A DNA stretch of 64,000 nt. Origin: Macrostomum lignano. Lineage: Eukaryota. Both the position numbers and the translations under genes were made by a program. How positions within the stretch are numbered: the stretch's first letter is position 1; every line of letters starts with the position of its first letter. Positions 1-64,000 of this stretch are shown piece by piece. The stretch lies in contig NIVC01000754.1 in assembly GCA_002269645.1 (NCBI GenBank), positions 248,001-312,000 on the forward strand. The letters are read 5' to 3'. The notes under the pieces are model-generated. The model was not told the origin of the DNA and ran no database searches. It saw only the letters and a list, made by a program, of their open reading frames with translations.

Positions 1-80
1 CAGCCCATTCACCAAACCAGCCCATTCACCAAGTCAGCCCATTCACCAGTCCAGCCCATTCACCAATCCAGCCCATTCAC
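1..80. repeat. 15-bp tandem repeat (cagcccattcaccaa), cut by the window edge
   Basis: About 5 copies visible. Confidence 0.8.
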
Positions 81-304
81 CTCAGCCTGCGTTGCCCCTC
101 ATAAAGCTTTCCTATTATTAGTTCGGGCATGGTGCTGTTGTGCTCTAAAATTAAAACGTAGTGCCTGCTACAATAATTATACGAGCGTATGCGCAGTAAT
201 GAAGTAAAAAATTGGCCGCTTCTCAGCAGCACATGATTTTGACACATCGATATGAGCCCCCAAGATGAGTTTGCAGCCATGCACTGAAGTTGCACTGCAA
301 TGAG

Positions 305-925
305 AATGAGCACACTGTAGTGAGAGTGAGCGCACTACAGTGAGAGTGAGCACACTGCAGTGAGAGTGAGCACACTGCAGTGAGAATGAGCACACTGCAG
401 CTAGAGAGAGCACACTGTAGCTAGAGAGAGCACACTGCAGTGAGAATGGGCACACTGCAGTTAGAATGAGCACACTGCAGTGAGAGTGAGCGCACTACAG
501 TGAGAGTGAGCGCACTACAGTGAGAGTGAGCGCACTACAGTGAGAGTGAGCACACTGCAGTGAGAATGAGCACACTGCAGTGAGATTGAGCACACTGCAG
601 TTAGAATGAGCACACTGCAGTTAGAATGAGCACACTGCAGTTAGAATGAGCACACTGCAGTTATAATGAGCACACTGCAGTTAGAATGAGCACACTGCAG
701 TTAGAATGAGCACACGGCAGTGAGATTGAGCACACTGCAGCGAGAGTGAGCACACTGCAGTGAGAGTGAGCACACTGCAGTTAGAATGAGCACACTGCAG
801 TGAGGATGAGCACACTGCAATGAGAATGAGCACACTGCAGTTAGAATGAGCACACTGCAGTTAGAATGAGTATACTGCAGTGAGAATGAGCACACTGCAG
901 TGAGAATGAGTGAGCACACTGCAAT
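305..925. repeat. 20-bp minisatellite (gagcacactgcagtgagaat)
   Basis: Direct inspection. Confidence 0.9.
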
Positions 926-929
926 GCGA

Positions 930-1213
930 GTGAGCTGTGATGTGTCAGCAGCAGTGACTACTCAGTGTCCCCATGCAAATCGTGAGCTGTGATGTGTCAG
1001 CAGCACTGACTACTCAGTGTCCCCATGCAAATCGTGAGCTGTGATGTGTCAGCAGCACTGACTACTCAGTGTCCCCATGCAAATCGTGAGCTGTGATGTG
1101 TCAGCAGCACTGACTACTCAGTGTCCCCATGCAAATCGTGAGCTGTGATGTGTCAGCAGCACTGACTACTCAGTGTCCCCATGCAAATCGTGATAAGCTG
1201 TGATGTGTCAGTA
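930..1213. repeat. 52-bp minisatellite, about 5 copies
   Basis: Unit starts at 930, 982, 1034 and onward. Confidence 0.9.
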
Positions 1214-1960
1214 GTATTAACGGTCGTGATATTTTAACCACTAGAAAATTTCAATTCTGGCAATGGTCTGTGCACCAGAAACTACATCATGTCGAATTGA
1301 ACCCCGCAGCCAGCTGAGCCATGCTGCACAGCATGCATCTCGCCACCCAGACTCGCACAGAGCTTCATCAGGAGCTTAAAGAGATTCCGATCAGACCCGA
1401 TCTGCAGAGGCTGATGAGGCAGCAACGCTACAAGGCAGACCGCAGCGGCCCACCGGAAGAGCGAGTGGCGGTGCAGCTGCGTGAAGCACCTGAGAGGCTG
1501 CACAGGATGCAGAAGCAGAGTTGATGGTGTTTATGGTTCGCTCAGAGCCAGCCAGTGCTTCAGCATTAAAATACTGTAAACAGTTGCCATGGCTTATCTG
1601 ACTGCATCTCTTACTGGCACAAGAGTTGTCCAGCCTGCACTTTGCTGCAATTCAGTCGTGGCTGCAGCTGATTAACTTTATGCCTGCAGCCTTGAGCTGA
1701 GGGTTCAGACCGAATGGATGCAACAGGGACAGGGGATGGAGCTGTATTGGTGACCAGCCTCTGCTCTCCATCATGCAGTCTCGCACACCGAAATTCGAAT
1801 TCTATATTTCTTGGGAGATTTCTGTAATTCCCAGCGTCTCTTCTGCATCAGTCCGCAACTTTGAGTCCTGTAGCTGCGTGACTGAGAGCAAACCCCAGCT
1901 AAGTGTTGAGAATAATGAGTGCTTTGTTTCCGAATATCTGAATTGTAGTTTTTTATTGTT

Positions 1961-2987
1961 GCTCAGTGAGCTCAGTGAGATGGCATCAGCAGGAACTGGA
2001 GTATCTGAGTAAATAAACAGTCCAACACATGCATTGCTGCTCAGTGAGCTCAGTGAGATGGCATCAGCAGGAACTGGAGTATCTGAGTAAATAAACAGTC
2101 CAACACATGCATTACTGCTCAGTGAGCTCAGTGAGATGGCATCAGCAGGAACTGGAGTATCTGAGTAAATAAATAGTCCAACACATGCATTGCTGCTCAG
2201 TGAGCTCAGTGAGATGGCATCAGCAGGAACTGGAGTATCTGAGTAAATAAACAGTCCAACACATGCATTGCTGCTCAGTGAGCTCAGTGAGATGGCATCA
2301 GCAGGAACTGGAGTATCTGAGTAAATAAACAGTCCAACACATGCATTGCTGCTCAGTGAGCTCAGTGAGATGGCATCAGCAGGAACTGGAGTATCTGAGT
2401 AAATAAACAGTCCAACACATGCATTGCTGCTCAGTGAGCTCAGTGAGATGGCATCAGCAGGAACTGGAGTATCTGAGTAAATAAACAGTCCAACACATGC
2501 ATTGCTGCTCAGTGAGCTCAGTGAGATGGCATCAGCAGGAACTGGAGCATCTGAGTAAATAAACAGTCCAACACATGTATTGCTGCTCAGTGAGCTCAGT
2601 GAGATGGCATCAGCAGGAACTGGAGTATCTGAGTAAATAAACAGTCCAACACATGGATTGCTGCTCAGTGAGCTCAGTGAGATGGCATCAGCAGGAACTG
2701 GAGTATCTGAGTAAATAAACAGTCCAACACATGGATTGCTGCTCAGTGAGCTCAGTGAGATGGCATCAGCAGGAACTGGAGTATCTGAGTAAATAAACAG
2801 TCCAACACATGGATTGCTGCTCAGTGAGCTCAGTGAGATGGCATCAGCAGGAACTGGAGTATCTGAGTAAATAAACAGTCCAACACATGCATTGCTGCTC
2901 AGTGAGCTCAGTGAGATGGCATCAGCAGGAACTGGAGTATCTGAGTAAATAAACAGTCCAACACATGCATTGCTGCTCAGTGAGCTC
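1961..2987. repeat. 78-bp minisatellite, about 13 copies
   Basis: Unit starts at 1961, 2039 and onward; explains the 26-aa repeat in ORF 1802..3862. Confidence 0.92.
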
Positions 2988-2994
2988 TGTCGGA

Positions 2995-3747
<753 letters not shown>

Positions 3748-3753
3748 CCAGCC

Positions 3754-4218
3754 TCAGTTCTGGCCAGTCGCGCCCTTTCGCAGCCTCCTCCAGCGCCGCT
3801 TGGCCAGTCTCGGGTCCAGAGAGATTTTGTAGCCGAGCTGAGCGACTGTCTGAGCAACACAAAGGTAGGTGGCCCTTTTCGTTTTGTCCTCCACCGGTTT
3901 CTCCATCATGTCGCGGTTCACCCGGGTCATGATGTTCAGCAGGTCGTCCTCCCTATAGTGCCGCTCGATCATCCGGCACAGGGTTTGCACGAACTTGGAC
4001 CCGGTCTCAGGAAACCTGTAGGAGACCTGGTTCTCTGTGGTGGCGTAGCACAGCAGGAAGTCGGCTTTGGCCGGAGAGAAGGCCGGCAGGGGCTTCGGGA
4101 CTTGCGGCTCGTTAAACTTCGTACTGCTGTCGTCTAGGGGTGCATCGTGATGCTGACCGCGGCAGGCCTGGATGAAAAATATCTTCGGCTTGCCGGCCAG
4201 ACTCGGGCAGCAGCTCGA
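3754..4218 (-). CDS. Caspase exon with catalytic Cys (QACRG), linker and small subunit (p10)
   Basis: [30 protein letters not shown]...[33 protein letters not shown]...; this frame is missed by the ORF track upstream of 3990; stop TGA at 3754-3756. Confidence 0.92.
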
Positions 4219-7200
4219 CTTGAGGGAGGGAGAGTAGCGCTGAGAGTGGCGCTGAGAGTGGCGCTGGGAGTGGCGCTGAGAGTGGCGCTGAGAGTGGCGC
4301 TGAGAGTGGCGCTGAGAGTGGCGCTGATAGTGGCGCTGAGAGTGGCGCTGAGAGTGGCGCTGAGAGCGGCCCTGAGAGGGGCGCTAGGAGTGGCGCTGAG
4401 AGAGACTGGCGCTGAGAGTGGCGCTGAGAGTGGCGCTGAGAGTGGCGCTGGGAGTGGCGCTGAGAGTGGCGCTGAGAGGGGCGCTGAGTGTGGCGCTGAG
4501 AGTGGCGCTGAGAGGGGTGCTGAGAGTGGCGCTGAGAGTGGCACTGAGAGTGGCACTGAGAGTAGCGCTGAGAGCGGCGCTGAGAGTGGCGCTGAGAGTG
4601 GCGCTGGGAGTGGCGCTGAGAGTGGCGCTGAGAGTAGCGCTGAGAGTGGCGCTGGGAGTGGCGCTGAGAGTGGCGCTGAGAGTGGCGCTGAGAGTGGCGC
4701 TGATAGTGGCGCTGGGAGTGGCGCTGGGAGTGGCGCTGAGAGTGGCGCTGGGAGTGGCGCTGAGAGTGGCGCTGGGAGTGGCGCTGAGAATGGCGTTGAG
4801 AGTAGAAATGAAAGTGCCGCTGAAAGTAGCGGAAAAATATTTACAGCTTCTGCACCCACCTGAAATATTTTGGTGACATCAGGAATTTTGCACAGCCTTC
4901 CGTCGAATCCGTACACGCCGTCCGGGCTGCCGTGTGCCATGAGAAAGCAGACAAAGCAGCCGTGCCGCTCCAGCTGGTCTGAGCGCTGCAGCTGCCTCAG
5001 GCATTGGAGAATTCCATCGGCTGTGAGGTCCTCCTCCAACGTCACGGTAAATCGCAGCTTTCCGAAGACTTCCTTCACTCGCTCCACATCCCACTGTGAG
5101 CCTTCGCGATCCTCAAAGCGGCTAGCTGGGTACTTGTTGATGTTGATGATGAGGCAGAAGCCTTGCGGGTCCGTCACTCGGTAGAAATCTTCAAGCCTGA
5201 AATGCCGCCAGAGTTTTTGCTGTTCTGTAGCTGTGTGTGATGTAGCTGTGTGCTGTAGCTGTGTGCTGTAGCTGTGTGTGATGTGTGATGTGTGATGTGT
5301 CGTGAGTGACGCGCTCCCAGAGGTGCTCCGTGCGTACAACGTGCCAGAGCTGCTGATTTCTGCTGTCATGGCGCTGTACCACGGCACGACGGCTGCTGTC
5401 TCAACACCGGACGGCCTATCGGATTTCTTCGAGACATCCTCCGGGGTGCTCCAGGGAGATACGCTAGCGCCGTTCCTATTTATTCTGGTGCTTGACTGGG
5501 TGCTACGGACTGCTCTGCCTTCCAACGACGACGGCTTTCTGCTGCGGCGACGCGTGGGTCGACGCCAACCAGAAAGACGGCTCAGCGTGCTTGGCTACGC
5601 CGATGACCTCGCCCTGCTGTCCTCGACCGTCCTCGTCCTCGTGTCCTCGTCGAGGGCGCCCAACGTCAGCTGGATAGGCTGGTTGCTGTTGCGGCGAGCG
5701 TCGGCCTGGTGGTCAACACGCAGAAGACCGCCGTGCTATGCGTGCCGGACGACACCGAGGCTGCAATCTTCTGCCGAGGCGCTGACGGACAGGCGAGTGA
5801 GCTTCCAAGATGTCAGCAGTTCGTCTACCTCGGCGGTCTGGTTCCCGACGTCCGCGAGGATCTGCGGCGTCGCCAAGGACTTGCCTGGGCTGCCTTTCGT
5901 TCTATAAGGTCAGTCCTGCAGTCCGAGGCCCTACCGGACCGCCAGAGTGCGGAGCTGTTCCAGGCGGTGATCGAGACCGTCCTGTTATACAACTCCGAGA
6001 CCTGGACGCTGACAGACTCGCTCGAGGCTGAAGTCGACGCGGCGCACGCTGGTCTGCTGCGCGCCGCCTTCGAGATCGGCAACGAGCGAGTCACCAACAC
6101 GGCGCTCTATCATCGCGCCGGCCTGGCCCGTCCTAGCGATCTGCTGCGCCGTCGGCGACTCCAGCTGGCAGGCCACGTCATCCGCGCCGAGGCCTACTTT
6201 CCGGAGCCGGTGCAGGAGGTGCTGCTACTTACGTTGTAGGCACCCTACCGGCGGGGACAGGCGAGGACTCGGCGCTACGTCGACTGTCTGCTGGCTGACG
6301 CCGGCGCCCCGGACTCTGCCGGCGGTGCGGCCTTTGTTCGCGCCCAAGCTTCGAAGCGCGCCATCTGACGCTGCTTTTGCGAACTGGCAGCGTACTCTGT
6401 TGTTGTTGTTGTTGTTGTTGTGATGTAGCTGTGTGTGCTGTAGCTGTGTGCTGTAGCTGTGTGTGCTGTAGCTGTGTGCTGTAGCTGTGTATGCTGTAGC
6501 TGTGTGCTGTAGCTGTGTGTGCTGTAGCTGTGTGTGCTTTAGCTATGTGCTGTAGCTGTGTGATGTAGCTGTGTGTGCTGTAGCTGTGTGCTGTAGCTGT
6601 GTGTGTTTTAGCTGTGTGCTGTAGCTGTGTGTGCTGTAGCTGTGTGTGCTGTAGCTGTGTGTGCTGTAGCTGTGTGCTGTAGCTGTGTGTGCTGTAGCTG
6701 TGTGATGTAGCTGCGTGTGCTGTAGCTGTGTGCTGTAGCTGTGTGTGATGTAGCTGTGTGTGCTGTAGCTGTGTGTGCTGTAGCTGTGTGTGCTGTAGCT
6801 GTGTGCTGTAGCTGTGTGTGATGTAGCTGTGTGCTGTAGCTGTGTGTGCTGTAGCTGTGTGCTGTAGCTGTGTGCTGTAGCTGTGTGCTGTAGCTGTGTG
6901 CTGAAGGAACTCACGGCACTGCCAGAGGCTCATCGAAGTAGATCTTGTCGTCGTACCTAAATAGGCAGTGCAAAGTCTTAAGTCAGGAAATTCAGATAGG
7001 AGTCCATCCATGCTCTGTGCTTCATTATATCCTTTTTATTGTTTTTTATTAAAATAACTATTCCTAATAATTTTGAGCTCAAATGCCACACCACAATGCT
7101 TCTTGCTGGTGTCTCACAGCTCGCAGGCAGCTGAACATTAATATTCAACTGGAATCTGCAGTCAAACTGCACTGCAAACTCCCTCAATGCAGCTCAGTCA

Positions 7201-9297
7201 GTGTCTGCTGCCCATTTAAACTAAAAAAATATAAAAATGCCCACTCAGAGCAACTGCAGTCAGCTGCTCAATATTCAATCACAAATTACAGCATATTGTT
7301 TATCAATGATAAATCAAAGTCAGAGAGACATTCTCAGTCGCCATGGAAACTCACCCACGCAGCAGCTCCGCCAGTTCGCTCTTTCCGTTCTGTGTGGCGA
7401 AATCCAGCGCAGTCCTGCCGTCTCTGTCCTTCAGGCTCCAATCCGCCCCTGAGTCCAGCAGAACCCGACCGACTGCGGCGGCGGTGGCGAGGGGCGCAGT
7501 GAAGACTGCCTCCATGAGGGGCGTGAATTCACAAAAATCCGTAGCATTGGCGGAGGCTCCGGCAGCCAGCAGAGCGGAGGCTATTGCAGAATTGCCAGCC
7601 TCGGCTGCAAGGTGCAGGCAACTGACAGTCCATGTATTTGCACAGGTGGGGTCACCCAGCAGCACCAGCTGCTCCCACAGAGCCTCATCACCGCACGAGC
7701 TGTTCTGAGCTGCCCACATCAACGCGGTGCGACCGAATTCGTCAGGCAGGTCGCAGATGCCGCGGGTCGCCGCTCGCCGCAGCCCCGCCGAGTCGCCCGC
7801 CTCGGCCAGCCGCTGCAGTTCCTGTCGATCCGCCTCCTCCTGCAAAGGCGAGCGGGAAATTTGAGCACAGCTGCTCAGCTGCAGCCGCATCGGCACCGCA
7901 GATGCCGCTCACCTGGGCTGTCAGGCCGGAAATCTCGCCGAGTGCATCTACGACCAGCCGCATCTCCCTGCAACAGCAAAAATGAGCAGCCAATTTGCAG
8001 TTTTCTCAAATCAGTCAATTACCATGGCCAAAATAAAATTATCTTGTACGATTAAATCTCTTTGATCTGCTTCAATTTTCGTACTAAATTCAGTAGACAG
8101 AAATTCCTAGTTTTCTGAGCTGCTCGCAGATGGAGTTTCCCAGAGGACAGCAGCAGCTCTGCAACAATCAGCATTGGCGAGAGCGCATCCGACTTCTCAC
8201 ACGCAGCTCATTTTCCATTTCTGCAGCATGAGTTTCCTTCCATCTCAAAATGTCTCACAAAGCACCCGCGCACAGCCTCCCAGTTCTCCATCTACAGCTC
8301 AACACACACACTCCCACTGCACACCGAGGCCCTACAGCTTCCATTATCGACTGAGATCAACCGCCACCCCATTGGCTGGGAGGCAGCCAGCCAATCACAG
8401 CTCTCGTTCATAAGCAGTCAGAGACAGAGACAAGCTCAGCTGACTGGCTCTGATTGGCTGGCCTGAGACTGCAGCTCTGGCCACCCCAGCCGAATGCTGC
8501 AAAACTTGATGGACACAGCAGCGAACTGCTCACTCACCGCTCGATGTAGCTGGCCAGCTCTGAGTGACTGCTGAACCTCGCCAGGTCCGACGCCGTCCGA
8601 CCCTCGCGATTCTTCAGTCCGAGCAGCCGCGACCTCTTCGAGTTTCCGTGCTCAAAGCACTCATTGAACCTCCATTGTCTGAGCAGGTGCAGCAGGTGCT
8701 TGGCGCATTTCCAGCTTCCAGTCCGCGCCGCCTCCATCATCGGAGTGGCGCCGTTGTCGTTCCGCAGCCACTTCGCATCGAACGATAGCAGCGTCAGCAG
8801 CCGCAGGTGGTCCCGCCGGGCTGCCAGGTGCGCAGCCGTGTCGCCGTTCGCGTCAGCCGCCTTGGGGTTCGCGCCCAGCTCAAATAAGTACAAGATGCAC
8901 TTTTCAGTGTGCACGGGAGTCTCAGGAGCGTCGGCCACCAGCATGAGGACGGTCCGACGAGCTGCATCAGCGCTGGTGACCAGCTGGAGCGTTGCCAGCC
9001 GCCGCACTTGGTCGAAGTCACCTCGGATGACGTCATGAGCGAGAGTCTGGAGATCGGCTGGTGAGTCTCCGACGCTTGCCCGGTTGTTGGGGTCCGGCTG
9101 AGTGAGTTCCTGCAACTGCAATTGAGGCACCCAAGCTGCACATTCAAACATGTGAGTGAGTTCCTGCAAAATGCAATCAAGCCTAAGGCATATTTATTTA
9201 AGGCATTTTTACTTACTTTTTCATCAGAAAAGAGAGATGGTTTCTTTTTTCTTTTTATTAACTTATTAAGCAAGGCTTTTGGCCCTCGCTCTGCCAT
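3754..9297 (-). CDS. Ankyrin-repeat caspase, 7 coding exons, about 657 aa (N-terminal basic peptide - ANK module 1 - ANK module 2 - caspase p20/p10)
   Basis: Exons in transcript order: 9297-9217 ([27 protein letters not shown]), 9046-8538, 7967-7913 ([18 protein letters not shown]), 7839-7355, 6956-6915 ([14 protein letters not shown]), 5196-4860, 4218-3754. All six introns are GT-AG and the phases match (0,2,0,2,2,0), giving one open frame of 1974 nt. Caspase motifs [24 protein letters not shown] and [12 protein letters not shown]; several GxTALMxAA / TAAHLAA ankyrin motifs. Confidence 0.85.
4235..4800. repeat. 12-bp minisatellite (agtggcgctgag) in a caspase intron
   Basis: Fills intron 4219-4859. 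Confidence 0.92.
4860..5196 (-). CDS. Caspase large-subunit (p20) exon with catalytic His
   Basis: [22 protein letters not shown]...[21 protein letters not shown]...[20 protein letters not shown]; acceptor catttcag, donor CAG/gtgggt. Confidence 0.92.
5225..6902. repeat. tgtagctgtgtgc 13/15-bp satellite, split by the LINE into 5225-5300 and 6422-6902
   Basis: Same motif on both sides of the LINE. Confidence 0.9.
5295..6422 (+). mobile_element. 5'-truncated, inactive non-LTR retrotransposon (RTE-like reverse transcriptase C-terminal part) inside a caspase-gene intron
   Basis: RT motifs [20 protein letters not shown] and [11 protein letters not shown], followed by YLG and the RTE-type [10 protein letters not shown]...RRLQLAGHV region. 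A short insertion near 5630-5650 shifts the frame, there is a premature TAG at 6237-6239, and a (GTT)n 3' tail at about 6397-6422. Confidence 0.88.
7355..7839 (-). CDS. Ankyrin-repeat module 2 exon of the ANK-caspase gene
   Basis: [54 protein letters not shown]; acceptor tttgcag, donor GG/gtgagt. Confidence 0.9.
8538..9046 (-). CDS. Ankyrin-repeat module 1 exon of the ANK-caspase gene
   Basis: [42 protein letters not shown]; acceptor atctccag, donor CG/gtgagt. Confidence 0.9.
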
Positions 9298-9914
9298 GGC
9301 TGCAAGCTCAGTCCGTCAGTCGCAGGTGTCTCAGCTCAGCCCGAGAGTCCGGCAGGGCAGCGGCCGCCTCTGCAGCTGGTTTTATTGGCCCTGGAGCAGC
9401 TGCAGCGAATTCCTTCTCACCCTGCCTTTCTGCCTCTCCCATTGGCTCTGAGGGAACAGCAGAACTGCTGCAATGTCAGTGCGTGGCTACTTGAAGCAGT
9501 CAGTGTGCGACTGCGGATTTGCTTGCAAAGTTTGTGCAATTAAAAAGCAAATAAGAATAATATTTTTATTCGCAGGCCAGCTCCATTTATCCATCAGGAA
9601 TTTCAAACTGGAAAATACTTTGTTGCGGTGAAGCAGATCAGTGCAAACATAAACAGCTTGAGCACATGATTGTTCTTCTCAGACTCAACTGCAAGACTCG
9701 GACTGCTACTCATCAGTAGTCAGTAAAGCTTTCACAAACTCATAGGTGTTTTTTTAGTGGATGGAATTCCGCTCAAGTTTTATTTTGACAAAAATTGTTT
9801 TGAGTCGCAACTGCACTGGTTGAAAACTCCACGAGTTCGACAAAATGAATAGGGAGATGAGAGCACTGCAGCATGAGGTGCATATGATCGGTATTTTTTG
9901 GAATTTGGAAAAGC

Positions 9915-10915
9915 CAGACTCCCCTCTGCTCCAATCCCTATCTCCCCTCTCTTCTAATCCCCCTACCCCCCCCTCTCCTCCATTCCCTATCTTCCCTCTT
10001 CTCCATTCCCTATCTTCCCTCTTCTCCATTCCCTATCTTCCCTCTCCTCCATTCCCTATCTTCCTCTTCTCCATTCCCTATCTTCCCTCTTCTCCATTCC
10101 CTATCTTCCCTCTCCTCCATTCCCTATCTTCCTCTTCTCCATTCCCTATCTTCCCTCTCCTCCATTCCCTATCTTCCTCTTCTCCATTCCCTATCTTCCC
10201 TCTCCTCCATTCCCTATCTTCCCTCTCCTCCATTCCCTATCTCCCCTCTCTTCTAATCCCTACCCCCCTCTCCTCCATTCCCTATCTCCCCTCTGCTCCA
10301 ATCCCTATCTCCCCTCTCTTCTAATCCCCCTACCCCCCCCTCTCCTCCATTCCCTATCTTCCCTCTTCTCCATTCCCTATCTTCCCTCTTCTCCATTCCC
10401 TATCTTCCCTCTTCTCCATTCCCTATCTTCCCTCTCCTCCATTCCCTATCTTCCTCTTCTCCATTCCCTATCTTCCCTCTCCTCCATTCCCTATCTTCCC
10501 TCTCCTCCATTCCCTATCTCCCCTCTCTTCTAATCCCTACCCCCCTCTCCTCCATTCCCTATCTCCCCTCTGCTCCAATCCCTATCTCCCCTCTCCTCCA
10601 TTCCCTATCTTCCCTCTGCTCCAATCCCTATCTCCCCTCTCCTCCATTCCCTATCTTCCCTCTGCTCCAATCCCTATCTCCCCTCTCCTCCATTCCCTAT
10701 CTCCCCTCTCCTCCATTCCCTATCTTCCCTCTTCTCCATTCCCTATCTTCCCTCTGCTCCAATCCCTATCTCCCCTCTCCTCCATTCCCTATCTCCCCTC
10801 TCCTCCATTCCCTATCTCCCCTCTGCTCCAATCCCTATCTCCCCTCTCTTCTAATCCCTACCCCCCTCTCCTCCATTTCCTATCTTCCCTCTCCTCCAAT
10901 CCCCATCTCCCCTTT
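9915..10915. repeat. Pyrimidine-rich minisatellite (ctcctccattccctatcttccc-like, about 21-22 bp)
   Basis: Direct inspection. Confidence 0.88.
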
Positions 10916-11449
10916 TTTCCTTTCTACCAGTTCACTCTCTCCACTGTCTCTCATTTTTTCTTACGATTTTCAGCTATAAGCCACTGAAATATTGCTGATA
11001 CGACTAGATAAGAATCCAATCACGTTACTATAGTAAGTAGTATATCCATACCTTGTTACGATGCACACTATTTTACATTTGCCAATTTGTATTGGAAAAC
11101 TACAGATATGCTTTCAGAGAACAGTGGACCTGCATTGCGTTATGAAAAATGTAGTTCAGTCAGGTGCAATATCTTTATATTGCTCTGGAAACTCAATTAA
11201 AAATCGAAGTCCTTCGCATAATTTTGAATCCTTTGCAGATATTTAATTAAGTTTTTGGAACGAATTTACACTATCATTTTTCACTACGAGCTATATAAAA
11301 TGAATAAAAATGTGGAAGACCTGGAAAAATCGCTTTTTGTTCACGCTTAAAATGCTTTGTTGTCATGGTAACAAAAACGGTGCCATGAGTGTGTGTTGTG
11401 TTCTCAGACCTCTCTGAGTGTGTGATCATGGTCATGGCCATGATCTGCT

Positions 11450-12115
11450 CTCCCCTATCTGCTCTCCCCTATCTCCTCTCCCTATCTCCTCTCCCCTATC
11501 TCCTCTCCCTATCTCCTCTCCCCTATCTCCTCTCCCTATCTCCTCTCCCCTATCTCCTCTCCCTATCTCCTCTCCCCTATCTCCTCTCCCCTATCTCCTC
11601 TCCCCTATCTCCTCTCCCTATCTCCTCTCCCCTATCTCCTCTCCCTATCTCCTCTCCCCTATCTCCTCTCCCTATCTCCTCTCCCCTATCTCCTCTCCCT
11701 ATCTCCTCTCCCCTATCTCCTCTCCCCTATCTCCTCTCCCCTATCTCCTCTCCCCTATCTCCTCTCCCCTATCTCCTCTCCCCTATCTCCTCTCCCCTAT
11801 CTCCTCTCCCCTATCTCCTCTCCCCTATCTCCTCTCCCCTATCTCCTCTCCCCTATCTCCTCTCCCCTATCTCCTCTCCCCTATCTCCTCTCCCCTATCT
11901 CCTCTCCCCTATCTCCTCTCCCCTATCTCCTCTCCCCTATCTCCTCTCCCCTATCTCCTCTACCCTATCTCATCTCCCTATCTCCTCTCCCCTATCTGCT
12001 CTCCCTATCTGCTCTCCCCTATCTCCTCTCCCATATCTCATATTTCTTCTCTCATTTCCCTTCTCTCCTCACACTTCTCTCGTCTTCTCTCCTCCTATTC
12101 CACTCCTCTCTCCTT
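11450..12115. repeat. 14/15-bp pyrimidine-rich minisatellite (cccctatctcctct)
   Basis: Direct inspection. Confidence 0.9.
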
Positions 12116-12119
12116 TCTT

Positions 12120-12184
12120 CTCTCCCGCAGGCATGCGCTAGATTCTCTATCTGGCACTTCAGGTAAAACTGTTTGCAAACCCTG
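12120..12184. mobile_element. Right end of a related hAT MITE copy, left end not found
   Basis: cccgcagGcatgcgctagattct..atctgg...aggtaaaa...aaccctg aligns with 34275-34334 and is likewise preceded by a CT-rich array. Confidence 0.55.
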
Positions 12185-14684
12185 CGCTAAACGCTGAAAA
12201 GCCCGCATAATGGCTGGGTCGCGGGGCCGGTCAGGGAGGGCTGATGCACCTCAATTAGGAAGACAGAGGCTCATCTGGTGGCCCCGAGAAACTCGGGCCA
12301 GCCGGCATCGTCTGGGGACTGGTTGGACCCGAGGCAGCGGAGCCGGTCTCGGTTGAAGGCTCGGCAGAGGCAGAAGAAGTGCAGCTTGGCATCTTCGTTT
12401 TCAAGGTTGCAGAAGGGCCAGAGTAGGTTCTACTTTTTAGTTTAATAAATTTCAATTATAAATATGAGTGTTTCTAATTTTAATACTTTTTTCTACGTCA
12501 GGTTCCTAAAAGTACATCATGACAGCATTTTTTGGCAGTCTGGTTTCCAACGTCCACGAGGACTCAAGCTTGACTGTGTTGTATTTCGCTCTTTTGAGGG
12601 CCGTAAGAGGTCTCAAGTCTATGGCATTGAAGTATGGTCCTGTATGGCCTTGCATACAGTGTTCCCAGTGGTCCTTGCCAAAGCCATGTGCAGGTGCTGC
12701 TGCTGGCGCTGCTTATGGAGGAGTCTGAAAACATCTCTAATCTAAACACACTGAAGCTGTAAGATTCCAATCCAGCAGAAGATCGACATTCAAGTGTATT
12801 TTTCATCTCGCGATATAATGTGTTTTTATTACACACCTCACTCATTGTACCTTTCTCATTTTCTTCACACCCACTCAGACTCCAAACTTAGTTACTGAAA
12901 ACGTCTTCTTGCTTTGGGATGTGAGAGTTTTCGAAGCCGCCTTTGTTAAAGCATTCTATGAATACGTTTGATATTGTGTGTACTTAGCGCTGGTGGTATT
13001 ACTTTCATGACAAACCGCAGACAGAACAGCCCATAATGAGCAACAAATGTAAAGATCTTCACCATTAATACAGGAACATTTGCCTGAAGAGTGAAGAGTA
13101 TAATTTATCTAAGCAGGGAGTCACTTTTACTGCACTATCGAATAGCAATGAGATCGCATAGATAAGAGAGCAAAGTGCAAGGTATGCAGCATGTTCGGCT
13201 GGCAAAATCCTCGCTATAAAACTTTACAGACTAAATTTGGATCAGGCTTCGCGCTTTTATACAGCATCAATTTTAAGACAATGAATTTCAATAGAATGAG
13301 ATGGGGCAGCTAAACTCTGAGATCAGTGATCTCGCCATCAATGATGAGCATAAAAGGGAGCTGCAGAACAGGCTGCATCAACATGACAAGTCATCATGCG
13401 GAGAATTTCAGCGTATTGTACCCTGATTTCCACTCGTGCACAGAGATTTCAGTTTTTTTAGTGTATCCGTTCTTAGAATATAGTATTATGTATTAATATA
13501 ATTTTGTAATAGGCTATCAGTATTTCTGCAATAAAGTGATGGATAAAAGACGCTGGTGCCACTGCAGGGACTACTAACTACTTAGAGTAGAGTAATACTT
13601 TGAGTATTTAGCAGAGTCCCGGTGCCACTGCTACTACTGAGGCTCACACTGCTACTGATATACTGAAGCGGGTGCCAGAGCAGATTAAGAGAGCAGATGA
13701 AGATATGATAAGCGAATGAGCAGCGTAAGCTATGAAAGTTTTGATAAATTGAAGTTTTTTGCTAATGCGCATTGCTTGAAGAACTGAAAATTCATTAACG
13801 GTTGAATGAGACAGAAATTCCACACAGGCTAGCTCGCAGTCCTACAGCTACCTCGAGTTGAGCTTCTCTTCCCCAACGACAGGTTGGTCCGCAAGAAAAA
13901 TCAATGACTTTTCGCGGCAACCCCAAACGCACTGTCGCAACGCCATTACTCATAAGCTGGCCTGGGAGAGCACTGCTCTGCTGATCTCTTCCTGCTTGTC
14001 TGCTCACACGCATGCAGCTCTCCACTCTCTCCTGTTGCAGCCCCAGGCCCTCCCACAATACGCTGGGCTGGAAGACAAACTTGCAAACTGGTCTCTCCCG
14101 AAAATCGGCTTATCTATTAATCTTTCAGCAGCTGTTTTTTATTTCTCCGACACGGAACTTCCTTTAACTTGTCTTAGAGAGCTGTGGCTATGAGTAGGAT
14201 AAGCCGCAATAGGAAAGCTTGGGGGTTGGAGTGGGAGCAGGGAGGCGTGGGAAGAAAAACAATGGCGGGACGAAGTCGCTACAGCCGCCTATGAGTCTTT
14301 GAAGGACCCCGCATTTACAGCGAGTGTCCATCGAATCCTCTTTTCTCCTGCTCCTAAACCTCTTTTTTCTGAAAAAGCAATGGTTTTGTTTACCGGAAAT
14401 CACACACGGTTTTTCCAGATTCACCGGCATGCAAAAGCAGCACAAAGACTGGCAAATTCGCGCAGACCAGCATGCAACAAGAGTTCATTGAGCCAAGCAG
14501 ACTTTGAGCAAATGCAGGCAGCTGGAGAGTCGGAGCGGTGCGAGTTGCGGGTTCGCTCTGGAGCCGAGCACAACCACGTGACTTTGGATTTGCACTTTTA
14601 AAGTACATGATGTACATTGCAGCCATAGCGATTGGCTGCGATGGGTTCAAAACTTTGACTTATGGGAGCCACTGATGACTGTGA

Positions 14685-15448
14685 GTGCTGGGTGTCTGAG
14701 TGCTGGGTGTCTGAGTGCTGGGTGTCTGAGTGCTGGGTGTCTTCGTGCTGGGTGTCTTCGTGCTGGGTGTCTTCGTGCTGGGTGTCTTCGTGCTGGGTGT
14801 CTGAGTGCTGGGTGTCTGAGTGCTGGGTGTCTGAGTGCTGGGTGTCTGAGTGCTGGGTGTCTGAGTGCTGGGTGTCTGAGTGCTGGGTGTCTTCGTGCTG
14901 GGTGTCTTCGTGCTGGGTGTCTGAGTGCTGGGTGTCTGAGTGCTGGGTGTCTGAGTGCTGGGTGTCTGAGTGCTGGGTGTCTGAGTGCTGGGTGTCTGAG
15001 TGCTGGGTGTCTGAGTGCTGGGTGTCTGAGTGCTGGGTGTCTGAGTGCTGGGTGTCTGAGTGCTGGGTGTCTGAGTGCTGGGTGTCTTCGTGCTGGGTGT
15101 CTGAGTGCTGGGTGTCTGAGTGCTGGGTGTCTTCGTGCTGGGTGTCTGAGTGCTGGGTGTCTTCGTGCTGGGTGTCTGAGTGCTGGGTGTCTGAGTGCTG
15201 GGTGTCTGAGTACTGGGTGTCTGAGTGCTGGGTGTCTGAGTGCTGGGTGTCTGAGTGCTGGGTGTCTGAGTGCTGGGTGTCTGAGTGCTGGGTGTCTGAG
15301 TGCTGGGTGTCTGAGTGCTGGGTGTCTGAGTACTGGGTGTCTGAGTACTGGGTGTCTGAGTACTGGGTGTCTGAGTGCTGGGTGTCTGAGTGCTGGGTGT
15401 CTGAGTGCTGCGTGTCTGAGTGCTGGGTGTCTGAGTGCTGGGTGTCTG
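14685..15448. repeat. 15-bp minisatellite (gagtgctgggtgtct)
   Basis: Direct inspection. Confidence 0.93.
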
Positions 15449-15892
15449 CAGCGCCTTCACTTGACCTCTCCAGGCACTTCTGGTGAGATGCCGCCGCCCG
15501 TCACGTGACCCGCTGGGCGCGCTCTGAGCTCAGGTGACTGGGAGCAGCTCGGCTACCCTCAGGGGCTGAAGAGCTGATGGCTCCGGACTCGATCCCAGAC
15601 CTCCGGGCCTGAGCCAATCCGTCAGTGCGATGGGACTGGGAGTTCACTGCGTTTGTTCCGGTTGATTAGTGATGTCGTTGCTTTTATGGCACTGGATTTC
15701 AAACTCCTGCATCTGCAAATCCAGTTGCCAAAGAAGTGGCTAGTAGCAAAGAGGTTGGTTAGAGTCTCACTGCATTTCTTGAACTAGTTGGGCAGCTAAC
15801 CTGTACTGAATGCTGTGGCCCAAGCAATGCCTAGGAATTCAGTAACGAATGCTCGCCAGGGAGCTGCGTCTGTCCCAGACACAGTATTGATT

Positions 15893-16372
15893 ATGCAGGC
15901 ACAGTATTGATTATGCAGGCACAGTATTGATTATGCAGGCACAGTATTGATTATGCAGGCACAGTATTGATTTTGCAGGCACAGTATTGATTATGCAGGC
16001 ACAGTATTGATTTTGCAGGCACAGTATTGATTATGCAGGCACAGTATTGATTTTGCAGGCACAGTATTGATTATGCAGGCACAGTATTGATTTTGCAGGC
16101 ACAGTATTGATTATGCAGGCACAGTATTGATTATGCAGGCACAGTATTGATTATGCAGGCACAGTATTGATTATGCAGGCACAGTATTGATTATGCAGGC
16201 ACAGTATTGATTTTGCAGGCACAGTATTGATTATGCAGGCACAGTATTGATTTTGCAGGCACAGTATTGATTATGCAGGCACAGTATTGATTTTGCAGGC
16301 ACAGTATTGATTATGCAGGCACAGTATTGATTATGCAGGCACAGTATTGATTATGCAGGCACAGTATTGATT
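15893..16372. repeat. 20-bp minisatellite (cacagtattgattatgcagg)
   Basis: Direct inspection. Confidence 0.93.
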
Positions 16373-16445
16373 ACTGAAACTGGATGGGAGCAATGGCTCT
16401 CGTATTTCTTCTGTGAATTTCTGTTTTGAAGTCGTGTGAATCTAA

Positions 16446-16650
16446 GTGCCTCTCCCTGAGTGCCTCTCCCTGAGTGCCTCTCCCGGAGTGCCTCTCCCGG
16501 AGTGCCTCTCCCGGAGTGCCTCTCCCGGAGTGCCTCTCCCGGAGTGCCTCTCCCGGAGTGCCTCTCCCGGAGTGCCTCTCCCGGAGTGCCTCTCCCGGAG
16601 TGCCTCTCCCGGAGTGCCTCTCCCGGAGTGCCTCTCCCGGAGTGCCTCTC
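16446..16650. repeat. 14-bp minisatellite (gtgcctctcccgga)
   Basis: Direct inspection. Confidence 0.92.
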
Positions 16651-17032
16651 CTGCGGCGTAATGCTATTCGCAGGCCTTAGTAATTTAATTTTACACATTG
16701 CTTCAACAAGCAATGCATTTCACACAGATCGAATCAGACAACTTATCCAACTATGCGATCAAAACTTAAGCGACATTTTCATAGGGCAAGAGATTTGTTC
16801 CGAAAGCCATGGTTAAAAACACAAGGCTATGACATTAATAAATACTCATTCGGGCGCTGACGTCTCGTGAATGTTTTGTGCTAGGCTGCATTGACACCGA
16901 AAAGCGATGCCGATCTCTGGTTCTACTTGATCAGGTGGGCCCGGTATTGCATTTCTTCCCCAACTGAGCAACGCAACCCAGCTTTTGACCTCCGACTGAA
17001 TTTGGCTGGACAGGTGTTCTCCAGACACTGGG

Positions 17033-17226
17033 CCTGTCCCAGGGTTGCTCACATGAGGACTTGTCCCAGGGTTGCTCACATGAGGACTTGTCCCAGGGTT
17101 GCTCACATGAGAACTTGTCCCAGGGTTGCTCACATGAGGACTTGTCCCAGGGTTGCTCACATGAGAACTTGTCCCAGGGTTGCTCACATGAGGACTTGTC
17201 CCAGAGTTGCTCACATGAGGACTTGA
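17033..17226. repeat. 27-bp minisatellite, about 7 copies
   Basis: cagggttgctcacatgaggacttgtcc. Confidence 0.9.
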
Positions 17227-17509
17227 CCTGCCTGCGACCAATTTCTTCTGCAGCTGCAGCAGGCAAAGTTGCCCGTGCCGTGTGCGGTCTGCAGCCTGAA
17301 AAAACCCGGCTTGTCACAAGTCCAATTCGGTTTAGACTTCATTGCCGAGCATCTCTCTCGAGCTTCTCTTCGAGACCTCGGGCCTGAATTTTGGAACTGA
17401 GGATGGACTGACCCAGTCTATTGACACTACCTCGAGCTCACATTCCAAAGTCAGTGAAGCCATCTGGCTAAAGGCCTGGTGTTGTGTGGTCCGCTGAGAA
17501 GGGTCCTCT

Positions 17510-17735
17510 TATCTCTGCAGCTGCCTCTACTCTCTTTGTAGCTGCATCTACTCTCTCTGCAGCTGCATCTACTCTCTCTGCAGCTGCCTCTACTCTCTCT
17601 GCAGCCGCCTCTACTCTCTCTGCAGCCGCCTCTACTCTCTCTGCAGCTGCATCTACTCTCTCAGCAGCTGCCTCTACTCTCTCTGCAGCTGCCTCTACTC
17701 TCTCTGCAGCAGCCTCTACTCTCTCTGCAGCTGCT
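17510..17735. repeat. 21-bp minisatellite (gcagctgcctctactctctct)
   Basis: Direct inspection. Confidence 0.9.
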
Positions 17736-18228
17736 GTTTCAGCATCTCACTCTCTTCCACCGCCCCAATTTCATTTAACATTTTATCAGCAGTAGAGTTA
17801 AAAAACGACAGCCACTCAGTGCTGAGAGTCGGGCAGTTCCGGTATGCTAGAGAGTCGCACATGAGTATATTTGAGTAATTCCTCACAAAGCTCACAAAAT
17901 AGCGACAGCAGCTGATGGCTAACAGCAAAGAAATTGAGTGAAGCAAAGCATTTGAGCAGTTAAACTGCTTGAGGATAGAGGAGATCAGTTAACGCCTGCG
18001 GTGCAGATAAACAAGTTGAGCTTAAATGAGAAACGTCAATAGGTGCATCTGGAACTCAGTCACAGGGGAATTGAAGCAGTATGCAAGTTTCAGCACTGCA
18101 AAGAGTCACGTAAAAAATTCAGGAAAATGGAAAAAAAGCACAAAACAAACTGTAAATAGTGCTTTACTTACGCGCATCGTGCATAAAATATTCAAAATCT
18201 TTACAAACATATTTAGAAGCATCTCGGC

Positions 18229-19164
18229 TTAGCGCTGCGAGTCAGACTTTTTCACCAGGAACTCGTGCTCCAGCAGCTCCTGTGCGGATCTTCTTCTCCT
18301 GCGGTCCTTGGCGGTGCAGCGGCTGTAGAAATCCCTCAGTTCCGCAGACCGGCCGTCCGGCAGGGCGGGGGCGCCCTTCCTGTCAAGATGCTGGGCCATT
18401 TCCCAGAAGCTTTTGACTCTGGTGAATGGTTTGTTACCGGAGGCCATCTGGAAGACCGAGCAGCCGAACGCCCAGATGTCCGACTCTCTGCTGCACTGCA
18501 CGCATTCCGAGGTGCCGATTCCGAGCAGCTCTGGCGCCATGAAGTTCAGAGTGCCTTTCAATGCCTCCGGGAATGATGAGTGGCGACTGACTATCTGCTC
18601 CAGCTTGATTGACAGGCCGAAGTCAATCAGCTTGATTCGCGTGTTGTCAGCACAAATAATTATGTTCGAGCAGTTGATGTCTCTGTGGATCACGGGCGGC
18701 TGCCGGCTGTGCAGGTAGATCAGCGCGCGGCAGATCTGCGAGCGGTCGGTCAGTGAGCAGCATCATTCATGGGAACATGGAACAGGAGCAAAGGATGCAC
18801 AATGCTCACCTGCTCGCTGAAGTCTCGAATCGTCAGCTCGTACAGTGGCCTGTTGTCGATAAACCTCTCCAAGCTTCGGCCGTCCAGCAGCTCCATGAAC
18901 ACAACGACTGTGGCGGGCTCCGGCTGAGCGATGTGCAAGAACCTGACGATGTTGGGATGCCGCAGTCGGCACAGGTTTCTCTCGCTCTCGACAGCTCTGT
19001 GGATCTCTGTGCTCACAGAGGTTTGGTCATCACCGAGCTGCACAGGCAGTCTGAGAGTCTTGGCAGCGCACCTGATGTCTCTGTCAGTGACAACTTCCTG
19101 AATGTCACCAAAGAATCCTCTTGCAACGAAGCCATCGGAGTCCCAACTCTCCCTGAAAACGGGG
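18229..19164 (-). CDS. Kinase domain 2 (two exons, intron 18736-18809)
   Basis: VARGFFGDI (degenerate Gly loop), CAAKTL, HPNIVRF, IHRDINCSN, LIDFGLS, GTLNFMAPE, SDIWAFGC; stop at 18229-18231. Confidence 0.9.
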
Positions 19165-22100
19165 CTGTTAGGAAAAGTGAAAAGCGAATCAGGATGCGTT
19201 AAGCCGCTGATCAGAATTTTGGCATCGCCTGACAGACAGGCTAAAATGAGGAGATGCACGGGAGTCACAGCAGTTGAATGAATTGATTGGATTTCATTCC
19301 AGTAAAACTCAGCTCTCACAGATTCGCGGCAAATTGCTCGCACTGTTTTTGAGTCTGATCAGGGCTTCTGCTTCATCGAAGGGAATTGAGCACAATATTT
19401 CTCCGAGCTTCAAGCTGGCGCCTCAATGATCAGTGCTCAAAGTATGCGGTGCAACTTTAGCGTGAGCACATGTTGAGGCCGCTTGACTACTGATGAAAAG
19501 TGCAACATTGGTCTCACCTCTGCATCAGCATCATATCGCACAGGTATCTAAGTCTAGCCGAATTACTGTACATTTTTACCTGACGATGAGGAACTCGTGC
19601 CCCATCAGCTCCAGTGCGGACTTTCTGCTTTTGCGGTCCATGGCGGTGCAGCGGCTGTAGAAGTCCTGCAGCTCCGCAGAGCAGCCCGTCAGCAGGGCGG
19701 GGGCACCGCCGCTTCTCAGCTTCTCGGGCAGCGTCTGCGGCATTTTGTGCTCAGCGAAGGGCCGCCTGCCCGAGGCCATCTGGAAGACCGAGCAGCCGAA
19801 CGCCCAGATGTCCGACTCTCTGCTGTACCGCGGGCTGTCCGACTCTTCTGGTGCCAGCAGCTCCGGAGCCAAGAAGTTAAGAGTGCCTTCGGGGGTGGCT
19901 TTGGAGGCTGAGATGTGGCTGACTGACTGCTCCAGCTTGACTGACAGGCCGAAGTCGATCAGCTTGATTCGCGTGTTGTCGGCACAAACAATTATGTTCG
20001 AGCAGTTGATGTCTCTGTGGATCACGGGCGGCTGCCGGCTGTGCAGGTAGATCAGCGCGCGGCAGATCTGCGAGCGGTCGGTCAGTGAGCAGTCATCATT
20101 CATGGGAACATGGAACAGGAGCATCAAGGCTGCACAATGCTCACCTGCTCGCTGAAGTCTCGAATCGTCAGCTCCTCCAGTGGCCTGTTGTCGATAAACC
20201 TCTCCAAGCTTTTGCCGTCCAGCAGCTCCATGAACACAACGGCTGTGGCGGGCTCCGGCTGAGCGATGTGCAAGAACCTGACGATGTTGGGATGCCGCAG
20301 TCGGCACAGGTTTCTCTCGCTCTCGACAGCTCTGTGGATCTCTGTGCTCACAGAGGGCAGCTCATCAACAAGCTGCACAGGAAGTTTAAGAGTCTTGGCA
20401 GCGCACGTGACGCCCGTGTCAGTTCGAACTTCGTGGACTTCGCCGAAGCCACCGCGACCGATGAGGCGAACGGCGTCCCAGCGCTCCCGGAACGGGGGGC
20501 CTTCGGGACTGAGAGGATGCGAATTGAAGCAATGAGGGATAATTTGCATGCTGTAGCTGTGTGCTGTAGCTGTGTGTGCTGTAGCTGTGTGCTGTAGCTG
20601 TGTGATGTAGCTGTGTGTGCTGTAGCTGTGTGTGCTGTAGCTGTGTGCTGTAGCTGTGTGCTGTAGCTGTGTGTTGTAGCTGTGTGTGCTGTAGCTGTGT
20701 GCTGTAGCTGTGTGCTGTAGCTGTGTGTGCTGTAGCTGTGTGTGCTGTAGCTGTGTGCTGTAGCTGTGTGTGATGTAGCTGTGTGTGATGTAGCTGTGTG
20801 TGCTGTAGCTGTGTGTGCTTTAGCTATGTGCTGTAGCTGTGTGTTGTAGCTGTGTGTGCTGTAGCTGTGTGCTGTAGCTGTGTGCTGTAGCTGTATCCTG
20901 TAGCTGTGTGCTGTAGCTGTGTGTGCTGTAGCTGTGTGTGCTGTAGCTGTGTGCTGTAGCTGTGTGTGATGTAGCTTTGTGTGCTGTAGCTGTGTGCTGT
21001 AGCTGTGTGTGCTGTAGCTGTGTGCTGTAGCTGTGTGCTGTAGCTGTGTGCTGTAGCTGTGAGTGATGTAGCTGTGTGCTGTAGCTGTGTGTTGTAGCTG
21101 TGTGTGCTGTAGCTGTGTGCTGTAGCTGTGTGCTGTAGCTGTGTGTGCTGTAGCTGTGTGCTGTAGCTGTGTGCTGTAGCTGTGTGCTGTAGCTGTGTGC
21201 TGTAGCTGTGTGCTGTAGCTGTGTGCTGTAGCTGTGTGCTGTAGCTGTGTGCTGTAGCTGTGTGTGCTGTAGCTGGGTGTGCTGTAGCTGTGTGCTGTAG
21301 CTGTGTGTGATGTAGCTTTGTGTGCTGTAGCTGTGTGCTGTAGCTGTGTCCTGTAGCTGTGTGCTGTAGCTGTGAGTGCTGTAGCTGTGTGTGCTGTAGC
21401 TGTGTGCTGTAGCTGTGTGTGATGTAGCTTTGTGTGCTGTAGCTGTGTGCTGTAGCTGTGTCCTGTAGCTGTGTGCTGTAGCTGTGTGTGCTGTAGCTGT
21501 GTGTGCTGTAGCTGTGTGCTGTAGCTGTGTGTGATGTAGCTTTGTGTGCTGTAGCTGTGTGCTGTAGCTGTGTGCTGTAGCTGTGTGCTGTAGCTGTGTG
21601 CTGAAGGAACTCACGGCAGTGCCATAGGCTCATCGAAGTAGATCTTGCCGTCGTACCTAAATGGGCAGTGCAAAGTGTGAAGTCAGGAAATTCAGATAGG
21701 AGTCCATCCATGCTCTGTGCTTCATTATATCGTTTTTATTGTTTTTTATTAAAATAACTATTCCTAATAATTTTGAGCTCAAATGCCACACCACAATGCT
21801 TCTTGCTGGTGTCTCACAGCTCGCAGGCAGCTGAACATTAACATTTAACTGGCAATCTGCAGTCAAACTGCACTGCAAACTCCATTTAAACTACAAAACT
21901 CATTCAATATTCAATCATAAATTACAGCATAATGTTTATCAATGATAAATCAAAATGATAGTGACATTCTCAGTCGCCATGGAAACTCACCCACGCAGCA
22001 GCTCCGCCAGTTCGCTCTTTCCGTGCTGTGTGGCCAAATCCAGCGCAGTCCTGCCGTCTCTGTACTTCAGGCTCCAATCCGCCCCTGAGTTCAGCAGAAC

Positions 22101-23782
22101 CTGACCGACTGCGGCGGCGGTGGCGGGGTGCGCAAAGGCCGCCCCCATGAGGGCCGTGAATTTCCAGTGACCCCTGGCATTGGTGGAGGCTCCGGAAGTC
22201 AGCAGAGCGGAGGCTGCGGCAGAATTGCCAGCCAAGGCTGCATGGTGCAGGCAACTGTCAGCACATTTATCCGCACAGGTGGGGTCACCCAGCTGCACCA
22301 GCTGCTCCCACAGAGCCTCATCACCGCACGAGCTGCTTTGAGCTGCCCACATCAACGCGGTGCGACCCTCATCGTCAGGCAGGTCGCAGCTGCCGCAGGT
22401 CGCCGCTCGCCGCAGCCCCGCCGAGTCGCCCGCCTTGGCCAGCCGCTGCAGTTCCTGTCGATCCGCCTCCTCCTGCAAAGGCGAGCGGGAAATTTGAGCA
22501 CAGCTGCTCAGCTGCAGCCGCATCGGCACCGCAGATGCCGCTCACCTGGGCTGTCAGGCCGGAGATATAGCCCTGTGCATCCACAACCAGCCGCATCTCC
22601 CTGCAACAGCAACAATGAGCAGCGATGTCGCAGTTGTCTCAAACACGACAATTACGATCGCGAAAATAAACTTTAAGAAGTTGCAGGACAAAATTTTTTC
22701 TCTTATCGATCACATGGATGCCTACCTGCCTACCTACCTACCGACAAACCATTTTTAGTATATGAATTCTTAATTATCTGAGCTGCCCACAGACAGTTTC
22801 GAAGAGGACTGCAGCAGCTCTGCAACAATCAGCATTGGCGAGAGCGCATCCGACTTCTCACACGCAGCTCATTTTCAATTTCTGCAGCATGAGTTTCCTT
22901 CCATCTCACAATGTCTCACAAAGCACTCACGCACAGCCTCCCAGTTCTCCATCTGCAGCTCAACCCACACACTCTCACTGCAATACGAGGCCCTACAGCT
23001 TCTGCGCAACAGCAACTGAGATCAACCGCCACCCCATTAGCTGGGAGGCATGGACACAGAAGCGAACTGCTCACTCACCGCTCGATGTAGCTGGCCAGCT
23101 CTGAGTGGCCACTGCGACTCGCCAGGTCCGACGCCGTCCGACCCTCGGAATTCTTCAGTTCGAGCAGCCTCTTCGAGTTTCCATGCTCCAGACACTTAAT
23201 GAAACTTTTCTGCCTGAGCAGGTGCAGCAGGTGCTTGGCGCATTTCCAGCTTCCAGTCTGCGCCGCCTCCATCAGCGGAGTGGCGCCGTTGTCGTTCCGC
23301 AGCCACTTCGCATCGAACGAAAGCAGCGTCAGCAGCCGCAGGTGGTCCCGCCGGGCTGCCAGGTGCGCAGCCGTGTCGCCGTTCGCGTCAGTCGCCTTGG
23401 GGTTCGCGCCCAGCTCAAATAAGTACAAGATGCACTTTTCAGTGTGCACGGGAGTTTCAGAAGCGTCGGCCACCAGCATGAGGACGGTCCCACGAGCTTC
23501 ATCAGCGCTGGTGACCAGCTGGCGCGTTGCCAGCCGCCGCACCTGGCCGAAGTCACCTCGGCTGACAAGCTGGTCGAGAGTCTGGAGATTCGAACATGTG
23601 AGTGAGTTGCTGCAACTACAACTGAGGCACCCAAGCTGCACACGAGGAAGTAAGTACAAAGAAAAAATATTTTATTTAATTTACTGCTTTAACACTCAGA
23701 AACAAATATAATACTTTAATCAAAATTAAACAGTAATTTAATAAGGTACCTTATCCTGTTCCATAGAGGCTTCACTGCCCAT
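18229..23782 (-). CDS. Ankyrin-repeat protein with two Ser/Thr kinase domains (STE11/MAP3K-like), about 942 aa if both kinases are spliced into one mRNA
   Basis: Exons: 23782-23750 (MGSEASMEQDK), 23581-23079, 22600-22546, 22472-21991, 21656-21615 (YDGKIYFDEPMALP), 20508-20145, 20067-19580, 19164-18810, 18735-18229. All junctions are GT-AG and in phase. The link from kinase 1 to kinase 2 is the least certain, because unspliced read-through gives a TAA at 19576-19578. Confidence 0.78.
19580..20508 (-). CDS. Kinase domain 1 (two exons, intron 20068-20144)
   Basis: IGRGGFGEV, CAAKTL, HPNIVRF, FMELLDG, IHRDINCSN, LIDFGLS, GTLNFLAPE, SDIWAFGC. Confidence 0.92.
20550..21602. repeat. tgtagctgtgtgc satellite, paralogous to 5225-6902
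   Basis: Same motif in the equivalent intron; shares the variant gctttagctatgtg (about 6537 and 20818). Confidence 0.92.
21991..22472 (-). CDS. Ankyrin-repeat module 2 exon of the ANK-kinase gene
   Basis: Paralogous to 7355-7839, with the same splice sites and phases. Confidence 0.9.
23079..23581 (-). CDS. Ankyrin-repeat module 1 exon of the ANK-kinase gene
   Basis: Paralogous to 8538-9046, with the same splice sites and phases. Confidence 0.9.
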
Positions 23783-24119
23783 TATGCGCACCCCGACCAG
23801 CTTCTTCTCAAGTCAGCCTGAAAAGAAAACTGCATGAGCAGCCGCTTCAGCACAGGATATTTTATATCGTTCTGAGAAGACAGTGCCTGAGATATGCACT
23901 GCTCGTGCCTGATTGGCTCAATGCGAGCCGGGTGCTTTGGTCTCGAATTCTCTTACGCACGGAATGAATACTACTTATGGTAGTAGCGGTTGGAGTGCAG
24001 ACTTGCAGATTCGAGTGGGCAGTGAAAAATGGCACAGCTGAGAGAGGAGAGGAGTGGTTTGATGAGAAATAAAATCGACAGTGGTAGATGGAATATGCGG
24101 AGAAAATATGCAGATATAA

Positions 24120-25415
24120 TGTCCAGATAGAATATCCAGATAGAGCATCCAGATAGAGCATCCAGATAGAACATCCAGATAGAACATCCAGATAGAGCAT
24201 CCAGATACAATATCCAGATAGAACATCCAGATAGAGCATCCAGATAAAATATCCAGATAGAACATCCAGATAGAGCATCCAGATAAAATATCCAGATAGA
24301 ACATCCAGATAGAGCATCCAGATACAATATCCAGATAGAACATCCAGATAGAGCATCCAGATAGAACATCCAGATGGAGCATCCAGATAAAATATCCAGA
24401 TAGAACATCCAGATAGAGCATCCAGATACAATATCCAGATAGAACATCCAGATAGAGCATCCAGATAGAACATCCAGATAGAGCATCCAGATAGAACATC
24501 CAGATGGAGCATCCAGATAAAATATCCAGATAGAACATCCAGATAGAGCATCCAGATACAATATCCAGATAGAACATCCAGATAGAGCATCCAGATACAA
24601 TATCCAGATAGAACATCCAGATAGAGCATCCAGATAGAACATCCAGATAGAGCATCCAGATACAATATCCAGATAGAACATCCAGATAGAGCATCCAGAT
24701 ACAATATCCAGATAGAACATCCAGATAGAGCATCCAGATAGAACATCCAGATAGAGCATCCAGATACAATATCCAGATAGAACATCCAGATAGAGCATCC
24801 AGATACAATATCCAGGTAGAACATCCAGATAGAGCATCCAGATAGAACATCCAGATAGAGCATCCAGATACAATATCCAGATAGAACATCCAGATAGAGC
24901 ATCCAGATACAATATCCAGATAGAACATCCAGATAGAGCATCCAGATACAATATCCAGATAGAACATCCAGATAGAGCATCCAGATAGAACATCCAGATA
25001 GAGCATCCAGATTAAATATCCAGATAGAACATCCAGATAGAGCATCCAGATACAATATCCAGATAGAACATCCAGATAGAGCATCCAGATAGAACATCCA
25101 GATAGAGCATCCAGATACAATATCCAGATAGAACATCCAGATAGAGCATCCAGATAGAACGTCCAGGTAGAACATCCAGATAAAATATCCAGATAGAACA
25201 TCGAGATAGAACATCCAGGTAGAACATCCAGATAGAGCATCCAGATAGAACGTCCAGGTAGAACATCCAGATACAATATCCAGATAGAGCATCCAGATAG
25301 AACATCCAGATAGAACATCGAGATAGAGCATCCAGATATAACGTCCAGGTAGAACATCCAGATAGAGCATCCAGATATAACGTCCAGGTAGAACATCCAG
25401 ATACAATATCCAGAT
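24120..25415. repeat. 13-bp minisatellite (atccagatagaac and variants)
   Basis: Direct inspection. Confidence 0.93.
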
Positions 25416-26193
25416 AGTGCAGATAGATTATTCAGATAGAATACACGGGTGCAGTGCCAGTGGAGGCTCGAAGCCCAGCCCACTGTTACTATTAGTACAT
25501 GTACTATATAGCTTGTTGTCTCCGGGTATTAGAATGCTCCAGGTAGAGAAATTGCCTACTTTGGCGTTGGGACACGCAATTTCGGCCTGGTGCAGTGTGG
25601 TGCTGGGGCACTCACAAAACACAATTCTATGTAAGTACAGGTGGCAATGTTATAATAGTTGTATCTAATGATGATGGCTGATATATATGCTACAGAACAG
25701 GCGTGAGACGCGCGCTGGCTTTTACCGATACGGGTATGGTAGTAGTCCTGGCAATTCCGAAAGGATACCACAGAAAAGGCGGCGCTTACCGGTTGGCCGC
25801 AAAATTTCGTCCTTTTATTTCTGTTGAATCTCTTCGGGTCTCTTATTTCTTATGGTCTCTTTGGAGAAAGTCTCACTAGTTTTATTAATTTCACTGGTTT
25901 CAATGGTTCGCTTAATTTCCAGTCAAAATCGGGCGACGACAAAAGGGTGAGAAAAGAAAGATAGATGATGGCACAGCCAATCAGCTTCATCTAGATACGG
26001 AGCTGTAGGAATATGATTGTTACAGTGTGGCTATAGTTGATTGTTTGATGCAAAATCAGTGCAGCGATGGTCCAGCCCACAAGCAGCACTGTGAATTAAA
26101 CTTTTAACAATTTTTCTGCATTAAAAAATAGACAAATAAAATGAGTATAAATCTGCAGAACTGCAAAAGTTCCACCCCGGCAACCGCACCTAG

Positions 26194-26400
26194 GCGACAA
26201 TGGACAGCGCCACAGCGCCAGCTTACAAAACGGTCGCGAATGCCAGAAGTCTGATCCAGTGCACCGGCCTGTGCGACCAGTCTGATTGTCAGGCTGTCAT
26301 CTACTCCAAGGACCTGGGCCTCTGCCATCTGCTGGATTTCCCCACTCCGCCTGCCACTCTGGCCTCCGATGTTGCTGGCAAGTTTTTCATCCGCAGCTAA
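26194..26400 (+). CDS. PAN/apple-domain-like exon or small gene
   Basis: SLIQCTGLCDQSDCQAVIYSKDLGLCHLL has the PAN-type C-x3-C-x4-C-x4-Y-x6-C-x-L spacing. The 5' part is unresolved: an in-frame TAG lies just upstream at about 26191-26193 and could double as an acceptor. Confidence 0.55.
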   Translation, partial: ATMDSATAPAYKTVANARSLIQCTGLCDQSDCQAVIYSKDLGLCHLLDFPTPPATLASDVAGKFFIRS

Positions 26401-26486
26401 GCTAAAATTTCAGCATTCGTCTTTTAACTAGATGTTTGTTGTTGATTTTCATAGAGTCAAGCTGTGCTACTCGCGCCTTGGGCCAA

Positions 26487-26932
26487 CACCCATGAACACC
26501 CATGAACACCAATGAACACCAATGAACACCCATGAACACCCATGAACACCCATGAACACCCATGAACACCCATGAACACCCATGAACACCAATGAACACC
26601 AATGAACACCCATGAACACCCATGAACACCCATGAACACCCATGAACACCCATGAACACCCATGAACACCCATGAACACCCATGAACACCCATGAACACC
26701 CATGAACACCCATGAACACCCATGAACACCCATGAACACCCATGAACACCCATGAACACCCATGAACACCAATGAACACCAATGAACACCCATGAACACC
26801 CATGAACACCCATGAACACCCATGAACACCCATGAACACCCATGAACACCCATGAACACCCATGAACACCCATGAACACCCATGAACACCCATAAACACC
26901 CATGAACACCCATGAACACCAATGAACACCCA
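26487..26932. repeat. 10-bp minisatellite (catgaacacc)
   Basis: Direct inspection. Confidence 0.93.
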
Positions 26933-27854
26933 TCAGGGCCAACCCCCAAGGCACAGAGACTGTACATGCCTTAACTTATATTCATACAATGTAACACGAG
27001 CAATGAAAATCAATCGCTTTAAATTTTTTTAGCATAAACGGCTGAAGGTTGTTAGGTTTTTTCAATTCCTCTTTTTTACGGTAAAAAATAAAGAGTAGGC
27101 GTTTTATTTTACCTAATTCCTTCTGCTATTCCTACTTACTGATACCTAATCAATATTGTACATGAATTTATGTACATGTTGTGAGATCCTCCAGAGCGAC
27201 GCCTACAGCTGAACCCTGATACCCTGTTGGGAAGCTGCGACCCCCAGATCTGGGTCAGAGCTCCCGTCCCGTGTCCCAGGGAGAAGCAGAAAAACGACAG
27301 AGCAGAACTCAGAGCTTCCACGCAAAAGCCGATACAGTTCGCACTTGCTATGGTAGACACGTAGGTTTTTTTGAAATAGCCAACGATAGGACCAAGAGAA
27401 CGCAGGTGCGCGGCTGCCTACTAGACAGCAAATTCATTATATTTATTATCTGACCTACGAGTACATGAATACTTTTAGAACAAATGTACGTTACGGTAGG
27501 GGAGGTGGTGCGAGGTGGCGTGACTGGCGTACGCATTGATTATTGATTGGAGGGGTGGGGCAGACTGGAAGGGTTGGGGCGGGGCAGGAGGGCGAAAAAA
27601 GAACACGATTGCACAACATACATGTGGCATCGAGTTCAAGATTAAATAAAGCTGTCAGATCAGATTCGATGTACGCAACCAGTAGAATGAGAGAATCAAT
27701 TTGAGAGTTTCATTACCGTAATCGCGCTCGTAAATCACAATGCATCAGCAAAATATATTCGAAAGTTTTCAGTTTTTCAGCTCTCCTACTGCGCGAAGGT
27801 AAAACTATAATATACTATTGAAATTCAAGTCAATGGAATCTACCAATATTCCCT

Positions 27855-28650
27855 CTCAGCATCCTTCCCCCCAGCCCCAGCATCATTCCCCCAGCATCAT
27901 TCCCCCCAGCATCATTCCCCCAGCATCATTCCCCTAAACATCATTCCCCTCAGCATCATTCCCCTCAGCATCATTCCCCTCAGCATCATTCCCCTCAGCA
28001 TCATTCCCCTCAACATCATTCCCCTCAGCATCATTCCCCCAGCATCATTCCCCTCAGCATCATTCCCCTCAGCATCATTCTCCCAGCATCATTCCCCTCA
28101 GCATCATTCCCCTCAGCATCATTCCCCTCAGCATCATTCCCCCAGCATCATTCCCCTCAGCATCATTGATCCTCAGCATCATTCCCCTGAGCATCATTCC
28201 CCTCAGCATCATTCCCCTCAGCATCATTACCCTCAGCATCATTCCCCTCAGCATCATTCCCCTCAGCATCATTCCCCTCAGCATCATTCCCCTCAGCATC
28301 ATTACCCTCAGCATCATTCCCCTCAGCATCATTCCCCTCAGCATCATTCCCCTCAGCATCATTGATCCTCAGCATTATTCCCCTGAGCATCATTGATCCT
28401 CAGCATCCTTACCCCAGCATCATTCCCCTCGGAATCATTCCCCTCGGCATCATTCCCCTCGGAATCATTCTCCTCAGCATCATTCCCCTCAGCATCATTC
28501 CCCTCAGCATCATTCCCCCAGCATCATTCCCCTCGGAATCATTCCCCTCGGCATCATTCCCCTCGGAATCATTCTCCTCAGCATCATTCCCCTCAGCATC
28601 ATTCCCCTCAGCATCATTCCCCCAGCATCATTCCCCTCGGCATGCCTTCC
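27855..28650. repeat. 14/15-bp minisatellite (cagcatcattcccct)
   Basis: Direct inspection. Confidence 0.92.
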
Positions 28651-29896
28651 CTTCAGCAGTATTCCTATCTGTCCATTGCAGTACTTGACATCATTCTTCC
28701 TCAGTGCCGCTCAGAATCATCTAACGCAAAAATAGTCCCGCTACTTTTTTCACATGTGAGCTCGCAAAACTATTGCGATGAGTCGAGTATGCTAAAAGAG
28801 ATTAGTGCCAATTCTGACTCACAAACTGCCGGATAACTTGCAGCTCATTACAGAATGAAAAAAATGTTATTAAACTCTGCGAAGCGATGCACAAACAGCT
28901 TGTAGAAGTACAAAAAAATTAAACTTAGCCCCTATCGCAAGTTAATTGCACAATGGGAGTATTAAGGCTGTCTGGGCATGGGCTTCTTGGAAACGCGGGA
29001 GGAGAAACGTTACAGCTACCTTCCTCTTGGGTTAAGCCTCTCCCCATGCATATCTGTACATGTATATGTCCCTCACTAATTTGATCAGCCCTCGCGAGAT
29101 AATACCAGCAACATAACAAAATAGCTGCGGTTCGAGAGTTTTTTTACTCTATTTTAAGAAATTCTTTAGAGAAGCATGAGTCTTGGAAAATACAAAGCTG
29201 ATGTTCCAAGTTATTCAATTATATGTCTTTGATCCCCCAACTGTTTTTTTATCAACAAGAACTAGCATTAGGTTCGCTTAGAGTAGTCTACTTCAAGTAC
29301 TCACATTTCGCTAGCGAATCATTATCACATCATTTTTAAAACAATTCGACACTGCAAAAAGTTGTCTAGTGGATCTTGTCCCTGGCTCAATTCGATCAGC
29401 AGAGCTTATAACAATTGAACTGGTCTATCTGTATGCGTATTCTGTATCAAGAAAGTCTTTAGTTTTTTTAGTTAGTGCTTATAAAATTTTGTTGTAACTC
29501 TCAAAATAACAACAATTAAAACATAGAATTTGTTAATATATTTATTGCAGATTTAAAATGCTACTATGCCCTTGATTTTCACAGAAAGAGCTCCAACTCT
29601 AACTCCACTGCTTCTGAACTCACAATCGAGCACCAGTCCTTTCAGTCATATTTCTGTGCTTCTTATTGATTAGTGACGTAGCTAATTATAGTTACATATA
29701 CGATAAATAATTATAATTAGTGTAAAATTGCGCTTATCTTGTCTTCTTAATTAGAAACAACTTATTTACCATTTGGCTAGGTCTTATATAGTTATACTTC
29801 GAAATTCGAGGCATCCATATCTTAACGCTAAACCAAAACCAACTTTAAGAATAGTAAAAAAAATTCTAGATACTTCTTGCAATCAATACCACAACA

Positions 29897-32856
29897 ATGG
29901 CTCAATCGGTTCCAATTAATCAACTGTCTATTCCCCAATTACGAGAGGTTCTAGAAAAGATTGATGAGGTAAGTTATTATATAGCATAGGCCTAGTAGTT
30001 AATGGCAACCTAGTTTGTCTAAGGCTGCTGGCCTGCTGTAATAGGCATATTTAGTATTATGAAATAAAATCTATGTTTTAAGAGTCTATTGGTTATTGCA
30101 AATAGCACTTGTTATATGATTAGGCCTACTAATAAATAATATAGCATCATACTCATAAATAGGCCCCTAATATTAAATTAAAAAATAACTTCTTTTGTAA
30201 AAAAACAAGTATGTAACTTTCTGCTTATCTTTTTTCTATAAAAGAGGCCATTTGTAAAATCATTGTTTTTTTATAGTTTTTGTTTGTAGTAGGCTAATAA
30301 CTAATAAATAAACTTTAATTTTAACTTTAACTTTAGTAATACTTTGAGAACAAAGAAGTTAAAGTTACCTAGGGGGTCCAGTAAGCCAAATTAACAAAAA
30401 ACAATGAAATTATGGATGCAATGAAATGAATCTATAGAAAATTAAAGTAGAGAAAATTCCTCATTTAAAAAGTGTAAGTATGCTACAAATGGTAAAGTAT
30501 AGTACTAAAAGTTATATGCTTTTAAAATTATCACTATTTTAAAAAAAAATAGGTATCTAAAATGTTTAAAAATGCATAAACAAAAACATTTAATAAAACA
30601 ATGTTATTGTATTCTGATAAAATAGTAAAAGTGCATTTTTATGTCATATTTTTTCAAAAAAGGTTTTTTTCATAATAAAAATGTACCTTAAAGTTAAATT
30701 GATGCCTCGCATTGCTGGCACTTATTTCTTAATGTAGAATTTATTGTAGATTGTTTTTAGGCATTCATTTTTACTTTCCCCTCCCTAGTTTTGCTGCATT
30801 CTTGTTTGAACATGTCCCACCTAGCATCATGTAGTATATCTGGTAATATATTGGTATTGCTACCAGATTGGGAGCACAAAGTGTGCACCTAAAAATGAAG
30901 AAAATGAATATAAAAGTGAATCAAACACAATTCAAAAGCACAATAAATGCTTTATGGCAAAGTAATAAATCATTAAAAGATATAATATGCTAATATAAAA
31001 TTCAATACCATTGCATAAACATAAAAAGATAGAAATAAAAACTTTTTATCCATTAAAAGTTTATTTATATTAAAAGAAAAAAATATTTTTCCTCTTTTAT
31101 ATAATCTCTTCTTTATTTATTTATTTATTTATTTGTTTGTTTGTTTTTCTCTTTAAAGTGTTCATTACAATTTTTGACTTGCTTTTTCCAACATTTTTTT
31201 TCAATTATCACATACATTAACAGATTAAAGTCTTTATAGGAAAAATATGCTACAAAAGTCAAAGAAATTGTTGCAACAAAATGGTCATAACTTTTTTATT
31301 CTTTTACCAATTTTTATGAACTAAATGCTTTTGAAAACCTCTCAAAAAGATCCATACAATAGAATGCATATATTTCTGTTTTTCAAATTAAAAAATCTTA
31401 TTGGACCCACATGTTAACATAAAAAAATTAGAATTTTGCCCTTTTCTACTAAAAATAAATTGCATAAAATATTGGCATTGCTGGCATTGTTGTTTATTGT
31501 TGGCATTGCTTTTCCATCTTTTTAGCTGATATAAAGAGGTTGTCTAAAGCAATTTACAATACAACTAAAATTACAAGCTGAAAGGTAACAAATAACAAGT
31601 AAAAACTTATGTGTAAAATACTACTGAAGTATATATAACATAAGAACTAACCTAAATATTTATTTGAAACTTAAAAGCTGATTAATTATAATAAAATAAA
31701 AATAGGAAGGTTGTTTCAATAGCACTAGAAGGCATACATAGCAGAAAGTTACAAAATATTGGGAAAGAATTGAATCAAGGTGATGATGCTTGAATATGAA
31801 ATCAATATAATTAATAACTTTTATTTTTTATAAAGTTTATTAAACAAGAATTTGCTCACATTTGCTCATATTGCATATAATGTAGTAGGCCCCTAATCAT
31901 TATCAACAAAGATATTATTTAGGTAGCTCATATCTAGGGAACTTACAATATATGTAATAGTGTAACTTCTTATTAGACTTAATTATGTTTGTTCCTTTAT
32001 ATCTTTGGTCTCATTGACATTGTCATTAACATTAATGATAAATTTGTTGTTTATTCAAAAAATCATTAGCATAAATTTATTAATCAATTAGTACAAAAAA
32101 TCTTAATGGTAGACCATAACATCAATGCAAAATTTTAATGCGTATAACAGACTGGTGTTCAACATTGCACTAAATAGAAATTTGTTAAAATGTTCTTTTT
32201 GTAATAATATTGTTACATTTTTCTCATTTTCTCATTGATAGACTGACACTCAAGGCTAAGCCTAAGTGAATTAGGGACCTCAATAAGGATCTTATGACTT
32301 GTCAATATGCATATAAGCAGCAATTCTTAATTAAAAAAGTAACCTTTTAGAAATGAATAATTTTGCATTTTAGGCCTGAGACAAACTTTTTTAGCCAATG
32401 TTTCTCAATAAACTAACCATTGTAACCACGTTTAATCAAACACAGGAGATGGAATTTCTCACTAGTAGTCTGCAAAATCTCAAGACAGTACAGCAGAAAT
32501 TCATGGACTCTAAAGAGGCTGTGGAACGATTAACTCCCGATCGGGCCCACTCTGAGACTCTGGTGCCAATGACCAGCACCCTGTATGTGCTGGGCCGGCT
32601 GTGTCCGCCTGACAAGGTCACGGTGGACATTGGCACAGGCTACTACGCCGATATGACACCAACTCAAGCGGCTGATTTCTTTCAGCGCAAAGCCGAATTT
32701 CTGGCTAAAGAGATTGAAAAAGTTCAGCCGGGGTTGCAGGAGAAGTATGCCACGAAACAGGTGGTGACGGAGGTGCTTCAGGCCAAGGTTAAAGTGGCCG
32801 TGTCCAGCCAACAGGCCAGCACTGCTCAGGCTCAGGCGGGTGGCAACCAGCCCTGA
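29897..32856 (+). CDS. PFDN5: Prefoldin subunit 5 (alpha-type), 2 exons, 160 aa
   Basis: Exon 1 29897-29968 (MAQSVPINQLSIPQLREVLEKIDE/gtaagt) joins in phase 0 to exon 2 32446-32856 (EMEFLTSSLQNLK...LVPMTSTLYVLG...VTVDIGTGYY...FFQRK...LQEK). The sequence matches PFDN5 as I recall it. Confidence 0.95.
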
Positions 32857-33289
32857 GCCGCTTGTGAATTGATTGATTGATTGTTAAAATAAAATCAATA
32901 TCTAGACCCAGCGTTTTGCTTGTGTGCTTGTAGGTTCGATCTTTTTTTCTTTTGTTTATTTGTGACTTGTGTGACACATTTCTTAGTATATTAATTAGTT
33001 TTTTGTCTACAATTGTTTCCATTTATATCTTCAAGAAAACAAAGTAACTGAGTAACTGGGCGTGCGACAGCTGTATGGCCTGTAGAGACACTGAATGCTA
33101 ATAAAATACAATTCTCCTGTTAATTAAATGTTTGTTTAATCAATGATTTCACTGATGTTAACATTTTTTTTATTTCTTTACGTTTTTCAATTGATTCTTA
33201 AGGCTGATAAGTAAGGTTTACAGAATTTTTTAAACCAAACAGTTCACTGAACTTATCCCTGGGGTATTTTATAAGACTTTAATTTATGA

Positions 33290-33470
33290 AGATTGTAGTT
33301 GGTGAAGATTCTGATTTATTAAGATTGTAATTGGTGAAGATTCTAAATTATTAAGATTGTAATTGGTGAAGATTCTAATTTATTAAGATTGTAGTTGGTG
33401 AAAATTATGATTTATGAAGATTGTAGATGGTGAAGATTCTGATTTATAAAAATTGTAGTTGGTAAAGTTC
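33290..33470. repeat. About 32-bp AT-rich minisatellite (aagattgtagttggtgaagattctgatttatt)
   Basis: About 5 diverged copies. Confidence 0.8.
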
Positions 33471-33667
33471 GTAAAATCTAGTACCTCACATGTGGACATA
33501 GTTGGCCATTTTCACATTTTCACGCCTGTTTTCAAATATTTTGTTCGAGATCAAATTTATATTCTTTTCTTGCTATTCATTAGTAGGTAATCTGCTATCA
33601 AGGGAAGGTTCTTAGCTTTAGGTGGGGTTTCCACGGCTCAGTTACAAATGCTGATGATTTCTTAAGC

Positions 33668-34334
33668 CAGGGGTAGGTGAAATCCATCCCTCGGGCCACA
33701 TGCGGCCTGCCAAGCCTCTATACGGCCCTCGGGTCCTTTCAAACTTCACAATAGTGATATAGCCCGCTCAAGGCTTGTCTCTTCTCAGCGCTCTCAGCCT
33801 TCTCTCCCCCTTTCTTCCTTATCTCATCTCTCCTCCCCTCCTCTCCTCTCCTCTCCCTTCTCTCCTCTCCCCCCTCTCTCCTCTTCTCTACTCTCACTTC
33901 TCTTCTCTCCTCTCCCTTCTCTCCTTTCCCCTCTCTCCTCTTCTCTACCCTCACTTCTCTCCTCTCCTCTCCTCTCCCTTCTCCCCTCTCTCCTCTCCCT
34001 TCTCCTCTCTCTCCTCTCCTTTCTCTCCTCTCTCCTCTCCTCTCCTCTTCTCCCCGCTCTCCTCTCTTCCCTCTCTCCTCTTCCTTCTCCCCTCTCTCCT
34101 CTCCCTTCTCTCTCTCCTCTCCTTTCTCTCCTCTCTCCTCTCCTCTCCTCTCCTCTTCTCCCCGCTCTCCTCTCTTCCCTCTCTCCTCTTCCTTCTCTCC
34201 TCTCACATTTTTCCGCTCCCTACTCTCTATTCTTTCCTCTCTTCCCTATCTCCTCTTCTATTTCCCTTCCTCTGGCCCGCAGTCATGCGCTAGATTCTTC
34301 ATCTGGCTCTTTAGGTAAAAACTTGCCAACTCTG
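33668..34334. mobile_element. Non-autonomous hAT (Charlie-like) DNA transposon / MITE with an internal CT-rich repeat
   Basis: Left end CAGGGGTAGGTGAAATCC...CGGGCCACATGCGGCC; right end reads CAGAGTTGGCAAG on the reverse strand. Flanked by an 8-bp target-site duplication with one mismatch: TCTTAAGC (33660-33667) and TCTTGAGC (34335-34342). Confidence 0.7.
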
Positions 34335-34497
34335 TCTTGAGCTAAGCGGCTTAATAGCAAAAGCAACGAATGCTACTACAAGGTTTTGACGTGTAGAATT
34401 TATTAGAAAAGGTTAGTTCCTTAATTTGCTTGCAAGACACTGATGTACTTTTATATTACAATCCCCCCTTACTGCTCAAGCGCATTCGCAGTCTGTC

Positions 34498-34947
34498 ATG
34501 CCTGAGATTGTTGAAGCCGCTGGGCTGCTGGTGTTCTCTCGGACAGGCAGCGAGCCCCTCTACCTCATGCTGCACTCGTCGCGCACCCAGGACCGCTGGA
34601 CGCCGCCCAAGGGTCACCTGGAGGCTGGGGAGACCCTGCTGGACTGCGCTATGCGAGAGACGCGCGAAGAGAGCGGCCTGACCCGGCTGAAACTGCTGGA
34701 TCAGTTCGCCGCTACAAAGATCTGCTACAACAGCCGGAGGCATCTGGAGCGATTGAAGAGTTGCACCTTCTGGCTGGCTGAAGTCGCTGACGAGGCCGAA
34801 GCTGCCGCGGTCCGGCTGTCGCACGAGCATCGCGACTTTCGCTGGTGCCAGCTAGCGGAAGCCACCCAGCTGGCTCGCGATGGCTTTCCAGAGATGCTGC
34901 CGCTGTTGGAGCAAGCGCACAACTACATAGTTTGCGGCGGGGCCTGA
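34498..34947 (+). CDS. NUDT2: Bis(5'-nucleosyl)-tetraphosphatase (asymmetrical Ap4A hydrolase), Nudix family, single exon, 149 aa
   Basis: AAGLLVF, WTPPKGH, Nudix box GHLEAGETLLDCAMRETREESG, FWLAEV and RLSHEH...RW are NUDT2 hallmarks. Confidence 0.92.
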   Translation: MPEIVEAAGLLVFSRTGSEPLYLMLHSSRTQDRWTPPKGHLEAGETLLDCAMRETREESGLTRLKLLDQFAATKICYNSRRHLERLKSCTFWLAEVADEAEAAAVRLSHEHRDFRWCQLAEATQLARDGFPEMLPLLEQAHNYIVCGGA

Positions 34948-35599
34948 GTCTGGGGGATGAGCACGGATGAGCTCTTATCGTTAGTCAGTGTGCAGTCTCT
35001 GCGCCTGGGGGGTTGGCTGTGGAAAATCCATAGATTATCGACTTTAATAAAATTGACAGTATAGCAGTAGTTTTTTATGCTTAACATTATCTAATTATTG
35101 ATTGTCATTTTTTATGTAATAATTAAATTTATTGCCCGTCAATTATGCAATTTAAATAGCGAGTATAGAATCAACTGCAGCCCTGGATTCAGTAGTACTG
35201 CAGTTAGTAGTATTTATTGCGTTTTTCCCTCGCCCTTATCCTGCGCCTGTCCCGTCTTTCGCCTTCCGCAAAGTGTTATTTTTAAGTTCTCTCTGCACTA
35301 TAATATTTTCATTAAATTAATCAATATTTATGCTTGTAAAATTTCTAGTAATAAATTCTAGCACTGGAGCTATGCATCTGCTAACTAGACCGCAGCTTTT
35401 ATTTTCCCAAATTAAAATGCATGCGAAACTTTTGGACACCGACTTTTCAAGTTGTAAATATTTCGCACTTAATAAATACATATTACTTTAGTTCAATTGA
35501 TCTTTAGATACAAGTCCTTTAAATAAAAAAATAGAATATTTTGAACTGATTTCTGAGTAATTTTTGCTTTTAATCCAAGTCAGCTGCAATGTCCACATG

Positions 35600-36375
35600 C
35601 CCTAACAATCAACTTCAACCCCTGCCCCAATGTACATACAATTACGCCCTGGCAATCAGCTTCAACCCCTGCCCCAATGTACACACGCCCTGACAATCGG
35701 CTTCAACCCCTGCCCCAATGTACACACGCCCTGACAATCGGCTTCAACCCCTGCCCCAATGTACACACGCCCTGGCAATCAGCTTCAACCCCTGCCCCAA
35801 TGTACACACGCCCAGGAAATCAGCTTTAACACCTGCCCCAATGTACACACGCCCTGGCAATCAGCTTCAACCCCTGCCCCAATGTACACACGCCCTGGCA
35901 ATCAGCTTCAACCCCTGCCCCAATGTACACACGCCCTGACAATCGGCTTCAACCCCTGCCCCAGTGTACACACGCCCTGGCAATCAGCTTCAACCCCTGC
36001 CCCAATGTACACACGCCCTGGCAATCAGCTTCAACCCCTGCCCCAATGTACACACACTGACAATCGGCTTCAACCCCTGCCCCAATGTACACACGCCCAG
36101 GAAATCAGCTTTAACACCTGCCCCAATGTACACACGCCCTGGCAATCAGCTTCAACCCCTGCCCCAATGTACACACGCCCTGGCAATCAGCTTCAACCCC
36201 TGCCCAATGTACACACGCCCTGACAATCGGCTTCAACCCCTGCCCCAATGTACACACGCCCTGGCAATCAGCTTCAACCCCTGCCCCAATGTACACACGC
36301 CCTGGCAATCAGCTTCAACCCCTGCCCCAATGTACACACGCCCAGGAAATCAGCTTTAACACCTGCCCCAATGTA
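35600..36375. repeat. 41-bp minisatellite (ggcaatcagcttcaacccctgccccaatgtacacacgccct)
   Basis: Direct inspection. Confidence 0.92.
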
Positions 36376-38030
36376 CATTTACCATGTATGGTGAATGTAC
36401 CATAAATTAAATTTCGCTTAAAAATGCACTCTAATACTGAAAGCATTTTTCTATGATGACTTCTGCGTTCGGATCTTTCACGAATCCAATTGTCTATGGT
36501 GAAGTGATTAATAAAAAATTAAAATTACTAAACTCTAAACTTTGTTCTGAAAGTATATCACAGATAATTAGATAAATACTGAATTTATCGCTTCACTTTC
36601 AGCATTCTTTTTTATCAACTTTTTATATAGCCACATTGTATTTATGACCTCTTCAATCAGAAAGTTTACTGCCATGACAAGCTGCATTGACAAGGGTGAG
36701 TAGAAAGCCGCGTTCACCCTGGTCTCGGGTTTTTATTTTCACTATAATTTTCATTGACACCCAGATACTCAGTTGTTGGGCTAGCCTCCCAGATCCTCAA
36801 TCCAGACTACTCCAGACTCTGTTTACCTGGACTGAATTTCAGTACGCCCTACGCATACCTGTGCGCGCATACGCTCTTAGAAAACAAATCTTTAATCAGC
36901 CGTAAATGGCGCACCTGCCTGTGATGCTCCTGAGTCTTGTGGAGTATATTTGCATAAACATGCACTATTCAACCTGTGCGGTAAAGGTTCGTAATCAGGT
37001 GGAAAATGCCAGACTGAAGTTATTTGCTAATTGACTCAGCTGGTCTTCCTTTTTGCGGGTGGCCTCGTTGCTGACTAACCAAAACATCTGTGCCAACAGG
37101 GAAGCAGTCAGTGCCTTTGCTGTCTTGAGAGAAATCGTCATGCTTGTTAGTAGTAGGGCTTGAAATTCGACTATTTACAATCCTTATTAGCTAAAAGCAG
37201 CAGTACATATAAAGTGCAATGTTTGCTGTAGTGCTGACTTTAGGGGTTAATGTTTTTTTAAAATGTACTATTAGTTCATTTTAGGGCTAAAGGTAATACT
37301 CGTAAGAGAGCAAACCAGCTAGATCAGCAAAAAATACACTTTGACAAATTCGTAACACGACACAGCTGTTTGTTGGCTCATGTATTACACAGTTGTGCCC
37401 GACAGCCCTCAGTAAAGATGCTATTCATCGTTTTCATATTACAGTCCAAGACTCGAACTGTGAACTCAAAACTTCGGGCCAGAAATGCAGCAGCAACAAC
37501 AGCAGCAGCAGGCTAAATTGCAGACGAAGAAACTCCAGCAGCAGCTCGGACGACAGCGACCGTCAGTGCATGCTGATTGAGCCGCAGCACAGCAAGAGTT
37601 CGTTTGCGGCTGAGGCTGCAGCAAACAGCGTCGTATTCTGCGAAATTCAGAGCTGCGCAACTCGGAGCAGCCACTCGGCCGACAGCTGCTTGTCAACACT
37701 GTCGGGCACTTGCTGCGAAGTTCTGCCCAACCTGTGAGTTGCACTGCTTCATTCATGTTTAACCCGTTTCTAATGCGTCTGTTGCGACTAAAATACAAAG
37801 GTCTGATTGTCGTGGAATTCACGTCCTGGTGGCGGTGACCAAACCCCAGTTACACCTAAGTTAGTAAGCTTGTGTCAGTGTATGTATGTGTGTGAATAAA
37901 CCTAGAGTCTAGAGTACTATAGAGTCTTGCTCACTTGCTCAAGTGATGAGCGGAAGCCGGACGAAAGTATCTGCAGCAGCTAGAGGCCCCTTCAACTCGA
38001 AACTACATCGATGTTAGATTTTTCCAACAG

Positions 38031-39592
38031 CCGAACTCAAATCCAATCTTCTTCAGTTCGCCGTTTCCTCGGTTTCCACAAAACTCGAATTTCAACCATC
38101 GGCCCGAGGTTGCCTGGTGTTCGCGTGATCGAATCTATGAGGACTTGGAAAATGCCGGGCACAACTCCGAGTACCAGTGGGAACAGGCTGTGCAGAGTCG
38201 GCCAAGTCAACAGCAATATTGGCAACCGTTGCAGCAATCAAATAAGCGGAAGCAGCCGCAGAAGAACCAACGACCCAGCGTTGCCGCTGACAGCTTTGTG
38301 AGTTTCATTTGAACTGTTGTTGGCTCTTTAACGGCCAGGTAAAAACGTAAAACGTAGAAACGTAACGTCTCTGCGTCAACGAAATTTGACAGCTGCAATT
38401 CAACTGCCAAAATATTGACTGACCAACTCCCTAACCTAAACCCTAACCCTAATCCTAAAGATGCAGAAGGGTCCCAGTGTCGAATGGCCAACTGAAGGCA
38501 TCTATTCACCTGCTCGCGCCCGCAACACCACCGTGCACCGCAACAAATGGGCGTCACGGCTTGACGATAGCGTCTTGCTTGACGATGTCACCCCGCCACC
38601 AAAACGGGCGCAGCGCAAGAAGAGGCCGCAGTCTCCGGCGGCGTGAGTTCCTTCTGGTTGCATGTGAAATCTCGAGCTTTGGGCGTGTGGTTTGGCTTCT
38701 ATTGAAAGTTAAAGGAAACCGCCTCCCGAAGTGTCAGTTGCTGGACCAGCCTCCCAGAGTGTCAGTTGCTGGACCAGCCTCCCAGAGTGTCAGTTGCTGG
38801 ACCAGCCTCCCAGAGTGTCAGTTGCTGGACCAGCCTCCTAGAGTGTCAGTTGCTGGACCAGCCTCCCAGAGTGTCAGTTGCTGGACCAGCCTCCCAGAGT
38901 GTCAGTTGCTGGGCCAGCCTCCCAGAGTGTCAGTTGCTGGGCCAGCCTCCCAGAGTGTCAGTTGCTGGACCAGCCCGCCTCCCAGATCCTCAGTTGCTGG
39001 GCCAGCCTCCCAGATCCCCAGTTGCTTGGTTGATGAATATTCTCAGCAGCTTAGTTGATTTTCTTGTGCTGCTTTTAGCAAATCAGTACAGCAGCAAAGA
39101 CTGAAGCAGCAACAACAACAACCGCAGCTGCAGCAAAGGCAGCTACAGCAACAGCAACCGCAGCAGCAGCAGAGGCAGCAGCAACAGAAGCCGTTGCAGC
39201 AGCAGAAGCAGCAGCAGAAGCAGCAGCAGAAGCAGCAGCAGAAGCAGCAGCTGAAGCGGCAGCAAAAGCAGCAGCCGCCGACCCCACGCTGCGCCCGCTG
39301 CCCATCAAAGCCGCGCCCCTGTCCGATGCAACGACAGCGGCTGCTGAAGAAGCACCAGAAGAAGCGAAAGCAACGGCAGAATCGCGACGCCGAAGGCTGC
39401 GTGCCCGGCGAGGTCTCCTGCGGCGACTGTCAGCCGCCTCGCATCCAGCTGTGCCCCGCTAAGCAGGGCCGAGAAAGGTTCTCTCGCGTGAAGCTGCAAA
39501 CTCAACCGGGCCGCTTCATCACTCGCCAGGTGCTCTTCTTTGATGGCGACTATCTGTACAGACCTGCTCAGCCCGAGTGCCCCTGCTACTGA
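38031..39592 (+). CDS. Uncharacterised Gln-rich protein with a Cys-rich C-terminus (last three exons, 5' end unresolved)
   Basis: Exons 38031-38297 (phase 0-0), 38467-38642 (phase 0-2) and 39079-39592 join in one open frame at good splice sites (ccaacag, TTT/gtgagt, gatgcag, GC/gtgagt, cttttag). No recognisable domain. Confidence 0.5.
38730..39020. repeat. 28-bp intronic minisatellite (gtgtcagttgctggaccagcctcccaga)
   Basis: Direct inspection. Confidence 0.9.
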
Positions 39593-39924
39593 CAAAGTAA
39601 ATATTATTTTTAAATCATTGATGATAACTAACAATGACTTTTGGTGAACTGCTTCTGATGGGTCTGCTGCTTTCAATAAGCAGTCACCTCCATATATTTT
39701 TTGCATTGCCGATCTGATAAGAAATTCTTCTGCTTTTCAATTATCTGAAGCATTTTTAAACGCATTTTAAGTTTTGAATTTTTTATGCTAATTTTATTTT
39801 AAACGTCGCGTCCTAAAAATATAAAGCCACAAGATTTCTGAAAGCGCCGTCTCGCCCTTTATTTACCTTTGAGGGCTCTTTGGCCTTGACTTCTTTCAGC
39901 TTCTGTCCATTGTAAGATCCCCAT

Positions 39925-40240
39925 CACTCCCCTTCTCTCCTCCACCACTTCCACCACTCCACATCACTCTCCATCACTCTAAATCACTCCCCATCATCCC
40001 AATCACTCCCCATCACTCTAAATCACTCCCCACCACTCTAAATTACTCTCCATCATCCCAATCACTCCCCATCACTCTAAATCACTCTCCATCACTCCCA
40101 TCTCTCCCCATCACTCTACATCACTCCCCATCACTCCCCATCAGTCTCCATCTCTCTAAATTACTCCCCACCACTCTAAATCACTTTAAATTAGTCCCCA
40201 TCACTACCCTATCACTCTAAATCACTCCAATCACTCCCTA
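39925..40240. repeat. Degenerate catcactccc / catcactctaaa repeat
   Basis: Direct inspection. Confidence 0.75.
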
Positions 40241-41399
40241 CACTTACCCTCTCTTCCCCTCTCCCCTCTCTCTCCGTCTCTCAATTAATATTTTGATCCT
40301 ACAGTATACTTTTCCGACGCAGGTTCCCTGTCGCCTGACATTTCCTGCCAGCAGAAACTGCAGTGATTTATGGCACTAATGAACAACATTTAGCTACGAT
40401 AGGCCAGTTCAGGTCCTGGGCTTTATACACCAACTCAGGCCAGATGAATATACTGGGCTTTTATTCGGGTGCGGTAGACATCAAAGGAATTAAGAAAAAT
40501 GCTAGAATGCTTGGCTGCGTACCCAGGTATCAGTACTAAAATAATTAATTACATGCTCAACTGTAATTAACTGCTCAGTGGGGAGTCGCGCCCAGGAACA
40601 GCTCCGGTCTGACCCGCCACCAATCACGCTGGTTGGTTGGCTAAGAACCTTTCGGTAGTGGTCTTATTTTATATGAGAAACTCGGCTGTTTCCTCCTATT
40701 TTCCTCCCCTTTTACGCCTTTTTCTCATCCTTTCTCCGCCCCTTTTCCTCCCCATTTTCCGCCCGTATGGTTCCGCCCCTTTTGTATCCCTCTTTTCTCT
40801 TCTATTCACTTTCTCCCATTTTTATAAATTTATTTTTGCCTCGCGGCTCCTTGCAGTATGACCAGCCGCTTATTGCATTTATCATATGGACAAACTGAAG
40901 CATAAAAAATTTGTCCATAATCAGCATAACAAATAAGCTAAATTCGATATCTGTTGTGTTGCCACAATACAGACTGACAAAATCTTTTAATTTCAATCAT
41001 TACCGAATCCTTGACGGTTCGAATTCGGGTTTTTTCGATTTTTAGTCTTGGTAAATTTAGTAAACCAAAGCGGAAAAAACATTAAAACAAATCAAGACCA
41101 AGTTCACATTAAAGCAGAACAAAGTCGCAATCACTGCCATGGACAAAAGCACGCTTCTGACAAGCTGCTTGATTTGATTGATAAACGAGACTAGAGACAA
41201 AATTAAAAGTACATGCACAAATGACGCGGTAATAACACACGATTAACAATGCCATTGCCCTGACCCGCCTCATTGGCTGCCCCCTCTTCGGTTCTCTCGT
41301 CGTTTGGGCTTGTCGACTCATATCTCTAGCCGCGGAGGCCCCTGATTGGCTAGCTTTACCCCCGTCTTTCTCCCGTCCTCTAACTGTGTGAATTTCGTC

Positions 41400-41590
41400 C
41401 CACCCCCCAGCCCGGCGTGGCTTAGCCTCCACCCCACAGCCCGGCGTGGCTTAATTTGGCCCCTACCCCCAGCCCGGCGTTGTCTTGACCCCCACCCCCC
41501 CCCCAGCCCGGCGTTGGCTTGACCCCCACCCCCAACCCGGCGTGGCTTGGCCCCCAACCCCCAACCCTGCGTGGCCTAACCCCGCGCAGC
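41400..41590. repeat. About 30-bp C-rich repeat (cccccagcccggcgtggcttg)
   Basis: About 6 diverged copies. Confidence 0.7.
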
Positions 41591-42494
41591 TTGTGACCCC
41601 CTCCCAGTTAGGTGAAAAAAATTATTAGAGGCAGCGGGTTCTGTGCGACCTGGCGGAACCATAAGCGACGTTGCACAAAACCGGAGAGAGGCATTACTAC
41701 CCATTCCGCCGACTCCCCTGAGCAAGCACACAGGCATGTACGCTTCACTGTGCCTTGGGGGTTCGCCCTCAAGGGCGTTAATTGCACGAGCAGAAAATAA
41801 GAACGCCTCGCTAGAGCACTAGGCTACGGCTCCCTAAGATAAATTTTATTTCTTTTTCTTATCTTCCTCTCTACCGTAGACTTTGTCCTCTAATTGCCAG
41901 TCATCAGGATTGAATACAAGTGGCAGTCTGCTCATCCAAATCCTCTCCGCCCCCGTCGAAAGTCTTCACTCGGGTCTGCGAAGTGTTCGCACGCCTCCAG
42001 ACCCCTATTCACCTCTCCGCCGAGTGGCTCGCCTGCTTGCAAGTCGCAACCTCGTCATCTGCGCATCTCTCTTAAGGGCTTAACGAGTGTCAGTACGTTC
42101 CCAGCCCATCCACTTCCACCCCGGAGTGCCTGCACAGATGGGGTGGGCCGCCGCTCTCCAATGCAACCAATACAAATACAAAATACAACAGCACGCAAAT
42201 AAAAGTACAAATAGTCATTTTAGTCAAAGTCTCGATGTCATGTGGAAATTCTTATATCCAAGTTGGTTTTGTCATTCATTGTCTGTCATGGGACGTCGTC
42301 TACGCGATCTCCTTGTCCTCCTTGATGTCATCGCACAGCTGCTGCTGCTGCTGAAGAGGCCTGGATTTACGCTGGAATCGGGGATCGGGTTTCTGGGATT
42401 TTCTCTTGCGTTAAGCCTCTTTTTGAGTCAGTGGCTAATAAGTTTAATATTCCCTTCGGCGACATCGTCCCACGATTGTCAGGCATGTTGGCCC

Positions 42495-43325
42495 TCATGG
42501 CTGTGAAATGGCGCCCTGATGGCTGTGAAATGGCGCCCTCGTGGCTGTAAAATGGCGCCCTCGTGGCTGTGAAATGGCGCCCTCAAGGCTGTGAAATGGC
42601 GCCCTCATGGCTGTGAAATGGCGCCCTCATGGCTGTGAAATGGCGCCCTCATGGCTGTGAAATGGCGCCCTCATGGCTGTGAAATGGCCCCCTCATGGCT
42701 GTGAAATGGCCCCCTCATGGCTGTGAAATAGCGCCCTCATGGCTGTGAAATGGCGCCCTCATGGCTGTGAAATGGCGCCCCTATCAAATAAAATAGCGCC
42801 CTCATCAAATGAAATGGCGCCCCTTATTAATGAAATGGCGCCCTAATCAAGTGAAATGGCGCCCTAATCAAATGAAATGGCGCCCTCATCAAGTGAAATG
42901 GCGCCCTAATCAAATGAAATGGCGCCCTCATCAAGTGAAATGGCGCCCTCATCAAGTAAAATGACGCCCCTAATCAATTAAATGGCGTCCTCATCAAATA
43001 AAATGGCGCCCTCATCAAATAAAATGGCGCCCTCATCCAATGAAATGACGCCCCTTATCAATGAAATGGTGCCGTAACCAAATAAAATGGCGCCCTCATC
43101 AAATAAAATGGCGCCCTCATCAAATAAAATGGCGCCCTCATCAAGTAAAATGGCGCCCTCATCAAACAAAATGGCGCCCTCATCAAATAAAACGGCGCCA
43201 TCATCAAGTGAAATGGCGCCCTTATCAAATAAAATGGCGCCTTTATCAAATGAAATGGCGCCCTAATCAAGTGAAATGGCGCCCTAATCAAATCAAATGG
43301 CGCCCTCATCAAATGAAGTGACGCC
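42495..43325. repeat. 21/22-bp composite minisatellite with core aaatggcgccctcat
   Basis: Unit changes from ...ggctgtg to ...caaatg/caaata near 42780. Confidence 0.9.
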
Positions 43326-43699
43326 TCTATCAAATGGAATTATTATTATTACATAATTGTCCCTGAGTCGTTATCTCCTGTCTATTTCTTTTTTTGAGCA
43401 TCGATCTTCCTAAATATTTTTTTGCCGTTTTAAATCTTATCTAATACCATCCTATCCTATCTCATGCTATCCAATCTCATGCTATTCAATCGCGTGCTAT
43501 CCAATCCCACCCTATCTAATCCCATGCTATCCAATCTCATCCTATCTATTCTCATCGTATCCAATCTAACCCTTCGAGTATCCAATCTCTTAAATTACTG
43601 CTATGGTTTTTCTCGTCTCATCTCAAAATCTCAAGCAGTCAAGTGCAGTTTTATACTGTATACTCATCTCATCTTCACATCTAATGTCAAACTGCTCAC

Positions 43700-46600
43700 C
43701 CCATTCTCTGCACCCCGCCTCGCCCGCCGGTTGTTCCGCCGGTTCTCCAGCTCCAGCCCGAAGGCATCCGCAGGCGGCTTCAGGATGCCGCGCGCCTTCA
43801 ACCAGCGGCCTGGCCGGGTCTGCAGCAGCAGCCGCTTCTGCTCACGCTGAGCCTCCGAGTTCACGAAGCAGAGCAGCAGAGAGACGAAGAAGCCCTGCGT
43901 GTTCAGTTCTCGTCATTTAATAACCATATCGTGTAAAGCAGCATCATGTAAAATCACATCATGTAATAATCCCATCATGTCATGATCCATAGTTTCATAA
44001 TCCACTCATGTCAATCCAATCATGTGATAATCTCATAATGCAATAATCCCATCATGTCATAATCCCATCGTCATAATCCCATCATGCCATAATCACATCA
44101 TGCCATAATCCCATTATGTCATAATCCCATCATGTAATAATCCCATCATGTCGTAATCCCATCATGTCGTAATCCCAATGTGTCATAATCCAACGATGCC
44201 ATAATCCCATGATGTCATAATCCCATTATGTCACAACCCATCATTTTATAATCTTATCATGTCATAATCTCAAAATACCATGATCCCATAATACCACAAT
44301 TCAATCATGCTCTCGTCTCATCCTTTCAAAATTCAATCTTGTCACAATCCCAATTCCCATAATTATCCCATACAACAAAAATATCCCACTTTCAAAGCTT
44401 CAGATTCCTGCTCTAAACTCCCCAGTTGCTCACCTGAAACGAGTTGAAGAAGTGCTCATAGAACAGCTTGATGCAGTCCAGAGTGGCTCCCAGCCGGTCC
44501 TTCGGCATCACGGACATTGGCAAGAAGATGATGTAGTAGATCCCAAACACCAGAACCAGCACAGAAGTAGACTTCCACATTTTCCTGAAATTCAGGACAG
44601 AAAAGCAGGTTTACTATTGCGAATTCCGTATGTCAGTGCCGGCAACTCCGTCCTCTCTCACCTGTAGCTCTGGGACGCGGCGCTGGATCGGGGCTGAGAC
44701 TTGATCTTCGCGAACAGCTCGCGAACAATTCGAACGAACAGGCAGGCATTGATCTGGGGAGTTTCAGTTGGAGCTCATCTTGTTGCAATTTGTAATGTGA
44801 AATCTTCTGAAACCCTCCATGACACTGCCCTACCCTAGCTGACACCCTGCCCTGACACCCTACCCTGACATCCTACCCTGACACCCCACCCTAACACCCT
44901 ACCCTGACACCCTACCCTAACACCCCACCCTAACACCCCACCATGACACCCTACCCTAACACCCTACTCTGACACCCTACCCTGACACCCTAACTCACAT
45001 CCTACCCTGACACCCTACCCTGACACCCTACCCTGACACCCTACCCTGACACCCCACCCTAACACCCTACCCTGACACCCTACCCTAACACCCCACCCTA
45101 AAACCCCACCATGACACCCTACCCTAACACCCTACCCTGACACCCTAACTCACACCCTACCCTGACACCCTACCTTGACACCCCACCCTGACACCCTACC
45201 CTGACACCCTACCCTGACACTCTATCTTGTCACCCTCCTAAAACCCTACCTAAAACCCTACCTGAAACCTACCTAAAACCCTACCTAAAACCCTACCTAA
45301 AACCCTACCTGAAACCTACCTAAAAGCCTACCTGGCACCCTACCTAAAACCCTATCTAAAACCCTACCTGAAACCCTACCTGAAACCTACCTAAACCCCT
45401 ACCTTACACCCCACTTAAAAACTTGCGGATTTACTGTCGACAGCCCCTCGAACTACCTCCACCTACAGAAATTCTGCCTGCCGATGATATTTGAGATCAA
45501 CCATCGTCTCTTTGCTATTCGAAACTCGAATTCTTAAAGTCAAAAGTCAGCTCAAAAGTACATATTTTCGGCGCTTCATTTTCCACGCTTGAAAAATCTT
45601 TTTTTTTCATTTCGTTCGCTTTCTCTAATTCAATAATTTATGCAGAAGCGCAGCCTGCAGTTCCTAAAACACTCTTGGAGAAGCCTAAAAACATTAGAAT
45701 CTGCCAGAATGAACTAATTGATGTTGAGTAGCAGCCATCTGTTTCACATCCCTGCCGCTGCCAGCCTGCTCTCTGCAGGCATTGAATTATTTAGTCTGAC
45801 TTTTTGTCGGTTCTGTTTCACTCCCTGAAATTTGCTCAGGTGGAGAAACTCAGAAAAATTGAATTCTATTTTGGTATCTTAATCAGGGAGAATGCTTTAT
45901 GAGGAATTATTACTCGAGAAAAATGCTGGATTTAGGCAGCCATGTTTTTAAGATCAATCTTTCTCGTTTCCTTCCTTCTAGATCCCATCCTCAGATCCCA
46001 TCCTTCTCAGATCCGATCCTTTTAGATCCCATCCTTGCAGATATAATTCTTCTAGATCCCATTCTTCTAGATCCCATCGCTCTAGATCCCATCCTTCTAG
46101 ATCCCATCCTTCTAGATCCCATCCTTCTAGATCCAATCCTTTTAGATCCAATCCTTTTAGATCCCATCCTTGCAGATATAATTCTTCTAGATCCCATTCT
46201 TCTAGATCCCATCCTTCTAGATCCCATTCTTCTAGATCCTATCCTTCTAGATCCCATCCTTCTAAATCATATCCTTCTATATCTCATCCTTCTAGATCCC
46301 ATCCTTCTAGATCCCATCCTTCTAGATCCCATGCTTATTGGATACCATTCTTCTAGATCCCGTCCTTCCAGATCCCATGCTTCCAGATCCCATCCGTATG
46401 CAGCTGCCATCGCATCCCACTGCAAAGAAGTTCTATTCATCAGCAGTACGCAGGTGCTTACAAAGACCAGCAGGCAAAGGTAGACGTTGATCAGCCAGAT
46501 GTCCGCTCCCATGGCCTCGTAGCTGCGCCAGCACCTGCTGTTGTTCAGAGTCAAGCGGAGGACAACCCACACTGCGGTGAAGACCGATGGCACGCCTGTT

Positions 46601-48213
46601 TTTGGGTGGGGGAATTTTATAGATTTAGCTGCCTATTATAGATTTATAGATTTATAGATTTATGCCTATTAACTAGATTAGCAATCAGTTATTGACTAGA
46701 TTAGCAATCCATAATTCACTTGATTAACAATCTAATATTGAATAGATTAGCTATCCATTGTTGACTAGATTAGCAATCCATTATTGAAAAGATTAGCAAT
46801 CCATTGTCGGATCGATTAGAAATCCATTATCGGATAGATTAGCAATCCATTATTGAATAGATTAGCAACCCATTATTGACTAGATTAGCATCCATTATTG
46901 AATAGATTAGCAACCCATTATTGACTAGATTAGCAATCCATTATTGAATAGATTAGCAATCCAATATTGAACAGATTAGCAATTCATTATTGACTAAATT
47001 AGCAATCCATTATTAAATAGATTAGCAATCCATTATTCGATAACCCATTATTGACTAGATGAGCAATCCAGTATTGGATAGATTAGCAATCCATTATTGA
47101 CTAGATGAGCAATCCAGTATTGGATAGATTAGCAATCCATTATTGAATAGGTTAGCAATCTAGTATTGAATAGATTAGAAATCCAGTATTGGATAGATTA
47201 GCAATCCATTATTGAATAGATTAGCAATCCATTATTGACTAGATTAGCAATCCAATATTGAATAGATTAGCTATCCATTATTGACTAGATTCGCAATCCA
47301 TTACTGGATAGATTAGCAATCCATTATTGACTAGATTAGCAATCCAATATTGAATAGATTAGCTATCCATTATTGACTAGATTCGCAATCCATTACTGGA
47401 TAGATTAGCAATCCATTATTAAATAGATTAGCAATCAATTATTGACTAGATTAGCAATCCATTAATGACTAGATTAGCAATCCATTATATGCTGGAATAT
47501 TAGTCCTAAATCCATGAATACTACACAAAAACTGCGAATTTCTAACCCCAAGACCCATCGAATTTTATTTGGTCCGCTCTGCTTTGCAGCCTCATTTTTT
47601 CGTTGATGGCGTGCTAAAAAAAGTTCAAACTCTCGTTTTTTCTGGAAATTTCGCAGTCAAAATTCATTCCATGACTTCAGCTTCTGAAGCTTCTGATGAT
47701 TATTGTGGATGCATTTTCGGCAATGGTTGACCTGTTTTGTCAAAAACTCCCCATTTTCCCGCCGTCTCCATCCTGTACACCGGAAATCAGCTGGAAATTC
47801 CCTATTCATTCGAAGAAATTCGATATTCGATTTCAACTAAATCCCATTTCCTTTTTTCCGATGTCGATGAGGACTTAAAAGGCTTGGATAAATATCGATT
47901 CATGCCATGCTTTTCTGGGCCCTCGGGGGAGCAGATGAGGAAATTGGGATCCGGGATCGGTTTCAGATTAGAATGAAAACTCCACAGCTGAAGCCTGGCA
48001 GTGGCTGGCGACTTTTTGAATTCTGAATGACTTACATTGCGTTTGCGGATGTTATTAACACTGCTGACTTGATGAACTGTCTGTCTGTCTGTCTGTCTGT
48101 CTGTATGTCTGTCTGTCTGTCTGTCTGTATGTCTGTCTGTCTGTATGTCTGTCTGTCTGTCTGTCTGTATGTCTGTCTGTCTGTCTGTCTGTATGTCTGT
48201 CTGTCTGTCTGTA

Positions 48214-48256
<43 letters not shown>

Positions 48257-48281
48257 ATGTCTGTATGTCTGTCTGTCTGTA

Positions 48282-48328
<47 letters not shown>

Positions 48329-48417
48329 ATGTCTGTCTGTCTGTATGTCTGTCTGTCTGTCTGTCTGTATGTCTGTCTGTCTGTCTGTCTGTCTGTATGT
48401 CTGTCTGTCTGTCTGTA

Positions 48418-48460
<43 letters not shown>

Positions 48461-48531
48461 ATGTCTGTCTGTCTGTCTGTCTGTATGTCTGTCTGTCTGT
48501 CTGTATGTCTGTCTGTCTGTCTGTCTGTCTA

Positions 48532-48592
<61 letters not shown>

Positions 48593-48677
48593 ATGTCTGT
48601 CTGTCTGTATGTCTGTCTGTCTGTCTGTCTGTATGTCTGTCTGTCTGTCTGTCTGTATGTCTGTCTGTCTGTCTGTA

Positions 48678-48750
<73 letters not shown>

Positions 48751-51700
48751 TTCTTTCTTTCTTTCTTTCTGTCTGTATGTCTGTCTGTCTTATGTATGTC
48801 TGTAAGACACGCCAGTTTATTTTATTCATAGTCAAACCCTGTTCGCAATGCAAATTTTTATGAACCCGTGCTGTATAAAATTGAACAGAGAAATTAAAGT
48901 GCAAATTTCTTAGAGACATTTTATCCCTGCTTTTCTGCTTGCCTTCATGCGCTTGGTGTCAGTGCTTCTGAGCCAGAGTGAATTTATGGCCACTCATGCT
49001 CTTCATTGTTATTGCCGTCCATAAATTCACGCACAGGCATTTTGCTTACCCCATCCGATGGCCATGTAGTTCGGGGTGCTCAGCTTTGAGGTGGACATTG
49101 TGTTGACAAAAATTAGCATGTAGAGGTGCAGTGCTTCAATTGATACCCACGCCGAGCTGCCAAGGACGCTGTAGGTTACCAGGGCTTGGTTGAACCGGCA
49201 TACGGCGGACTGCAAAATTACCATGGGCGGGCCTAGATCTTTGTCGGGATAATCTTTTTGATGATTGTCGATTTAATCCCTTTGATGTTTGTCGGGATGG
49301 TTTCTTTGATGCTTGTGGGGATAATTCCTTTGATGTTTGTCGGGATAATTCATTTGATCTTTGTCGGGAAAATTCCTTTGATGCTTGTCGGTCTAATCCC
49401 TTTGATGCTTGTCGGGATAGTTCCTTTGATGCTTGTCGGGATAGTTCCTTTGATGCTTGTCGGGATAGTTCCTTTGATGCTTGTCGGGATAGTTCCTTTG
49501 ATGCTTGTCGGGATAGTTCCTTTGATGCTTGTCGGGATAGTTCCTTTGATGCTTTTCGGTCTAATCCCTTTGATGCTTGTCGGGATAGTTCCTTTAATGT
49601 TTATCGGGATAGTTCCTTTGATGCTTGTCGGGATAGTTCCTTTGATGTTTGTCGGGATAGTTCCTTTGATGCTTGTCGGGATAGTTCCTTTGATGCTTGT
49701 CGGGATAGTTCCTTTGATGCTTTTCGGTCTAATCCCTTTGATGCTTGTCGGGATAGTTCCTTTAATGTTTATCGGGATAGTTCCTTTGATGCTTGTCGGG
49801 ATAGTTCCTTTGATGTTTGTCGGGATAGTTCCTTTGATGCTTGTCGGGATAGTTCCTTTGATGCTTGTCGGATAGTTCCTTTGATGCTTTTCGGTCTAAT
49901 CCCTTTGATGCTTGTCGGGATAGTTCCTTTGATGCTTGTCGGGATAGTTCCTTTGATGCTTGTCGGGATAGTTCCTTTGATGCTTGTCGGTCTAATCCCT
50001 TTGATGTTTGTCGGGATAGTTCCTTTGATGCTTTTCGGTCTAATCCCTTTGATGCTTGTCGGGATAGTTCCTTTGATGTTTGTCGGGATAGTTCCTTTGA
50101 TGCTTGTCGGGATAGTTCCTTTGATGTTTGTCGGGATAGTTCCTTTGATGCTTGTCGGGATAGTTCCTTTGATGCTTGTCGGGATAGTTCCTTTGATGCT
50201 TTTTGGTCTAATCCCTTTGATGATTGTTGGGATTATCATTTTGATCTTTGTCGGTCTAATCCCTTTGATGATTGTTAGGATTATCATTTTGATCTTTGTC
50301 GCGATTATCCCTTTGATAATTGTCGCGATTATTCATTTGATGATTGTCGGGGTTTTCCCTTTGATCTTTCTCGGGATTAGTCCTTTAATCTTTGTCAGTC
50401 TAACCCCTTTGATTTTGGCCGGTATAATAAAAGTACATCTAACCTTTCTAGGGCACCATCGATGTTTGTAGTATGTATTGATTATTTGACACGACATTAA
50501 GTCTCACCGCATTGTCGTCCAGCACAAAATATGCCACAAAGTGGCTGATGCCTCTAATCAGAAAAGCCACAAAAAGGTTGATATGAATCGAATTCCTCTG
50601 GCAGTGCAGCCTCCTGGATAATTTTTTAGGATTAAAAAAAATTAATTTCCTGTTCAGTGCTGATTAATACCCGATAAAAATGTCACCTGATTGCTGCCAG
50701 GATCAAGATTGCCAAGAGGAGTCCTGTCATGGAGACACCATAGCCAACGTGACCCATCGTGTGGATGGCTCGCACCACCGCCTCGAATGGAATCTGGGTG
50801 GCAACCGGGATCCGTGACGTCACGGGAATGTTTGGTAAATACTTGTCTAGTCGTCTGTGCATTCACTACCAAGGTCCATCTATCCACCTCTGAAGTCCAT
50901 CTATCCACCTCTGAGGTCCATCTATCCACCTCTGAGGTCCATCTGTCCACAACCTGCAGTCTATCTGTCCACAACCTGCAGTCTATCTGTCCGCAACCTA
51001 CAGACTATCTGTGCACTACCCCAGTCTATCTGTCCACAACCTGCAGTCTATCTGTGCACAACCTGCAGTCTATCTGTGCACAACCTGCAGTCTATCTGTC
51101 CACAACCTGCAGTCTATCTGTGCACAACCTGCAGTCTATCTGTGCACAACCTGCAGTCTATCTGTGCACAACCTGCAGTCTATCTATCCAAAATCTGCAG
51201 TCTATCTATCCACAACCTCCAGTCTATCTGTGCACAACCTGCAGTCTATCTGTCCACAACCTGCAGTCTATCTGTCCACAACCTGCAGTCTATCTGTCCA
51301 CAACCTGCAGTCTATCTGTGCACAACCTGCAGTCTATCTATCCACAACCTGCAGTCTATCTGTGCACAACCCCAGTCTATCTGTCCACAACCCCAGTCTA
51401 TCTATCCACAATCCCAGTCTATCTGTCCACAACCCCAGTCTATCTGTGCACAACCTCCAGTCTATCTGTCCACAACCTGCAGTCTATCTGTCCACAACCT
51501 GCAGTCTATCTATCCACAACCTGCAGTCTATCCGTCCACAACCTGCAGTCTATCTGTCTACAATCTGCAGTCTATCTGTCCACAACCTGCAGTCTATCTG
51601 TCCACAACCTGCAGTCTATCTGTCCGCAACCTGCAGTCTATCTGTGCACTACCCCAGTCTATCTGTCCACAACCCCAGTCTATCTGTCCACAACCTGCAG

Positions 51701-54700
51701 TCTATCTGTCCACAACGTGCAGTCTATCTATCCGCAACCTGCAGTCTATGTGTCCACAACCTGCAATCTATGTGTCCACAACCTTCAATCTATCTGTCCA
51801 CAACCCCAGTATATCTGTCCACAACCTGCAGTCTATCTGTCCACAACCTGCAGTCTATCTGTCCGCAACCTACAGTCTATCTGTGCACTACCCCAGTCTA
51901 TCTGTCCACAACCTGCAGTCTATCTGTGCACAACCTGCAGTCTATCTGTGCACAACCTGCAGTCTATCTGTCCACAACCTGCAGTCTATCTGTGCACAAC
52001 CTGCAGTCTATCTGTGCACAACCTGCAGTCTATCTGTGCACAACCTGCAGTCTATCTATCCAAAATCTGCAGTCTATCTATCCACAACCTCCAGTCTATC
52101 TGTGCACAACCTGCAGTCTATCTGTCCACAACCTGCAGTCTATCTGTCCACAACCTGCAGTCTATCTGTCCACAACCTGCAGTCTATCTGTGCACAACCT
52201 GCAGTCTATCTATCCACAACCTGCAGTCTATCTGTGCACAACCCCAGTCTATCTGTCCACAACCCCAGTCTATCTATCCACAATCCCAGTCTATCTGTCC
52301 ACAACCCCAGTCTATCTGTGCACAACCTCCAGTCTATCTGTCCACAACCTGCAGTCTATCTGTCCACAACCTGCAGTCTATCTATCCACAACCTGCAGTC
52401 TATCCGTCCACAACCTGCAGTCTATCTGTCTACAATCTGCAGTCTATCTGTCCACAACCTGCAGTCTATCTGTCCACAACCTGCAGTCTATCTGTCCGCA
52501 ACCTGCAGTCTATCTGTGCACTACCCCAGTCTATCTGTCCACAACCCCAGTCTATCTGTCCACAACCTGCAGTCTATCTGTCCACAACGTGCAGTCTATC
52601 TATCCGCAACCTGCAGTCTATGTGTCCACAACCTGCAATCTATGTGTCCACAACCTTCAATCTATCTGTCCACAACCCCAGTATATCTGTCCACAACCTG
52701 CAGTCTATCTGTCCAAAACCTGCAGTCTATCTGTCCACAACCTGCAGTCTATCTGTCCACAACCTGCAGTCTATCTGTTCACAACCTGCAGTCTATCTGT
52801 CCACAACCTGCAGTCTATCTGTGCACAACCTGCAGTCTATCTGTGCACAACCTGCAGTCTATCTATCCACAACCTGCAGTCTATCTATCCACAACCTACA
52901 GTCTATCTGTCCGCAACCTACAGTCTATCTGTCCGCAACCTACAGTCTATCTGTCCGCAACCTACAGTCTATCTGTGCACAACCTGCAGTCTATCTGTCC
53001 ACAACCTGCAGTCTATCTGTCCACAACCTGCAGTCTATCTGTCCACAACCTGCAGTCTATCTGTGCACAACCTGCAGTCTATCTATCCACAGCCTGCAGT
53101 CTATCTATCCACAACCTACAGTCTATCTATCCACAACCTCCAGTCTATCTGTGCACAACCTGCAGTCTATCTATCCACAACCTGCAGTCTATCTGTGCAC
53201 AACCTGCAGTCTATCTGTCCACAACCTGCAGTCTATCTGTCCACAACCTGCAGTCTATCTGTCCACAACCTGCAGTCTATCTGTCCACAACCTGCAGTCT
53301 ATCTGTGCACAACCCCAGTCCATCTGTCCGCCCAGTTCCTCTCCTCACGGTGTCCTTGGCTGCATAGCAGTCGGAGAAGTTGGTCCAGCCCTCAGCCCTG
53401 GCCCTGTCATTCCTGGCCACCACCGACTCGGGCCAAAGCCAGGTGCCATTGTCCAGACAGGTGCGCCAGGCCAATTTGCCTCGTGCCAAATCGTTCACAT
53501 GGCTGGGGCAGGACACGAACACTCGGCTGCCGGCTGGTGTTCCCGGCCAGCACATCGCGCTGTCAAAGGCTGGCGGGCAGCGTCTGCTGCTTCCGGTGTA
53601 GCTGGATTCGTAGGCCTTGTGCAGCTGCTGGCAGATGAAGCGTTCAACGCCCACGCGCCGGTTTTGCTCAACTTCTGAGACGTGCGTTTTCAACTTCTGG
53701 AATTTGAGATGAGATGGGATTTTAGGATGGAATCTAGCAAGGATAGGATTTATAAGGATCTTATATGAATGAGATCTAGGATGGGATCTAGAAGGATGGG
53801 AGCTGAGAAGGATGGGATCTAGAAGGATGGGATCTAGAAGTATGGGAGCTGAGAAGGATGGGATCTAGAAGGATGGGATCTAGAAGGATGGGCTCTAGAA
53901 GAATGGGATCTAGAAGGATGGGGTCTGAGAAGGATGGGATCTGAGAAGGATGGGATCTAGAAGGATGAGATCTGAAAAGGATGGGGTCTAGAAGGATGGG
54001 TCTAGAAGGATGGGAGCTGAGAAGGATGGGATCTAGAAGGATTGGATCTTGACAGATGGGATCTAGAAGGATTGGATCTTGACAGATGGGATCTAGAAGG
54101 ATTGGATCTTGACAGATGGGATCTAGCAAGGATGGGATTTCTAAGGATCCTACATGTATGAGATCTAGAAGGATAGGATCTTGAAGGATGGGATCAAAAT
54201 AGGATGGGATCTACAAGGATGGGATCTAATAAGGATGGGATCTAGAAGAATGGGATCTAGAATGATGGGATCTAGAAGAATGGGATCTTGACAGATGGGA
54301 TCTAGAAGGATGGGATCTAGAAGGATGGGAGCTGAGAAGGATGGGATCTAGAAGGATGAGATCAAAATAGGATGGGATCTAGAAGGATGAAATCTAAATA
54401 GGATGGGATCTAGAAGGATGGGATCTAGAAGGATGGGATCTAGAAGGATGGGATCTAGAAGGATGGGATCTAGAAGGATGGGATCTAGAAGGATGGGATC
54501 TAGAAGGATGGGATCTGAGAAGGATGGGATCTAGAAGGATGAGATCTAAATAGGATGGGATCTAGAAGGATGGGATCTAAATAGGATGGGATCTAGAAGG
54601 ATGGGATCTAGAAGGATGGGATCTAGAAGGATGGGATCTTGACAGATGGGATCTAGAAGGATGGGATCAAAATAGGATGGGATCTAGAAGGATGGATCTA

Positions 54701-57700
54701 AATAGGATGGGATCTAGAAGGATGGGATCTGAGAAGGATGGGATCTAGAAGGATGGGATCTAGAAGGATGGGATCTAGATGGATGGGATCTACAGGCGTG
54801 GTAGACCTAGACGGATGAGTGGTCTTGAACTATTTGAGCATGCAACTCATGCCTGAACGCGAAACCCTCATTGAAAGCAAAAAAAAAAACAGAAAATAGC
54901 TGCTTTTGAGGCGTTGTTTTTCCCCTATAATTCCTAGACGAAGTGAAATGAAGTCGAACGAAAGCGACTGTAAAAGAAGTTCCCTAATTTTTCCCTTCTC
55001 TCTTTTGTCGGGCTCTTGAGAAGTTCTCAAACTGAGGCGCCAACTCCCCAAACCCCTGCCAGAGACTCTCTAAGTCGCCTTAAAAGCCGCCATTTGCATT
55101 TTTCTGCCTAACTTGCCGGTCAACCGACACGAGAAAAGCCGATCCATATGAAGCATCTGGACGAGAGTCCGCGGCTACGATCATGGACTGCGAGAGGTCT
55201 GGATTGGACACCAGAGGCATTGGACCGAGCTTGCTTTTTAGTATTTTTATTGCTACCCTTCTACACAATCTTTTCCCTCGGATCCTATCTTGTTTATCCT
55301 CCTCTCACTCTCTACCCTCCTCTCCCTCTCTACCCTCCTCTCCCTCTCTACCCTCCTCTCCCTCTCTACCCTCCTCTCCCTCTCTACCCTCCTCCCCCTC
55401 TCTACCCTCCTCTCCCTCTCTACCCTCCTCTCCCTCTCTACCCTCCTCTCCCTCTCTACCCTCCTCTCCCTCTCTACCCTCCTCTCCCTCTCTACCCTCC
55501 TCTCCCTCTCTACCCTCCTCTCCCTCTCTACCCTCCTCTCCCTCTCTACCCTCCTCTCCCTCTCTACCCTCCTCTCCCTCTCTACCCTCCTCTCCCTTTC
55601 TACCCTCCTCTCCCTTTCTACCCTCCGCACTCTCTCTACCCTCCTCTCCCTCTCTACCCTCCTCTCCCTCTCTACCCTCCTCTCCCTCTCTACCCTCCTC
55701 TCCCTCTCTACCCTCCTCTCCCTCTCTACCCTCCTCTCCCTCTCTACCCTCCTCTCCCTCTCTACCCTCCTCTCCCTCTCTACCCTCCTCTCCCTCTCTA
55801 CCCTCCTCTCCCTTTCTACCATCCGCACTCTCTCTACCCTCCTCTCCCTCTCTACCCTCCTCTCCCTCTCTACCCTCCTCTCCCTCTCTACCCTCCTCTC
55901 CCTCTCTACCCTCCTCTCCCTCTCTACCCTCCTCTCCCTCTCTACCCTCCTCTCCCTCTCTACCCTCCTCTCCCTCTCTACCCTCCTCTCCCTCTCTACC
56001 CTCCTCTCCCTCTCTACCCTCCTCTCCCTCTCTACCCTCCTCTCCCTCTCTACCCTCCTCTCCCTCTCTACCCTCCTCTCCCTCTCTACCCTCCTCTCCC
56101 TCTCTACCCTCCTCTCCCTCTCTACCCCCCTCTCCCTTTCTACCCTCCTCTCCCTCTCTACCCTCCTCTCCTTCTCTACCCTCCTCTCCTCCTCCACCCT
56201 CCTCTCCCTCTCTACCCTCCTCTCCCTCTCTACCCTCCGCACTCTCTTCACTGTCCTTTGGTTCCCAGCAAGATTGATTTCGTGGAATCCAAAACCACTC
56301 TCTTGTCAGCCAACGGGCATTGAGTGATCCAGTTCGTTTAAAGTGAGGAGTGAGTTCACATTTTAAGAAAATTTTCGAACAGCTAGCAAAGTAAGAAAAA
56401 TTCAAACTAAAGCAACCGATAGGACTTTCTTTTTTGTGGCAGAGACTAGTGTACTTTTCTTTTCTAAAAGCATTTTTTCAAGTTATTGATCCGTCTCATG
56501 CATGTAGCTTAATCTCTCAATTGCACCATTTTTTCATTCTCTTTTGCACACAGTGAGCGGCAGTTTGAAAGTTTGTGAAGTTTGTGATGTGTAAAGTTTT
56601 TGATGTGCACAGTTTGGGATGTGTAATGTTTGCGATGCGTATAGTTTGTGATGTATATAGTTTGTGATGTGTAAATTTTGTGATGTGTAAAGTTTTTGAT
56701 GTGTATAATGTGATTTGTCAAGTTTTTGATGTGTATATTTTGTGATGTGTAAATTTTGTGATGTCTAAAGTTTTTGATGTGTATAATGTGATGTGTAAAG
56801 TTTTTGATGTGTATAGTTTGTGATGTGTATAGTTTGTGATGTGTAAAGTTTGTGATGTGTATAGTTTGTGATGTGTATAGTTTGTGATGTGTAAAGTTTG
56901 TGATGTGTATAGTTTGTGATGTTTAAAGTTTGTGATGTGTAAAGTTTTTGATGTGTATATTTTGTTATGTGTAAATTTTGTGATCTGTATAGTTTGTGAT
57001 GTGTAAATTTTGTGATGTGTAAAGTTTGTGACAACCCGGTCCCTCAAGATAATCTGCTAAGACTAAATAAAAACTCTATGTTTAATTGTTTCATGTGAAC
57101 TAGTCTGGCTTAACCGGTTTCACATAATTCAATTAATTTGCACAATTTCTTTGCTGTTTACCAGCCTTGAACGATAATTTTTCACCTGCAGAAAATCTCA
57201 TTTTTTGTACTTAGCCTACAGGAATTTCTCTTTTAATCCTGTTTAAATCTCGCACTCACGCACTGCTAATGCGGAGAGTGTTTTGTGTCTTGCAATTGCG
57301 TCAGACTTTTCAGGGGATTTTCCAATTATAAAGGCACATAATTGTTAGCTAATGATGCAAGAATTGCTTTAGGGCGAGCTTGACCTGTTTACGAGAGCTT
57401 TTGAGAGAGAACTGCAGGAAATTTCTGGAAACTTCTAAAAGCATGATTAATTAGAGTCAGATTTCTGTGAAAGGGTTTAAAAGAGAGGTTCTTGAGAAAC
57501 CTGGCTTGGATTAGGAATTATTTAAGGGTGATAATGGCCATTCTATTTTGAATTTTGGGGGAGATTCAGACACAGGTGAGGGAGATTCAGACACAGGTGA
57601 GGGAGATTCAGACACAGGTGAGGGAGATTCAGACACAAGTGAGGGAGATTCAGACACAGGTGAGGGAGATTCAGACACAGGTGAGGGAGATTCAGACACA

Positions 57701-60700
57701 GGTGAAGGAGATCCAGACACAGATTAGGGAGATTCAGACACATGTGAGGGAGATTCAGACACAGGTGAGGGAGATTCAGACACAGGTGAGGGAGATTCAG
57801 ACACAAGTGAGGGAGATTCAGACACAGGTGAGGGAGATTCAGACACAGGTGAGGGAGATTCAGACACAGGTGAAGGAGATCCAGACACAGGTGAAGGAGA
57901 TCCAGACACAGGTTAGGGAGATTCAGACACAGGTTAGGGAGATTCAGACACAAGTGAGGGAGATTCAGACACAGGTGAGGGAGATTCAGACACAGGTGAA
58001 GGAGATCCAGACACAGGTGAAGGAGATTCAGACACAGGTGAGGGAGATTCAGACACAGGTGAAGGAGATCCAGACACAGGTTAGGGAGATTCAGACACAT
58101 GTGAGGGAGATTCAGACACAGGTAAGGTAGATTCAGACACAGGTGAGGGAGATTCAGACACAGGTGAAGGAGATCCAGACACAGGTTAGGGAGATTCAGA
58201 CACATGTGAGGGAGATTCAGACACAGGTAAGGTAGATTCAGACACAAGTGAGGGAGATTCAGACACATGTGAGGGAGATTCAGACACAGGTGAGGGAGAT
58301 TCAGACACGGGTGAGGGAGATTCAGACACAGGTTAGGGAGATTCAGACACAGGTTAGGGAGATTCAGACACAGGTTAGGGAGATTCAGACACAGGTGAAG
58401 GAGATCCAGACACAGGTGAAGGAGATCCAGACACAGGTGAAGGAGATCCAGACACAGGTGAAGGAGATTCAGACACAGGTAAGGTAGATTCAGACACAAG
58501 TGAGGGAGATTCAGACACAGGTGAGGGAGATTCAGACACAGGTGAGGGAGATTCAGACACAGGTTAGGGAGATTCAGACACAGGTTAGGGAGATTCAGAC
58601 ACAGGTGAGGGAGATTCAGACACAGGTGAGGGAGATTCAGACACAGGTGAAGGAGATCCAGACACAGGTGAAGGAGATCCAGACACAGGTGAAGGAGATC
58701 CAGACACAGGTGAAGGAGATTCAGACACAGGTAAGGTAGATTCAGACACAAGTGAGGGAGATTCAGACACAGGTGAGGGAGATTCAGACACAGGTTAGGG
58801 AGATTCAGACACAGGTTAGGGAGATTCAGACACAGGTTAGGGAGATTCAGACACAGGTGAAGGAGATCCAGACACAGGTGAAGGAGATCCAGACACAGGT
58901 GAAGGAGATCCAGACACAGGTGAAGGAGATTCAGACACAGGTAAGGTAGATTCAGACACAAGTGAGGGAGATTCAGACACAGGTGAGGGAGATTCAGACA
59001 CAGGTTAGGGAGATTCAGACACAGGTTAGGGAGATTCAGACACAGGTTAGGGAGATTCAGACACAGGTGAGGGAGATTCAGACACAGGTGAGGGAGATTC
59101 AGACACAGGTGAAGGAGATCCAGACACAGGTGAGGGAGATTCAGACACAGGTGAGGGAGATTCAGACACAAGTGAGGGAGATTCAGACACAGGTGAGGGA
59201 GATTCAGACACAGGTGAGGGAGATTCAGACACAGGTGAAGGAGATCCAGACACAGGTTAGGGAGATTCAGACACATGTGAGGGAGATTCAGACACAGGTG
59301 AGGGAGATTCAGACACAGGTGAGGGAGATTCAGACACAAGTGAGGGAGATTCAGACACAGGTGAGGGAGATTCAGACACAGGTGAGGGAGATTCAGACAC
59401 AGGTGAAGGAGATCCAGACACAGGTGAAGGAGATCCAGACACAGGTTAGGGAGATTCAGACACAGGTTAGGGAGATTCAGACACAAGTGAGGGAGATTCA
59501 GACACAGGTGAGGGAGATTCAGACACAGGTGAAGGAGATCCAGACACAGGTGAAGGAGATTCAGACACAGGTGAGGGAGATTCAGACACAGGTGAAGGAG
59601 ATCCAGACACAGGTTAGGGAGATTCAGACACATGTGAGGGAGATTCAGACACAGGTAAGGTAGATTCAGACACAAGTGAGGGAGATTCAGACACATGTGA
59701 GGGAGATTCAGACACAGGTGAGGGAGATTCAGACACTGGTGAGGGAGATTCAGACACAGGTTAGGGAGATTCAGACACAGGTTAGGGAGATTCAGACACA
59801 GGTTAGGGAGATTCAGACACAGGTGAAGGAGATCCAGACACAGGTGAAGGAGATCCAGACACAGGTGAAGGAGATCCAGACACAGGTGAAGGAGATTCAG
59901 ACACAGGTAAGGTAGATTCAGACACAAGTGAGGGAGATTCAGACACAGGTGAGGGAGATTCAGACACAGGTGAGGGAGATTCATAAACGGGTGAGGGAGA
60001 TTCAGACACAGGTTAGGGAGATTCAGACACAGGTTAGGGAGATTCAGACACAGGTTAGGGAGATTCAGACACAGGTGAGGGAGATTCAGACACAGGTGAG
60101 GGAGATTCAGACACAGGTGAAGGAGATCCAGACACAGGTGAGGGAGATTCAGACACAGGTGAGGGAGATTCAGACACAGGTGAGGGAGATTCAGACACAG
60201 GTGAAGGAGATCCAGACACAGGTTAGGGAGATTCAGACACAGGTTAGGGAGATTCAGACACAGGTGAAGGAGATTCAGACACAGGTTAGGGAGATTCAGA
60301 CACAGGTGAGGGAGATTCAGACACAGGTGAGGGAGATTCAGACACAGGTTAGGGAGATTCAGACACAGGTGAGGGAGATTCAGACACAGGTGAGGGAGAT
60401 TCAGACACAGGTGAGGGAGATTCAGACACAGGTGAGGGAGATCCAGACACAGGTGAGGGAGATTCAGACACAGGTGAGGGAGATTCAGACACAGGTGAGG
60501 GAGATCCAAACACAGGTTAGGGAGATCGAGCCTCACCCTCTGCGCCATGGCCTCATACAAGTTGCCAGGCGGACAGTCGCTGTAATTGCTGTAGGAGCTG
60601 TCAGTCACGATGAGTCTCTGGTCGGTCAGATTTGACGCGTTCAACCTGCCCGGGAAATCCCAGGTCCCGTCCTGGCGGCATCGGCGAGTGGCGGAGCCGG

Positions 60701-60947
60701 ACTCGAACACCCCGACGGGGCAGGGCTGAGTCACCGTCAAGCCTGCATCTGTCTCCGGCCAGCAGATGAAGCCGTCAAAGGTGACCGGACACTGCGGAGG
60801 CGACCGTGGCATTGTTGAGTTTCTTGGCGGGGTCAGCAGCCGACCCAACAGTTTAATTCGAGCTTTCAGCGCCGCTTCCAGGCAGTCAGCTTCTCGCTGC
60901 TTCATCGCTGGGAACACAGACTCCAGCTGCATCATCTGCCAGTTGGC
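43700..60947 (-). CDS. Class B1 (secretin-like) GPCR with two tandem hormone-receptor ectodomains; first and last exons unresolved
   Basis: Exons: 60947-60537 (HormR 1), 53696-53349 (HormR 2), 50793-50687 (TM1, VGYGVS), 50613-50508 (RLHCQRNSIHINLF, TM2), 49209-49050 (TM3, W..IEALHL, IGWG), 46595-46462 (TM4, ECL2 CW), 44753-44662 (TM5), 44584-44434 (KST.VL..FGIYY, NSFQ), 43894-43700 (GFFVSLLLCFVNSE). All junctions are GT-AG and in phase. A terminal exon probably lies near 42300-42390. Confidence 0.9.
43950..44300. repeat. 16-bp degenerate minisatellite (cataatcccatcatgt)
   Basis: GPCR intron. Confidence 0.8.
44820..45415. repeat. 13-bp (ctgacaccctacc) then 12-bp (aaaaccctacct) minisatellites
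   Basis: GPCR intron. Confidence 0.88.
45975..46395. repeat. 15-bp minisatellite (tctagatcccatcct)
   Basis: GPCR intron; reverse complement of 53705-54795. Confidence 0.9.
46670..47490. repeat. 23-bp minisatellite (agattagcaatccattattgaat)
   Basis: GPCR intron. Confidence 0.9.
48076..48800. repeat. (CTGT)n microsatellite with ATGT interruptions
   Basis: GPCR intron. Confidence 0.95.
49240..50420. repeat. 24-bp minisatellite (atgcttgtcgggatagttcctttg)
   Basis: GPCR intron. Confidence 0.92.
50870..53330. repeat. 20-bp minisatellite (cacaacctgcagtctatctg) with an internal duplication of about 870 bp
   Basis: GPCR intron. Confidence 0.93.
53349..53696 (-). CDS. Hormone-receptor (HormR) domain exon 2 of the GPCR
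   Basis: C...CPPAFDSAMCWPGTPAG...VSCP...AWRTCLDNGTW...WTNFSDC; phase 0-0. Confidence 0.9.
53705..54795. repeat. 15-bp minisatellite (aggatgggatctaga)
   Basis: GPCR intron, adjacent to the HormR 2 acceptor. Confidence 0.92.
55295..56240. repeat. 18-bp pyrimidine minisatellite (ccctcctctccctctcta)
   Basis: GPCR intron. Confidence 0.93.
56570..57030. repeat. 16-bp minisatellite (gtttgtgatgtgtata)
   Basis: GPCR intron. Confidence 0.88.
57560..60525. repeat. 21-bp minisatellite (gggagattcagacacaggtga), about 140 copies, with higher-order structure
   Basis: GPCR intron, adjacent to the HormR 1 donor. Confidence 0.95.
60537..60947 (-). CDS. Hormone-receptor (HormR) domain exon 1 of the GPCR
   Basis: C...CPVTFDGFICWPETDAG...QPCP...ATRRCRQDGTW...YSNYSDC; phase 0-0. 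Confidence 0.9.
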
Positions 60948-61109
60948 CTGCGTGGGCGGATGAGGGGAGCTTTAAGGCCGGAGTCTGTGCCGCTTGGGAA
61001 TTGCCGGTCCGGCACGCTGAGGAATATTAAAATCTGATGATATTTGTTATGATGCCTGGCGGGGATGAAGAAGCCTGTCAGGCTTGCGATTCTCGGGAAT
61101 GTGGCGCCA

Positions 61110-61445
61110 CTTTGCAGTAGCTTTGGCGCCCCCTGCAGTAGCTTTGGCGCCCCTGCAGTAGCAATTTGGCGCCAACTTGCAGTAGCTTTGGCGCCCCCTT
61201 GCAGTAGCTTTGGCGCCCCCATTGTAGTAACGTTGGCGCCCCCTTGCAGTTGCTTTGGCGCCCCCATTGCAGTAGCTTTGGCGCCCCCATTGCAGTAGCT
61301 TTGGCGCCCCCTTGCAGTAGCTTTGGCGCCCCCCTGCAGTAGCTTTGGCGCCCCCCTGCAGTATCCTTGGCGCCCCCCTGCAGTAGCGATTTGGCGCCAA
61401 CTTGCAGTAGCTTTGGCGCCCCCTTGCAGTAGCTTTGGCGCTCCC
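61110..61445. repeat. About 22-bp minisatellite (gcagtagctttggcgccccctt)
   Basis: Direct inspection. Confidence 0.85.
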
Positions 61446-61749
61446 CTGTCTGTCCGCCTTTGTTATCACCGCATCAGCGCAGCTTGCACAACTATTCACG
61501 CTTCTAACAGCAATTTACTTGGCCCAGAACTTGGACAAACTAAAATTTTTTCTGCTGCTTGTCTCAAATTTTCTGTGAAGAAATTGTCTTTAACGAAAGA
61601 GCTGAGATTTTCTAGTCTAATTTGCGTGATTGGAATTTCAAGATTAATGATGAAGCTAAGAAAGGGATGCTGCTAGTATGGGCAGGAAGCAGGTAAAGGC
61701 AGGAAAATGTTAGTCGAAGCTAGGGGTAAGCAAACCCGGAAAACATGCA

Positions 61750-64000
61750 GTGAGACAGAAAGACAAATAGAGACACTGGGACACAGACACTGAGACACCG
61801 AGTCACCGAGACACTTGGACACTGGGACACTGGGACTCTGAGACACTGAGACACCAAGACACTAGTACACTGAGACATTGAGACACTGGGACTCTGAGAC
61901 ACTGGGACTCTGAGACACTGGGACTCTGAGACACTGGGACTCTGAGACACTGGGACTCTGAGACACTGGGACTCTGAGACACTGGGACTCTGAGACACTG
62001 GGACTCTGAGACACTGGGACTCTGAGACACTGGGACTCTGAGACACTGGGACTCTGAGACACTGGGACTCTGAGACACTGGGACTCTGAGACACTGGGAC
62101 TCTGAGACACTGGGACTCTGAGACACTGGGACTCTGAGACACTGGGACTCTGAGACACTGGGACTCTGAGACACTGGGACTCTGAGACACTGGGACTCTG
62201 AGACACTGGGACTCTGAGACACTGGGACTCTGAGACACTGGGACTCTGAGACACTGGGACTCTGAGACACTGGGACTCTGAGACACTGGGACTCTGAGAC
62301 ACTGGGACTCTGAGACACTGGGACTCTGAGACACTGGGACTCTGAGACACTGGGACTCTGAGACACTGGGACTCTGAGACACTGGGACTCTGAGACACTG
62401 GGACTCTGAGACACTGGGACTCTGAGACACTGGGACTCTGAGACACTGGGACTCTGAGACACTGGGACTCTGAGACACTGGGACTCTGAGACACTGGGAC
62501 TCTGAGACACTGGGACTCTGAGACACTGGGACTCTGAGACACTGGGACTCTGAGACACTGGGACTCTGAGACACTGGGACTCTGAGACACTGGGACTCTG
62601 AGACACTGGGACTCTGAGACACTGGGACTCTGAGACACTGGGACTCTGAGACACTGGGACTCTGAGACACTGGGACTCTGAGACACTGGGACTCTGAGAC
62701 ACTGGGACTCTGAGACACTGGGACTCTGAGACACTGGGACTCTGAGACACTGGGACTCTGAGACACTGGGACTCTGAGACACTGGGACTCTGAGACACTG
62801 GGACTCTGAGACACTGGGACTCTGAGACACTGGGACTCTGAGACACTGGGACTCTGAGACACTGGGACTCTGAGACACTGGGACTCTGAGACACTGGGAC
62901 TCTGAGACACTGGGACTCTGAGACACTGGGACTCTGAGACACTGGGACTCTGAGACACTGGGACTCTGAGACACTGGGACTCTGAGACACTGGGACTCTG
63001 AGACACTGGGACTCTGAGACACTGGGACTCTGAGACACTGGGACTCTGAGACACTGGGACTCTGAGACACTGGGACTCTGAGACACTGGGACTCTGAGAC
63101 ACTGGGACTCTGAGACACTGGGACTCTGAGACACTGGGACTCTGAGACACTGGGACTCTGAGACACTGGGACTCTGAGACACTGGGACTCTGAGACACTG
63201 GGACTCTGAGACACTGGGACTCTGAGACACTGGGACTCTGAGACACTGGGACTCTGAGACACTGGGACTCTGAGACACTGGGACTCTGAGACACTGGGAC
63301 TCTGAGACACTGGGACTCTGAGACACTGGGACTCTGAGACACTGGGACTCTGAGACACTGGGACTCTGAGACACTGGGACTCTGAGACACTGGGACTCTG
63401 AGACACTGGGACTCTGAGACACTGGGACTCTGAGACACTGGGACTCTGAGACACTGGGACTCTGAGACACTGGGACTCTGAGACACTGGGACTCTGAGAC
63501 ACTGGGACTCTGAGACACTGGGACTCTGAGACACTGGGACTCTGAGACACTGGGACTCTGAGACACTGGGACTCTGAGACACTGGGACTCTGAGACACTG
63601 GGACTCTGAGACACTGGGACTCTGAGACACTGGGACTCTGAGACACTGGGACTCTGAGACACTGGGACTCTGAGACACTGGGACTCTGAGACACTGGGAC
63701 TCTGAGACACTGGGACTCTGAGACACTGGGACTCTGAGACACTGGGACTCTGAGACACTGGGACTCTGAGACACTGGGACTCTGAGACACTGGGACTCTG
63801 AGACACTGGGACTCTGAGACACTGGGACTCTGAGACACTGGGACTCTGAGACACTGGGACTCTGAGACACTGGGACACAAGCCACCAAGACACTGAGACA
63901 CTGAGACACTTGGACTCTGAGACACCAAGACACTAGGACACTGAGATACTGAGACACCAAGACACTAGGACACTGAGATACTGAGACACCAAGACACTAG
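61750..64000. repeat. 16-bp minisatellite (tgagacactgggactc), perfect over about 61890-63870
   Basis: Direct inspection; runs to the window edge with degenerate flanks. Confidence 0.96.

Follow-up and report, generated by a model that had tools for sequence, protein, structure and literature searches.

Adjacent ankyrin-caspase and ankyrin-tandem-kinase genes of Macrostomum lignano share a four-exon ankyrin block

Two neighboring minus-strand genes in a 64,000-nucleotide window of the Macrostomum lignano assembly (contig NIVC01000754.1:248001-312000) share a four-exon ankyrin block that is 85-92% identical at the DNA level, introns included, and join it to different C-terminal domains. Gene A (~680 aa, 7 exons) ends in a caspase-8-like domain with intact catalytic residues, and gene B (~960 aa, 9 exons) ends in a pair of STE-like kinase domains. 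The explanation that we favor, and to which we give about an even chance, is that these are adjacent members of a Macrostomum-specific family of interchangeable exon modules, in which a recognition-type cassette is combined with swapped effectors. The earlier interpretation from the sequence alone is partly supported: its modular, lineage-specific, and recognition-like aspects all fit the data.

Gene structures and the shared block

Models for both genes were built by hand from the sequence; they contain only GT-AG introns and keep the reading frame throughout (Table 1). All splice sites are canonical in the resulting long open frames. The predicted splicing draws on the sequence and on transcript-derived paralogues, not on transcripts of genes A and B themselves. 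Such paralogues favor acceptor 9115 for exon 2 of gene A (an alternative in-frame acceptor would start this exon at 9163) and acceptor 19164 for the second kinase of gene B. Likewise, the KIFQ/SSCC splice of the last gene A exon is seen in paralogue P0220, and the splicing between the gene B kinases matches P0005. The phase-2 acceptor of the gene A caspase (cattttcag/G) is kept in the paralogous copy L002; that the AG-free tract ahead of it is short counts against the gene A model.

When the two regions were compared by blastn, positions 6397-8385 aligned with 21079-23050 (85.2% identity over 2,060 columns) and positions 8509-9054 with 23050-23589 (91.6% over 546), both with E = 0, and the match is therefore not due to chance. 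Identity between the genes is 92.3% in the ANK1 exon, 80.3% in the following intron, 87.3% in the 55-nt exon, 100% in the 73-nt intron, 90.9% in the ANK2 exon, 94.9% in the intron after it, and 92.9% in the micro-exon. The two genes agree in intron phase (0 before ANK1, 2 after ANK1, 0 after the 55-nt exon, 2 after ANK2, and 2 after the micro-exon), and the modules that follow ANK1 are symmetric in phase 2. A sequence-only reading of the window had described this block, with its alignable introns and identical phases, and the alignments and models bear it out. Both genes have Ank_2 matches (Pfam, E 3e-16 to 3e-23), and an AlphaFold model (mean pLDDT 84.6) scores above 90 in the ankyrin region and has a flexible hinge where the micro-exon ends.

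The same reading placed the divergence of the two genes at the flanking introns. The first exons are indeed unrelated, polybasic in gene A and MGSEASMEQDK in gene B, but the 5' boundary does not fall exactly at the phase-0 intron; homology ends inside exon 2 (~9054 / 23589), and a short segment upstream of that point is rearranged. On the other side, the claimed contrast of one caspase with two kinases holds, with a Peptidase_C14 match in gene A (E 4e-20) and two Pkinase matches in gene B (E 2e-31 and 6e-27; Pfam). Polybasic N-termini also occur in transcript-derived paralogues P0002, P0003, and P0005. The N-terminus of gene B matches the N-myristoylation pattern G-{EDRKHPFYW}-x(2)-[STAGCN]-{P}, and MGSxxS N-termini are also found in P0009, P0018, and P0020.

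The gene A caspase is closest to caspase-8 (PDB 6px9, E 1e-40) and retains the catalytic His (MAHG) and Cys (QACRG) and the Arg/Gln/Arg P1 pocket. The gene B kinases are closest to ASK1/WNK/STE20 (E 1e-25), and the beta-3 Lys, HRD, DFG, and APE are all present; the glycine loop of the second kinase is degenerate (ARGFFG). The catalytic-loop Lys is replaced in all family kinases (HRDINCSN vs HRDIKGDN), and kinase activity is therefore not assured.

Table 1. Features of genes A and B, in window positions
Feature	Position	Strand	Description
Gene A exon 1	9217..9297	-	ATG at 9297, 27 codons, polybasic N-terminus, donor GTAAGT, phase 0
Gene A exon 2, ANK module 1 (repeats R0-R4)	8538..9115	-	Preferred acceptor gives DEK LQELTQPDP; phase 2 end
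Gene A 55-nt exon	7913..7967	-	Predicted beta hairpin between two ankyrin stacks
Gene A exon 4, ANK module 2	7355..7839	-	Phase 0 start, phase 2 end; binding-surface positions hypervariable
Gene A 42-nt micro-exon	6915..6956	-	Predicted flexible hinge; phase 2 at both ends
Gene A junction-intron minisatellite, (CACAGCTACAGCA)n	6419..6903	-	Begins ~12 nt past micro-exon donor
Reverse-transcriptase (non-LTR retroelement) fragment	5302..6239	+	Antisense; inserted in gene A minisatellite
Gene A caspase exon 1	4860..5196	-	p20 N-terminal part, catalytic His in MAHG
12-mer minisatellite	4230..4803	-	Fills intron within gene A caspase domain
Gene A last exon	3754..4218	-	QACRG catalytic Cys, intersubunit linker, p10, stop codon 3754-3756
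Gene B exon 1	23750..23782	-	MGSEASMEQDK; phase 0 donor
Gene B exon 2, ANK module 1	23079..23635	-	Alternative phase-0 acceptor would place exon start at 23581
Gene B 55-nt exon	22546..22600	-	Second exon of ankyrin block, hand-built model
Gene B exon 4, ANK module 2	21991..22472	-	Pfam Ank_2 and model
Gene B 42-nt micro-exon, YDGKIYFDEPMALP	21615..21656	-	Hand-built model
Gene B junction-intron minisatellite	20549..21603	-	Junction unit of gene A; 1055/1106 intron bases
Gene B kinase unit 1	19580..20508	-	Exons 20508-20145 + 20067-19580; 852 nt, phase 2 at both ends
Gene B kinase unit 2	18229..19164	-	Exons 19164 or 19152-18810 + 18735-18229; stop TAA 18229-18231

Family architectures and exchange of effectors

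A protein search found about 45 M. lignano protein clusters (E <= 3e-48) and no detectable cassette relative outside Macrostomum; the next match, with 26% identity, is a generic ankyrin protein. Listing the domains that follow the cassette, as the sequence-only reading had proposed, revealed several different C-terminal arrangements: one to three kinases, a caspase, a kinase plus a caspase (triple fusions P0041 and P0182), an unknown 560-aa domain, or nothing. Among transcript-derived paralogues, the micro-exon is joined to a caspase in P0001 and to two kinases in P0005. P0179 is an exon-skipping model in which ANK1 is spliced straight to the micro-exon, in frame.

Trees built from the cassette and from the caspase give conflicting histories. 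The gene A cassette groups with kinase genes in a clade with 100% support, and its caspase is only 44-50% identical to every other caspase of the family. Together with the varied effectors, the phase-2 symmetric modules, and the restriction of strong relatives to M. lignano, this discordance supports the earlier proposal of a lineage-specific, exon-shuffled family. In a neighbor-joining (NJ) tree with poor basal support, the family caspases form a Macrostomum group apart from a separate, conventional ANK-caspase of M. lignano (Mlig019067), which groups with schistosome caspases and caspase-8.

In all genes of the young clade, the junction intron consists almost wholly of one minisatellite. In gene A, this repeat is interrupted by the retroelement fragment (RVT_1, E 1.3e-5, below Pfam's cut-off) and resumes past it at 5221-5298. 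The minisatellite is also present at rearranged half-genes, cassette-only or caspase-only, and at cassette-cassette arrangements. Unequal or non-allelic recombination within the junction intron that the genes share, most probably in the minisatellite itself, may generate new combinations. Deeply diverged members do not carry this specific minisatellite in their junction intron, and it therefore cannot explain older swaps.

Genes A and B belong to a head-to-tail, same-strand array of at least four genes in the order B > A > C > D. A caspase > kinase locus that is paralogous, and possibly homeologous, to this one shares its layout. The suggestion that A and B form a cooperating pair is weak because they sit in this longer tandem array and other family arrays contain kinase genes only. 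The triple fusions are the one positive hint of cooperation.

In the mechanism that we propose, the N-terminal, two-part ankyrin solenoid (~370 aa) would act as a pro-domain, like DED or CARD in other caspases, for the effector encoded beyond the phase-2 intron, either a caspase-8-like protease or between one and three STE-like kinase units. Its conserved ANK1 half would dock on a common partner or assembly platform, and its variable ANK2 half would bind diverse ligands or targets. Clustering upon binding would activate the initiator-type caspase by induced dimerization and the kinases by trans-phosphorylation, and the alternative first exons, myristoylation-type or polybasic, would set subcellular location. 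The setting, most likely cell-death or stress/defense signaling, is the least secure step.

Ankyrin surface variability and alternative readings

The first ankyrin half is nearly invariant, whereas the second is hypervariable at canonical ankyrin binding positions on a conserved framework. At the a priori binding positions (2, 3, 5, 13, 14, and 33), entropy is 1.67 bits compared to 0.45 bits elsewhere (p 1e-9), and non-synonymous changes accumulate there at 3.2 times the rate of synonymous changes in framework codons (p 2e-16). Pairwise dN/dS is 0.45-0.49 for the kinase exons, 0.76 for ANK1, and 1.31 for ANK2 (64% of pairs >1). The 55-nt and ANK2 exons differ more between the two genes than the introns flanking them do (9.5% vs 4.2%, p 0.002). 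On a tree-based count, the omega of ANK2 is 0.93 and does not differ from 1, and the hypervariable codons also show more synonymous changes; positive selection therefore cannot be told apart from patchy gene conversion or from relaxation limited to the surface. Support for the "sensor" of the earlier reading is limited to this pattern of variability.

Relaxed constraint and gene conversion are central to a different reading, doubtful but to be taken seriously, in which gene A is an ordinary apoptosis initiator active in developmental or homeostatic cell death, the flatworm replacement for DED caspases that the literature proposes, and unrelated kinases share its duplicated scaffold by coincidence. 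The ANK2 variability would then stem from a repeat-rich genome of recent polyploidy instead of from diversifying ligands. ANK caspases are described in the literature as sister to DED caspases and as candidate initiators (PMC11463336), the gene A caspase is nearest caspase-8, and the genome has large recent duplications (PMC5730564); the ANK2 omega and the raised synonymous changes are consistent with this reading as well. However, the size of the family, the focusing of variability on binding positions, and the elevated rate there argue against it, the conventional ANK-caspases could fill the housekeeping role, and the triple fusions join kinase and caspase in one protein.

A reading that we consider unlikely is that gene A, perhaps along with gene B, has no function: it would be a recent duplicate, made chimeric incidentally through tandem duplication and minisatellite-mediated rearrangement, in which disabling mutations have yet to build up. 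Neither gene is called in the GenBank annotation, and a protein search found no protein with >86% identity to any part of them; the caspase exons in L006 likewise have no called gene. The annotation is RNA-seq based and excluded transcripts overlapping repeats (PMC5730564), so this absence is weak evidence. The retroelement fragment in the junction intron, the half-genes, and damage to sister copies of the gene A caspase (L002 lacks the last beta strand, and the P0102 and P0220 models are frameshifted) also point toward decay. Nevertheless, open frames, canonical splice sites, and catalytic motifs are intact in both genes, dN/dS is 0.37 for the gene A caspase against L002 and 0.45-0.49 for the kinase exons, and none of the 11 genomic copies each of the ANK1, ANK2, and kinase exons contains a stop codon. 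Many lineage-specific genes of Macrostomum evolve fast, and the general pattern of a lineage-specific, tandemly expanded, fast-evolving family would suit a role in reproduction, with the hypervariable surface reflecting sexual conflict or germline-specific targets; this is quite improbable, as caspase-8-like and STE-like kinase effectors are atypical of reproductive proteins. An assembly or haplotype artefact, named by the sequence-only reading as a possible refutation, has next to no probability. Although the assembly is known to be redundant (PMC5730564), the two copies, 12 kb from each other on a single PacBio-based contig, diverge by 8-20% along their length and have different effectors, and the layout recurs at the paralogous locus. 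Therefore, we excluded this source of the duplicated block.

Comparison with known systems

For the preferred reading of a modular family, the nearest known proteins are the ANK caspases of platyhelminths, first noted in Schistosoma by Lee et al. 2014 (as cited in PMC11463336) and published in 2024 (Genome Biol Evol evae204, PMC11463336). The earlier impression that such proteins had not been described in animals was thus mistaken. In both cases, an N-terminal ankyrin pro-domain replaces DED or CARD, and the catalytic domain is closest to caspase-8 and DED caspases. That study restricts the clade to parasitic flatworms, whereas M. lignano is a free-living macrostomid, and here the pro-domain is one particular cassette of four exons that kinases use as well. 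A literature protein with ANK cassette, kinase, and caspase is evidently of the same family as P0041 and P0182, but in genes A and B the kinase and caspase lie in separate neighboring genes. The shared cassette, kinase-only members, and gene structure come from the present analysis rather than from the paper on that protein.

Caspase-8 and RIP-kinase modules likewise place one interaction module (DD, DED, or RHIM) on a protease and on Ser/Thr kinases, which would allow recruitment to a common platform. Here the module is an ankyrin solenoid rather than a death fold or RHIM, the kinases are STE-like rather than RIPK/TKL, and assembly is putative. Plant tandem kinase proteins (WTK/RPG1 type) also carry two kinase domains in one protein, with unit number varying among paralogues. 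Their origin is independent, and the M. lignano units differ in sharing motifs rather than pairing kinase with pseudokinase, in following an N-terminal ankyrin domain, and in having no NLR link. Animal ankyrin-kinases (ILK, TNNI3K, DAPK, and RIPK4/ANKK1) combine the same two domain types in one chain, with N-terminal repeats in ILK and TNNI3K; none of them ranks with the best matches of the kinase in the structural database, and the cassette has no detectable counterpart beyond Macrostomum.

The analogy to NLR/STAND, fungal NWD/HET, and bacterial Avs proteins, drawn in the earlier reading, extends to a repeat domain with exchangeable effectors and variability concentrated in the repeats. It fails on a defining feature: the Pfam and family searches found no NACHT or NB-ARC/STAND NTPase, and the repeats here are N-terminal and the effectors C-terminal, so the family is not a member of this class. 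In lamprey VLR leucine-rich repeats and designed ankyrin repeat proteins, diversity comes from somatic assembly or library design, whereas here it lies among germline paralogues and binding is presumed; all three combine a conserved framework with variability at binding positions, which for ankyrin repeats are the same six.

Gene models and effector domains

Models of gene A (an ankyrin cassette followed by a caspase) and gene B (the same cassette followed by two kinases) were built by reading the minus strand, allowing only GT-AG introns and keeping the frame throughout. The gene A model is 696 aa long, or 680 aa with the acceptor that paralogues use, and the gene B model is 956-960 aa long. 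The cassette comprises a first ankyrin exon (ANK1), a 55-nt exon, a second ankyrin exon (ANK2) and a 42-nt micro-exon. The sequence-only reading had claimed this block as common to both genes with identical splice phases, and blastn, the in-frame GT-AG models and Pfam confirm it. With blastn, the two gene regions align at 85.2% identity over 2060 columns (6397-8385 versus 21079-23050) and at 91.6% over 546 columns (8509-9054 versus 23050-23589), and the 55-nt exon, the 42-nt exon and every intron phase correspond identically between the genes. In Pfam, the two large cassette exons of each gene match ankyrin repeats, and the effector parts match Peptidase_C14 (gene A) and, twice, Pkinase (gene B). 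The first exons bear no relation to each other: gene B starts with MGSEAS, which fits an N-myristoylation pattern, and gene A with a polybasic stretch. Both types of first exon recur across the family with either effector.

Positions of the modelled genes and other features in the window
Feature	Position	Strand	Remark
Gene A exons	9297-9217, 9163/9115-8538, 7967-7913, 7839-7355, 6956-6915, 5196-4860, 4218-3754	-	in-frame GT-AG model
Gene B exons	23782-23750, 23635-23079, 22600-22546, 22472-21991, 21656-21615, 20508-20145, 20067-19580, 19164/19152-18810, 18735-18229	-	in-frame GT-AG model
Gene B kinase catalytic loops (HRDINCSN)	~20020-19997 and ~18688-18665	-	Lys of Ser/Thr-kinase HRDxKxxN is Asn
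Gene A junction minisatellite	6419-6903 and 5221-5298		split by antisense reverse-transcriptase fragment
Antisense reverse-transcriptase fragment	5302-6239	+	RVT_1 E 1.3e-5, below Pfam cut-off
Gene B junction minisatellite	20549-21603		
Prefoldin subunit ORF	32398-32856	+	Pfam E 8e-23; unrelated, single-exon-looking, upstream of array
NUDIX hydrolase ORF	34498-34947	+	Pfam E 1e-18; unrelated, single-exon-looking, upstream of array
Two exons with HRM (hormone-receptor) domain of secretin-type GPCRs	53277-53693 and ~60500-60935	-	E 6e-13 and 4e-15; the latter opens a long ORF that is otherwise minisatellite
Dense micro-/minisatellites (examples)	293-3747, 9919-12039, 14682-17734, 24111-25417, 48027-63960		

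The dense satellites give rise to long but spurious ORFs in every frame, so lists of ORFs compiled mechanically cannot be trusted in this window. Genes A and B are not among the annotated M. lignano proteins (best identity to any part, 86%), and a search of protein clusters with the two models returned no representative with at least 90% identity over the model length. After reverse complementation, the window shares its final 5,290 bases, without a difference, with the beginning of locus L006, which places it at NIVC01000754.1:248001-312000 of assembly Mlig_3_7; the L006 annotation has no called gene over the gene A caspase exons. The GenBank annotation is derived from RNA-seq, but transcripts overlapping repeats were filtered out (PMC5730564). 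Therefore, the absence of genes A and B is a caveat rather than proof of silence. The join of the ankyrin pro-domain to the caspase in gene A comes from the in-frame GT-AG model, and the same join is present in two transcript-derived paralogues, P0001 and P0018.

The gene A caspase matches Peptidase_C14 (Pfam E 3.7e-20), and its closest solved structure is caspase-8 (PDB 6px9; E 1e-40 over residues 7-220), followed by caspase-3/7. It keeps the catalytic His (MAHG), the catalytic Cys (QACRG) and the Arg/Gln/Arg pocket that reads P1 Asp, and its MAHG, QACRG, DREGS and SYR motifs align with those of 6px9. The p20/p10 fold, the His-Cys dyad and the P1-Asp pocket that mark a caspase (Peptidase_C14, clan CD) are thus all present. 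The AlphaFold model of gene A is confident (mean pLDDT 84.6, with the ankyrin region above 90). It places a beta hairpin at the 55-nt exon, separating the two helical stacks, and a low-confidence hinge where the micro-exon ends, and leaves the caspase intersubunit linker disordered. The idea that the micro-exon is a conserved caspase cleavage site (IYFD/E) was rejected because the Asp varies across paralogues (N, Y, E, I). A sister copy of this caspase in a paralogous locus (L002:1995-2985) has lost the last beta strand in frame, and in the models of two further sisters, P0102 and P0220 (locus L010), the frame is shifted over part of the domain. The KIFQ/SSCC splice is confirmed by P0220, whose model derives from a transcript.

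The two gene B kinase domains (Pkinase E 2e-31 and 6e-27) distantly match ASK1, WNK and STE20-type kinases (E 1e-25). Both retain the beta-3 Lys (AAK), HRD, DFG and APE motifs. The catalytic-loop Lys is Asn in all family kinases (HRDINCSN versus HRDIKGDN of ASK1), a change conserved across paralogues, and kinase 2 has a degenerate Gly loop (ARGFFG). Judged from these motifs, kinase activity is plausible but not assured. Kinases 1 and 2 share 70% aa identity and are recent duplicates of each other. They lie in one polypeptide in the gene B model, where their join is in frame, and P0005, a transcript-derived relative, also reads kinase 1 into kinase 2.

Family architectures and the junction intron

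The cassette is carried by about 45 M. lignano protein clusters (E <= 3e-48), and the homologue search found no closer outside relative, the next match being a generic ankyrin protein with 26% identity. Many members join the cassette to one kinase, and P0005 joins it to two. It precedes a caspase in P0001, P0014, P0016, P0018, P0020, P0022, P0027 and P0184, and a kinase plus a caspase in P0041 and in P0182 (MAHG/QACRG intact). Other members consist of the cassette without an effector, and some carry N-terminal additions, either SH3 (P0044) or Ras-like (P0036). Several family caspases are degenerate: P0001 has QAGRG, and P0041 has lost both catalytic motifs. Transcript-derived P0001 and P0005 have the micro-exon spliced to the caspase and to the kinase-kinase unit, respectively.

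Three members whose genes lie outside the window (P0031, P0032 and P0042) carry a region of about 560 aa with no recognised domain. It follows the cassette and a micro-exon-like YDGTAYFEV, and contains a GLEDSGLT motif and a cysteine cluster (CKKC...C...CTAC...C). The C-terminal 563 aa of P0031 gave no Pfam match at E <= 10 and none in a PDB sequence search, and its AlphaFold model (3-sequence alignment; mean pLDDT 32.6) is too poor for use.

ANK1, ANK2, the micro-exon and each kinase unit all end at a phase-2 boundary, and module lengths are multiples of 3 (55 + 485 = 540 nt, 42 nt for the micro-exon, and 852 nt for one kinase unit). The gene model of P0179, another relative, runs from the ANK1 exon to the micro-exon and the caspase, with the 55-nt and ANK2 exons skipped in frame. 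Likewise, kinase units occur once, twice or three times across family genes. Modules of the same phase in varied combinations with incongruent trees are the classical signature of exon shuffling. The proposal of an exon-shuffled, lineage-specific family is therefore borne out by the phase-2 modules, the domain combinations, the incongruent trees and a cassette whose strong relatives are all M. lignano proteins.

Downstream of gene A on the same strand, locus L006 holds two further cassette-kinase genes, so that the array reads B (kinase-kinase), A (caspase), C (kinase), D (kinase). At L002, which is paralogous and possibly homeologous, a copy of the gene A caspase is followed by P0005 with three genomic kinase units, and the window and L002 are collinear with 91-98% identity in non-coding DNA. 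Other arrays (L003, L004 and L005) contain kinase or cassette-only genes alone, and a constant caspase-kinase pairing is therefore unsupported. Since these arrays lack caspase genes, the adjacency of A and B reflects tandem duplication and is by itself no evidence for a cooperating pair. The modularity and lineage-specificity envisaged by the sequence-only reading stand, the sensor role stands in a limited sense, and the cooperating pair is weak. A functional link between the effectors is hinted at, in the Rosetta-stone manner, by the kinase-caspase triple fusions alone.

In every recently diverged family gene whose DNA was available, the junction intron between micro-exon and effector is nearly all one minisatellite, (CACAGCTACAGCA)n, which begins about 12 nt past the donor and stops 25-60 nt before the acceptor. 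Besides genes A and B, it was found at L001, L002 (twice), L003, L004, L005 and L006. Homology between A and B stops at its 3' end. The same minisatellite also occurs in rearranged settings: between two cassettes (L003), after effector-less cassettes (L011 and an upstream gene in L004), ahead of a caspase lacking any cassette within 8 kb (L010), and upstream of an ANK1 exon (L006). We infer that it may serve as a substrate for unequal recombination. The array is not a family-wide feature: the junction introns of the strongly diverged members P0018 and P0027 lack it, and that of P0041 has a different array of 13-mers. The minisatellite can therefore account for recent swaps and not for older ones.

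At L003:10533-17306, two complete cassettes follow one another with the minisatellite alone between them and one kinase after them; this yields either one gene with a double cassette or a gene that has lost its effector together with the intergenic spacer. The name Mlig001598 is shared by P0011 (cassette) and P0220 (caspase), and was rejected as proof of a joint transcript. Each of the two loci is a half-gene on its own, with the minisatellite at its end or its start.

Module histories, variation and possible function

In neighbour-joining (NJ) trees, the gene A cassette lies inside a clade with 100% support whose other members are all kinase genes. With every other family caspase, the gene A caspase shares just 44-50% identity, and together with P0102 it makes up a deep branch of its own. 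Thus, in gene A the caspase lineage is old and the attached cassette is young or homogenised. In either case, the disagreement between the two trees indicates that modules were exchanged.

Among 19 close cassettes, ANK1 repeats R1-R3 are nearly invariant, and variation is focused on R4, the 55-nt exon and ANK2-repeat positions 2, 3, 5, 13, 14 and 33. Across 11 genomic copies, entropy is 1.67 bits at a-priori binding positions versus 0.45 in the framework (p 1e-9). Median pairwise dN/dS is 0.45-0.49 for kinase exons (0-2% of pairs above 1), 0.76 for ANK1 (20%) and 1.31 for ANK2 (64%), and no stop codons occur in 11 copies of the kinase, ANK1 or ANK2 exons. Divergence between A and B is higher in the 55-nt and ANK2 exons than in the introns on either side (9.5% versus 4.2%, p 0.002). 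A formal omega above 1 for ANK2 is not established: the pairwise median is 1.31, but a tree-based count gives 0.93 overall. At binding positions, non-synonymous changes run at 3.2 times the synonymous rate seen in framework codons (p 2e-16), and synonymous counts are also raised at binding-position codons. On this pattern of substitution, diversifying selection on the ANK2 surface is likely, though not separable here from patchy gene conversion.

We regard it as an even call whether the ankyrin pro-domain serves as a bipartite module for recruitment and recognition. Its conserved half would dock and its variable half would bind a ligand, so that a caspase-8-like initiator or kinases would be brought to one site, where clustering would activate them. 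Recombination in the junction intron would renew the combinations of modules. A rival account, which we find doubtful, is that an ordinary apoptosis initiator and unrelated kinases happen to carry ankyrin surfaces under relaxed constraint. Unlikely as well is the possibility that these are non-functional recent duplicates; it is most relevant to gene A, and damage to the sister copies of the gene A caspase speaks for it. That the family evolves fast in connection with reproduction seems improbable. An assembly artefact has next to no probability: genes A and B have diverged by 8-20%, segment by segment, and the duplication is therefore real.

A bolder and rather improbable proposition is that Macrostomum possesses a family of intracellular receptors independent of NLRs, in which a germline-diversified ankyrin solenoid, with conserved docking and hypervariable recognition halves, is wired directly to caspase-8-like or kinase effectors, and new receptor-effector combinations come from recombination in a shared, minisatellite-filled phase-2 intron. 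If true, such receptors would represent an architecture for innate immunity or cell-death surveillance that had not been recognised in animals before. The family also illustrates clearly, in an animal, how exon shuffling with symmetric phase-2 modules continues today. Furthermore, it raises testable questions, including the partners of each half, activation by clustering, and the response to infection or stress, in a model that is transgenic and amenable to RNAi.

Comparison with known systems

A central STAND NTPase defines NLR and other STAND receptors, and no NACHT/NB-ARC (STAND) NTPase was matched by Pfam in the window genes or the 45 listed family members. The likeness to NLRs drawn from the sequence therefore does not amount to membership. 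Plant tandem kinases (TKPs) have two kinase domains per polypeptide, as does gene B, and are further characterised by shared descent, a division of labour between kinase and pseudokinase, and an NLR partner through which they act. The resemblance is by analogy only. The gene B kinases best match animal STE-type kinases. The family kinases are not orthologues of ILK, TNNI3K, DAPK or RIPK4.

The belief that this design was undescribed in animals proved wrong for its ANK-caspase half. ANK caspases came to notice first in Schistosoma, and a 2024 analysis across lophotrochozoans describes them as the sister group of DED caspases and as limited to parasitic flatworms; it also reports for M. lignano a caspase whose pro-domain is kinase-like (PMC11463336). 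Literature searches for the shared cassette, ANK-kinase members, module structure or variability found no paper, nor did a search for the gene identifiers. As in the gene A model, platyhelminth ANK caspases carry the ankyrin pro-domain N-terminal to the caspase. In contrast to the published restriction, M. lignano is free-living and has several annotated proteins with Ank and Peptidase_C14 domains. These include two conventional ankyrin-caspases with active-site motifs intact or nearly so, P0259 (Mlig019067 g1-g4, SHG/QACRG) and P0270 (Mlig001045, QACRT). In the caspase NJ tree, which has weak deep support and includes no neodermatan ANK caspase, the conventional proteins group with schistosome caspases and caspase-8, and P0259 groups with a Schistosoma caspase and vertebrate caspase-8. 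When the schistosome caspase P0142 was used as a query for homologues, all the caspases retrieved were schistosome proteins that lack ankyrin domains.

The conventional M. lignano proteins contradict the published restriction, which is probably a sampling statement rather than a defining feature, and they correct the view that ANK caspases are confined to parasitic flatworms. To the published flatworm proteins, Macrostomum adds a pro-domain that is common to caspases and kinases, with one conserved half and one half hypervariable at the binding surface, as well as single proteins in which kinase and caspase are fused. Finally, its gene structure, with phase-2 modules, a common minisatellite intron and half-genes broken there, suggests how such combinations arise.

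Follow-up and report, generated by a model that had tools for sequence, protein, structure and literature searches.

A predicted ankyrin-repeat gene with two duplicated kinase domains in the flatworm Macrostomum lignano

Tandem kinases and the ankyrin-kinase-kinase gene

Plant tandem kinase proteins (TKPs), such as Rpg1, WTK1/Yr15, WTK3/Pm24, and Sr62, contain two kinase-fold domains that arose by duplication or fusion. They belong to the RLK/Pelle (IRAK-like) lineage, one of the two domains is commonly a pseudokinase, and they confer race-specific immunity together with a helper NLR. Two-kinase proteins are also found in animals: RSK and MSK join an AGC to a CAMK domain, JAKs join a pseudokinase to a kinase, and obscurin and SPEG also carry two kinases. 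In these animal proteins, one domain acts as regulator or activator of its partner, and the pairs are ancient, dissimilar, and fixed in their roles. GCN2 is another animal protein that pairs a pseudokinase with a kinase (PMC12867742).

The window analysed here is a 64,000-nt stretch of assembly Mlig_3_7 (GCA_002269645.1, NIVC01000754.1:248001-312000), and its source, the flatworm Macrostomum lignano, bears out the view taken in the original prediction that the gene is an animal one. The region 18229-23782 (about 266,229-271,782 on contig NIVC01000754.1, minus strand) most likely represents a single predicted gene, in which an ankyrin (ANK) front end is followed by two duplicated kinase domains (Table 1). 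The nine-exon model comprises 2883 nt (960 codons) with no internal stops, all eight introns are of the GT...AG type, and 16 of 16 splice sites are intact. In the predicted 960-aa protein, Pfam recognises only ANK and kinase domains, namely four Ank_2 stretches and two full-length Pkinase matches, which score 309 bits when summed and in the best stretch cover profile positions 4-263 of 263. The open frame and the Pfam matches confirm the ANK cassette and the two complete kinase domains that had been predicted. The homologous phase-0 introns said to split each kinase were also recovered: introns 6 and 8 (77 and 74 nt) both lie after ...FSEQ and are 98.6% identical. We consider it likely that the locus is an ANK-kinase-kinase gene with gene-converted kinase duplicates and a predicted two-kinase mRNA.

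Table 1. Predicted features of the ankyrin-kinase-kinase gene (window coordinates)
Feature	Position	Strand	Description
Candidate core promoter	CCAAT-like box 23916-23909; TATAAAA 23866-23860	minus	~80 nt upstream of ATG; putative function, from sequence
Exon 1 (predicted, least certain)	23782-23750	minus	MGSEASMEQDK; cataATGG context; donor AAG/GTACCT
Exon 2	23635-23079	minus	N-terminal region and ankyrin block 1; Pfam Ank_2/Ank_4
Exon 3	22600-22546	minus	55-nt linker joining the ankyrin blocks
Exon 4	22472-21991	minus	Ankyrin block 2; Pfam
Exon 5	21656-21615	minus	42-nt micro-exon YDGKIYFDEPMALP, ends in phase 2; joint of ANK cassette and effector
Minisatellite	21603-20549	minus	Fills intron 5; 13/28-nt unit, about 76 copies; TRF
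Exon 6	20508-20145	minus	Kinase 1 N-lobe: GRGGFG, CAAK
Intron 6	20144-20068	minus	77 nt, phase 0, within kinase 1
Exon 7	20067-19580	minus	Kinase 1 C-lobe: HRDINCSN, DFG, APE; ends at donor AG/GTAAAA
Intron 7	19579-19165	minus	415 nt, separates kinase 1 from kinase 2
Exon 8	19164-18810	minus	Kinase 2 N-lobe: ARGFFG, CAAK; acceptor TAACAG/C
Alternative in-frame kinase 2 acceptor	19153/19152	minus	TTTTCAG/G, 12 nt downstream of 19164
Intron 8	18809-18736	minus	74 nt, phase 0, within kinase 2
Exon 9	18735-18229	minus	Kinase 2 C-lobe: HRDINCSN, DFG, APE; tail ...KKSDSQR; stop TAA 18231-18229
Candidate poly(A) signal	18168-18163	minus	AGTAAA, ~60 nt past the stop; putative function
Gene-conversion tract, kinase 1 copy	20354-19927	minus	Contains intron 6
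Gene-conversion tract, kinase 2 copy	19019-18595	minus	Contains intron 8

Judging from its sequence, the kinase module is STE/MAP3K-like, unlike the RLK/Pelle kinases of plants. The Pfam Pkinase profile scores higher than PK_Tyr_Ser-Thr (309 versus 227 bits), and the closest solved structures are those of MAP3K5, MAP3K2, WNK1, and STE20 kinases, which match nearly the whole domain at E of about 1e-25. At E<=1e-20 there are 57 PDB matches, every one of them a MAP3K, WNK, PLK, STE20-type, or TLK kinase, and no IRAK, Pto, or RLK is included. Thus, both profiles and structures speak against the kinship with plant tandem-kinase resistance proteins that had been proposed. The TKL-type ANK-kinases ILK, TNNI3K, and RIPK4/ANKK1 are likewise absent from the PDB matches at this threshold, and the higher Pkinase score sets the module apart from the TKL type. 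MAP3K5, MAP3K2, and WNK1 tie at E of about 1e-25; these are modest matches that do not imply orthology to any named MAP3K. Moreover, MAP3K5/ASK1, MAP3K2, WNK1, and STE20-like kinases have HRDxKxxN where HRDINCSN is found here, and their non-kinase regions are unrelated to those of the present gene. Among 1.8 billion representatives, the nearest relatives outside Macrostomum are merely 25-40% identical.

Both kinase domains retain the VAIK lysine (as CAAK), HRD, DFG, and APE, and a kinase-pseudokinase pair, which had also been considered, does not agree with the classical catalytic triad motifs kept in both. The catalytic-loop lysine is missing from both (HRDINCSN); the catalytic activity of either kinase cannot be assumed. 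In its predicted spliced frame, the gene resembles plant TKPs in having two kinase-like domains per polypeptide, and the plant pairing of an intact with a degenerate domain is echoed by paralogs P0133 (HRN/GFG) and P0021 (DFP), in each of which one kinase is degenerate. It differs from plant TKPs in lineage (STE/MAP3K-like versus RLK/Pelle), in its N-terminal ANK part, and in that both domains are intact; we know of no NLR partner or resistance phenotype for this animal gene. Unlike RSK and MSK, whose domains come from different groups, the two kinases here are duplicates of one module. Nor is the degenerate regulatory domain of JAKs and GCN2 matched, as each domain has intact motifs, and the unusual HRDIN loop is common to the two. 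In contrast to the animal two-kinase proteins, gene conversion preserves partial identity between the domains, and the paralogs differ in having one to three copies.

Duplicated kinase units and the remodelled 5' end

Between the kinase 1 and kinase 2 units, nucleotide identity is 71% in the N-flank, 97.6% in the core, and 75% in the C-flank, with dS values of 0.69, 0.03, and 0.51, respectively; at the protein level, the core is 96% identical and the flanks are 54-57% identical. The homogenised core spans roughly 428 bp and includes the small intron. The two units are thus evidently old duplicates whose core has been homogenised by gene conversion. Because the flanks differ by 25-29% at the nucleotide level (dS of 0.5-0.7), an assembly artefact was ruled out as the source of the tandem. 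Kinase 2 shows a dN/dS of 0.48 against unit C of paralogous locus L001, and its N-flank one of 0.37; values of 0.5-0.6 reflect only moderate constraint. The distinctive loop ARGFFGD of kinase 2 is common to this paralog.

The gene belongs to a large, fast-changing family that has so far been met only in M. lignano and whose layout consists of two N-terminal ankyrin blocks, the 42-nt micro-exon, and a C-terminal effector module. Most members contain one kinase, and the number of kinase units per paralog ranges from one to three. P0001 (BOX15_Mlig034440g1, a hypothetical protein of 985 aa), encoded at L001 on contig NIVC01000875.1, aligns with 97% of the query at 78% amino-acid identity. Since both contigs belong to GCA_002269645.1, L001 and the present gene are paralogs, and L001 was rejected as an ortholog from another species. 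The ANK part is 75-82% identical to that of P0001 and P0003-P0012. The splice boundaries of exons 2-5 are identical in L001, and the phase-0 intron after ...FSEQ and the phase-2 entry are also shared; L001/P0001 differ from the present gene in having another exon 1, a full 598-nt exon 2, and no stop immediately after the donor. P0001 and P0002, from the same genome, share the ANK cassette, the micro-exon, the two-exon kinase modules, and the kinase-kinase junction. The locus tags of the paralogs are not mentioned in the literature searched, supplementary files included.

Locus L001 has three kinase units. Over its first 725 nt, unit B matches unit C at 100% identity, and from nt 190 on it matches unit A just as fully, a pattern that marks the array as the product of a clean unequal crossover at the identical core. 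P0001 carries only two units versus the three at its locus, so one unit is either skipped or collapsed in the model; reads from the core would map to multiple places, and paralog models could therefore hold assembly ambiguities. The kinase module consists of two exons and both starts and ends in phase 2; consequently, a tandem copy keeps the frame once the end of the first copy serves as a donor. The age of the duplication, the converted core, the variation from one to three units, the remodelled 5' end, and the lack of an annotated model had not been described in the original prediction.

At the 5' end of this copy, exon 1 shows no homology to its counterpart in the paralogs (MAKRWKK.../MAERGPK...), and the ancestral exon 1 is missing. 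Exon 2 measures 557 nt versus 598 nt in the paralogs, and this 41-nt deletion places the first ~16 codons in a shifted frame. The M. lignano spliced leader terminates in ATG (PMC8629364), and this ATG, if joined at 23635, would also be in frame. The CCAAT-containing segment 23952-23865 has its homologue in L001 29085-29171, the upstream region of a different gene, and segments 23952-23865 and 13847-12719 of the window adjoin each other in L001. It looks as if a roughly 10-kb segment carrying the gene was inserted into the promoter of another gene. Another gene of the window is represented in the protein collection, but nothing there exceeds 81% identity to the predicted product, so this copy has no model in the RNA-seq-based annotation; an exact look-up of the predicted 960-aa protein and of two neighbouring ORFs returned no entry from the collection.

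The missing annotation, the non-homologous exon 1 with the exon 2 deletion, and the contiguity in L001 would also agree with a dispersed duplicate that is silent or in decay: a ~10-kb piece of a family cluster, copied into the promoter of another gene, deprived of its first exon, and barely or not expressed; the tandem-kinase reading would then be true only of the paralogs. This explanation deserves consideration but is unlikely, as 960 codons are open over nine exons with every splice site intact, a TATA box and a Kozak ATG are present at the new 5' end, and the dN/dS of the kinases is below 1. Moreover, where many family copies share a homogenised core, reads are lost to multi-mapping, and the lack of an annotated model therefore says little in favour of silence.

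The ankyrin cassette and its effectors

The ANK cassette is shared with a gene of another kind. An ANK-caspase gene with the same cassette is located 9 kb downstream (window 3796-9135) and holds a caspase domain; the exon boundaries of the two cassettes are equal, and dS between them is about 0.10. The boundaries of exon 3 and the exon 5 micro-exon are conserved in both L001 and this neighbouring gene, and the intron-5 minisatellite recurs in the corresponding intron of each (6419-6903 in the ANK-caspase gene). Moreover, the cassette is 51-69% identical to the M. lignano ANK-caspases P0020 and P0028. The ankyrin pro-domain of the M. lignano ANK-caspases is thus homologous to that found here; in Pfam terms, however, ANK-caspases end in a Peptidase_C14 caspase, whereas the present gene ends in a kinase pair. 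P0027 shows an ANK-kinase-caspase architecture, which fits the M. lignano caspase with a kinase-like pro-domain mentioned in the flatworm ANK-caspase paper. This sharing suggests that kinases and caspases are recruited via the same kind of pro-domain. The ankyrin cassette would act as a recruitment or recognition pro-domain common to the ANK-caspases, the kinases would be the output, probably activated by induced proximity, and the second, built-in kinase may be an intramolecular partner of the first. Such a scheme of pro-domain and induced proximity is tentative and should be read as a guess.

By analogy with plants, it may be speculated that the protein is a pathogen-sensing immune receptor convergent with plant tandem kinases, in which one kinase serves as a decoy or regulator; this is doubtful. 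The combination of a recognition-type repeat domain with tandem kinases, a pro-domain common to caspases, and the degenerate-kinase paralogs P0133 and P0021 would suit such a role, as would the clustering and variable copy number of the paralogs, which are often seen in immune gene families. The family ANK dN/dS of 0.9-1.2 points in the same direction, but its bootstrap intervals include 1; for exon 4 (ankyrin block 2), dN/dS between paralogs is 1.2-1.6. Variation among paralogs is highest at the canonical ANK binding positions (1.36 versus 0.52 bits, a difference reached in 0 of 20,000 permutations); however, surface positions are the most variable in any ANK family, regardless of selection. 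The kinase lineage, moreover, is unlike that of plant TKPs, and both kinases here appear equally competent. A broader analogy would make the whole Macrostomum ANK-effector family an animal counterpart of modular immune and cell-death receptors, in which a rapidly diversifying ankyrin recognition domain would be exon-shuffled to a caspase, one kinase, or tandem kinases, the last including kinase-pseudokinase pairs that would operate in the manner of plant tandem-kinase sensors or of RIPK/caspase-8 platforms; we regard this as quite improbable.

The predicted junction between kinase 1 and kinase 2

The ANK-kinase-kinase arrangement produced by a splice from 19580 to 19164 is the best model predicted for the gene. 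The donor AG/GTAAAA (19580/19579) and the acceptor ttttcctaacag/C (19165/19164) are both in phase 2, and the protein across the junction reads ...HEFLIV-S-PVFRESWD.... The homologous junction is AG/GTACAA...TTTCCTAACAG/CCCCGTTTTCAG/G at L001 (BOX15_Mlig034440g1) and AAAG/GTACAG...TTTTCTAACAG/CCC, in phase 2, at L003 (BOX15_Mlig009993g1), which is 60% identical to the kinase 1 C-lobe; the corresponding proteins read HEFFIV/SPVFRDSWDF and FLALFE/SPPILCDWEN. M. lignano gene models were built by StringTie/TACO RNA-seq assembly (PMC5730564), and the RNA-seq-derived models at L001 and L003 use exactly the homologous kinase-kinase junction. Because identical boundaries recur at these two loci, the exon boundaries of the present gene are not due to chance. 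The in-phase donor and acceptor of the original prediction are thereby confirmed, with homologous sites at two paralogous loci. Its alternative acceptor at 19152 also proved to be in frame and used in an annotated paralog model: in P0002, a separate UniProt model in which three units are joined, the 12-nt-downstream acceptor is used once. A proposed 30-nt micro-exon at 19547-19518 did not hold up and was rejected as coding, as its L001 counterpart is 28 nt long and out of frame and it is missing from P0001 and P0002. Intron 7 can be aligned with L001 at 78% identity overall, with higher values at both ends. A protein search with the junction peptide gave 35 candidates, all of them short proteins and none spanning the junction. 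The main mRNA would link exon 7 with exon 8 and encode an ANK-kinase-kinase protein of 960 aa.

Kinase 2 lacks a usable start and, as had been anticipated, would not be independent. There is no in-frame ATG ahead of kinase 2 residue 90, and the spliced-leader ATG is out of frame at both 19164 and 19152, where a stop follows after 16-20 codons; a separate kinase 2 gene expressed via spliced-leader trans-splicing was thus ruled out.

Phase 2, in which exon 5 ends, is also the entry phase of both kinase modules; a join of exon 5 to exon 8 that skips kinase 1 is therefore likewise in frame. Exon 5 might therefore be spliced to alternative effector cassettes, either exon 6 (ANK-K1) or exon 8 (ANK-K2), beside or in place of the two-kinase form, and the two units of P0001 versus three at its locus would be consistent with such a choice. 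It is nevertheless rather unlikely: no annotated family protein found fuses ...EPMALP directly to a K2-type N-lobe (SPVF/ARGFFGD), and ANK-K1 needs a 3' end within intron 7, in whose 415 nt neither AATAAA nor ATTAAA occurs. In contrast, the AGTAAA at 18168-18163 aligns with an ATTAAA at the matching place in L001. The original prediction was right that, without the splice, kinase 1 halts at 19576, as the unspliced end of exon 7 reads R and then TAA (19578-19576). This immediate stop is not conserved in the paralogs, where read-through past the donor continues for another 11 codons in L001 and another 7 in L003, and together with the missing polyadenylation signals it lends little support to the one-kinase isoform that had been envisaged.

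It is very unlikely that the gene stops at kinase 1 and that kinase 2 is an untranslated leftover of tandem duplication: the donor GTAAAA at 19579 is weak, deviating from the species consensus GT[G/A]AG and followed directly by the stop, and a single kinase is the rule in the family, but kinase 2 is fully open and constrained, donor and acceptor are kept at two paralogous loci and used in transcript-based models, the immediate stop is not conserved, intron 7 has neither AATAAA nor ATTAAA, and the family single-kinase tail ...KKSDSQ is found on kinase 2, not on kinase 1.

The tandem-kinase model amounts to the annotation of an unannotated paralog and not to a demonstrated new signalling system; as M. 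lignano allows transgenesis, the proposal is testable. If the two-kinase protein is made, it would be a clear animal tandem kinase derived from a phase-symmetric exon module that was recently duplicated within the gene, with its mechanisms still visible in the gene-converted core and in the unequal crossover behind unit numbers of one to three. Domain shuffling is also illustrated by the family, in which one ankyrin cassette, with its micro-exon and minisatellite intron, leads to a kinase, tandem kinases, a caspase, or a kinase plus a caspase; this links a kinase family that is still uncharacterised to the ANK-caspases recently described from flatworms.

Gene model and the kinase-to-kinase splice

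The minus-strand gene at 18229-23782, in which ankyrin (ANK) repeats precede a first and a second kinase domain (K1 and K2), is best modelled from its sequence as a two-kinase gene. The nine-exon model comprises 2883 nt and 960 codons without internal stops, and all of its introns are GT...AG. In Pfam, the predicted protein contains several ankyrin matches and two full-length Pkinase domains, each kinase being interrupted, after FSEQ, by a phase-0 intron (77 nt in K1, 74 nt in K2), and the two introns are 98.6% identical to each other; the two kinases with homologous 74-77-nt phase-0 introns after the ANK cassette, described in the original prediction, are thus present. Likewise, the in-phase splice between K1 and K2 is found, with the donor AG/GTAAAA (19580/19579) and the acceptor TAACAG/C (19165/19164) both in phase 2, and the frame left unspliced at 19580 stops, as had been proposed, at a TAA (19578-19576). 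The alternative acceptor suggested at 19152 is an equivalent site 12 nt downstream; the acceptor at this distance is used at one junction of P0002, a separate M. lignano UniProt entry in which three kinase units are joined.

K2 cannot be translated alone, because no ATG is in frame from the upstream stop as far as residue 90 of its domain, a point past the VAIK lysine and helix C, and because the ATG that ends the trans-spliced leader of M. lignano (PMC8629364) is out of frame when placed at 19164 or 19152 and meets a stop within 20 codons. Moreover, the K1-K2 junction is homologous in paralogs with transcript-derived models. BOX15_Mlig034440g1 (P0001, 985 aa), at the paralogous locus L001 on NIVC01000875.1, is 78% identical to the predicted protein across 97% of the latter and reads HEFFIV/SPVFRDSWDF over its kinase-kinase junction. 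The L001 sites matching the K1-K2 splice are AG/GTACAA and TTTCCTAACAG/CCCCGTTTTCAG/G, and the remaining exon boundaries all agree. In the more distant paralog BOX15_Mlig009993g1 (P0133, at locus L003), the sites AAAG/GTACAG and TTTTCTAACAG/CCC have an identical phase, and the protein reads FLALFE/SPPILCDWEN over the junction. BOX15 models stem from a StringTie/TACO RNA-seq assembly, cut using spliced-leader and poly(A) data (PMC5730564).

K2 is also under constraint: its dN/dS against L001 unit C is 0.48 (0.37 in the K2 N-flank), and its distinctive ARGFFGD glycine loop is found in the L001 paralog. Finally, 3' end signals favour the long, two-kinase form. Neither AATAAA nor ATTAAA occurs in intron 7, AGTAAA lies 60 nt past the K2 stop (its aligned counterpart in L001 being ATTAAA), and the stop just after the K1 donor is not conserved, with read-through of a further 11 codons in L001 and 7 in L003.

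Features of the window and of the paralogous locus L001
Feature	Position	Strand	Remark
CCAAT box	23916-23909		ahead of Kozak ATG
TATAAAA	23866-23860		ahead of Kozak ATG
Exon 1	23782-23750	minus	nine-exon model
Exon 2	23635-23079	minus	nine-exon model
Exon 3	22600-22546	minus	nine-exon model
Exon 4	22472-21991	minus	nine-exon model
Exon 5	21656-21615	minus	nine-exon model
Exon 6	20508-20145	minus	nine-exon model
Exon 7	20067-19580	minus	nine-exon model
Exon 8	19164-18810	minus	nine-exon model
Exon 9	18735-18229	minus	nine-exon model
ANK-caspase, ANK exons	9135-8538, 7967-7913, 7839-7355, 6956-6915	minus	boundaries match kinase gene
ANK-caspase, Peptidase_C14 exons	5249-4860, 4245-3796	minus	His (MAHG) and QACRG motifs
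CACAGCTACAG-type minisatellite	20549-21603; 6419-6903; L001 about 19366-20074		intron after micro-exon
Prefoldin gene, 160 aa, two exons	29897-32856	plus	annotated neighbour
Nudix hydrolase (P0131), 152 aa, single exon	34489-34947	plus	annotated neighbour
404-aa gene, no Pfam match	37456-39592	plus	annotated neighbour

Origin and kinship of the tandem kinases

At the nucleotide level, K1 and K2 form a mosaic: they are 71% identical in the N-flank, 97.6% in the core and 75% in the C-flank, with synonymous divergence of 0.69, 0.03 and 0.51, respectively, and the homogenised core measures 428 and 425 bp, intron included. In the N-flank, K1 clusters with L001 unit A and single-kinase paralogs (85-90%) and K2 with units B and C of L001 (80-81%), whereas in the core the closest likeness, at each locus, is between units of that locus. 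The duplication is therefore older than the divergence of these paralogs, and gene conversion within each locus has homogenised the core. Because the kinase module is phase-symmetric (2-2), its copies remain in frame. L001 carries three kinase units (20115-23674), of which the NCBI model P0001 has only two and UniProt P0002 all three. Unit B is a perfect chimera: its first 725 nt match unit C at 100%, all of its sequence from nt 190 onward matches unit A at 100%, and all three units are identical across 535 bp; such an array is what one unequal crossover within the converted core would be expected to produce. Another kinase-module array is seen in L003 (NIVC01001483.1, 5016-17280), with more kinase-like units upstream at 5016-6949 and 7929-8209.

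Both domains retain CAAK (a VAIK-type lysine), the helix-C glutamate, HRD, DFG and APE; in K2, the first glycine of GxGxxG is replaced by Ala. As K1, K2 and the whole close subfamily read HRDINCSN, the catalytic-loop lysine of Ser/Thr kinases is absent in alignment with ASK1, while the usual motif, HRDIKCSN, occurs in P0138, a more distantly related paralog with ANK and tandem kinases. From these motifs, catalytic activity of K1 and K2 is plausible, not assured. Among solved structures, the closest matches are MAP3K5, MAP3K2, WNK1 and STE20-type kinases (E about 1e-25). When 1.8 billion representatives were searched exhaustively by HMMER with the K1 C-lobe, M. lignano was the source of all nine high-scoring matches of at least 40% identity whose names were looked up, and identity to proteins from other sources was 25-40%. 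The proposed resemblance to plant tandem-kinase resistance proteins holds for the architecture, to which the likeness to these immune receptors is confined. Their kinase lineage differs from that of K1 and K2 (MAP3K/WNK/STE20-like), and they commonly have a pseudokinase, whereas the K1/K2 pair has none.

Most M. lignano relatives combine ANK with one kinase (690-704 aa) that has a K1-like N-lobe and a K2-like tail (KKSDSQ). Other annotated architectures are ANK-caspase (P0020, P0026, P0028, P0031 and others), ANK-kinase-caspase (P0027), Ras-ANK-kinase (P0018), ANK with two canonical kinases (P0138, in several near-identical copies), a kinase followed by a degenerate kinase (P0133, HRN and GFG for HRD and DFG) and a degenerate kinase followed by a kinase (P0021, DFP). 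The second unit of P0133 is likely a pseudokinase, and some long family models may be annotation fusions. Given P0138, P0133 and P0021, tandem kinases are thus recurrent in the family; a literature search on ANK-kinase and tandem-kinase genes found no paper.

The window copy and its surroundings

No protein in the collection is more than 81% identical to the predicted protein, and the window copy is therefore without an annotated model. Its exon 1 (MGSEASMEQDK) is unrelated to that of the paralogs; exon 2 lacks 41 nt relative to theirs, its first 16 codons (LGCLSCSCSNSLTCSN) being ancestral sequence read in a shifted frame. Segments 23952-23865 and 13847-12719 have directly neighbouring counterparts in L001 (29085-29171 and 29182-30603); the approximately 10 kb separating the two segments here, with the kinase gene as well as 4.4 kb of repeats, therefore look inserted into the upstream region of another gene. 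The apparent insertion left a CCAAT box and a TATAAAA ahead of a Kozak ATG; a captured promoter may thus drive expression of the copy, or the copy may be silent. A spliced-leader ATG joined at the exon 2 acceptor (23635) would be in frame (MLGCLSC...), so that trans-splicing there could take the place of the predicted exon 1.

Minisatellites are very abundant in the window (54 Tandem Repeats Finder rows), which fits the published 15% share of simple and tandem repeats in the M. lignano genome (PMC5730564). One of them, with a 21-nt unit and nearly 3 kb long (57559-60526), parts two Cys/Trp-patterned ORF pieces on the minus strand (53277-53693 and about 60600-60935; FDGFICWPETDAG...CRQDGTW) that resemble a class B GPCR hormone-receptor domain.

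The shared ankyrin front end

Downstream of the kinase gene, at a distance of 9 kb and on the same strand, lies an ANK-caspase gene (3796-9297); its exon 1 likely begins at 9297 (MAERGPK...), and the protein collection yielded no annotated protein for it. In their ANK parts the two genes differ by a dS of about 0.10, and both carry one recent common front end, the effector alone differing. In three paralogs, a CACAGCTACAG-type minisatellite occupies the intron that follows the 42-nt micro-exon; the repeat was therefore inherited along with the ANK cassette, and several of its coding-strand frames are open. Two overlapping reverse-transcriptase-like ORFs (YADDLALL...; 5302-6239, plus strand) inside the large intron of the ANK-caspase gene are probably an opposite-strand retrotransposon fragment. 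ANK-caspases have been called unique to parasitic flatworms (PMC11463336). In free-living M. lignano, precomputed Pfam matches combine ankyrin repeats with Peptidase_C14 in P0020, P0026, P0028, P0031, P0032, P0041, P0042 and P0044, and hmmscan upheld the combination in P0020.

In a PDB comparison, the N-terminal 390 residues of the kinase protein are generic ankyrin repeats. Among three ANK cassettes, pairwise dN/dS ranges from 0.94 to 1.21 over the full cassette and from 1.2 to 1.6 in the second block, with bootstrap intervals that include 1. Across seven repeats of 17 paralogs, mean Shannon entropy is 1.36 bits at the canonical target-binding positions (33, 2, 3, 5, 13 and 14) versus 0.52 bits at framework positions, a difference matched by none of 20,000 permutations. 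This variation hints at a diversifying binding surface, although the same entropy pattern would be expected of any ankyrin surface under relaxed constraint. Most likely, an ankyrin recruitment domain common to the caspases would, in the ANK-kinase-kinase gene, drive a duplicated kinase output.
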